A DNA stretch of 54,298 bases from Amoebophrya sp. A120. Taxonomy: Eukaryota > Protista > Dinoflagellata. The stretch's first letter is position 1. Every line of letters starts with the position of its first letter. Location of the stretch: positions 6,574,156 through 6,628,453 of the forward strand of contig CAJINV010000003.1 of the NCBI GenBank assembly GCA_905178155.1, read 5' to 3'. Positions 1 to 54,298 of this stretch are shown one piece after another. The notes below the pieces were generated by a model. That model worked only from the letters and a program-made list of their open reading frames with translations, made no database searches and was not told the origin of the DNA. The position numbers and the translations under genes are program-made.

Positions 1-418
1 GTTGGAGGGGCGATCGCAGGGTCGGGCGTTCGGGAAGGTTCTATGGGAAGAACCGCTGCTCAAGTCTGACTGGTCATTCGGGGCGCGAATTGGTGGCGCG
101 CAAGTCCGCCGTCGGGGAGGTGTTTCGGTTTCTCCCGCCCCAGCCCGTCGTCCTTCCGCCGGCCGGCGCGCTTGCGAGGCCCGCAAGGGGGCCGGCGCGC
201 AAGTAGGCCTGGCCGGGTTTTTCTGAAGGGGCGCCTGCCGTCGCCTCCTTCTTCCGCCTCGCCTGTCTTCGGGCCCGGGGCAAGGCGGTCGTCTTCCCTT
301 TTTCCCGGTTGTCGCGCGTGTTTCCCCTGTTGCTTTGGGGAAAAAAATTTTTTAGCACTTTTTCAGCAGCTTTTTAACGAAAAAGCCCGGCGCCCTTTGT
401 CCGCCTGAGGCCTCGTCC

Positions 419-1063
419 GTGGTCCTGGCGAAATGGACCGCGGCTGTGAAAAAGCAGGAGTGTCCGCACCTCAAGTTCAAAGACTTGCGCGAATTTGTGC
501 AATTCGCGGCGGCGGTTTTGATCGTCGCAGAGAAGCCCATTGCGCACGCTAACACGTTCGGGCTAAGTGTGTACATTAAGTACAGCGGTAGTCCGTATGT
601 GGTTTCGGACATCAATAAGATTATGAGTGACATGCATACGCAAGTTTGCGATGATGAGTACGCTGATGGCCCGGCTGTTGGCCAGCCCCAGGCTGGGGGG
701 CTTCAGGTGGAGGAAGGGGACTCCCCCCAGGAATATGCCACGAAAGTTTGGTGCTTCTTGACCACGGTGATGCTGGGGGAGCTTGACTCTCTAAAAAATA
801 GCCGCGAAACCACTAACCGCGACGCCAAGCCTTCGGCGCTGGATGGAGGCCCGCCCTTGAAACGCCACCGCGGGTCGGGGATTCCGGGAGTTTGCGCGAA
901 GTATCTTAAAGATGCCACCTGCCGCTATGGGGCGCAGTGCAAGTTCTCCCACTCGCCTCCGGAGTCGGAGGAATTTATCAGGAAGACTGTGGAGACAATG
1001 GGGTGGACGGGATTCGACATCCCGGCCTCGTGGAGGCTCCACGAGGCAAAGAAGAAAAAGTAA
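419..1063 (+). CDS. ORF with one CCCH zinc finger, possibly gag/ORF1-like protein of a retroelement
   Basis: CAKYLKDATCRYGAQCKFSH fits C-x8-C-x5-C-x3-H. The start is uncertain (GTG in the ORF track). Confidence 0.5.
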   Translation: MVLAKWTAAVKKQECPHLKFKDLREFVQFAAAVLIVAEKPIAHANTFGLSVYIKYSGSPYVVSDINKIMSDMHTQVCDDEYADGPAVGQPQAGGLQVEEGDSPQEYATKVWCFLTTVMLGELDSLKNSRETTNRDAKPSALDGGPPLKRHRGSGIPGVCAKYLKDATCRYGAQCKFSHSPPESEEFIRKTVETMGWTGFDIPASWRLHEAKKKK

Positions 1064-1456
1064 AAGCGCTGCCCTAGCAGCGAGCAACGGCCGCGGTTTT
1101 TTTGCTGCGGCGCGATAGTTTGCGATGATGGGATGACTACTACTCTATGTGGACCACGTGAGAACTTTCCTACTGTAATTGTCTAGTGCCTGTAGCTACT
1201 CTCTGCTCTTCACATAGTTATAAGGATCCTGATGGATTTTTTTCGGTGCATAATTTTTTTTTTTTCCATTGCTTCTGCTGCGTTCTACGACTTTATCGGA
1301 CAGGCTTTTGGGGCCTTCTATTAGACCTCTGTATGTCGGTGTCGTCGCGTCGCACTTTGCGTGTGGGGATGCTTTTCGGTACCCAAATTCATCTCCACGA
1401 CGATGTGTGTAGCTAAGGTTCTTTGGGTCGCGTAGTTGCTTCGCGTCTTCGCCGGT

Positions 1457-1961
1457 GGGGTAGGATCGCCACAAGTTCGTTCGCGGTCGTCACCTCCTGA
1501 ACCCGGTGCGCACATCCATAGATGATCACCCAAAGGATGATCTTTCCATCGAGTTTGAGAAGAGCATAAAATGTATGACCGGGCAAGCAAGGTCTTGCGA
1601 GCTTGTGAGTCAAGGCCGACGTTGGTCGGTCTATATTTTATGGGCGGGCTCAACCCGTCCATATTCACGGTAGCCAGAACCTGAGTAGCATGAACAACAG
1701 AGCAAGCACCTTTTCCGTGCTGATTTTCCCCGCCCGCCCGGCCCTATTTTGCTGGGTTATGTTTTGCATGGAAGGATCATGCGGTCTCGCGCCACTTCGT
1801 TTTCCGGGGTGTGACAGAGACCCATCATTGGCATTCGGGATATTGGGGGTAGGATCGCCACAAGTTCGTTCGCGGTCGTCACCTCCTGAACCCGGTGCGC
1901 ACATCCATAGATGATCACCCAAAGGATGATCTTTCCATCGAGTTTGAGAAGAGCATAAAAT
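1457..1961. repeat. 116-bp direct repeat (1457-1572 and 1846-1961)
   Basis: ggggtaggatcgccacaag...gagaagagcataaaat is present twice. Confidence 0.9.
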
Positions 1962-2619
1962 AAAGCTCCTGGGACGGCTGCGGCGTGAGCATTTGTTGCT
2001 ATCTGGGTAGGGATAACCTTGTATGCAAACCTAAACACTAGCGTCAAGGGAGAAAAGAAAAGTAAAAAAGCGGCAAACCATCCTACTATGACACTCACAG
2101 TCCCAACTACGAAAGAAACCATCTGTAAGAGGGGAGAGATGCGACGTAGTTGCCCTCTTGAAGGGCAGTCACAAGGACCGAGAAAATGCAACAAAAACGC
2201 CAAGGGTCATGACCAAGCAGTAACGGCGTAGCAACTACATCACAAACCCCAAGATGGTAAAAAGGTGTCCGCGTACTTCAAGCCGGAGGGGTCGCCATGG
2301 TCACGCCCAGGAGCTAGCTCTCGCTACAAAGCCCAAGAAACTAAGCTACTTAGCTATAACTACGATAAGCTAGCGCGCGCGTATACCGATCCACTTCCGC
2401 CCGTGCCGTCTTTAGTCTGGCTTTCTCGACCACCCCAAGAAGCGGCCCAAAAGTCATGACCAAACCAGAGAAAGCCAAAAACTAAAGTGCTCGCTATTTT
2501 CCGCGTCTTAGATGGTTGTCCACGGGCACGGGTGCTAGCTCACCTAGGACAACCACGCGAAAAGTGCGTGGATTAAAATACTAATATGTAACTAGCACTA
2601 CTACTTAAAACTTCCCTTA

Positions 2620-2802
2620 TAGGCATACTCACAGCAAAGAAAGAACGCACTTGCCTGTCATGCAAAAACGCCATTTGCCATGCGAAATACGCAACAGATA
2701 GCACCTGAAACATTTGTCATGCGCGGCTGCCCAATTCAGTACGCCCATCAATCGCAGACTTGCATTACAAATTCCCAGACCCACACATATTTGCACTGCA
2801 TA
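2620..2802. mobile_element. TIR element family A, right part only
   Basis: Ends ccagacccacacatatttgcactgcata. The left end is not seen and the left coordinate is approximate. Confidence 0.65.
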
Positions 2803-5800
2803 GATGCCAACGGTGCCCGCTTTGGGTACACCGGACCACACCGGTAAACTTCACGCTGAATGTATCGTGGGGCAAAATCCCCCCTCCCCGTATCAAAACG
2901 AAGTTGCGGATGCTGGATTTGCGTACACAAATCAGATCTCTCTTGCTCGAAAGTGCTTGGCGGCATTTTCTGAGCCTGTTTGGGTAAGCAGAAGGCTAGC
3001 AATAATTGCGCATGGCAAACCGGTTTGCAGTAGTAGTCGAAAGCGCAGGACAGACTTGCTCGGGAATGCGTCAAATGGCTGCTATTACCCTGTATGCAAG
3101 ACGAAGACGATTCTTCCCCTGTGGATATTATCGTGGGGAAAACAGGCACAAATCAGCATCACAAATTTCCGTTCCAGTGCCTGCGGAGGCTTGCCTCCTA
3201 AGCGATAATGGACAATGGCGATGTCGGTGCGGTTGTTTTAGCATCACAAATTTCCGTTTTGATATGGGGAGGGGGGACAACTTTTCATTCTGATAGAATG
3301 CCTCGCGTTATGCGCACAGGACCCCTCCTGTACGTACATGGTGCATGGACTAGGTGCCATTGCCAATGGGTTCTTCGGTGGGGAATGGTGGTATCTAACC
3401 GGCAACACGGACAAGACTGGCGACTGCTATATCCGCTCGGACGACTGGTTCGCGCAGCCGGGATTGGATCAATTTGGCAACGCTGGAATGGAAACGTCTG
3501 GCTTCACTTCCGATTACGGGACGTATGACCAGGGTTTCAACGTCCACCTGATGACTTCGGACTGCCGCGGGGACCAGTTGGGCACACTTATGCTGCACAG
3601 CAACGCGGCCAGCCTGTATTGCAAAGGGGATCCCTGCGATGCGCGGGATGTCAGCACCTGCCTGGTTTCGGGATGCGTGGTTCCGACAGACTCCACTGGG
3701 TTCACCGTCTCCGGTGGCTTCGCGGCCTTTGTTGGAAACAGCGCCAAAACGTCCCCCGGCGACACCTGGAAAACGGACTCGGACCTCACATGTGACGCCG
3801 GATACGTTGGGACCCCGGAGTACAAGTGTCACCCGTCGGGTTCGGTATCAAGAGGAAAAATCCCCCCTCCCCATATCAAAACGATGTCTCTGATGCTGGA
3901 TTTGCGTACACAAATCAGATTTGTCTTGCTGGAGAGGGCTGCAGACCCATATCAAGCCAGACTAGAGAGGCCTTGGCCTAGTCGCTTAGCATGAAAAACG
4001 TCCGGGCTGTAGGCCGAACAGCATGACAAACCGCTTGCATAATGCGGCGGAACCTGTGGAGTTGCCTTCTTGCAAGACAGACGCGATTTGTGGTCACAAA
4101 TCAGCAGCGCAAACTTTCGAGAGCGTACCTTTTCAATATGGGGAGGGGCGATTTGGATTTCTCCTCGCGATATTCGGCGTTGCAGCTTCGGGGCTGCTTG
4201 GAAAATCGAAGCGGGCGGGAACTCGAAATGGAGACTTGGAAAATCGAAATGATCCTCTATATCGACTCCGCGCAAGTTAGTACGGTGCAGCTGCCCATTA
4301 TCGAACAAAAAAAGTTCATCACGATCACTCATGCGCATTTTTGCAAGGCAAGACTTTCTGTCATGCGTAAAACTGCATCGCAGCCAAACTTCAAAAGGGA
4401 TTTCCCTAGTGATGTTTCTGCAATACAGGGAAAAAGAACTGCGATGCTAAAAAAAGCCTGCAAGTTGGTGACTGTTACCAACTTTGCTCTCTCCATACCC
4501 ATTCCGCACACGACGGACCGGGCGGCCGACTTCGTGATTATGTGGGACTCGGCGAACAATGCGGGCATTGCTCAGGTGTCGTTTTCCGCCGGGGCCCTCG
4601 ACACCGCAACCCGAGATACCTTATCCTGAGTAAAAACGTCCCCACACCAGAGTCAGGATGGGGATTTTGCAACACAAGCCTAGGAGTTTTGGGAGTCACG
4701 CATGGCAAATTGCGCTCCGCAGTGTAGTGCTGGTTAGCAAGTGCAGCCGCATCACAGATTCATCTGCTCATCCTGTTCACAGCATTACAAATACCAAAAC
4801 ACAATTGGAGATGGCTCTCATGGGGATGCGCATTACAAGTCTTCCTGTCTTTGCAAATCTGCATTACAACTCTGGTGTGGGTACGTTTTTACTCAGGATA
4901 TACCTTCTCCCACACTTATGATGCGGGCAACACCTACACCGTCAAGGTTGGAGGTACCACAGTGCCGGGTTGGGGCTATGACCTGGATACGCACACGAAC
5001 CAGAAGGTGACCGACTTCCAGCGGGCGGTGAGTGGCGTTAATCGGTTCGATATCAAATGCAAAAATGTCTGGGTCGGGAAGAATGCGAGATTTGTCATGC
5101 GTATTATATTTCTCATGACCCATGATGCCTGTAATGCATGGCCTAGCATCGCAGACTTTTAGAGGGCTTCCTGATGCACCTTCCGCATGAGAAATGCCCT
5201 CTCCGCGTAGCACAAACTGGATGGAACCCTCTTGCTGGTCATGCAATACAATTTTTTTCAGAATCCAGAGACAGCATCACTTCGGATTCTTCCAGACCCA
5301 GACATTTTTGCATTTGATATTCGAGGATCCGTGGTCGTGGAGTGGGGTGTCTTTTGCCTTCATGGGGTGCGTATGGATTGTAAAAATGTCTGGGTCTGGA
5401 AGGTTGGAACTTGTGATGCTGCATTGATTTGGAATGCAGAAGAATCTGTATTGCATGAGTACCAAAAGGAATGCAATTTTTGCTACGCGGAGAGGGCGTT
5501 TGTCATGCGGAATAGGCATCAAGAAGCTCTCAAAAGATCTGTGATGCTAGGGCATGCACCGCAGACATCAGGGCTCATGCAAAACGTGCATGACAAGTGT
5601 CGGATCTTCCAGACCCAGACATGTTTACAGTTGATAGTGCGCGAAGCTCTTTTCTTTTACAAACCTTCACGACACGAGCCATTCGGCGAACGTGATTCGA
5701 TCCCACCACACACATGCAAAGAAGATGTTTAAGGGCTGCTCCAACATGGTGACTATGAAAGTCAACAAGTTTCGGCCGACGGGCAGTACGGACTTAAGCG

Positions 5801-8800
5801 GTATGTTTCAGGACTGCACCAAGTTGAAAGCTATCGGCAACCCGGGTAGTTGGAATGTCGCCAAAGTCCGTTCCATTCACGCGATGTTCAAGAACACGCC
5901 CGCGATGCTATCAAAGTGAAAAATCCACCCACCCCATACTCAAACTAGAAATTTGTGATGCAGATTTGTGGTCACAAATCAGCTTTGTCATGCTGGAAGG
6001 GAAAAGATGCGGACTGTAGTGCTGGTTGGCGTGAGAAAGCCTTGCATCTTCAGCATGACAGGGGGCAGCTGGAAGTGGGAAACAGCATGACAAATTGCCT
6101 GCAAACGAGGCCACCGCTGCGTCTCTTGGCCTTCTAGCATTACAAGTCGATTTGTGTACTCAAATACCCCAGGGGGTTGTGGACCTGGCAAAACCGATGA
6201 GTTCGGGCTGCTGACTGTTCCACCTCCCCTAAGTGTGATCACTGCCGCCTCACGCCTCAAATACAGCATCACAAATTTCGTTTTCGATATGGGGAGGGGG
6301 GATTTTTCCTTTTGATAGATGCCGTCCTCCTGTCCCGGCGACTGCAACACCTGGGTAGGACAGTGGAACACGGCACAAATAACCGACTTTAGCGAGACCT
6401 TCGAAAACTCCGGCATTCGCCCCCTCTACCTGGACGGATGGGATACTGGCAACGCACGAACCATGGCGAAAATGTTCATGCTGACGACAAATTGTTTTTT
6501 AAATAGCTACGGTGGGCGGCATGCCGGGTGGGATGTGCGGAAGGTGACCGACTTTTCTTTCATGATGTACAAAACGAGCGGAAAGCGGTCCGGGGAACTC
6601 GGGCAGTGGCAGACGCTCTCCGCCCAAAACCTAGCGGGGATGTTTGAGGACAATGCAGTGGCGCCGGCCTGCGTGACCGATTGGTCCACAGCTAAGGTTT
6701 ATCAAATGCAAAAATGTCTGGGTCTGGAGGGTGGTAACTTGTGATGCTGTCATCTTTGGATTCTAAAAAAATCTGTCTTGCATGACTAGCAGGAGTCCAG
6801 TTTGTGCTACACGGGGAGGGCATTTCTCATGCGGAATAAGCATCAGGAAGCCTTCTAAAAATCTGGGATGCTAGGGCATGCATTACAGGCGTCATTGGTC
6901 ATGCAAAATATGCATGACAAACCTGGCAATCTTCCAGACCCAGACACTTTTGCATTCTATAAGGTTACCAGCATAGCGAAAATGTTCAAGAACGCGGTGT
7001 GCGCGACGCCAAACGTTGCCAGTTGGACCACCTCCGCGATCACCGACAGCACGGACTGGGCCACCAACGCCGGGCAGCTCGGAGGGGCCTATCAAATGCA
7101 AAAATGTCTGGGTCCGGAAAAATGCAAGATTTGTCATGCATATTTCTTATGACCCATGATTGTCTGTGATGTATGCCCTAGCATCACAGGTTTTTAGAAC
7201 CCTTCCTGATACACCTTCCGCATGAGAAAGGCCCTGTCCGTGTAGCACAAATTGTGCCCTTCTTGCTGGTCATGCAATACAAATTTTTTTAGAGTCCAAA
7301 AACAGCATGACAAGTTGCAATCTTCCAGACCCAGACACTTTTGCACTTGATAGGGCCTGCAGCGAGGCCACTCTGGACAGCGACGCGAACCACAGCATGG
7401 GTCCCAGGGTGTTTCGGGCCTCCGACGGAGAGGACGTGCTTTGCCCCAACGACGACGCGTTCCGGGTGAAGGTGAATCCGATTGTATTGGGAGGAAAAAT
7501 GATCCCCCCTCCCCATATCGGACAGGCAATTTGTGTGATGCTGGATTTGCGTAGTAAACAAATGTATTGTTAGAAGGAGGGCAAGAGACGCAGTCGTGGC
7601 CTTGTTTGCAGGCAATTTGTCATGCTGGTCCCCAAGTCCAGTTGTCTCCTGTCATGCTGAAGGTGCAATGCTTTTCCACGCCAGCCAGCACCACAGTCCG
7701 CATCTTTTCCCTTCTAGCCTGACAGCGTGACTTGTGGCCACAATTCAGCGTCACAAATATCCAGTTTGAGTACGGGGTGGAGAAATTTTTCATTTTGATA
7801 GATCGCGTCTCGGCACGATCTACCGCTGGGCTTCCAAGGATCGTCGTCCGGAGGCGCGCACCGGTTCACCGCGTGGTGGGGTGACGCAGCTGCCTCCAGC
7901 GCGCTTCAGGACCATTTGTATATCGGGTCTTCCACGAGCATTGGTTCAGGAGACAAAACCGCGGGCGCGCACACCTACGCGGCTGCGGCGACAGGGATCC
8001 AGATCACCCTCCGGGGTGACTTCCAGGGTTTCCGCAACGAACTAGGGAACAACAATATGCGAAAGTTGCGGGAGGCCATCGTGCAGGTCAACAGCCTGGG
8101 CAAGTACGGCCACCAGACTTTCGTTGCCTTGTACGCCTACACGAACAAGGTCACCACGATAGCAACGCCTGCCGCCGTTTTCAGCAAGCATGCGGGCGAG
8201 GCGACGATCATGAACAGCATGTTCAAAAATTTGCCTCTGACGGGCAATGCCCTCGACGCGGTCCTCGCGGGGTGGGATACAAGCAAAGTGGAGAACTTCA
8301 ACGAGATGTTCAGAGGCTGTAACAAGCTTACGTCGATCACCTTCCCTAATACCTGGGACACCCGTAGCGCCACCACTGTAAGCAACATGTTCAGAAGTAC
8401 TCCGAGCCTCACACAGATCTCCGGCGTCAGCACGTGGGACCTGTCCAACGCCGTGCTGCTTCGTGAGATGTTCATGGCCACGGGCCTGGGCCTTTCCAGC
8501 GGAGAAGTCGACTCCTGGAACACCGCAAAGGCCACGGACATGCGGAACATGTTTGGCGCGTCAAGCGCGAACCCTGGTGTGGGGGGCTGGAACGTCGGCT
8601 CCGTCAGAACTATGGAATCGATGTTTGCAAGCAACACTGGCTTCACCGGGTCCGGGCTCACCAACTGGGACGTGCGGAAAGTCACAAGTATGAAAGAAAT
8701 GTTCCACGGCTGCTCCAAGTGTAACCCCGACGTGTCGAAGTGGGCAACCTCTTCGCTTCAAGTCGTCAGCCAGATGTTTCAGAACACCGGCAAAGCCAAC

Positions 8801-11800
8801 CCGGATGTGCAGAACTGGCAAGTTGGGAAGGTTCAGAGCTTTTTGTCCATGTTTCAGGACGCAGCGATTGCTACCCCGAATGTCGCTGAATGGGACGTAG
8901 GTTCCGCTAACAGCTTCAAGGGCATGTTCAAAAACTGCCTAACGTGCGCTCCGTGCACAGAGAGGTTATCAACTGTAAAAATGTCTGGGTCTGGAAGATT
9001 GCGAGATTTGTCATGCAGATTTTCCATGACCCATGAGGTCTGGAATGCGAGACCCAGCATGACAGATTCTTGGAGGTCTCTATCATGCCTTTCCTGCGTG
9101 AGAAACTCCCTCTCAACTTGGTCAAAAGCGGACAGCTTTTGGCACTCACGCAAGACAGATTTTAGCATCATTCAGATTTAGCATGACAAGTTCTAATCTT
9201 CCAGACCCAGACATTTTTACATTTGATAGAGCTGGCGACCGAGCAAATTGTCGCGGATGGACGAGTTCGTGATGAGTGCCCCCTTATCATGAGCAAAAAT
9301 TCCCCCTCCCCACATCGAAAACGAAATTTGTGATGCTGATTTGTGACCACAAATCAGCTTTGTCTTGGAGTAGAGGACTGCAGGCCCATATCGTGCCGGA
9401 GTCGAGAGGTTTTGGCCTAGGCACTCAGCATGGGGAACGTCTATGCCGTAGGCCCAATAGCATTACAAACCAGCTGCATATTAATGGGGCGGAGACTGTG
9501 GCGTTGCTTTCTTGCATCACAGATGCGATTTGTGGTCACAAATCAGCATGACAAATTTTCTGAGGCGTGCCTTATCGATATGGGGAGGGGGATTTTTCCT
9601 CGCAATACCCCTGCGCGACGCCGAACATAGCGACCTGGTTTACTTCATCGACGTCATGGGATAACCTCAACATGGCCTCGTGGTCGGTCGGCGCAGCGGA
9701 CGAATCCACGTGTGGATATCAAAAGGAAAAATCCCACCTCCCCATATCGAAACGAAGTTTCTGATGCTGGATTGCAGTACACAAATTAATCAGATTTGTC
9801 TTGCAGTAGAGGACTGCAGGCATATGCCAAGCCTGAGCCGAGAGGTTTTGGCGTAGGCTCCCGGCATGAAAAATGTCGACGGTGTAGGCCCAACAGCATC
9901 ACAAGCCGCCTCAATAATGCGGTGGACTCTCTCAATTTGCTTTCTCACAAGATGACAGACAGGATTTGTGGTCGCAAATCTCGTGCTGACGTCCACCATC
10001 AGAAGTGTTCCAGCACGGGGCCGCTCCATGAGTCTGAGTCTGAATCTGACAGATCTCGAGATGCAAAAAACAAATCTGCGCGACAGATTTTGAGAACGAT
10101 GCGCTTTCAATATGGGGAGGAAGGGATTTTTCCTCACTATAGTGGACGGAGCCAGTTTGGAGCAGACGGACAGGACCTGCTGTGTCCCAATGAAGAGCCC
10201 TTTCGCGTGACTCTTTCAGTTGACTCTGGAAGCCTGGCAGTGTCAGTGCCGATTACCGGGGACTCGACAAAGTTCACCGTCTATTGGGACACTTCGACTG
10301 CCAGTGGTCTTGCTGGCGTGTACAGTGTCGTGAACCCGCAGAAAGGGGATGGACGCCACCATACGTTCGCCTCTGCCGGCACGTACAAAGTCCTGATTCG
10401 CGGCACCATCGGCGGCTGGACCGAAGCAAGCACTACGGAGGCGATGAACTGGAAGCAGAGCTTCACCGAGTTACACGGGATGGGTGCGAGCGGCGCGAAC
10501 CTGTTTGAAAATCTCTTTGAAGGAAGCTCCAAGCTGACACAGATTCCCGACGCTGCCGTGTTCAACCGATTTGCAAAAAAAACGACGTCGATGGCCAACA
10601 TGTTCAAAGGATGCAGCAAGCTTGAGGAGAGCAGCTTTACTTGCTTACATACGTGGCAGAGCAGCTGTACGAACGTTTTGGAAACGCAGTATGGCAAATT
10701 GAGGAATGTAAGCGGAATGTACCGGGGCTGCAGCTCTGCAAACGCCTTCTACTACTCTAGCGGCCTTCGCTTCGACGTCAGCAAAGTGACGGACTTCAGT
10801 TACATGTTCGATGGCTGTACTGCCGCTTCGACTATCCATGCTAACTATTTCGACGTCGGGGAGGCACGGAACATGGTCGGAATGTTTCGGAACGCAAATA
10901 AGTTCAATCCAAGCTCCTCGCTGTTTAGCGCGTGGGACGTACGCAAGGTGACCGCCATGACCGAAATGTTTCGCCTCGCCGCGAAGGCGAACCCGGATTT
11001 GGGGAGCTGGAATGTCAGAAGCGTGGTCAGCATGAATAACGTGTTTCACAGTGCGAGCAGTTTCACTGCCGCAAATCTGGGAAATTGGAACGTCGCGAAG
11101 GTGACGACCTTTTTGAGCATGTTCGACGAAGCAACGAGTGCGAACTTATCAAGTGCAAATATGTCTGGGAGGATCTGAGTCTGTCGTGCACATTGTACAT
11201 GACCCCCGATCATGTTGCGGCCTGTGATGCATGCTCTAGCATCACAGCGTTCCGCCCAAAGGTTTGCTGCTGCCTATCCTGCATGAGAAATGCCCTCTCG
11301 CCCGGGTGGAAACAATCTGAGTGGCTTTCGCCTTTCATCATGCAATACCGATGTGTGATCGACGAAAGGCACCATGCATCACAAATCCCATTCTTTCGAG
11401 ACCCAGACATATTTGCAATGCTGCATAGAGTATCAAATGCAAATATGTCTGGGTCTGGAAGAGTGCATGTTTGTCATGCTTTTCTGGCATGACACTTCAA
11501 TCTGTCATGCACGTTAATCAAGAGCCCCATTTTGGTGCTGTCACGCAAAAACGCAGTTTGTCATGCAGAGTAGGCAACACCTAGAAGCTCAAAAGCTTGT
11601 CATGCTGAGCCAGCACCTGTGGCCTCTTCATGATACGCCACCCAGCATCACAAGTTTCCAGATCCAGACATTTTTACAATCCATATAGAGCCCTATCGTG
11701 AGTGACTGGAATGTCGGATCCGCCGTAACGTTAAAAAAGATGTTCCGTGCGTGCACCTATGCATGGCAAATATCTACCCTGGATGTCTGGTGGAACATGG

Positions 11801-14800
11801 CAACTTGTCATGCTAGATCTGAATCATGCGAAAATCTGTGTTGCGTGATTACCAAACGGTGTCCACTTACTTTCTTTTGACCAAGTTGAGACAGGCAGTC
11901 TCTCATGCAGGACAGGCATGATGGTAGAGGTCTCAAAGATGTTGAGTCTGTCATGCAGGGCCCTGCATTTATTTTCCAGACGAGACCTCATGGGTCATGG
12001 TCATGGAAAACCTGCATGGCAAGTTTTGCGCTTCTCCAGACCCAGACATATTTGCATTTGATGCCACCAGTTGCGCAGCGATCTGCACGCGCAAGTGGCG
12101 GCCGGCGAAGTATCGAAGAAAAAACTGTTTCACTGTAAACTTGTAATGCAGAAAATGCATCAGCATCGCAGAAGTGTTTGCGTTGCTACACATGCAAGGA
12201 AAGTGATTGTTAGCCCTGTTTTCCGTTAGCAACCTCGAATGGCAAGTTTTCTTTGTCATGTGCAACGAACTTGTCATGCCAAACTGGCAAAATCCTTACA
12301 GTGGAACAGTTTTTTCTTACGATACGAAGGTGACCGACATTAATGAGTTCGTGAGGGGTACGCCGTGCGCTTTTCCGGATATTTCGCTCTGGGGGCTCGG
12401 GGATTGGTCCCAGGTGACCGACACGACGGACTTATCGTATGGAAAAATCCCCCCTCCCCACATGAAAACGAAATTTCTGATGCTGGATTCGCGTACACAG
12501 ATCAGACTTGTCTTGCAGTAGAGGACTGCAGGCGGCCCTTATCATGTCAATGTGCAAAGGTTTTGCCTAGGCACTTAGCATGAGGAACGTCTATGCCGTA
12601 GGCCCAACAGTATGAATAACGGGGCGGAGCCTATGCCGTTGCTTTCTTGTTGCAAGACAGACACGTCGCAAATCAGCATCACAAATTCTGTGAGGCGTGC
12701 CTTTTCGATATAGGGAGGGATGAACTTTCCTTACGATAGGACTGGGCCACGGGAGCGGGGCTCGCTTCGGCCTGCTCCGTCACCCAGTTTATCAACTGTA
12801 AAAATGTCTGGGTCTGGAAGATTCTGACACTTGTCATGCACGTTTTGCATGAGCCATGATGTCTGTTATGCATACCCTAGTAATACAGATTTTTCGAGGG
12901 CTTCTTGATGCCTATTCCGCATGACAAATGCCTGCTCAGCGTACAGCCGGCCACAAAAGTAAGTTTGTGATCAAGTTTGTAAGACTAACCCGTCAAGGCC
13001 ACACCGAATTTCCACCTTGCTCGCGGGCTTGGATGGTAAGGGGGTTCTGCCACAAGTAGCGCCCACTGGTTGTAGTTACGCGTAAGCAATCGATAACGGT
13101 TCTGCGGCTGCGGCCGGGTGGTAGTTAGGAAGTGGATCGGGTATCCACCTAGGGGTATTGGCAGAGGCTAAATCTGTTCTAACGCCCAGGTATTGGCAGA
13201 GGCTAAATCTGTTCTAACGCCAACCCGCCAGGAGTTAAATGGTTACTACTACTACTACTAGCGTAGCAAAGATTGCAAAGATTGATGATTGGAAAGTATA
13301 GTAGAGGTAGTAGGTAGCCTCTTACGTGACAGAAAAAAGGAAACCTAAAAACGACAAAGAAGAGTTAGACAGGGGCTCAAGGCGACTAAGGCGAATGCGG
13401 GGCGTTCTGGCGGGTGCAGTGGGAAGAGCGAGGGCAAAAGCAGAAACTTCTGCAAGAGTGAAAGCAGAGAAATAAGATGGTCGCGCGTGAACCCAGTTTC
13501 GGCCCGTTCTTGTTTCGTATCGTCTCCGCCAGCCGATGGGGCACGGCGCTGCTTCTCCTATCGTCGCCGCCAGTTGAGGGCGCTGCTATCCAAAACTAGC
13601 GAAGAAGAAAAGAAAGAGAAACTATATCAAAGAAGTGGCGCCTGGGTTGCTAATTTAAAGACTGCGCTAAGGCAGCGCCCCCCCTTCCCCAAGGGGTCCC
13701 CCCGGGGCGGGCGCGGTGGCGGCTCTGCAAATGCGGAGCTCCGCGGGCCGATTCTCTGATAACGCACAAAAAAGGGTGCGGGAAACAGATCGGCAAAAAG
13801 TGTTTGAAAGGGGCACGCCGTTGGGTCGTCCGCCATCGTGATAGGATTGCCGTGTCTGATCAATAGACCCGCTGTATATTTTTTAGCGCGCAACCGGCCA
13901 CAGAAGTAAGATTCGAGCAAGTTTGTAAGACTAACCCATCAAGGCAATGCTGGAACTCCACCTTGCTCGCGGGCTTGGATGGTAAGGCAGGTCAGCCACA
14001 CATAGCGCCCACTGGTTGGAGCCATGCGTAAGAAATCGATAGCGGTTTTGCAGGTGCAGCCGGGTGGTAGTTAGGAAGTGGGCCGGGCCTCCACCTAGGG
14101 GTATCGGCAGAGGCTAAATCTGTTCTAACGCCCAGGCATTGGCAGGGGCTAAATCTGTTCTAACGCCCACCCGCCAGGAGTCAAATGGCACTACTACTAC
14201 TACTAGCGTAGCAAAGATTGCATTCCCTTCGGTACTCATGCAATACAGATTTTTTTGGAATCCGAATACAGCATCACAAGTTGCATTCTTCCAGACCCAG
14301 ACACTTTTACATTTGATACAGTTCGGTTCCAACGGAGAGGATCTCATGTGCCCGAATGCCGAGGAGCCCTTTCGCGTCAGCATCACGGTGGACTACGTGT
14401 CGCATCCGCTGGCGCTGCCGCTCGTCGACGGGGGGGGCACCAGCAGCAAGTACACCGTGTACTGTATCAAAAGGAAAAATCCCCCCTCCCCATATCGAAA
14501 CGAAGTTTCTGATGCTGGATTTCCATACACAACTTGCAGTAGAGGAATGCAGGCATATGTCAAGCCTCAGTCGAGAGGTTTTGACGTAGGCGCCTAGCAT
14601 GGCAAACGTGTATGCTCTAAGCCAAACAGCATCACAAACCGCCTGCAAAATGCGGAACGCTTTCTGGACTTGCCTCCTTGCAAGACAGACAGGATTTGAG
14701 GTCGCAAATGCGCACCGCAAATTTTCAGACGGATACGCTTTCGATATGGGGAGGGGGGATTTTTCCTTACGATATACTGGGGCGAGGGGGGGGAGGTATC

Positions 14801-17800
14801 CTCCGTCGCCGGTATGCTGGTGGATGACGCAGCGGGGTTGGCAGGGGGCAAGACGCACACCTACGGGTCGATGGCCACTTTCACCGTCGTGATTCGCGGG
14901 GCCATCTCCGGGTGGGCCGAGGCTACCTCCGCACCTGAGCAGAACTGGTATGGCGTTCTGCTCAACTGTTACATTCTTAAGTGTAGTTGCATGGATTTTT
15001 GGTTAGATAGCTTTTCCTCTGTGATGCATGTGTTTTGTATTGTTTTTTCATGCGCGTTTGGCTTTTGTAATGCACCACTATAAAAAAGGAAAAGAACACA
15101 TGCTCTGCACCTGCATCATATCTCTCCCTCATGCGTAAACAGCCATTACCCGTTGCTTATGCATGAAAACTGGCTTGATCACAATCAATTTCACTCATTT
15201 TTTCGAACATTAACTTTGACCTGCTTGACTTTGTCTCGTTGTAAATGAACACGAAGATAAAAATGGATGTAGCACTAGAGCATCCTGACATGATGAGTTT
15301 CCTTGTACTCGCTTTCGCCTCTCGAGCTACGAGGGACTCGAGGTAGGACTTCAATACTCGGTTTCGATCGATTTTGTATTATGTTCGCTTCTTCGACAGT
15401 CCGCCCCGCGAGATCGAGCTGCTCGCCTCTGTCCTGAGACCTCTCGCCCTCCATCGCCCTCGATTTCGATCTCGAGTGAGAATCGATTTTCGTTTCGCAA
15501 ATTGGCCCTCCGTTGAGGTGTACCTCCGGAATGAGAGTCGATTTTTTTGTTTTAGTGAGGAATTGCGTCCACATCAGACGCAGTTCCTGCCTTGCTCGTG
15601 CGCATACGTACGTAGATCTCTTGACATCCGTCTTGAGGTTTAGGGTCGGAGCGCTCTCAGCACTGCTGAAGCTTTAGAACCAGATGGGAGTGCACGCCCG
15701 GACGGATCAGAGCACAAGGCTTTTTGATAGCGCTTTTTTCCAAATGGCTTCATAATTCGCTTACTCTGCTGCCCCCCTTTTTTTCCTTTTCCTCGGGCCC
15801 AACTGGCACCAAGCAGTTTTCTTTTCGCGTGTCCCCATCCGGACATTGTGGTGTCGGTCTAGGTTTAGGTTGTAGGTATAGGACCATCATATGTCCCCCG
15901 CCGCGGCCGTTGTCCCGACCACCCACTGATCCGGCGACGCAACATCTTCTTCCCGCATACCGACCCGGATCGCAGCGACGATGGGTTTATGGGTTAGGGA
16001 TTTAGGGTTCTAGTTCAATCTTAAGTGTAGTTGCATGGATTTTTGGTGCAAGGCCCAGATCCTTTGAGAAGAAAGTTGGTGCTGGTGCGAGTCGTATAAA
16101 AACGCACGAGCGGGAGCGGAAGTGCGGAATTTCCAAGAAGCTCGACCTAGCGGCTAGCCTCGACCCTATTCCGGGCGGAGTGTGCCGATGTTAAAATCGA
16201 TTTAATGATGCGCGACGATTCGATGGGAAATGAGTGATGAAGTTGCTATTCGATCCCGACCACAGCATTCTGCACTACGCAGGCATACTTCGAATCCTGC
16301 GCTAAACGATAACGAGGACACGTCCCAAAACCCCTAGCAGCCCTCCCCTATGCTAGCAAGATGATGACGATGATGAAGAATGGGAAAATGAACGGGGGAA
16401 GATTGCGCCTGTAGCATTACAAATTCATCCGCACAGATCATTTAGGCGCTGTTTAGTCAAGCGAAGCAGCTTGATCGCGTGGATGATGATGGTGCTTCTG
16501 CATGACAAATTCATGTATGCGTTGCGTTTGTGGTTTTGGTCGGTTTAGCATGACAAATTCATGTAAAAACAGCTGAGAATGTAACGTTTGAGAACCCCAT
16601 AACTGGAAGGAGTCCTACACGCAGTTGCTGGGAATGGGTGCGAGCGGCGCGAGCCTGTTCCAGAACCTGTTCGAGGGGTGCACCAACCTGGAGCAGCTAC
16701 CTTCCGCGGGCGTGTTCAACCGGTACTCGCAGAAGGTGGTGTCTGCTGCTAATATGTTCAAGGGCTGCGCGTATCCACTGCAACTATGTATGGGTCTGGA
16801 AGGAGAGTGCGAGCCTTGTCATGCATCTCGTGGACGAACACAAGAATGGGCTCTGGAATGCAACCAGAAGCAAAACAGACTGCGCAAGAGCTTCTTCACA
16901 GCTACCTATTACGCGTGAGTAGGTCGCCCTTTCCGTGGCTAGAATTGGGTATTAACATTTGCCGTTCATGCAACACAGTTTTTTGTACGATTCAGATTTA
17001 GCATGACATTCCGGGAGACCCAGTGATGTTTGCATTGCATAGTGCGAAGCTTGACCAAAGCGACATGGATTGTCTCAACGATCCGGGGTCCCCGCCGTTA
17101 TTCTGAGTAAAAACGTCCTCACCCCAGAGCTGTCATGCGAACAATCTGCCTTGTTACAATGTTTCTCATGCGGAGCCCCATGAGAAACATAATCCACGGG
17201 TGATTTGGAATTTGTGATGCTCAAATTAGCATGAGATGCTAGATCTGTGATGCTGCTGCACTAGCTAAACACGATGAGCGGAAACTTGTCATGCGCAACA
17301 CCCGCAGTAGCGCAGTCTGTTTATGTCATGCGCAACACCCAAAGCTTGTTGATTTGTCTAGCAGATGCCCCATCTTGGCCCTGGTTCTTTGGGGGCGTTT
17401 TGCCACAGGATGGCCGTGCGACGCTACCCTAAGTTTCATCGGAGGCGTGCTGACCGACGCGAGCGGTTTCTTTGAGGGCTGCTCTGGTGTCGCGCAATTC
17501 AATTTCGTGCAGGGCGGCAATCCGAATTTTGACATGCGTATCAACTGTAAAAATGTCTGGGTCTGGAAGGTTACCAGGTTTGTCATAGATATTTTGCATG
17601 ACTCAGGATGTCTGTAATGCATGATCTAGCATCGCATATTTCTACTTCTAGAGGCCTTCCTGATGCCTATCCCGCATGACAAATGCCCTCCCCGCGTAGC
17701 ACAAACTGGGCGCCTCATGCTGGTAATGCAATACAGATTTTCTTAGAGTCCAAAGTTAGCATCACAAGTTGCATTCTTCCAGACCCAGACATTTTTACAT

Positions 17801-20800
17801 TTGATACTGCGCAAGGTTACAAATTTTGACCGCATGTTCAAGGACACCAGCGGGGCGGGCTCCATGCACCTGAACTCCTTCAATACCGTATTACAGTGAA
17901 AAATGCCCCCTCCCCATATCAAAACGGAAATCTGTGATGCAGATTTGTGGTCACAAATCAGCTTTGTGATGCTAGAAGGCAAAAGATGCGGACTGTAGTG
18001 CTGTCTAGNNNNNNNNNNNNNNNNNNNNNNNNNNNNNNNNNNNNNNNNNNNNNNNNNNNNNNNNNNNNNNNNNNNNNNNNNNNNNNNNNNNNNNNNNNNN
18101 NNNNNNNNNNNNNNNNNNNNNNNNNNNNNNNNNNNNNNNNNNNNNNNNNNNNNNNNNNNNNNNNNNNNNNNNNNNNNNNNNNNNNNNNNNNNNNNNNNNN
18201 NNNNNNNNNNNNNNNNNNNNNNNNNNNNNNNNNNNNNNNNNNNNNNNNNNNNNNNNNNNNNNNNNNNNNNNNGCCACGCGGAGCCACCCCCGTATTTCAC
18301 CCCCAGGGGGTTGTGGACCTGGCAAAACCGATGAGTTCGGGCTGCTGACTGTTCCACCTCCCCTAAGTGTGATCATTGCCGCCTCACGCCTCAAATACAG
18401 CATCACAAATTCGCGCATCTTCCGTTTTCGATATGGGGTGGGGGCTTTTTTCACTTTGATATACCGGCAGCGGGGAATCCATGGAGGAAATGTTTATGAA
18501 CACGGCGTACGGTTTCGGCGGAAAAGCAGGGAGTTGGAACGTAGGAAAAGTGACCAGCATGAAGAGCATGTTCAAGGTATCAAGAAAAAAAATGCCCCCT
18601 CCCCATACCAAAACAGGATGCTTCTGAAAACTTGTGATGCTGATTTGTGGCTACAAATCGTCTCTGTATTGCAAGAAGGCAAATCCAGAGACTCCGCCGC
18701 ATTTTGCAGGCGGTTTGTGATGCTGCTATACCTACAGGCGGGACCTCTGTGACGCTACGGGCCTACGTCAGAACATCCCCGCCCAGGCTTTGTAGCTGCC
18801 TGCATTCCTCTACTGCAAGACGCCGCTGAATTGTGTACAAAAGTCCCGCATCACAGATTTCGACTTTGAAATGGGAAGGGGAGACTTTTCATTTTGATAC
18901 AAGGACGCAGCGGGTGCAAACCCGCCGCTGGGCAGCTGGAACGTGCAGAGTGTAACGGACATGACCGAGATATCCCATGTACATAAAACGCGTCCACCCC
19001 ATAGTTCCAAAAATGTACTAAATCTGCACGCTGAAAATATTTCTCATGCGGCGCGCCATGAGAAGCAATTTCTAGTCGTGTTTCGGAATTTGTCATGCTC
19101 CAAAAAATACAAATATCAGATATGCTAGATCTTCTGTGATTTTGCTGAACTAGCTAAACAGGATCACGTTGAAGCCACAGAACTGCCATTTTGCTGAACT
19201 AGGTACGACGCCACAGTTCGTTGTCATGCGCAACAGCCAAAGCTTGTTGCTCTTGATTTGTCTAGCAGATTTCCCCTCTCGACTCTAGGGTGGGGAGGTT
19301 TTTTCTCATATTGAGAGGAAAAATCCCCCCTCCCCATATCGAAAAGGTATGTTTCCGAAAATTTGTCTTGCTGATTTGAGACCACAGATAACGGCTGTCT
19401 TGCAAGCAGACAACTCCACAGCCTCTGCCGCATTATGCAGGCGGTTTGTGATGCTGTTGGGCCTATAGCATAGACGCGTCCACCCATGCTAAGCGCCTAG
19501 GCCAAAACCTCTCTGCTCAGGCTTGGCAGAAGCCTGCAGTCCTCTACTGCAAGACAAACCTGTTTGCATCCGCAAATCCAGCGTCAGAAACTTCCTTCCG
19601 ATATGGGGAGGGGGGATTTTTCCTTGTGATGCCTCAGGACGCGAGATGTTTCGCGGCGCGACCAACTTCAACCAGGACCTGGCCGCATGGAACGTGGCAA
19701 GCGTGGAAATTATGAGTAGTATGTTTTACGAAGCAACGAAGTTTGCCGGCACCGGGCTGGGTAGCTGGAACGTGCACAAAGTGCGAAAATTTGACCAGTT
19801 TCTGTTTCGAGCCGAGAATGCGAATCCCGACGTGTCCAATTGGCTTGCGAACGATCTGAACCGCGATCTCACCAACATGTTTGGCGGGGCACGCAAGGCG
19901 CAGCCCAATGTCGCCAACTGGAAGGTGGGGAAAGTTGCCAAGCTGAGCTACATTTTCCAGACCCTAGAGATCGGCAACCCCGACGTGACCAACTGGGATG
20001 TTGGCGAAGCGAAGTCATTTGCTTACATGTTTTCCGTATCAAATGCAAAAATGTCTGGATCTGGAAACTTGTCATGCTGAATTGGCGAGACTGAAATACT
20101 TTCCAATGCAGCCAACAAGCATGACAAGCTTGCAGAGCACTTCCTCACGCGCACTCCGCATGAGAAACAGGGTTTTTGTATGACAAAAAGGGGCACCCTC
20201 TTGCTAGTCATGCAATACAGATTTTACAGGAGTGCAGGACTAGCATAACAAGTTCCATATTTCCAGACCCAGACATATTTGCAATGCATATACCGGCTGC
20301 AAGGTGGCGCGGCCGTGCGTCTCCAAGTGGCGGGCGGCGAAGGTGACCAACGTCAAGAAGATGTTCCAGAACGCCCCCTGTGCCACCCCGAACTTGGCCA
20401 CCTGGAACACGAACTGGGGACAGGTGGATGGCAGCACCACCCAGTACGAGCACTGGGCCACCGGGGCCGGCAGGCCGAACGCTTGCAGCGTTTGGAATAG
20501 CTTGTTCGACTCCACCACGGGGCAGGACCTCGGCTGTCCCGACGACGACCCCTTCCTATGCATTGCAAATATGTCGTCCTGGTCTGGAAGATTAAAGCTC
20601 CAGCGCGTACCGTTCTGTCTAAAACTTATCATATCATGCTAGATCTGAATAATGAAAAAATCTGCGTTGCGTGAGCACCAAAAGCTGTCCGCTTTTGACC
20701 AAGTTGCTGAGAGGGAGTTTCTCAGGCAGGAAAGGCATGATAGAGACCTCAAAAAATCTGTCATGCTGGGTCTCGCATTTCAGACCTCATGGGTCATGGA

Positions 20801-23800
20801 AAACCTGCATGACAAGTCTTGCAACGTTCCAGCCCCAGATATATTTGCATTTGATACTTCCGCCTGGTCGTCAACGTCGGTGCGGGTGACACGGTGGAGG
20901 TACCGGTGGCCAGTTATCCTGAGGAAAAACGTCCCCACCCCAACCCCCTAGCCAAGATGGCAAATCTGCTAGACAAATCAACAAGCTTTGGCTGTTGCGC
21001 ATGACAAGCGTGGCCTCGTAGTGTGCTCCTGTTTAGCTCGTTCAGCAGCATCACAGATCTATCCTATTACTCTGATGGAAGCATTACAAATTCCAAAAGA
21101 CCACGAGAAAACGCTCCTCGCGGGGCTCCGTATGACAAACATTTTGGGCTTGCAGGTTTGCATGACAACTATGGGTCGCGGACGTTTTTACATAGGATAC
21201 CAGTACTGCAACCAGCGCGAAAGTGACCGTGTGGTGGGGGGACGGCGCCGAGCAATCGCAGCCGGCCGAGAACGTGTTCGTGGCCGGCCACTCGCGACGC
21301 GGGTCCACGACTTTTCTCCAGCACACCTACACGAACGCGGGAAGCTACACGGTGACGATTCGAGGCAACATCGACCACTGGGGTGTCGCGGATACGGCGG
21401 AAAAGCAACTGTGGCGGACCAGCATCACCAGCGTCACAGCACTGGGTGCGTACGCCCCGCAGCTATTTCCGTCGCTCTTCGAGGGTTGTACTTCCCTTAC
21501 CTCCCTTCCGACGGCCGCGAATGTGAATCTTCACATCTCCAAGGTGGAGGACATGTCCAGCATGTTCAAAGGCTGCACCAAACTAGTATCGTCAGGAAAA
21601 ATCTTCCTCCCTCCCCAGATCGAAAGGGAAATTTGTGATGCTGTATTTGCGACGTACACAAGTCGAGTTGTATTGCTAGAAAGCCAAGAGACGCAGTTGC
21701 GGCCTCGCTTGCAGGTAATCTGTTACGCTGTTTTCCGCTTCCAGTTGCCTCCTGTCATGCTGAAGACGCAAGGCTTTGTTCCAACGCCAGCCAGCGCTAC
21801 AGTCTGCGTCTCTTCTCTTGTAGCATGGCAACGTGATTTGTGACTACAAATCAATCATGCTACACAAGTCCTCGCTTTGATATGGGGAGGGGGATGAATT
21901 TTTCATTTTGATAACTAGACTCCACCGTTGTCAACCCCCTGTTGGCCAGCATCGGTAGTACCGCGAAAGTTATCAAATCCAAATATCTGGGTTTGGAAGA
22001 GTGGAACTTGTAATGCTAGCGTATACAATTACAATTCAATCCTGGAATCTGTATTGCAGAACCACCAAAAGGCGTAGCCACTTTTGTCTTTGTCATGCAA
22101 AAAGGCAGTGTATCATTCGGATTGCGTATGAGAAAGCGTTCTGGAAAGTTGTCACGTTGGGCTGCATTCGGAAGTAGTTCCGTCTTCCACATTTTCGCAT
22201 CACAGGTTTCCAGACCCAGACATATTTGCATTTGACAAAAGTGACAAGTATGTACTCAATGTTCTCGGACTGCCAAACGTTGACGTCTCTCACGTTTGGT
22301 AGCAACTTCGACACCAGCAGCACGGAGACCTTTGGGCGAATGTTCCATCAGACTTCTAAGTTGTCCACCATTACTGGCCTGGCGGGGTTCGACACCGGGA
22401 GCGCCAACGCCATGGACCGAATGTTCGAAGGATCTGGTGTACTGCTGCTGACCAACGAGTTGACCTCCTGGAACGTGGCAAAAGTGGATAACATGTACGG
22501 CATGTTCAAAGGCGCGGCCAAGGCCGACCCGAACTTGGGGGGGTGGAAGGTGCAGAACGTGCTGCACATGGCCCATATGTTCATGGATGCCACGACATTT
22601 ACCGGCACGGGCCTGGGAACTTGGAATGTGGAGAAGGTGATATCTTTTGAAAACTTTCTGTTTAACGCGGCAAATGCAGACCCGGACGTGAGTACGTGGA
22701 TGGCGAACGACCTTGCTCGTGACCTACGCATGTTTTTTGCCGGCGCGGCGAAGGCGGAGCCAGACGTCGCAAACTGGCAGGTGGGTAAGGTGACAGACTT
22801 CTTCGGGATGTTTCAGTTCATGCCCGTGGCAAACCCTGACGTGACTGAGTGGGATGTGTCCAGTGCGAAGAGCTTTGACTCCATGTTCCACAACGACCCC
22901 GTGGCGCGGCCGTGCGTGTCGAAGTGGCGGCCGACGAAGGTGACGGTGATCTCCCGCATGTTCGCGCACTCACCCTGCGCAACGCCGAATTTGGCGAGCT
23001 GGGGCTTGGACTGGGCCACCGCGCTCGCAGATCAGACAGGGTTGGGCAATCCCACCAACCGAAACGAGTGGGCGAAGGGTGCCGGGCTTCCCAGCAGCTG
23101 TTCGGTGTGGTCAACTTTGTTCGACGCCACGACGGGCCTGGACAACTCCTGCCCTGACGACGATGCGTTTCGCCTAGACATTACCGTTTCCGCCGGCACC
23201 GCAGTGGAGGTGCCGCTCTGCGCTGGCGCCGCTGTTTCCGGCGATCACCGGTTTACGCTGTGGTGGGGGGAGGACGCTGCAACAGACGCGGTTAGCGAGG
23301 TCGTGTACAACCTGGCTGACAGTGGCAACTCCCTGAATACTGCAGCCGCCCACACCTACGCGTCCTCCGGAACCTACAAGATGGTTATCCGCGGGCACAT
23401 TGGTGGGCTCTGCCCCACTGGACCCTCGAACCCCAAGAAGGCGTGGCGCCAAGCGTTTGCGCAGTTATACAGCCTCGGGGCCTCCGGGGACGTGCTGTTG
23501 CAGAACCTCTTCGAGCGTTGCGTCGACCTGAACGCCCTCCCCCCAGTTGCGGTCTTCAATCGGCACATTTCAAAGGCAACGTCATTGAAAGGTATGTTTT
23601 CCAACAACGAGAAGCTGACTACCGCGGTGCTGCAACCTGTACTGACCGGTTTGGGGAGCACAGCGAACGTGGAAAACATGGGCGACATGTTCAACAATTG
23701 CAAGTCCGTGACCACGCTTGAGTTCCCCTCCCCCAATTTTTACACGGGCAAGGTGACTGACATGAGTACGATGTTTGGCGGTACCAGCAAGCTGACGAGC

Positions 23801-26800
23801 ATCGTGGGGATGGAAAACTGGGATGTGCGACAGGTGGCTATAATGATCCATATGTTCAGGTACAATCCTGTCCTCCTGTTGGATCAGGAAATAAGAAACT
23901 GGAACACGGAAAAATTACAATCCGTTGCGCAAATGTTTTACGCCAGTCAGAAAGCAGATCCAGACCTGACCGGGTGGGATGTCTCGAACGTGATGTCGAT
24001 GAGCCAGATGTTTCATGGTGCAAAGGGCTGGACGGGCCGCGGAGCCCGAAATTGGGACGTTCGGAAGGTAGGCAAGTTTCAGCATTTTCTTCAAGGCGCG
24101 GAGGCCGCGAATCCCGACGTCGAGTTGTGGAACCTAGCGTCGTGCACAGACTTGCGCGTGATGTTCGCGGGCGCCGTGAAGGCCAACCCCGACGTCTCCA
24201 AATGGAACACGTATAAGGTCAACAAGATGGAAGGGGTCTTCTCAGGAGCCACCGCCGCAACGCCCGATGTGCGGAACTGGGATGTCAGCCAGGTGACCAC
24301 TATGATCAACATGTTCCACGGAGCTACACTCGCCCGCCCGTGTCTGACAAGTTGGCGGCCGACGAAGCTGCAAAACATGAACAACTTTCTGAAGGACGCG
24401 TCTTGTGCCACGCCCAATCTGCTGGACTGGGATGTGTCTACCGTGACCACCTCGACCGACTGGGCCACCGGTGCGGGAGTGCTCAGCGCTTGCGCCGACA
24501 CGTCCTTCTTCGATAGTGCGGGCGTCGACACGAGTTGCCCAGCGGACGACCCGATTCGTCTGGACGTTACCGTGGCCGCGGGTGCTCAGCTTGAGATTCC
24601 GCTGACTTCTGCCTCAGCGCACGCCTTCACCGTGTGGTGGGGCGACGGAGCCAGCGTCGCCGCCATTCAGGACACGCAGTATAAAACCGGGTCCAGTACG
24701 CAGACGGGTGGGAACGCTCACATGTTTGCCGCGTCGGGGACCTACACGGTCGTCCTGCGCGGTCAAGTTACGGGCTGGACCTCCGCCGCCACATCGGAGG
24801 CGGCTCGCTTGCTGTGGAAGGAAAGTGTAGTGGCTGTCCATGGAATAGGACAGAACGGCCATCTACTGTTCGACCGCTTGTTCGATGGGGCCAGCAAGCT
24901 TACCGCGTTGCCGTCGGCCAGCGTGTTCAACGCTCACATTGCGAAGGTAACCTCGATGGGTGCCATGTTCAAGGGGTGCGCGCTCTTGTCGTCCACCGTG
25001 GTCAACACACTGCTCAGCGGACTGGACCGAACGGACCTGCTCGAAGGTACGGAGCAGATGTTTTGCGACTGCTCGGCTATCACCAGTTTGTCATTCCCCG
25101 CCAATTTCTACACGGGAAAAGTGACCTCGACCAGCTTCATGTTCGAGGGATGCAGGAAACTGGAGACCTTAACTGGTCTTGGTTTGTGGGACGTGCGCGA
25201 AATCAGGTTAATGAGCGGAATGTTCAAAAATGCGTTGGCGCTGACATTGACCAACGAAATCCAGGGCTGGAACACGCAAAAAGTCACCGATTTGTTCCTG
25301 ATGTTTATGGATGCCCAGAAGGCGAATCCAGACCTGACCAACTGGGACGTCAGCCAAGTTGTCAGTATGAATTCCATGTTTCAAAATGCGAGAGCTTGGA
25401 CGGGTGTGGGCCTGGGCACCTGGAACGTGGGGAAGGTGACGGACTTTCACGCTTTTGCGCAAGACGCGGCCAGCCTCGTGAGTCCAAGCATTCAGGACTG
25501 GGATCTGAGCGCGGCCACTTCCCTCAGGAAAATGTTCGCTGGCGCCCAGAAAGCGCGCCCAGACGTAACGAAGTGGAATGTGGGCAAGGTGGAGGGACTG
25601 ACGGAAATGTTTAGAGGCGCTCTGCAGGCGAGGCCGGATGTGACCGCGTGGAATGTGCAGGCCGTGACGAACATGGACGAGCTGTTCAAGAGCGCCCCCG
25701 TCGCCGTGCCCTGCCTCTCGAAGTGGCGACCCACGAAGCTGACCAGCATGGCCGGGATGCTGCACGGGGCGACGTGCGCCACGCCAAACATTGCGCAGTG
25801 GGACTTGTCGCACGTCACGGAAGCAACCGACTGGCAGACCGACGCGGGCGTCCTGTCTGCATGTGCGGACTTGTCGCACTTTGACGCCACCTCGGGCCAG
25901 GATCTGTCCTGTGCGGACGACGATGCTTTTCGGGTGCAAATCGGGACCACGGCAGGGGCCGAAAGCGTCGACCTGCCGTTGGCCGTGGAGGCAAGTTACG
26001 CTTACACCGTCTACTGGGGCGAGCTTGGCTACGAAGTCAGCAGCGTGGCGGATGCGGTCGTGAACGGACAACCGCAGGCCGGGGCTAGGTACCGCACCCA
26101 CACCTACAGTGCGGTGGACCAGGCGTTCCGCATCACTGTGCGCGGTCGTCTCCCACAGTGGGCTTCGATTCCGGACCCGGATCCGAACTCCGGCGAAGCA
26201 TCTTCTAGCGACGCGCGGCGCCAGCTTCGGGGTGTCGCGGGTAGGAACAGTGATATTATAGATGATCACACGAGGACCACGAAGTGGACGAGCCCGTGGG
26301 GCGGCGTAACAAGCGGCGGGCAATTGGAGAGTGGCGATCTTCGCGAGGGTCGTGCTGAGCCTCGCGCCGCGGTGTTGGCTCCGGTCGTGGTGGAGACCAA
26401 GGAGCAACCGATCACAGATGTGGACCTGGAACAGACTCGTGGGCGAAGTGGTGTGAGCGCGAGCACAAAGAGTGACGAGGATCTGGAAGATCGTTCTCAG
26501 ACCGTGAACGCCCTGGCTCAACATCTCGCACAACAAGACGAGGAGCTGCGGGGAGAGGGCCTTGAAAAAGCGGCAACTATAGGTCCAGATCTTGCTCCGC
26601 GGAGGCTGTCGGTGACAACGACGACGACCGCGCCCGTAGACTTGCTCCGAACCCCTCTGTGTGTGGCCGAATGGGCGGGCGAGAATTTCGGCACGAATCT
26701 GGGTTGGTGTACTAATCAGGAGAGCAATAAGCGGCTGCACGTGAATACGGGTTAGGCATTGCAAATATATGATCTGGGTCTGGAAGCTTGCAAAACTTTT

Positions 26801-29800
26801 CATGCAGGTCTGGCATGACCCAGAAGGTCTGGAAATGGAATGCGATCTCTACCTTCTTCACAATTTTTGCTTGCCTAATCTGCATCAGAAATACCGGTTT
26901 GGCGTGGCCAAACGGGGCGGGTCTTGTTGCTCATGCAATACAGAGTCTCGTACCCTCTCCCAGACCTAGCATGACGACCTCGAGGTGCGTCCTCGGACGA
27001 CGTTGCTACAATCAACGAATCAATCTCCCAGGAGACCTAGCATGACAAACTCCGTCACTTCCAGAGGAGGACCCAGACATAGTTACAATGCATGCGGGTA
27101 ATGGGAACACAGTTATCAGTTGCGACCAGGAGTGCCGTATCAAATGCAAATATGTCTGAGTCTGGAAAAGTGGGGCGCTTGACACGCACATCTTTGTTGC
27201 ACATTTTGTATGACCCAGTATGATGTGTGTGATGTACATGTATGCCATACCATCACAGACTCTTCGTGGGCTTTATCTTGACGCGTATCACGCACGAGAA
27301 ACAAATACTACACAAGTCTGTAAAGAATCAAAAACTAGACTCTCCTTGCTGGGTGTGCAAAAATGCAGATGTTCTTCGATGATTCGGAGGCAGCTGCGTC
27401 GCAAGTTCGGAACCTTTCAGACCGAGACATATTTATTTACACTGCATATGCCGGCGCACAACAGGATGCACCCACTACGTGATGGACAACAGTCAAAGTC
27501 CCATTTCATGCACATTTTACTCGGAAGGCTGTGCCTACGGCGACCGCCCACACGAGACGGTGAACGACGTGGCCAAGAACCTGATCGCGTTTTCTGTTTC
27601 CCGTAATGCAGCTAGCTGCATCGACATGCACGAAGTGCCTCGGCTGGACGACCCAACAACGAAGTGCGCGCACGTGATATTAAAAGGAAAAATCCCCCCT
27701 CCCCATATCAAAACGAAGTTTCTGATGCTGGATTTGTGTACACAAATCCGAGCTGTCTTGCTGGAGAGGACTGCAGGCCCATACCAAGTGTGAGGAGAGA
27801 GGTTTTGACCTAGGCGCTTAGCATGAAAAACGTCCGCGCTGTTGGCCCAACAGCATGACAAACCGCCTGCATAGTGCGGCGGAGCCTGTGGAGTTGCCTT
27901 CTTGCAAGACAGACAAGATTTGTTGTCACAAATCAGCAACACAAATGTCCGAAAACGTACCTTGTTAATATGGGGAGGGGGGATTTTTCCTTAAGATACG
28001 TGATTGAGGGCTGCTCGGCGGCGGCTTCGGGCACGAACGGGCGGGACACGATGACGCTGTACTCCTACCAGGACCGCATTTATGGCCTGGAAGAGTGTCG
28101 TTACCTGTGTGCGATGACGGAGAAGTGTGTGCAGTTTCATGTGAACCGGGACAGCAGTTCTGGCCCGGGGTGCACGTTGCTCAAAGGCAAAAGCTGCACG
28201 AACCAGCCGGACGCGAACTGGCGGGGATACGACCTCGACGCTTGTCCGATAAAAGGGAGCGTCTGTCCCGCCGTGGGGCAAGGCAAGTACGAGGACCACG
28301 GTTCGTGGACGACCACCAGTATCACCCGTGTGACCCAGGCCAGCAGCACGTGGGACACTTTTGTGACAGACTACGACCACTTTTGTCGCGGTCGGGGGTA
28401 CCACCGCGTGTGTGGCACGATTTTCAAGGACGCCGGGGGCGGGGGCATCGGCTCGTTTGGGCAAACAGGCGGGCTGTGGCAGCCTGCGTCCATGTCTTAC
28501 CTGAAATTCGACTTGGCTTTGAACGATCACAAGTGTAAGAAGCACGTGCCTCGGGTCGACGGAACCAGCTGCCCGGTGGCCTTCACTAGTCAGTGCGGAG
28601 GCAACTCCGACGGGTCCCGCAACTTGTACAGCGCCGACAACACAGCAATCTACAACGGGCAGAAGTATTCCGTAGCAGACTGCCGGTACCTGTGCGCCGA
28701 GACGCCGCAGTGCAGCAGCTTCATCCTTCAGGTGTCGGTGGAAGTGTGTACGCTGTACAAGGCGGGCTGCACTGCGGACGCGACCGACTCGGATTACCAG
28801 GCGTACCACCTGGCCTCGTGCAATCTGAAGGACGAGGGCATTGTTGGTAGTTTCGTGCCCGTCCGTTCGCTGTCGGACACCTACCACTCGCGGGCAGCGG
28901 TTCCCGGGAATGTTCTGTGGCGTCCGGAATACGATTTCACCCCTTCCTCCGACCACCACGAGGAGGTTTTCGTAGGGCAAGGAGGTTACTGTTCGCAGTT
29001 CAAGTATTGGCACGAGCTCGAGTTTCGCGACGGTGCGGCCCACTTCGTCACAGGGGTTATGCTTTTCAACCCGGCTGGCGGATTTCTAGCAACCGTGAAC
29101 CAAATCGAACACAGTTTGGACGTATCGAGTGCAAATATGGTGCTTCGGTCTGGAAGATTGCAGAAGTTTGTCATGCAGATTTTCCATGCCCTACAGGTAC
29201 AGAGTCTGAGATGCACCTGTATGCTAGCAGAAGGCTAGCGGGCTGTCGACTCCAAGGAACGCGTTGACCCCTGGTGGTCCGCACCGGTGTGATAGGCCCT
29301 TAGTTGAACTACGTGCGCGAAGTGGCTTCGTTCTAGGAGTGGGCCCATCCGTTCGGTCCTTCGTAGTTAGTCCCCCAGCGGGGTTCGCCAATATGTATAG
29401 GCGTTGGGTTACCCGGTCGGCAAAAAGCACTACAGCCGATCCCACGATGATGATGATGATGATGGTTTAGTGGTTTAGCATTGCAGATCTTGCAAAGTCT
29501 TTGCAGTGCCTATCTTGCGGCAGGAATCCCCTGTCAACATGTCCCAAAGCGGATGTCTTTTTTTTGTGTGACTCACATGATGCGTGGTCACAAGTTTGCA
29601 ATCTTCCAGGCCCAGACATACTTGCACTGAATAGAATGGCAGCAGTTGGACGACGGTGAGTACGGGCACGTTGTCGGCCACGGGGACGTGGGTGACGCTG
29701 AACCAAAATATGAGAAAACTGCGGGTGTCGTCCAGCACTGTCAGCCCGGCGCACAATTGGCAGATTTATTGCGGTATTTGGGTCTACGAGACCACTACGA

Positions 29801-32800
29801 CCACAACCACCACTAACTTGTTACACACGGTGACCACACAGTACGCGGACATAAGTCACTTGCCGGATCCGCTCTGCCCGGTCGCATTCCAGGGCCCGTG
29901 CACCCAGGATTCTTCCCTGAAGATCACTGATTCGTCGCTACCTGGCGGCGGCGGAACCGAGCTGCGCCAGGCACAGGACGGGGCAAGCATTGCGGCGTGC
30001 GACGCGAAGTGCCGGGCATTGGCCGCCTCAGGTGTTTCCGGGTCAGAATGCGCCTCGTTTTGGTGGGACGCAGACGCGTCGAACCCGCACTGCAGCTTCT
30101 TCCGGGCCGGTTGCCAGGAGATGGGGAGTAAGACTGGTGGGACTTATGGGCAGCTTGTGCAGTACTCGTTGCAAAAGAATAGAGATCTGTGCATCAGTAA
30201 GCATGAGGTCCCAGAAGTCGACACTGCCGGCTGCAGTCCCACGTACAACGGTGGGTGCACGCCGCCCGGTGGCTCCGTGGAACAAGAACTGCGCGTGGGC
30301 ACCTATGCTGACCGTTCTTACACGCTTGACGAGTGCCGCTGGTTGTGTGCAATGACGGAGGGATGTGCGTCGTTTTTCGTGCACACGAGCACCGGGGTGT
30401 GCGAGGCGCGAAGGGCCGGGTGCACCGCGGATAGTAGCACAAGCGCGAGCATCCAGGGCTACGACTTGGCGGCCTGCCGGCTGCAGGGCCAAATCTGTCC
30501 CGCCGCCTGGGGCGGTTGGTGCGCGGAGAAGGATGTGTTGCAAATTCCGTCGGGAACCATCACAACGGTCGACCAGGCGGCAACACTGAAGGACACTCGG
30601 GTCGCCGACTTGGATCTTTACTGCCGGGGACGCGGGTATGCTGCGAACTGCACGTCTGTGTCGCGCAACCAGTTCACGGGACATGTGTCCTACTTCAAGG
30701 ACGGCTGCTCTCCGGACTACACCGCTTGGAACCAGGTGCAGTGGAGCCTGGTACTGAACAAAGTTAAATGCCGAAACCCGGGTATCGAAAGGAAAAATCC
30801 CCCCCCCATATCAAAACGGAATTTCTGATGCTGGATTTGTGGGCGTGGGCGAAACTGGTACCGCTAAGAGGAAGTGGAACAGTCAGCGGCCCGAACTCAT
30901 CGGTTTTGTGCACACAAATCAGCGTCGTATTGCAGAGATGAATTGCGGCTAGATCCCCAGGCTAGGTAGGGGCGTATGGGTCTAGTTGTTCAGCATGGCA
31001 AACGGCTCCCCTTTAGGCCCAACAGCGTGGCCTTCGCTTTCATAATGGGGCGGAAGCTTCTGCCCTTGTCTTCTTACAAGGTAAATGTGATTTGTGGCCG
31101 TAAATCAGCAACGCAAACTTTCGGAAACATACCTGTTCAATATGGGGAGGGGGGATTTTGCCTTGTGATCCCGGGGCTCGTTCCGCGCGTGGCCAGCTGC
31201 AACTCTGCTTTCCAGGGCTACTGCGCCAACTGGAAGGACAAGATGATTGGGGCCGGCGTTTACTACAATGACCGGGCGTACACGATCGCGGAGTGCCGCT
31301 ACTTGTGCGCCGAGACGCCCGAGTGCGGCGGGTTTTTTATGAAGATCGGGATCAACGACTGCAGTCTGTTCAAGGAGGGCTGCGACAAGACGATTGAGCT
31401 GCCCCGGGATCACCACCACTACCGGATGGCCGAGTGCGGTCTGAACAGTGTGGACGAACAGATTACGGGGGCCTATGTCTCGTTCGCGGCGTTGAAGGCC
31501 AGTTTGTCGGGCACGAGTGACGCAGCAGTGCACTACGGCGCGAAGGCGTTGACCCAGCGTCGGGAGTACGACTGGTCGACCCACACCTCCAGCAGCGCCG
31601 GAACGTCGTGCCTGGTCGCGACGCAAAACTCCGGCGTGGGATGGTGGGAGGCGGAGTTTCGGGACAACATGTTTCACAACATCACAGGGCTGATGCTTTT
31701 CCAGCACGGAACCTCGGGGGGCTGCAGTGCCGCGAACGCGCCCACGACCTCATCAAGAAGAAAAATCCCCCCTCCCCATGTCAAGACGGAAATCTGTGAT
31801 GCAGATTTGTGGTCACAATTGTCATGCTAGACGAAAAAAGTAGATGCGGACTGTAGTGCTGGGTGGCGTGGGAAAGCCTTGCATCTTCAGCATGACAGGA
31901 GGCAGCTGCAAGTGGGAAAGAGCATGACAATTGGCCTGCAAACGAGGCCGCAGCTGCGGCTCTTGTTGGCCTTCTCGCAATACAAGTCGATTTGTGTAAG
32001 TACTCAGATACAGTAACAGTGTCACAAGTTTCGTTTTCGGTATCGGGAGGGGGGGTCTTATTTCCTTTTGATAGCCCTTATCCTACGAGGGCGTGTCCGA
32101 CGGGGACGGAACGACCCCAACGACGTTCACGCAGGATCTGGGCTCGCTCGCCGAGACCGGGACCTGGGTCGAGGTGGGACGAAAAGCGAGCAAGTTGCGG
32201 CTGAGTGTGGCCGGGAACAACCTATGCCTTTGCGGAGTTTGGGTGTACGAGATCCCCGGGGCTGCAGGCGGCGCCGCCGCCTCTTCCACGACCGCGGACG
32301 CCTCTGCGCAGGCGCGAAACTACAAGGCCTCCATTCAATCGCTGGCGTCGCTGGGCACCAACGCGAGCGGGCTGTTTGAGAACCTGTTCCAGGGCTGCAG
32401 CAACCTGACGACGCTGCCCGACCCCGCGGTCTTCGCGCAGCACTGGGACGCGGTCAGCTCCGCGGCCAACATGTTCTCGGGGGCGAGCAACCTGGACTCG
32501 AGCGCGGTGAATGCAGCACTCGGCGGCTGGACGATGTCTTCTGTCACCAACATGACAGGGATGTTCAAGGGCACGACAAAGATGACGGGCGGCCTGTCCA
32601 TCATGAATAACTGGGACATGAGGAAAGTGGTTTCCTTCCGCGGGATGTTTGCGGCCTCGCGCATTTCCACGTTGGCGAGTATCACCAACTGGGACGTTTC
32701 CGGCGCCACAGATTTTTATCAACTTGAGGAAAAATCTCTCCGCCCCATAGTGAAAAGGTACCACAGGAGGGAAATTTGTGTTACTGAGATTTGTGTACTT

Positions 32801-35800
32801 ACGCAAGAGCATGAGCCAAAGAAAGCACTGGGCAGCAGGCCATCTGCAGGGCGTTTCAGCCTGCAGCAGCAGCGTCTGTCATGCTGGTGAAAAGCTAGAC
32901 TTCTAAAAACTTAGATAGGCCCAGCATACTCCTCCACTCTGTTTCTCCAAGACAGAACTGTGACAACAAACCTGCGTCACAGGTTTTCCCTAGGAATATG
33001 GGGAACAGGGCGGGGGATTTTTCCGCGCGATAATTTTCACTCCATGTTCAAGGACGCCGACACGCTGACGCTCACCGAGGAGATCGAAGACTGGAATCTC
33101 GCGCAGGCGAAGATTCTTACCTCGATGTTTGAGGGCAGCGACCTGGTGAATCCCGTGGTCGCGAAGTGGGACGTGTCCAAGGTGCAGCACTTCGACTTTG
33201 TGTTCAGGGACACGAGTGCGGCCACTCCGGACGTGAGCAGCTGGCAGGTGGGCAGTGGCGAGACGTTCGAGGGCATGTTCGCGGGGGCGAAGAAGTCCAA
33301 CCCTGCGGTGGGGGCCTGGAACGTGGGCAAGGCGACCCGGCTCTCCTCTCTCTTCGCCGACAACGAGGTTGCCACGCCCGACGTTGCCACCTGGGAGACT
33401 GGAAGCGCGGTGTACCTGGATGCGGTGTTCGCGAACGCGACGTTGGCGGATCCGGACGTGCGCCTGTGGGACGTGTCCAAGGCGGTGCTGCTCAACTGGA
33501 CCTTTTCCGGGGCCGTGGTCGCGTATCCTAAGTAAAAACGTCCCCACCCCAGAGTTGTCATACAGATTTGCANNNNNNNNNNNNNNNNNNNNNNNNNNNN
33601 NNNNNNNNNNNNNNNNNNNNNNNNNNNNNNNNNNNNNNNNNNNNNNNNNNNNNNNNNNNNNNNNNNNNNNNNCACAGTCCAGAGTGGTAGGCGATTTCCC
33701 TTTGTGTTTTTGCAATACAAGAAAAATTTGCCACTCGAGACAAATTTCTGATGCAAAACCTCCTAAGCCTGGGGTTTCTTTTTGATGGGACGTGGACGCA
33801 TGAAGCAATGTTTGCCAAAATTTTTGCAGATGCAAAAAAGGAGGCCGGGGTTGTTATGGGGCTAAAGACACTGCGAGTAACAGCGAAGTGCGATGTCTTC
33901 CGAGCTCTTTGCTATTCTGCTTTATCTTCGAATGGATCTCCGCAATATCCTTTTTTCCGAAAAAGCGCCAAAATTGATCTGGAAGAGCTTATAGCAAACA
34001 GGCTGAAAGCGATTCTGAATCTCCCGAAAACAGCCCCAACAACAGTCATGTTTGAATCATCAGGATTATTGAGACCGCACTTGATGTTTTTGATAGAAAA
34101 TCTAATGTTATTCTATCGAGGAAAATCCCAGGGAGTATGGGACGTAGAAGGCGAGACTCTGGATCAGGGACATCAGCAGTACTTAGAAGAAGCAAAGACG
34201 TGCAATCCGATTGCCTTTGACCCAATCAAAAATAAGTGGTCCACTGTAATGCGCACGATCTCAGAGATGAGGCTAGATGACATTCATGATGCGGCCAAGC
34301 GGTTTCCAATGAAAATTTTGAAAAGACCATGGAATGGCGTGCGTTTGTATTGTGACACCATGGATGATGTTGGAAAAAAGTATGGCTATGGCCAGCTGTC
34401 AGCATTAGCTGATGAAAATGAAAAAAACCGCATTAGATTTATGATAGCGAAGGATATTGAAAAAGAAATAAGGCAGAAGCTCAAAAGTACTGCAGAGCTG
34501 ATAATTTGCACAGATGGATCGGCAAACCGGGAAGGTAAAATTGGAGGAGGAGGAGGGGCTGCGTGGTGGTGGAGTCAAGAGGTACAGCTTAGCACGACAA
34601 TCAGATCGGTGCAGCCTATTTGTTGCAGTACGTGTGTAGTAAAGTCGCCGGTAAGAGATCTAAAAGTTGACTCTTTTGATACAGAATGCTTTGCGCTGAC
34701 AACACAGCTGAACAAAACAGCTCAAACGTTGACCACCATGGGAAATTATGATCTGATAGAGGAGGTAACAATATACCTAGACCCGAACTCAGTGCTGGAA
34801 GGACTGCAGTGTTTTGGGGAGAAATCGAATATAGTGTTGCTTTTCATTGTCCAGCAGCTAGAGATGTTGCGCAATGTGGTGATGCAGAGGAAAAGCAGCT
34901 ATCCACTAGAGGCAGGCATGCCGCCAGTGTGTCCAGAGAAAGAAACTAGATTCGTAGCTAGGTGGGTGCCAGGACACGCAGGGTTGTACTTCAACGACGC
35001 GGCGGACTACATTGCAGGGGCTGCGGTGAACAGGTTTAGGAGGGCGCAAGAGTTAGGATTGGGCTCTCTAGTTTATATGAAAGAATTGACGCCGACAATC
35101 CTGCGGAGGTTGATCACTAACAGAGTGAGATTTCTTATAGGGCCGAAACAATTAGGGGCTGTCTCTGCGCCACAGTTGGTGGAACGTATTAGGGGCCTCG
35201 GCCCATTCAGGCCAGGCAAGAAGGTTTTCCCGGCGAGGTTGCTAGAAATGTACTACTACTACATATGGAGCGGAATAGTGCCTACGGACATTTTGGGAGC
35301 AGGGGTGGGGGAGCACGGAAAAAATGCGAGAGGGGAAAAAACATATCAGCAAGAATGCAAGTTTTGTAAGGAAAAAAGTGCCTCTCATGCAACACGCCTG
35401 ATCTTAAATTGCAAGGTATTCAAGGAAGAGAGGCTCGGAGTGTTTCAGTGCGAGGAGGTGGAGGACACACTTCAAAACGAGAAGGACGTGCTGAGCCAGC
35501 CCCGGCATGTCTTTAAGTTTTTGCTCGAGGCGAATAAGAAGAAGCCAGTTCTGAAGGCCTTTGCTAAAGAAGAGATAGAGCGCAATTTAGAAAAAATAGC
35601 ATTGCAAATTACTCCTCCAGAAAAAAAGAAGACGCAACTGCCCAACGTATTCGAAGCCTCAGGATTTGTGTGCAAGATGATTAAAAATGAACTTTTGATG
35701 GACGTGTAAGATTGGAGCTCTTGTTTTTAGCATGACACTCCCGGGGCAAGATGTCTTAAATGAAGTGAACTTTTTTTTTTTAGTATGAATAGGCAAGGCT

Positions 35801-38800
35801 CCATGCAAGGCAGAAGAAATGAATTCCAACAAGAGGAAATAGCGTCTCCCCATTTCTACACAAAAAATTTGTATACCTGGCCGCGTTTCCTTCCCTGAGC
35901 CCGATGATGCTCCCTGGATGAAGGTCTGAGGATATAGGTGCTGAAGTTGCAGAGGCGGACTGTAAACTTCACTAGATGAGCGGAGCATCTAGAGCATGAG
36001 CACGGACATGCCGCGCCTAAGTCTGGCAGACCTGTTTCTGGGTGTGAGACTGAAATGGATTCCCTGAAGATGTCGAAGCCAGAGTATACTTTTTTGATGT
36101 GGTAAGAGAGTAAGCGGGAGCAGCGTTTATTTTGGTAGTAATTTTGAATGTGAAGCTTGCGTATGAGATGATAAGACTTTTACAGCCACTGAAAGAATTG
36201 AAAGAGATATGAGTGCAAATATGTAGTAGATCGAACTAATTTTGAGCATCTTTTTGGAACAAGACAACTAAGAACTGGAAAAGAGATAGCAAGTGCAAAA
36301 AATAAAAACTAGAAAGATAGAGGCAGAATTTCGACGACCGCGCTACTTAAGCTGGGAACCGATGCCGCTCCCCAGATGAAGGCTAGAAGGAATAGGCGCG
36401 GAAGAAGCAGAAGTGGACTGCATTCTTCTCCAGATGAGCGGAGCATCTGGAAAGGGAAAATGAAAAATAGCACCTTTCACCATCGGGGCCTGTTTCTGGG
36501 TTCGAGCTGTCGCGGTTTCCTGGAACAAATGCGGTCAGGGTATATTAGTATAGGGCCTGCGTGAGTAGAACTTTTTTTTTTGGTAAGTGTAGAAATTGAT
36601 AGAATTCTGATTAGAGATACTTTTGTTCTGAAGGAAAGAAAGAGGACGCTACGAAATCCAATGCAGAGGATGACTACAAATAAGGATGTTCAAAAGCATT
36701 TTGCTGCGCTAACAGCTAAGCTTGAGCTCCGAAATTACCTCCATGGAAAGATCTGAAGATAATGTAGAAAACTGTTGTAGGAAAAAAAATGAAAAACACA
36801 AAGACGACAGTGAGAAAAAGGCTCACTTGCGATGTGGAAAATAAAAGTGAGTTGCGTGAGGGATGGTGGAAGTATAAAGCTGATTATTAAAAAATAACAA
36901 GTATAGTTGTGTAGTTCGACGTATCTATTTCCATGGAAGCTAGCTAAATGACTCGTTGCGTCGTCCGTGTTTTGTGGCACATGTTTTGAAAAAGCTGTTT
37001 TTACCAAAATATTGCTTTTTTCGGGCTAGTCAGCTTGGACCTCGGAGCAAGAGGAAAGCAGGTATAGTGACACAGCCGCCAAGACATAGCAGAGGCTAAT
37101 GGAGTCGAAGACAAAATCAGTCTCTTGGGTGCTCGCTTTCTTCGCGTAGCAAGATTGGGCGCGCCCTGGCTGTGTCTTCCCGAGCGTGACGGGGTGGAGC
37201 GATTACGTACCAACGAGGAAGAGGAGCCTTGGCTTGCTAAAACTCCTTCAGAGATGGCCCTCTGTAGTTGTTGGACAAGTCCCGAAGACGCATGCTGATC
37301 CGATAAACCGCGATGGAGGAGGAGACGAATACAGCTTCCTATCTTTCCCATACCTTCTTTACAGGAGCTGATCGAATTCTCATCAATTGTGGTTTATAGT
37401 TGATCTCATACTAAAAAAGTGTGATTGTGATGCTGTTTTTTTCTTGGATAAGCTGGCGGACGCGACCGAGTGGGCGACGGGCGCGGGCGTGAATACCAGC
37501 TGCCCGGACCTGAGCCACTTCGACCCGCTCACCGGCATCGACACCAGCTGCCCGGACGATGACCCCTTCCGGGTTGACATCGAGGTGACAGCCGCGCCCT
37601 ACGAGGTGGAGCTGCCTCTGTTGCCGTCCGACGCCGCGCTGGCGTACACTGTGTTCTGGGGGGACGGGGAGCAGGCGACGTTGGCTAGTAGTCTGTACTA
37701 CCAGAAAAGTGATCATGACACCTCCGCGGACCCCTACCGGGCGTTGCGCCACACCTACACCGCAGTTGGCAGTTACTCCGTCGTGATCCGGGGCGCTCTG
37801 ACCGGTTGGAACGACACCGTGGTCCGCTCCGAAGGGGACGAGCTGAAGAATAACTGGAAGCAGGCACTGCGGACCGTGCAGAACCTGGGCACGCAGTCGG
37901 GGCACCACCTCTTTGCGTACCTGCTGCAGCGCGCGGAACAGGTCCGCCAGCACCCGCCGGGGCCGCGGTTGCAGCGCTTCTGGGATGGGGGGCTCGTCAC
38001 CTCGCTGCGCTCCATGTTTGAGGATTGCGCCTCCCTGGCGGTCGCGGACGTAACGTCCTGGGGAACGGGGGCCGTGACCGACATGAGTTCTATGTTTCGG
38101 GGCAACGCGAACCTGGTCCGTGTTGTGGGCATGGCGAACTTGGACACTGGAAAGGTGCAGGACATGACGGGCATGTTCGAGAACTCTCCGTCCTTGTCGG
38201 TGGCTGCAGAAACGGAGAACTGGAACACGCAGTCGGTGACGTCAATGGAAAACATGTTCCAGGACACCGGCAGCGCCGCCGACCCGGTGACCGCGAAGTG
38301 GAACACCGCCAAGGTGGCCACACTGAGCCGCATGTTTAGCCGCGCCGCGGGCGCGAACCCGGACGTCGCCTCCTGGGACGTCAGTGCCTGCACCGATTTC
38401 ACCGAGATGTTCGCGGCCACCAGCGTGGCCGAACCGGACGTCAGGCTGTGGAGCACTGCTGCGGGAGTCACATTTGACGGCATGTTCCAGCAAGCGGTTG
38501 TCGCGAATCCGGATGTGCGGGACTGGAACTTGCAGAAGGCTAAGTCGCTGACTCGCATGTTTCAAAACGCGAGCAACGCGCACTCCGTGAACGTGACGTA
38601 CTGGGACGTGAGCGGCGTCACAGACTTCAGTTACCTCTTTCACCAAGCCGTGCGGGCCAAGCCGTGCACGACCTTTTGGAACGTGAACTCGATGAAGACC
38701 ATGGTCGAGATCTTCAAGGAAGCGTACTGCGCGACCCCAAACATCGCACGATGGTCCGTGTTGAGCACCAAGGACCTGCAGGACCTGCCCCGCACAGACT

Positions 38801-41800
38801 GGGCGCTCGACGCAGGGCTGCTTCACCTGTGCCCCCAGGACCTGAGCCTGGCCTTCGATCCAGTCACCGGCGAGGACGTCCACTGCCCGGGGGATGATCC
38901 GTTTCGCATCGATATTGTGAGGAAAAACGTCCCCACACCATAGTCAAGTAGGCAAATCTGCAACACAAGTCTCCAAGTTTTGGGAGTTATGCATGACAAG
39001 TTTGTCTTCGTAGCCTCATCTTGTTTAGCTAATTCAGCAGCATCACAGATCTAGCACATCATGCTGATTCTAGCATCACAAACTCCACAACGCGACTAGA
39101 AAATGCTTCTCATGGGGCTCCGCATAGCAAACATTTTCAGCATGCAGATCTGCATGACAAGTATGTTGGGGTGGGGACGGTTTTACTCAGGATAATCGAT
39201 CTGCACGTCACCCAGGCGCCGCTGACGGTCGCCCTACCTATCACCGAGTACGGCGACCTGACGACCTACTGGGGAGAGGCATCCAACCCGGTGGAAAACG
39301 AAGTCCTGCTAGACTGGAAGCACGACGGAAAGTATGTCCCCCTCTCCCAGCTCGACATCATCAACACCTGCCAAGGGGTGACGACGACGACGAACGACGG
39401 GACGCACTACAAATGCAACCAGTACCAGAGCACTTCGTCGAAGCCTGGGATACAGTACCAGGTCCCTGATGGTGTGAACATACAGGTTTGGGAGGTGCGC
39501 TTGAAGCTAACGAAGATCGACGGAACCGCTCTCGGCTTGAAGTTTTGGTTGGAACATGAGGGCGGCCGGGCACGGCACACCCTGTCGCCGGATTTTAGCC
39601 CCGGCAAGTACGGCACGGAGGGCGGCGCGTTTGGCAGCACCACGAATAAATACGGCTCCTCAAGCCATCTCGCGGACGGAAACTACCACACGTACCGGGT
39701 GGAGGTAAACAGCAACCAGATAACCGCGACGGTGGACGGAGTCGCACGGTGGAATGGGGGAAACCCGTGGACGCACTCGTACACCGGGAACGTCCGCATC
39801 TGGTGCCTGGGTGTCTATCCCAACCGCAACAACCTTCGTATTCCGGTCATGTACGCACCACACACGGCACCCCGCCACACCTACCAGAGCATCGGCTTTT
39901 ATTCGGTGACCGTCCGCGGCGCAATCGCTGGCTGGGAGACGGTCAACCGCGAGCCGCTGGATGCGACGACGGGCCAGTCTTGGGTGGACAATATCTGGAA
40001 CCCTGCCATTGAGCAAAAGCGCAACTTCAAGAATAGCTACTACGAGCTAAAGAACCTGGGCACGCAGTCCGGTTACAAACTGTTTCCCCGGCTCTTTCAG
40101 TACGCTACCCAGCTCCCGCATACCCCCAGCCCAGAAGTGCTGGCGCGCCACTGGCGCAGCCCCATCACCTCTATCGCGAACATGTTTGAAGCGGCCAACA
40201 ATATCGTGACCGTGAATGGCACCGGGTGGGACTTGTCCAAAGTGATATCAAATGTAAAAATGTCTGGGTCTGGAAGATTCTGAGACTTGTCATGCACATT
40301 TTGCATGAGCCATGATGTCTGTGATGCATGCCCTATCATCACGGATTTTTTGAGGGCTTCTTGATGCCTATTCCGCATGACAAATGCCCTCTCCGCGTAG
40401 CAAGCATTACGCTCCCACTGCTGCTCATGCAATACAGATTTTTTTGGAATCCAAATTCAGCATCACAAGCGCGAATCCCGCGAATGACTCCACGGCAGCC
40501 GGATGTCCGTGACCTGGTTATAAAGGGCTTCGTCGATCGATTGTGCCACTAGGGCCTTGTGTTCTGGCTACTCCGGATCGCAATCGATGGAGGGCGGGAC
40601 CTGCACCGGCGACAGGCGCTATCCAACCAACCAACCAACCAACAAGTTGCATTCTTCCAGACCCAGACATTTTTACATTTGATAAGTGACGGACCTGAGC
40701 TACTCGTTCCAGGGCTGCGAGAAGCTGCAACAGATCATATCCCGTGTAAAAACATCCCCACCCCATAGTTGTCATACAATTCTGCATGCCAATAAAGTTT
40801 CTCATGCGGAGCTCTATGAGAAGCCGTGTTTTGGAATTTGTGATGCTAGGATCACCATGCTATGCTAGATCTGTGATGCTTCTGAACTAGCTAAACAGGA
40901 TTAATACATCACGAGGGCAAACTTGTCATGCCAAACAACGAAAGCTAGTTCAACTAGCTTTCTAGCAGATTTCCCATCTTGACTCTGGTGTGGGGACGTT
41001 TTTAATCAGGATAGATCACGGACCTGGACACGTGGGACCTGGGGTCCGCCAAGGACTTGACCCACATGTTTTCCTTCAACAAGGAACTCCGCGCCACCAG
41101 CGCCGGCAACTCCGACGTCACGACCTGGAACGTGGGTAAAGTCACGAGATTGGATTTTGCATTCCAGAATACGGACGCGTTCCACCCCGGGGTCTCGGCG
41201 TGGAACGTGGCCGAGGTGAAAAGCATGGAGAGTATGTTTCGCAACACGGGGACCGCGAACCCGGACGTGCGGAGCTGGGCCGTCTCGGCGTGCACGGAGT
41301 TTTCCAACATGTTCCGACACGCCCAGGTGGCGGACCCCGACGTGTCCCTTTGGGACGTGTCTGCCGGGCGGCGGTTTATCCTGTGGAAAAACTACGTCCC
41401 CACCCCAGAGTTGTCATGCAGATTTGCAATGGCAGGAACACTTGTGATGCGGGTGTCCACTACATGATGATGATGATGATGATAATGCGCCTGGGAGCGG
41501 GTGTCCACTACCTGGCGCTGGGAGCGGGTGTCCACTACATGATGATGATGATGATGATAATGCGCCTCCTCATGTTGACAAGGATTTTCAGTCATGTTTT
41601 GGAATTTGTGATGCTGTAAACAGGATTATGAGCAGGTGGATTTGTAATGCGGCTGCCCTTACTAACCTGCACTACGCATCTTCACCCTGGAACTTGTCAT
41701 GCGTGACTTCCAGAACGTCTGGATTTGTGTTGCAGAAATTCCAAATCTTGACTCTGGGGTCGTGTGGGCCCCGTTTTTCCACAGGATACGGCTCAGCAGT

Positions 41801-44800
41801 ATGTTCGAAGACGCCGCGGTCGCGGACCCGCAGGTGCACGACTGGGACCTGGTCAGCGCCACGGACTTCACCGGCTTCTTGCAAAACGCCACCGAGGCGA
41901 AGCCGAACGTCACGTATTGGGACGTGCGGAAAGTGACGGACATGACGGGCATGTTCCAGGGCGCAACCGCAGCCAACCCCTGCGTCTCTTTCTGGGCCAC
42001 CAGCTCGCTAGAAAACATCACCTCCATGTTATCAAAGTGTGTGAAAAAAGGCCCCACCCCATGTCAAAAAGGAAATCTGTGATGCTGGATTTGCGTACAC
42101 AAATCAGATTTGTATTGCAGGAAGGCATGGCGGCCAGATCCCCAGGCTAGGTAGGGGCGTATGGGTCTAGTTGTTCAGCATTGCAAACGGCTGACCTCTA
42201 GGTCCAGCAGCATGACAAATCGCTTCCATAATGGGGCGGAAGCTTCTGCCCTTGTCTTCTCGCAAGACAGATGTGATTTGTGACCTCAAATCAGCAACGC
42301 AAATTTTCGGGAAGATACCTTTTCGATATGGGGAGGGGGGATTTTTCCTCTCAATACATGTTCGAGGACGCAGTGTGCGCCAGCCCCAACCTGGCGAACT
42401 GGGACCGCGCCAACTTCGACGGCACGGCCTCGACGCAGAACTTCATGAAGAACGCGGGCGTGCTGCAGAGTTGCAGCGAGTACGTCGTGGGGAACACGCT
42501 CTTCGACACTGCAACGGGGGTGGACCCCACCTGTCCGCTGGACGACCCGTTTCGCGTGGACATCGAGGTACCGTCCGCGCCGTACCAAGTCACATTACCA
42601 GTTTCGAAGACCGACGCTGGAAACGTGTATACCATCCACTGGGGCGACGGGACTGCTACCGAGCTGGCGGACATTGTGTACAAATCGAGCGACGCCAATT
42701 TGCAGGCCGTGAACCACACCTACCAAAGCACGGGAACATTTTCGGTCGTCCTCCGTGGTGCGGTGGGAGGTTGGACGGATACTCCGAGCGACGTCAGTGG
42801 TCCCGCAACGAATTGGAAGTCCAGCTTCAGCATGGTCCAGAATCTCGGCACACAAAGCGGCTACAAGTTGTTCTCCCGGCTCTACCAGATGAGCACGAAG
42901 GTCACTGCGCTCCCGGCAGCGAGCCGGTTCCAGAGGCACTGGAGCAAGGTGAGTAGCCTGGACGAAATGTTCGAAGGCGCGTCAGCACTGCAAACCTTCG
43001 ACGCTTCGACATGGGACACTGCGGCTGTCACAAGCCTTACGGAAATGTTCCGAGGGGTCAGCAAGCTGGCGACAGTAAGCGGCTTGGAAAACTGGGACCT
43101 TAGTGCCGCAAAGGACCTAACGAGGATGTTTCGCAACGCCGACGTGCTGCAGCTAACGGGGCAAACCTCTTCGTGGGCTCTTTCCAAAGTGACAAGCATG
43201 GCGGAAATGTTTTACGAAGCCTCAAAGGTGAACCCGACGATAGGGAATTGGAACGTTCAGAGTATCGAGTCCTTCGAACGGTTCCTGTACAAGGCACGCG
43301 TTGCGGAGGCGCTGAATGTCGGCAACTGGAACACTGCCAAAGTTACCACCTTTACTTCCATGTTTGAAGGCGCTGCTCTCGCCGTGCCTGATACGGAACT
43401 GTGGGCCACTTCGAGTGGAGAGAATTTTGACAGCATGTTCAAGGATACCCAGAAGGCCAACCCCCTTGTGCAAGACTGGGACGTCGCCCAAGCTCGGGAG
43501 ATGCAGCAGATGTTTGAAAGTGCGACAAACGCGAGGCCCAACGTGACAGAGTGGGATGTGCGGAAGGTTATGAACATGCAGAGCATGTTTCGACAGGCGT
43601 CCCGGGCGCGGCCCTGCGTTTCCAAGTGGCGCACGGACTCACTGGCACAGATGGCTGCGATCTTTTTTCAGGCCCCCTGCGCAACGCCGAATGTTGCTGG
43701 TTGGAACTTATCCAACTTGACGGATGCAGGGACCGAGTTTGCGAGCGGTGCCGGAACGTTGTTGGCTTCCTGCGCCGATTATGACAGCAATGGGGGACAG
43801 TTATTCGACAACACCGATGGGCATGATGTTGACTGTCCTGAAGACGACCCGTTCCGCGTGGATATCGTGGTCCCAACCTCTCCTTACGAAGTCAAGTTGC
43901 CCATTCCCAAAGCCGAGGCTGCGAACGCGTATACAGTGCATTGGGGGGACGGGGACACGACGACACTCGGCGAGAACATCTACAGGGCGAACGACGCTGC
44001 CTTGCAGGCTGTGAACCATACGTACCAAAGCAGTGGAACTTTTTCTGTCGTTATTCGGGGGGTGGTGAGGGGCTGGGACGATATTCCAACCGAAGACCCC
44101 ACGGCCTCCGGGAGCGGATCCTCGCGTAGGTTGCTGTCAGAGACCACAGCCGACGACAATGGAGAGGGCGAGCCAGGAAATAATAATATCGCAGAGCGCG
44201 CACGCGCAGCTGCAGGCGAGGGAGCAGGTGGCCGCCGGCTTTTGTCGACCATCTACACTTCTGCTGCGAGTTCCCAAAAGTACAAGTACGAGCAAATCGG
44301 GCTGGATAAGTACTGCATTCAGGATGGTGACGCGGACTGGATTATTTTTCGGTCCCACGCTTTCTCGACGATCGACTGCAGCGGCAGCGTCAACGGCAGG
44401 CCATTTGTGTTGCAGGGCGTTGACCCGGGTACCCCGATGAACGATTGTAGTTCCTCTGCGGTGTGCGGTCAGAACTGTGCCAACAACCCCGAGTGCAGTT
44501 TTTACATGTGGCGGTTCGACGGGCAAGCGGGTGGGACCGCCTACATGTGTGCGCACTTCCGCCGCTGCGGGAACGGCCTCGAAGATTTTGCAGATAAGGA
44601 TGGTGGCACACTGTATCGAAAAGTTTGGGTTGGCGAGGAAGCCAAGACAAACTGGAAGTCCAGCTTCAGCATGGTGCAGAATCTCGGCACGCAGAGCGGC
44701 TACAAGTTGTTCTCCCGGCTCTACCAGCTCAGCACGAAGGTCACCGCGCTCCCGGCCTACACGAAGTTTGAACGCCACTGGAGTCAGGTCAAAAGGTTGG

Positions 44801-47800
44801 ACCGGATGTTTCACTTCGCCTCGGCGCTTACGACGATGGATGTCTCTATGTGGGACACGGCAGCTGTGACAAGTTTTGTGGAGCTGTTCCGCAGCGCGGA
44901 CAAATTGCAAACGATCATCGGACTCCAGAACTGGCAAATCGGGGCGGCGAAAGACTTGCAGGGCATGTTCCAGGAGGCGGAGACGCTCCAGATGACGACC
45001 GCGCTGCAGGACTGGGACCTGGGAAAGGTAACCACGGTTGCTTCCATGTTTGCGGGCGCAAAGAAGGTGACCCCGCAAACGGCGAAGTGGCACGTCGGGA
45101 ACGTTCGCTCCTTCGTCCAGATGTGGATGCGCGCGAGCAGCGCGAATCCCGAGGTCGCGGCTTGGAACGTCGGCGCGGGCACCGATTTTTCCGAGATGTT
45201 CTCCACGACGGGCACGGCGGATCCCGATGTGAAGGTGTGGGACACGGGGTCCGGGCGTGACTTTTACCGCATGTTCCACGACGCGGCCGCAGCGAACCCG
45301 AGGGTGGAAGACTGGGACGTGCGCAAGGTGACCTCGATGCAGGGCATGTTTCAGGGCACGACCGTTGCCGATCCCAATGTTACCTTTTGGGACGTTATCA
45401 ACTGTAAAAATGTCTGGGTCTGGAAGAGTGCATGTCTGTCATGCTTGTCTGGCATGACGCTCAAATCTGTCATGCACGTTACCCAAGAGCGCCACTTTTC
45501 TGTCATGCAGAAACGCAGTTTGTCATGCAGAATAGAGAACACCTAGAAGCTCAGAAACAAACTTGTCATGCTGAGCCAGTACTTGTGGCCTCCTCATGAT
45601 ACGCCAGCCAGCATCACAAGTTTCCAGACCCAGACATTTTTGCATTTGATAGACGTGCGGTCGCTGGAGAACGCGATGGAGCTCTTTCTCGACGCGCAAA
45701 TCGCCAAGCCGTGCGTGACTACGTGGAACACAACCCTGCTCCGCTACTTGAACCGCACCTTCCAGAACGCCGTTTGTGCGACGCCGAACCTGGCCTACTG
45801 GAGCGTTGACAACCTGCAAGGGGCCGCGGACTGGGCCAGCAACTCTGGCGTGCTGACCGCTTGCCAAGCGAACACGCAGCCGTGGGAACCGTTCGACGGA
45901 CGCGACACGTGGTGCCCGGGAGACGACCCCTTCCGGGTAGAAATCCAGGTCACGACCGCGCCGCTCGAGGTCCAGCTTCCGCTAACAAACAACGGGTCAA
46001 GTGCGCAGTTCACGGTGCATTGGGGCGAGGCAAACCGGGCGTACCACGAACTCGGTGACCTTGTGTGGAGTGACTATCACGGAATAAACCAGCCACGTGC
46101 GCGCAACGCGAAGCACACCTACCAATCCACCGGCACCTACCAAGTGGTGCTCCGCGGCAAACTGCAACCCTGGGCGAACCTGTACGAAAATGACACTGCA
46201 GTGACGGGGGACCACTTTGTACCGATCGACGCGGGTGCGGGTGCCACTTCCAGCTTCTTCGGCAACGGTGATGCAGTGCGAAACCTGAAAAAAAGCTACA
46301 AAGACCTGAAGTGCCTGGGGCAGGACGGGGAGTTGCTTTTTCGGTGTTTGTTTCAGGACAGCACCAACCTGATCCAGCTGCCAAAATACGGCGTTTTTTA
46401 CAAGTACTGGGCCAAAGTGAGAACCATGAACGGCATGTTTGAAAACGCGAACAGCCTTCCGCAAGTGAATGCGAGCACCTGGTCCGTTTCTACGATCACA
46501 AACTTCCGGTCACTTTTCCGGTACGCGAGCAGCTTGACCAGAATCGACGGGCTGCAGCACTTATCCTGTGCAAAAGTATCGTACTCGTATTAATCGCAGT
46601 CATGCATTACGAATCTTCACCCCAAGGCAAAACAGCATGACAAATTCCATTTGTAATGCTGAGCTAATTTGTATTGCAATTACTACTAGTACGATCCTTT
46701 TGCAGTTCATAGCACTTCGACGTCTCGCAGGTGACCGACTTTTCGGAGGCCTTTCGTCGGACCACCCGGTTGCCGCTGGACGACGCGGGAGAGCCGGGCT
46801 CGGTCGGCTTCAAAGACTGGCAAATGCAGTATGCATTGCAAATATGTCCTCTGCTGGGTCTGGAAGGGTGCGATGAACTTGTGGTGCATGTTGCGGATCA
46901 TACAAAAATCTGTGTTGCGTGACTTGCAAAAGGTGCTCACTTCTGGCCATGCTGAGAGATGAGCATTTCTCATGCAGAACAGGCATCAACACAAAGGGGC
47001 TGCGGATCCTGTGATGCTAGGCCCTGCATTTTTCCAGACTTGGCGGAGCTTGGAAATAAAACTGCATGACAAATCTCAGACATATTTGCATTTGATACGC
47101 AGAAGGCGACAACCATTTCCGGCATGTTTCGATCAGCGGAATCCGGGACGCCGGACGTCAGCATCTGGGAGGTCCACAACGTCCGTGACTTCTCCCGCAC
47201 CTTCCAAACGCTGACCGAGGGGGCGACGCTGAACGTGACCAACTGGAACGTTGCCCGGGGCACCACGTTTGACTTCATGTTCGCCGACAACGTCCTGACC
47301 GACCCGGACGTGCAATTTTGGGACATGTCCAGCGCGAGGACCGCAAAGTCCATGTTTGACAACGCGACGAACGCCGAGCCGAATGTGACGCTGTGGGACG
47401 TGCGTAACTTGGAGGTCATGGAGAACCTGTTCAAGGACGCGCACGTTGCAAAGCCCTGCACGACCTTCTGGCAGCCCAGTGCTGCAACGGATTTTCGAGG
47501 CCTTTTTCACAACGCCTACTGCGCCACGCCGAACGTGAACTACTGGGGTATCGACAGCGCCCGGCTGTTCGAGACCAAAGTCGACTCGGAAAACAGTACA
47601 CAGCGCTGGGCGCTGAACGCCGGCATCGCCCATTTGTGCACGAGGCCGGGCTTTCGCGAGACCAGTAGTTACCGAAATTTTGACAGCAACAACCCGAATG
47701 GCATCGACCTGACCTGCCTCGACGATGACCCCTTCCGCGTGGACATCGAAATCACGGAGCCGAACACGCGGATACGAATTCCCGTCGTCGACTATCGTGA

Positions 47801-50800
47801 CGAAAAATCCCCCCTACCCATATCGAAAACGAAATTTGTGATGCTGTATTTGAGTACACAAATCGACTTGCATTGCTAGAATGGAACAAAGAGGCGCAGT
47901 TGTGGCCTCGTTTGCAGGCAATTTGTCATGCTGTTTCCCACTTCCAGCTGCCTCCTGTCATGCTGAAGATGCAAGGCTTTCCCACGCAGCCCAGCACTAC
48001 AGTCCTTCGCATCTTTTCCCTTCTAGCATGACAAAGCTGATTTCTGGCCACAAATCTGCATACACAGATTTCCGCTTTGATACAGGGCGGAGGCTTTTTT
48101 CTCTTTGATATGGACGCCAACTATACGATATACTACTCAGACCTGCATTCCGAGCCCGACCCGCTGTGGGAGGACCGCGTGTGGAACACCTACCATAGCG
48201 CGGACACTGCAGACGCAAGCGAGAGCGCCGTGTACAGCAGCTACGATGCGGCAGCGACTAACAGCAGCGTGGCGCAGCAGCTCCCATACGCGGACCAGTA
48301 TCGGCAGCACTGGTTCGTGGACGCTGGTCACCTGCCGAAGGCAAACAGGCACCTCTTTACGCAGACGGGACAATACTCGATTGTGATTCGTGGGGACCTG
48401 CGGTGGCTGGGGGATTTGCTCGAGCTCGAGAAGTTTTTGTCCAACGACACGAGCCCCCGAAGCGGGGGTGCAGCAGCTGCCTCAAGAAGCACCACCACGC
48501 CGAGTAATGCGGCCTTGCTGCAAGTTCGCGAGGAGTACCTGAACTTCAAGCGATCCATATTACAATGAAAAATGCCCTCACCCCCGAACTTGGGAGCATT
48601 TGTATTGTAAACCTTTCCAAATGAAACACTCGCCCGCTTGCATCTATCAGCATCACAGGTTTCCGATCGTGAATAGCTGCAAAAATTTGTATTGCAAAAG
48701 ACCCCAGCAAGAGCGGCGCTTGTCATGCAAGCGATGCGATACACGCCTCGACTCTGCATCAGAAAGATTCATACTCCTTTCATGCATGACAAAAAGTTTC
48801 CATTTGGAAACTTCGCATCACAAATTTTTGCAATTTCATGGGTGGGGGGAACTTTTCACTGTAGTAATCCATCCGGGCGCTGAAGTCGCTCGGCAAGCAT
48901 GGGTCGACGCTGCTGCCAAACTTGTTCCAGGAGGCTGCTTTCTTGCAAACGCTTCCCGTACCCGCCGTGTTTGACAGGCACTGGGAGAACGCTACGAACC
49001 TCCGCAACTTCTTGCAGGGTGCAGCGTCGCTGCAAGCCGCGGACGTGCAGACCTGGGATACGAAGAAGGTGACGACCATGGAGAACCTGTTTGACCGGGC
49101 GGTCACCCTCGAGAATGTGACCGGGTTGGAGCAGTGGGATGTTTCCCAGGTGACCAACCTCGCGTCCCTGTTCCAGGACACGCCGATGCTTCAGTCGTTC
49201 CCCTTTGGGGTCGACGAGGCCCACGTCGACCCTAGTAGTAGTTCGGCGCGCGCCCCGGACGACGCATTTGGCGGGTGGGACATCCGCAAGGTCACAACGT
49301 TGTCAGCGATGTTTCGCAACAGCTCGCTGACCAGACCAAATGTTGCGGCGTGGGACCTCGTCAGCGTACGAAACCTATCTCACATGTTTGACAACGCGCG
49401 CACGGCCACTCCCGACGTGCGGACCTGGAACCTACACAAAGTCACAACCGTCGCTTACACTTTTCGCGGCGCCGCGGCCGCCAATCCCGACGTGAAAGTC
49501 TGGAACGTGGGCAAGGTGACCTCGTTATCAAAAGGAAAAATCCCCCCTCCGCATATCGAAAACTAAATTTGTGATGCTGTATTTGAGTACACAAATCGAC
49601 TTGCATTGCTAGAAGGCCCAGAGACGCAGTCGTGGCCTCGTTTGTAGGCAATTTGCCATGCTGTTTCCCACTTCCACCTGCCTCCTGTCATGCTGTAGCT
49701 GCAAGGCTTTTTCCACGCCCTACAGCACTACAGTCCGCACTTTTTCGCTTCTAGCATGACAAAATGATTTGTGTACACAAATCCCGCATCACAGAGCTCC
49801 ATTTTGATATGGGGAGGGGGGATTTTTCATTTTGATACTCGTTCGAGGGAGTCTTCGCGGACACCGACGTGGCGATCCCCGACATTCTATCCCATATAAA
49901 AACGTCCCCACACCATAGGCAAGATGTGAAATCTGCAACACAAATCTCCAAGTTTTGGGAGTTCTGCATGACAAGTTGTTTCCTGTGCAGTTTAGTCCTG
50001 GCTAGCAAGGAAAGCCGCGCAAAAAAGCCATTTTCTTATCCTGTTAACAGCATTACAAATGCCAAAACACGACTGGAAATGCCTCTCATGGAGATGCGCA
50101 CTACATGTGTTGCTGTCGTTGCGCATTTGCATGACATCAACCATCGGGCCGTTTGCACAGGGGGAGGCAAAGTGTGCCGCGCTTCTGTTTAGCATGACAA
50201 CTTCTATGGGGCGGGGACGTTTTTCCACAGGATGCGTTCGGGACTGGGACGTGACGCAGGCGGAGACGATGCGGGCCATGTTCCAGCGCGCGCGCCGTGC
50301 CTCTCCCTGCATCACGAAGTGGCAGATCTCGCTCAAGCTGCGCGACATCGCCTTCATGTTCAACGAGGCGTACTGCGCGACGCCAAACGTGGAGTGGTGG
50401 ATGGACAAGTGGCTGTACTACTGGACCAACGAGTACAGTCCGATCAAGCTGAACGAGGAGCAATTCGCGCGCGACGCCGGGCTGCTCGGGAGGTGCGAGC
50501 GGCCGCCGGAATCGATGTTCGACGCGGACAAGGGGCTGTATGGCGCTCTCAACTGTTACATCCTCAACTGTTACATGAATTTGTCATGCAAAAACAGCAA
50601 TAGGGAAAGGGGAAAGCTTGCAAGTCTTGCATCACAAATTTAGCACGGATTAAGATGCTGTTTTGCCCTTCGATAATTTGTCATGCGAAGCAGCTTGATC
50701 GTCTTGCGGCTCATGGTCATGCTGCATGACAAATCATGTAACAGTTGAGAATGTAACGTTTGAGAGCCCCATAGGCTGGACCTCACCTGTCCCGACGACG

Positions 50801-53481
50801 ACCCCTTCCGACTCGCGCTGAACCTGCGGGAGCCCGGGCAAACGACGGTGCGGCTCCCCTTCGACCTGTTCAGCCAGGAAAACCGCGTCACGGTCTACTG
50901 GGGCGAGGAGGGGTCCAAGGAGCAGGACCGGTTCGAGGACGTGGTGGCGAGCTCGAATTTTATCTCGCAGATGTCGGTGAAGGCGTACGACTGGTTTGAC
51001 CAAGCGCGCGGCACGGCGGCCCCGGGGGCGGCGCCCGTGGAGATGCCGGCCGCGACCAACACCTCCCAGCTGTTTCGGCTCCGCGGACACGTGCACACCT
51101 ACCAAGCACCCGGGAACTACACGGTCACCATCCGGGGGAAGATCGACCCCTGGTCCCACGAGCCGCCACCCTATCTGAACATGACCTACAACGCGACGGA
51201 CGCCGATGAGGAGGGCCACGTGGTTTACAACCAACTGGATGCCGGCCTGGTCTCGTCCCCCGCCGTGTTCGATTCGAAGGCCGCGATTGCCAAGCCTATC
51301 AACCAGCAGATCAAGAACTACAAGGCGGCCATGTCCACGATCAGCAGCATGGGCAAGTACGGCTCGTTGTTGCTCCCAAACCTGCTGCGCGACTGCGTCA
51401 ACCTGGAGCGGCTGCCGCTGGCGGGGCTGTTCGGCGACGCACTGAAGAACCCCCTGCTGCGGTCGATGAAGGGCATGTTCGCGGGCGCGCGCCGCCTGGT
51501 GCTGGTGAACGGTACCGGTTGGGACGTGTCCCGAATCACCGACTTTTCCTCCATGTTCGAGGATTGCATCGTGCTGGAGAAAGTTCTTGGCCTGGACAAG
51601 TGGGTCGTATCCGGCGGCGTTCGAAATGTGTCGCACGCGTTCGCAAAAACGAAGGTACGGTTTGAGCCGGGGTCTAGCGAAGATCTGAAGCATTGGTTCA
51701 CCCCGATCAACGAGGATGAGCAGCAGGCCGCTTCGGCTTCTTCGTTGCGGCGGGGACGGCAGCTATCGACGTCCAGCATACGACGGCTGAGCACCGGCGT
51801 AGACAATCTGCAAGGCATGTTTTACCAGGCCCCCTTCGCCAACCCGAACACGACCTTGTGGCAGACGCAGTTCGTGACGGACTTCTCGCTTCTCTTCGAC
51901 TTTGCCGTCTCCGCGCAGCCGGACACTGCGCTCTGGGACACGGGCCAGGGGCGGACGTTTGCGAACATGTTTTCCCACACCGCCTATCAAATGTAAAAAT
52001 GTCTGGGTCTGGAAGAATGCAACTGGTCATGCTAAATCTGAAACATGCAAAAATCTGTGTTGCGTGATTACCAAAAGTCGCCTAGTTTTGACCAAGTCGG
52101 AAGGGAGTTTCTCATGCAGGATAGGCATGAGAGAGATCGCGCAGAATCTGTCATGCTAAGTCCTGCATTCCAGGCCTGATGGGTCATGGAAAAGCTGCAT
52201 GACAAGTCGCGCATTCTTCCAGACCCAGACATTTTTGCATTTGATACCGCCAAAGTCAACCCGGACACGAAAAACTGGAACACGGAGTCTGCGACGTATC
52301 AAATGTAAAAATGTCTGGGTCTGGAAGATCAAGATTGCCAGGCTTGTCATGCACATTTTGCATGACTCCTGATGTCTGTGATGCATGCCCTAGCGTCACA
52401 GATTTTGTGAGGGCCTCCTGATGCCTATACCGCATGACAAATGCTCTTTCCGTGTAGCAAAACTTGGACTCTCTCTGCTGCTCATGCAATACAGATTTTT
52501 TCAAATTCCAAAATCAGCATCACAAGTTGGATTCTTCCAGAGGACGCAGACATTTTTACAGTTGATACGACGTCCTTCCAAGCCATGTTCCAAGACAGCA
52601 CCAACGCCGACCCGCAGGTGTTCCACTGGAAGTGCAGCAAGCTGCGGGACGCGTCCTTCATGTTTGACGGGGCGGTCCGGGCCAACCCCTGCGTGTCCTT
52701 CTGGGACACCAGGAGTGTGACCGACATGAAGCACATGTTTCGGAACGCGTACTGTGCGACGCCCAATCTGAATGACTGGAACCACGACCAAGATACCGCG
52801 ACGAGCACCCGAGTGTTCGAGAACACTGGGACGCTGGGGTCGCGGTGCAGCTACTACGACGTGGATAACGCAGTGGTCAGTAATGCGCATGCACAGGCCT
52901 CCCTGTTGCAGTACTACGCGCGACCGTTGGCCGCGGACTTCGCGGAACACCATTCCTGGTCGGACAAGCGGGAGTACTGGCAGTTCTTCAACCGGAGTCA
53001 GATGACGGACCCGCAGTGCGGAAAAGCCGACGACGCCATTCGGCTGACGGTGCAAATTACGAGCGCCCCCACCACAGTCCGCCTGCCCCTGAAGTACGAC
53101 AAGTCGATCAACGGCTACACCCTGTATTGGGACGAGGACTGGAACAGCGGCGCCGCCTGGCGGCGGAAGGACCCCCAGTATCTGGATGGGGCTGGGAACG
53201 ACAACAACGCGGCGCACACCTACAACGCCGTCGGCTTTTACACGATCGTGGTCCGCGGGGACCTAACCTCCTGGCACTTGTTCCACGACGCCGAATATGA
53301 ACTGCAAAAGTATCGTACTCGTATAAATGCATTTACAAATTTTCTCAGCATGAGAAATGAAATTTGTAATGCTGATTTGCCTTGACAAAGAAATTTGTAA
53401 TGCAAGACCTGCATTTATACGAGTACGATACTTTTGCACAGCATACCGAAGCGGACGCGAACGCGAATAACTACCCGAACC
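2803..53481 (+). CDS. Giant split gene (partial at both ends): PKD-like + DUF285/BspA-like repeat surface protein with PAN/apple-, discoidin- and LamG-like inserts; about 56 coding blocks, about 8,900 aa visible
   Basis: Joining the blocks between TIR elements and keeping one 5-bp repeat gives a continuous frame, e.g. HAEC|LALC, RF|EDPW, PAK|VTD, TQF|GSN, VYW|GEG, DPF|RLV, KV|TSM. A recurrent module is CPDDDPFR..LP..TVxWGDG..HTY..GxYxVxIRG..NWK..LG..LF..(W[DN]VxKVxxMxxMF)n..PC..W..CATPN. Domain names come from motif recognition, not from a search. Confidence 0.9.
2863..3295. mobile_element. TIR intron-like element, family B
   Basis: TSD gaatg/gaatg; tatc...aaaatcccccctcccc and ggggagggggga...gata. 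Confidence 0.9.
3296..3845 (+). CDS. Coding block, Cys-rich (PAN/apple-like start ECLALCAQDPSC)
   Basis: Core of ORF 3338-3994, bounded by elements. Confidence 0.8.
3846..4172. mobile_element. TIR element, family B
   Basis: TSD ttcgg/ttcgg. Confidence 0.9.
4299..4497. mobile_element. Degenerate TIR element (family F-like), in frame and stop-free
   Basis: TSD cccat/cccat; tatcgaacaaaaaaagtt ... aactttgctctctccata. Confidence 0.7.
4622..4900. mobile_element. TIR element, family C
   Basis: TSD tacct/tacct; tatcctgagtaaaaacgtccccacaccagag and ctctggtgtgggtacgtttttactcaggata. Confidence 0.95.
5051..5319. mobile_element. TIR element, family A
   Basis: TSD ttcga/ttcga; tatcaaatgcaaaaatgtctgggtc and gacccagacatttttgcatttgata. 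Confidence 0.95.
5372..5636. mobile_element. TIR element, family A
   Basis: TSD gtgcg/gtgcg. Confidence 0.9.
5909..6317. mobile_element. TIR element, family B, with nested insert 6168-6255
   Basis: TSD gatgc/gatgc. Confidence 0.9.
6700..6961. mobile_element. TIR element, family A
   Basis: TSD aggtt/aggtt. Confidence 0.9.
7090..7352. mobile_element. TIR element, family A
   Basis: TSD gggcc/gggcc. Confidence 0.9.
7485..7800. mobile_element. TIR element, family B
   Basis: TSD gattg/gatcg. Confidence 0.85.
7801..8966 (+). CDS. Coding block: PKD-like + DUF285-like repeats
   Basis: Core of ORF 7916-9181: WWGD..HTY, WDTSKVENFNEMF repeats. Confidence 0.9.
8967..9228. mobile_element. TIR element, family A
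   Basis: TSD gaggt/gagct. Confidence 0.9.
9284..9607. mobile_element. TIR element, family B (1-nt frame irregularity)
   Basis: TSD cccct/cccct. Confidence 0.85.
9717..10141. mobile_element. TIR element, family B, with nested insert 9982-10070
   Basis: TSD gtgga/gtgga. Confidence 0.9.
10142..11146 (+). CDS. Coding block: PKD-like + DUF285-like repeats
   Basis: Core of ORF 9796-11178. Confidence 0.9.
11147..11427. mobile_element. TIR element, family A (right junction hit by the next element)
   Basis: TSD gaact/gagcc after removing 11431-11685. Confidence 0.8.
11431..11685. mobile_element. TIR element, family A, inserted on the right end of the previous element
   Basis: TSD tagag/tagag (11426-11430, 11686-11690). 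Confidence 0.85.
11758..12063. mobile_element. TIR element, family A
   Basis: TSD gcacc/ccacc; ends gatg. Confidence 0.8.
12111..12324. mobile_element. TIR element, family F
   Basis: TSD cgaag/cgaag; tatcgaagaaaaaactgtttcactgtaa and ttacagtggaacagttttttcttacgata. Confidence 0.9.
12433..12738. mobile_element. TIR element, family B
   Basis: TSD ggact/ggact. Confidence 0.9.
12790..14318. mobile_element. TIR element, family A, expanded by nested insertion 12944-14204
   Basis: TSD cagtt/cagtt. Confidence 0.9.
12944..14204 (+). mobile_element. Nested retroelement-like insertion with two ~315-bp direct repeats ending in (CTA)n
   Basis: Repeats at about 12946-13260 and 13894-14204; agcgta on both flanks; each repeat contains a 35-bp tandem dimer. 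Confidence 0.7.
14465..14774. mobile_element. TIR element, family B
   Basis: TSD tactg/tactg. Confidence 0.9.
14949..16601. mobile_element. TIR element, family D, expanded by about 1.4 kb of foreign DNA
   Basis: TSD actgg/actgg; ends match element 50539-50773. Confidence 0.85.
16772..17041. mobile_element. TIR element, family A (diverged)
   Basis: TSD gcgcg/gtgcg. Confidence 0.8.
17099..17412. mobile_element. TIR element, family C
   Basis: TSD gccgt/gccgt; ends gatg. Confidence 0.85.
17539..17806. mobile_element. TIR element, family A
   Basis: TSD atgcg/ctgcg. Confidence 0.9.
17889..18461. mobile_element. TIR element, family B, spanning an N-gap and a nested insert
   Basis: TSD taccg/taccg. 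Confidence 0.85.
18009..18272. other. Assembly gap
   Basis: Run of N. Confidence 1.
18578..18899. mobile_element. TIR element, family B
   Basis: TSD caagg/caagg. Confidence 0.9.
18971..19641. mobile_element. TIR element, family C, host of a nested element
   Basis: TSD cgaga/cgaga; ends ggacg. Confidence 0.85.
19309..19631. mobile_element. TIR element, family B, nested in the right TIR of 18971-19641
   Basis: TSD tctca/cctca. Confidence 0.85.
20037..20290. mobile_element. TIR element, family A
   Basis: TSD ttccg/taccg. Confidence 0.9.
20557..20856. mobile_element. TIR element, family A
   Basis: TSD cttcc/cttcc. Confidence 0.9.
20915..21199. mobile_element. TIR element, family C
   Basis: TSD ccagt/ccagt. 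Confidence 0.9.
21587..21913. mobile_element. TIR element, family B
   Basis: TSD actag/actag. Confidence 0.9.
21971..22237. mobile_element. TIR element, family A
   Basis: TSD aaagt/aaagt; ends gaca. Confidence 0.85.
22238..26752 (+). CDS. Largest uninterrupted coding block: about 2.5 PKD/DUF285 modules plus an acidic linker
   Basis: ORF 22226-26755 (1509 aa). Confidence 0.95.
26753..27094. mobile_element. TIR element, family A
   Basis: TSD cgggt/cgggt; tagg...catg variant ends. Confidence 0.85.
27138..27448. mobile_element. TIR element, family A
   Basis: TSD tgccg/tgccg. Confidence 0.9.
27678..27998. mobile_element. TIR element, family B
   Basis: TSD cgtga/cgtga. Confidence 0.9.
27999..29122 (+). 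CDS. Coding block: PAN/apple-like Cys domains and start of a discoidin-like domain
   Basis: ECRYLCAMTEKCVQF..CTLL, DCRYLCAETPQCSSF..CTLY; WHELEF..VTG..HSLD|GSSW. Confidence 0.8.
29123..29633. mobile_element. TIR element, family A, with (GAT)n-tailed insert
   Basis: TSD ggacg/gaatg. Confidence 0.8.
29634..30782 (+). CDS. Coding block: poly-Thr linker and PAN/apple-like domains
   Basis: ORF 29656-30828. Confidence 0.85.
30783..31170. mobile_element. TIR element, family B, with nested insert 30842-30904
   Basis: TSD ccggg/ccggg; ends gatc. Confidence 0.85.
31171..31750 (+). CDS. Coding block: PAN/apple-like + discoidin-like
   Basis: ECRYLCAETPECGGF; WWEAEFRD..ITG. Confidence 0.8.
31751..32073. 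mobile_element. TIR element, family B
   Basis: TSD gacct/gccct; starts catc. Confidence 0.8.
32074..32716 (+). CDS. Coding block: return to DUF285-like repeats
   Basis: Core of ORF 32093-32890. Confidence 0.85.
32717..33032. mobile_element. TIR element, family B (diverged)
   Basis: TSD atttt/atttt. Confidence 0.85.
33033..33523 (+). CDS. Coding block: DUF285-like repeats
   Basis: Core of ORF 32960-33535. Confidence 0.85.
33524..33572. mobile_element. TIR element, family C, left end only (runs into gap)
   Basis: tatcctaagtaaaaacgtccccacccc. Confidence 0.85.
33573..33672. other. Assembly gap (100 N, true size unknown)
   Basis: Run of N. Confidence 1.
33751..35709 (+). mobile_element. Non-LTR retrotransposon ORF2, C-terminal part: RT thumb region, RNase H, Zn knuckle
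   Basis: LGFLFD and LKAILNLPKTAP..SGLL (RT end/thumb); RNase H motifs ICTDGS, ECFAL, YLDPNS, WVPGHAGLYFNDAAD; CKFC..H..C. Confidence 0.85.
37380..37450. mobile_element. TIR element right end (family F-like)
   Basis: tgtgatgctgtttttttcttggata directly before coding resumes; left coordinate approximate. Confidence 0.6.
37451..38912 (+). CDS. Coding block: one full PKD/DUF285 module
   Basis: Core of ORF 37387-38943. Confidence 0.9.
38913..39194. mobile_element. TIR element, family C
   Basis: TSD atcga/atcga. Confidence 0.9.
39195..40245 (+). CDS. Coding block: PKD-like domain with inserted LamG/ConA-like domain
   Basis: LADGNYHTYRVEVNSNQITATVDG between YWGE and RHTY. Confidence 0.8.
40246..40684. 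mobile_element. TIR element, family A, with (CCAA)n-tailed insert 40470-40641
   Basis: TSD agtga/agtga. Confidence 0.9.
40738..41013. mobile_element. TIR element, family C
   Basis: TSD gatca/gatca. Confidence 0.9.
41377..41788. mobile_element. TIR element, family C, with duplicated (ATG)n insert
   Basis: TSD cggtt/cggct. Confidence 0.9.
42030..42356. mobile_element. TIR element, family B
   Basis: TSD catgt/catgt. Confidence 0.9.
42357..45395 (+). CDS. Coding block: two closely related PKD/DUF285 modules, the second with an RRLL linker and Cys domain insert
   Basis: Core of ORF 42280-45546. Confidence 0.95.
45396..45651. mobile_element. TIR element, family A
   Basis: TSD gacgt/gacgt. Confidence 0.9.
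45652..46561 (+). CDS. Coding block: PKD/DUF285 module
   Basis: Core of ORF 45568-46593. Confidence 0.9.
46562..46711. mobile_element. TIR element, family E (150 bp)
   Basis: TSD gcact/gcact; tatcctgtgcaaaagtatcgtact and agtacgatccttttgcagttcata. Confidence 0.9.
46830..47097. mobile_element. TIR element, family A
   Basis: TSD tgcag/cgcag. Confidence 0.85.
47098..47792 (+). CDS. Coding block: DUF285-like repeats
   Basis: Core of ORF 47124-47879. Confidence 0.9.
47793..48110. mobile_element. TIR element, family B
   Basis: TSD tcgac/tggac. Confidence 0.85.
48558..48866. mobile_element. TIR element, family B-like (diverged)
   Basis: TSD atcca/atcca; tattacaatgaaaa and ttttcactgtagta. Confidence 0.85.
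48867..49525 (+). CDS. Coding block: DUF285-like repeats
   Basis: Core of ORF 48922-49566. Confidence 0.9.
49526..49837. mobile_element. TIR element, family B
   Basis: TSD ctcgt/ctcgt. Confidence 0.9.
49888..50234. mobile_element. TIR element, family C
   Basis: TSD cattc/cgttc; ends gatg. Confidence 0.85.
50539..50773. mobile_element. TIR element, family D
   Basis: TSD ggctg/ggctg; tatggcgctctcaactgttacat and atgtaacgtttgagagccccata. Confidence 0.9.
50774..51984 (+). CDS. Coding block: PKD/DUF285 module
   Basis: Core of ORF 50848-51996. Confidence 0.9.
51985..52246. mobile_element. TIR element, family A
   Basis: TSD ccgcc/ccgcc. Confidence 0.9.
52297..52567. mobile_element. TIR element, family A
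   Basis: TSD cgacg/cgacg. Confidence 0.9.
52568..53295 (+). CDS. Coding block: end of DUF285 repeats + PKD-like domain
   Basis: Core of ORF 52441-53385. Confidence 0.9.
53296..53445. mobile_element. TIR element, family E (150 bp)
   Basis: TSD ccgaa/ccgaa; tgcaaaagtatcgtactcgtataaatgca inverted at the right end. Confidence 0.95.
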
Positions 53482-53724
53482 TATTGAGAGGAAAAATTCC
53501 CCCTCCCCATACTGAAAAGGCACGCTGCTAAAAATTTGTGATGCTGATTTGTGACCACAAATCCTGCCTCTCTTGCGAGGGGGCAAATCCAAAGAGTCCG
53601 CCGCTGCATACCGGAGATTTTTCATGCTGTTACGCCTACATCGAAGGCCTCTGCTATGCTAAGCGGCTACACAAAAACACCCCTGCGCAGGCTGAGGCTT
53701 TGCCTGCAGTGCCTCACTAGCCTC
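53482..53724. mobile_element. TIR element, family B, left part (interrupted)
   Basis: tattgagaggaaaaattccccctccccata; no right TIR in the window. Confidence 0.8.
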
Positions 53725-54245
53725 CAGAAGCTCCGCCTGTACGTGGTTGACATGTAAAACAAGTATCCGCTAGATAGAGGATGAAAAAATAAATAGAAGC
53801 GCAAAGATGACAGGACGACCCACGCGAATCTTATTGGGATACGATCCAAAAAAAAAAAAGTGCGAAGGATGACAAGGAAACCCGCCCGCAGCTCGCCACT
53901 GCTGCCTCTCTTCTGTTGAAGAAAGCGCAGCGGCCCGCGGGCGCGAAGAGTGGAGCTCGCTGGGTGGCGGACTTGCAGCGCCCCGCGACATCGGCCCGCT
54001 TGGCTATGGCCTCGCGCCTGCCGGCTGGCTGGCCGTCGCATGAGCCACGCCGGGCTAGCTGGGCCCCGGGTTAGTTTGGCCTCGCGCCCGCCCGGCTAGC
54101 TCGAGCCGGCACGGGCCGGGATGGCCGGGTCGCCTTTCGTTGTCTGGGCCCACCTTGCCTTCGGCCGCGCGGATTAGTTCGTTGTAGGCCGCACGGCTTC
54201 GGTTTTGGCACCTGGCTGCGCGGGCCCGGTTTTGCCGCTTCTCTG

Positions 54246-54298
54246 CGAGGCTTCCGGGCTTCGAGGCTTCCGGGCTTCGAGGCTTCCGGGCTTCGAGG
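54246..54298. repeat. 16-bp tandem repeat cgaggcttccgggctt x3+
   Basis: Direct reading; runs off the window end. Confidence 0.9.

What the first reader, a model, noticed from the sequence alone, without database searches (positions are those of the whole stretch)
2803..53481. About 60 MITE-like TIR elements act as the only introns of one intact giant gene (non-GT-AG introner system)
Seen: every interruption of the frame has the form [5-bp repeat]-TAT..TIR..TIR..ATA-[same 5 bp]. My count is 56 complete and 4 partial elements in six TIR families (A 23, B 21, C 9, D 2, E 2, F 3). The 5-bp repeats have no consensus and the ends give no consistent GT/AG. Removing element plus one repeat restores the protein, and I saw no stop codon in about 26.6 kb of joined coding sequence, while the elements themselves have diverged and collected insertions. 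Inference: the gene is under selection and the elements are removed precisely, by non-canonical splicing or by programmed DNA excision. Known context: introners with inverted and direct repeats were reported in Amoebophrya (Farhat et al. 2021), and structure-defined non-conventional introns occur in euglenids. I know of no established removal mechanism, nor an autonomous transposase, for this TAT..ATA/5-bp-TSD type.
Basis: partly seen in the sequence, partly recalled or inferred. Interest (0 to 1): 0.95.

Follow-up and report, generated by a model that had tools for sequence, protein, structure and literature searches.

The report
Amoebophrya introners in giant surface gene
Sixty small inverted-repeat elements, most flanked by a 5-base duplication, interrupt a giant gene for a predicted surface protein whose reading frame is open once they are taken out; they match the already published odd introns of the marine parasite Amoebophrya A120 and are likely cut out of the RNA by a machine nobody has yet identified.

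Summary
Observation confirmed: 56 complete and 4 partial TIR elements in six families, with an exact 5-bp direct repeat in 42 of 56 (0.06 by chance). Removing each element plus 5 nt leaves 26,614 coding nt with no stop, where 15 or more were simulated for a dead gene. Two corrections: the gene is open at both window ends, and it is broken by an assembly gap (33573-33672) that hides at least one exon.

It is not new. The ends fit the published Amoebrophrya A120 introner motif (TAT, 7 nt, AAA; 52 of 56 elements), 5-bp repeats are in that paper's supplement, and the only relatives found for the PAN-like exon are A120 proteins. Removal is likely at RNA level, set by the element ends: both orientations occur, GT-AG cannot explain it, and DNA contigs keep the elements. 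No RNA run covered this gene. Mismatched repeats put the cut after base 3 or 4 of the upstream copy (weak). Two nested elements likely need ordered removal. This scan noted the same system on other pieces of this genome. Verdict: already known, mechanism open.

The parts
2803..33523 (+). Gene, first half: 39 exons, 15,277 coding nt, 5,092 codons without a stop; DUF285 (BspA-like) repeat blocks with PKD-like domains and a Cys-rich PAN-like region; true start not in view
37451..53481 (+). Gene, second half: 17 exons, 11,337 coding nt, 3,778 codons without a stop; same repeat units, one laminin-G-like stretch; end not in view
33573..33672 (.). Assembly gap of 100 N between a family C left end (33524) and a family F right end (37450); at least one exon is likely hidden in it
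2650..2802 (.). Partial family A element (right end only)
2863..3295 (.). Family B element
3846..4172 (.). Family B element
4299..4497 (.). Family F element; bridged whole by a contig at single-copy depth
4622..4900 (.). Family C element
5051..5319 (.). Family A element; folds into a closed hairpin, z = -9.3
5372..5636 (.). Family A element, opposite orientation
5909..6317 (.). Family B element
6700..6961 (.). Family A element
7090..7352 (.). Family A element
7485..7800 (.). Family B element, repeat mismatch at base 4 (silent)
8967..9228 (.). Family A element, repeat mismatch at base 4
9285..9607 (.). Family B element
9717..10141 (.). Family B element
11147..11427 (.). Family A host element whose last 2 bases and downstream repeat were the target of the next element; repeat mismatches at bases 3 and 5 (most informative junction for the cut)
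11431..11685 (.). Nested family A element with its own 5-bp repeat
11758..12063 (.). Family A element, repeat mismatch at base 1
12111..12324 (.). Family F element
12433..12738 (.). Family B element
12790..14318 (.). Family A element with a 1.3-kb insert bounded by ~330-bp direct repeats (87% alike)
14465..14774 (.). Family B element
14949..16601 (.). Family D element with a long insert; the internal repeat of the gene (71% alike as DNA) lacks an element at this place
16772..17041 (.). Family A element; bridged whole by a contig at single-copy depth
17099..17412 (.). Family C element
17539..17806 (.). Family A element, repeat mismatch at base 1
17889..18461 (.). Family B element containing the N run 18009-18272
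18578..18899 (.). Family B element
18971..19641 (.). Family C host element whose right inverted repeat is split by the next element
19309..19631 (.). Nested family B element
20037..20290 (.). Family A element, repeat mismatch at base 2
20557..20856 (.). Family A element
20915..21199 (.). Family C element
21587..21913 (.). Family B element
21971..22237 (.). Family A element
26753..27094 (.). Family A element; bridged whole by a contig of run X4
27138..27448 (.). Family A element
27678..27998 (.). Family B element
29123..29633 (.). Family A element with insert, repeat mismatches at bases 2 and 4; bridged whole by a contig of run X3
30783..31170 (.). Family B element
31751..32073 (.). Family B element, repeat mismatch at base 2
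32717..33032 (.). Family B-type ends (did not cluster by blastn)
33524..33572 (.). Partial family C element (left end, runs into the gap)
33673..37450 (.). Non-coding for this gene: holds a 672-codon non-LTR retroelement fragment (33691-35709, RNase H-like) and ends in a family F right end
38913..39194 (.). Family C element
40246..40684 (.). Family A element with insert
40738..41013 (.). Family C element
41377..41788 (.). Family C element, repeat mismatch at base 4 (second informative junction)
42030..42356 (.). Family B element
45396..45651 (.). Family A element
46562..46711 (.). Family E element
46830..47097 (.). Family A element, repeat mismatch at base 1
47793..48110 (.). Family B element, repeat mismatch at base 2 (silent)
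48558..48866 (.). Family B-type ends (did not cluster by blastn)
49526..49837 (.). Family B element
49888..50234 (.). Family C element, repeat mismatch at base 2
50539..50773 (.). Family D element
51985..52246 (.). Family A element
52297..52567 (.). Family A element
53296..53445 (.). Family E element, opposite orientation to 46562
53482..54298 (.). Partial family B element (left end only; runs off the window)

Best explanation
These are copies of the published Amoebophrya A120-type introner elements, short inverted-repeat transposons that duplicated 5 bases on insertion, and they are likely removed from the pre-mRNA together with exactly 5 flanking bases by a machine that reads the element's own ends instead of GT-AG. 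Shown here: anatomy, families, both orientations, exact +5 restoration of the protein, selection on the frame, persistence in DNA contigs. From the literature: RNA-seq support for removal of this class in A120. Inferred: because the ends are inverted repeats, either orientation presents the same signals (TAT..AAA at the 5' end, TTT..ATA at the 3' end) and brings the cut sites together in a hairpin; both cuts fall inside the duplicated 5 bases, likely after base 3 or 4 of the upstream copy, so one full copy is rebuilt and any coding position is a harmless target. I put a modified, U1-independent spliceosome at about 55%, a non-spliceosomal nuclease and ligase at about 30%. The mobilising enzyme is not in this window. 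The gene likely encodes a giant DUF285/BspA-repeat surface protein.
For: Motif TAT-N7-AAA at 47 of 56 left ends, 41 of 56 right ends, at least one end in 52 of 56, the definition given for A120 families in PMC7789003; its Fig. S19 legend names 5-bp direct repeats. The PAN-like exon has 2 hits among 2,463 candidates, both Amoebophrya sp. A120 (39-40% identity); the two best relatives of the retroelement ORF are A120 too. The joined protein aligns to these paralogues across several junctions. Orientation 13/9, 11/7, 4/4, 1/1 in four families. 50 of 52 elements up to 450 nt fold with their ends paired. GT..AG or GC..AG that gives the same product exists in 3 of 54; a stop-free GT..AG within 20 nt that keeps the protein length in 9 of 54. 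Zero stops against simulated 26.5. Same families in another assembly: 283 elements, 207 with an exact 5-bp repeat, 1 at 4 bp, 0 at 6 bp. Farhat et al.: 66,565 RNA-seq-supported introns in A120, 65% non-canonical, U1 snRNA not detected, other spliceosome parts present.
Against: No transcript of this gene was seen, so removal here rests on the open frame and on the class. No sign of selection on RNA pairing: G-U 66 versus A-C 75 among end mismatches, and positions 5-10 pair in only 209 of 324 cases. The T excess at repeat base 5 in the window (p = 0.005 uncorrected, 16 tests) did not replicate in 116 framed elements of the other assembly (p = 0.37). The cut position rests mainly on 2 of 10 informative junctions: internal repeats favour 4 upstream bases kept, bacterial relatives favour 3 by 2 log units. 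Nothing here separates a spliceosome from a nuclease and ligase. Species assignment is by motif and protein relatives, not by an identical annotated record.
Confidence: 0.82

Rival explanations
1. Removal is at RNA level but without a spliceosome: a structure-specific nuclease cuts at the base of the hairpin and a ligase joins the exons, as proposed for euglenid nonconventional introns, which leave full-length circles.
For: No GT-AG, both orientations, strong terminal hairpins; U1 snRNA not detected in A25 or A120; euglenid parallel described in PMC11282704.
Against: No G-U bias that would show selection on pairing; A120 keeps nearly all spliceosomal proteins and 35% GT-AG introns, and tunicate transposon-derived non-canonical introns are reported as spliceosomal (passage).
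Confidence: 0.3
2. The elements are cut out of the DNA in a programmed way in some life stage, as in ciliate internal eliminated sequences.
For: Transposon-like ends and target duplications; precise restoration; either orientation works.
Against: Contigs of run X1 span whole elements with both flanks at depth 42.5 and 42.9, equal to exon-only bins (42.8-45.7); X3 and X4 contigs span two more; no empty-site joint among the 15 of 1,706 and 15 of 22 joints shown. These runs are one sample, perhaps the source of the assembly, and contigs drop rare forms. Farhat et al. define the junctions from RNA-seq against DNA. A separate germline nucleus is not known in this lineage (recalled).
Confidence: 0.05
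3. An ordinary spliceosome uses cryptic GT-AG sites near the element ends.
For: A stop-free, frame-keeping GT..AG pair lies within 20 nt of the ends in 43 of 54 elements.
Against: Only 9 of 54 keep the protein length; spacing against element-free repeats is best at exactly element + 5 in 26 of 37 scoreable junctions and all 20 strong ones; 11 of 54 have no usable pair.
Confidence: 0.03
4. The gene is dead and the elements are plain MITE insertions that are never removed.
For: A gap interrupts the model; start and end are not in the window.
Against: 0 stops in 8,870 codons, while even 0.5% neutral change gave at least 1 stop in 100 of 100 simulations and 2.9% gave at least 15; the elements themselves differ from their nearest relatives by up to 30% and carry long inserts.
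Confidence: 0.03

Closest known systems
Introner elements / non-canonical introns of Amoebophrya sp. A120 (Farhat et al. 2021, PMC7789003; seen: abstract, passages, sections 10, 12, 16, supplement legends and Tables S4-S7; figures not visible)
   Same: Inverted repeats starting TAT + 7 nt + AAA, 5-bp direct repeats at the exon borders, no consistent splice dinucleotides, about 240-310 nt, many families, genes with non-canonical introns only, no transposase inside.
   Different: None of kind. Here every complete repeat is 5 bp (paper: 3-5 nt), density is 2.0 per kb of coding sequence (paper: 1.42 genome-wide), and two nested copies are resolved. The paper leaves the exact cut unknown.
A120 introner families of Gozashti et al. 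2025 (PMC12130899; seen: section 6, passages, 21 of 58 A120 rows of one dataset)
   Same: TIR DNA-transposon introners of 150-340 bp, tens of introns in one gene, mixed splice dinucleotides.
   Different: Their automated repeat calls run 2-5 bp; family 38 carries an integrase-like ORF, which no element here does. I did not match my families to theirs by sequence.
Nonconventional introns of euglenids (review PMC11282704; passages seen)
   Same: Hairpin-joined ends, TSD-like repeats, likely MITE origin, unknown removal mechanism.
   Different: Euglenid ends follow a pyrimidine|purine consensus with CAG/CTG pairing and give circular RNA; these have TAT..ATA ends and a fixed 5-bp repeat. Circles not tested.
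Introners of Aureococcus and Micromonas (as summarised in PMC7789003 section 16)
   Same: Non-autonomous TIR elements with direct repeats that become introns.
   Different: Those use canonical splice motifs; these do not.
Bacterial BspA-family (DUF285 + PKD) giant surface proteins
   Same: DUF285 E = 1e-184 on one exon; 237 proteins of 2,632-5,000 aa hit at about 23-36% identity.
   Different: Here in a eukaryote, joined to a PAN-like Cys-rich region found only in A120 paralogues.

Membership tests
Amoebophrya A120 introner elements | Inverted repeats at both ends, starting TAT, 7 variable bases, then at least three A | tested here: met
   52 of 56 elements at one end or both; 47 left, 41 right; the 4 misses include both family D copies
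Amoebophrya A120 introner elements | 3-5 nt direct repeat at the exon/intron borders | tested here: met
   exact 5 bp in 42 of 56, 1-2 mismatches in 14
Amoebophrya A120 introner elements | Repeated, in families, across the genome | tested here: met
   six families in the window; about 550 matching stretches estimated in the metagenome collection, the 164 loci fetched all from one assembly; far higher summed contig depth over elements than exons
Amoebophrya A120 introner elements | No consistent GT-AG ends | tested here: met
   product-preserving GT/GC..AG in 3 of 54
Amoebophrya A120 introner elements | Ends can pair into a hairpin | tested here: met
   50 of 52 folded elements; z = -9.3 for one
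Amoebophrya A120 introner elements | Absent from mRNA (RNA-seq-supported junction) | tested here: inconclusive
   five RNA or likely-RNA runs laid; none covered the exons
Amoebophrya A120 introner elements | Host is A120 or a close relative | tested here: met
   closest protein relatives named Amoebophrya sp. A120; no identical annotated record seen
Canonical (U2, GT-AG) introners | GT..AG carried or co-opted from the target duplication | tested here: not met
Autonomous TIR transposon | Transposase ORF between the inverted repeats | tested here: not met
   no ORF with a transposase match seen in the inserts listed; the one long ORF is related to RT/endonuclease proteins. Only that ORF and the 356-1060 ORF were scanned against Pfam.
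Euglenid-type nonconventional introns | Excised as full-length circular RNA | not testable with these tools
   needs RNase R-treated RNA reads
Ciliate-type eliminated DNA | Element absent from somatic DNA | tested here: not met
   four elements bridged whole by contigs, two at single-copy depth; one sample only

The most novel reading that the evidence does not exclude
Amoebophrya A120 splices these introns by a ruler rule with no splice-site letters at all: the cut falls one base before the 5' inverted repeat and four bases after the 3' one, whatever the bases and whichever way round the element lies, and nested copies are removed inside-out like twintrons. That would be a third route of nuclear intron removal, or a spliceosome that has swapped U1 and GT-AG for transposon-end recognition.
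Probability: 0.45. Interest if true: 0.75.

Novelty: already known. Interest (0 to 1): 0.3.

Why it matters
The element class, its end motif, its 5-bp repeat and its high density per gene are in print, so the finding adds no new kind of system. It stays of some use because the removal mechanism is open: one gene offers 54 junctions in six families and both orientations, 13 with mismatched repeats that let cDNA reveal the exact cut, and two nested pairs that test the order of removal. If the cut is fixed by the element ends alone, it explains how a transposon can fill coding sequence at no cost to the protein.

Tried and rejected
RNA test: no RNA holder was listed for 22240-31700. Raw RNA runs X5-X7 laid on 2700-18000 had reads only on element sequence with foreign flanks, none on exons; likely-RNA contigs X8 and X9 on 18300-33560 also lay almost only on elements. 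This is no evidence for or against expression.

No whole genome is held, so a genome-wide search for long copies with a transposase could not be run. Viral contigs: 0 exact matches to the family A end. None of the 164 loci of the other assembly overlaps this gene, so no orthologue, dN/dS or empty allele. dN/dS between internal repeats is saturated (pS 0.58-0.72) and not used. No annotated protein identical to this gene came up in three searches covering 652-2,000, 826-2,631 and 2,632-5,000 aa; longer models were out of reach.

Rejected signals: G-U over A-C bias; T excess at repeat base 5 (not replicated); 5' end better kept than 3' end (52 vs 46 of 54 in the window, 111 vs 109 of 116 in the other assembly). 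A phase bias (26/16/12, p = 0.056; 59/30/27, p = 0.0003) fits a phase-0 intron under a 1+4 cut but also a weak target preference, so it is not used. The 33691-35709 ORF was considered as the missing transposase and rejected: its full-length relatives carry RVT_1 and endonuclease domains. No fold or complex job was sent, as none bears on the claim.
Full report
Observation. A scan for inverted ends with flanking repeats and curation gave 54 outer interruptions with both ends, 2 nested elements and 4 lone ends: 56 complete and 4 partial. Median length is 310 nt. The 5-bp repeat is exact in 42 of 56; permuted flanks give 0.06. It has no consensus.

The frame. Removing each element plus 5 nt gives 5,092 and 3,778 codons with no stop on either side of the 33524-37450 interruption. 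Other offsets give 43-60 stops, except +2 and +8, which keep the frame. Spacing against element-free repeats and two paralogues picks +5 in 26 of 37 scoreable junctions and in all 20 strong ones; 16 of 53 were too weak to score. One internal repeat, 71% alike as DNA, has no element where 14949 sits, as expected of a true target duplication. The repeat mismatches (16 in 280 positions) imply about 2.9% change per copy if all were neutral; that much change gave a mean of 26.5 stops and never fewer than 15 in 100 simulations. So the frame has been kept with the elements in place. Two limits: the 33524-37450 interruption holds a 100-N gap, has ends of two families and unmatched flanks, and a part of a repeat unit is missing, so at least one exon is unseen; and the gene's start and end lie outside the window.

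The protein. Exons hit DUF285 (E = 1e-184), with weak PKD, PAN_4 and Laminin_G_2 matches. Long bacterial BspA-family proteins share the DUF285 + PKD layout at about 23-36% identity. The PAN-like exon has two relatives among 2,463 candidates, both named Amoebophrya sp. A120, and the joined protein aligns to them across junctions. A surface or adhesion role is an inference from these families. A search for Amoebophrya with BspA or DUF285 found no paper.

What the elements are. Farhat et al. 2021 (PMC7789003; abstract, passages, sections 10, 12, 16, supplement text seen; figures not visible) define A120 introner families by inverted repeats starting TAT, seven variable bases, then at least three A, with 3-5 nt direct repeats; the Fig. 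S19 legend shows 5-bp repeats. The motif fits 52 of 56 elements at one end or both. They count 66,565 RNA-seq-supported introns, 65% non-canonical, 29,850 introners, no U1 snRNA and no transposase in A120, and leave the cut position unknown; genes with non-canonical introns only are one of their three classes. Gozashti et al. 2025 (PMC12130899; section 6, passages, 21 of 58 A120 dataset rows seen; files 13-14 not searched) report tens of such introns in one A120 gene and a TIR family with an integrase-like ORF. PMC12005148 (passages) says the elements are confined to part of the genus; PMC11453091 (passages) repeats the 2021 figures. Roy et al. 2023 was seen only as a reference. Five searches found no paper that settles the removal mechanism or the cut; figures I could not see (Fig. 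3, S21-S25) may bear on the cut.

Independent set. The family A end matched 166 stretches in the metagenome collection; all 164 loci fetched come from one other assembly. They hold 283 paired elements, 207 with an exact 5-bp repeat, 241 with at most one mismatch, 1 with 4 bp and none with 6. 55 of the 56 window elements have a relative there at 68-98% identity. Viral contigs gave none.

How they are removed. DNA: contigs of X1 span two whole elements at depth 42.5 and 42.9, like exon-only bins (42.8-45.7), and X3 and X4 span two more; no empty-site joint is among the joints shown (15 of 1,706; 15 of 22). These runs are one sample of unrecorded kind, read as DNA because they cross exon-element borders, and may be the assembly's source. 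Cryptic canonical sites: 3 of 54 elements have a GT/GC..AG that gives the same product; 9 of 54 have a stop-free GT..AG within 20 nt that keeps the length, although 43 of 54 have some frame-keeping pair. Both orientations occur (13/9, 11/7, 4/4, 1/1), so internal oriented signals are not needed, while inverted ends give the same signals either way. 50 of 52 elements fold with paired ends, but G-U and A-C mismatches are balanced (66 vs 75), so selection on pairing is not shown. The most likely mechanism is RNA-level removal keyed to the ends; whether by a changed spliceosome (about 55%) or a nuclease and ligase as proposed for euglenids (about 30%; PMC11282704 passages) is inference only.

The cut. 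In 13 outer elements the two repeat copies differ, 10 in a way that changes the protein. Junction 11147 needs 3 or 4 upstream bases kept to give the conserved Asn-Pro; 41377 needs 4 or 5 to give the usual Phe. Summed over junctions, internal repeats rank 4 first (deficit 2.6; 3: 4.5; 5: 10.6); 120 bacterial relatives rank 3 first (5.1; 4: 7.1; 5: 9.1; 0-1: about 15), junction 8967 pulling against 4. So the cut likely lies late in the upstream copy; 1+4 is compatible, not proven here. Under it the 5' ends read GT 19, TT 18, AT 9, CT 7, TC 1 and the 3' ends anything. I had this reading before the scan's notes showed that other agents propose the same 1+4 rule on other pieces of this genome, some from transcript contigs that I could not check.

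Nested copies. 11431-11685 sits in the last 2 bases and downstream repeat of 11147-11427; removing both in one step from the inner right end would shift the frame by 2, so ordered removal is likely. 19309-19631 splits the right inverted repeat of 18971.

Mobiliser. None in the window. The long ORF at 33691-35709 has an RNase H-like part, and its full-length relatives carry RVT_1 or endonuclease domains: a non-LTR retroelement fragment. A scan note names an 11.4-kb candidate elsewhere in the genome; untested here.

Verdict. Real, well supported, and already known as a class with these exact ends and repeats. The open mechanism and the test value of the locus justify interest 0.3.

Noticed in passing
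window 11147-11692 and 18971-19641: Two elements landed in the 3' end of older elements, giving twintron-like pairs; the first cannot be removed in one step without a frameshift.
   Followed up: partly
window 33691-35709: 672-codon non-LTR retroelement fragment (RNase H-like, Cys-rich end) inside an intron; best relatives are A120 proteins at 67% and 48%, one with RVT_1.
   Followed up: yes
window 12938-14222: A 1.3-kb insert in a family A element, bounded by ~330-bp direct repeats 87% alike, like a small non-coding LTR element; part of the repeat recurs in L152.
   Followed up: partly
window 356-1060: ORF with a CCCH zinc finger (E = 8e-7) upstream of the first exon, perhaps part of a mobile insert in the partial element ending at 2802; 1457-1572 is repeated exactly at 1846-1961.
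   Followed up: partly
window 2803-53481: The DUF285 + PKD repeat layout matches giant bacterial BspA-family proteins, which hints at a bacterial origin of the repeats; no tree was built.
   Followed up: no
runs X5, X6, X7 laid on window 2700-18000: Each 2026 RNA run is dominated by reads of one different element copy with flanks foreign to this window (about 200-400 reads each) and has none on exons; unexplained.
   Followed up: no
window and L001-L164: Insertion phase is biased: the 5-bp repeat is most often centred on a codon (26 of 54; 59 of 116).
   Followed up: partly
window 26160-26700: A low-complexity, charged linker of about 150 codons separates the DUF285 blocks from the two Cys-rich PAN-like units.
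   Followed up: no
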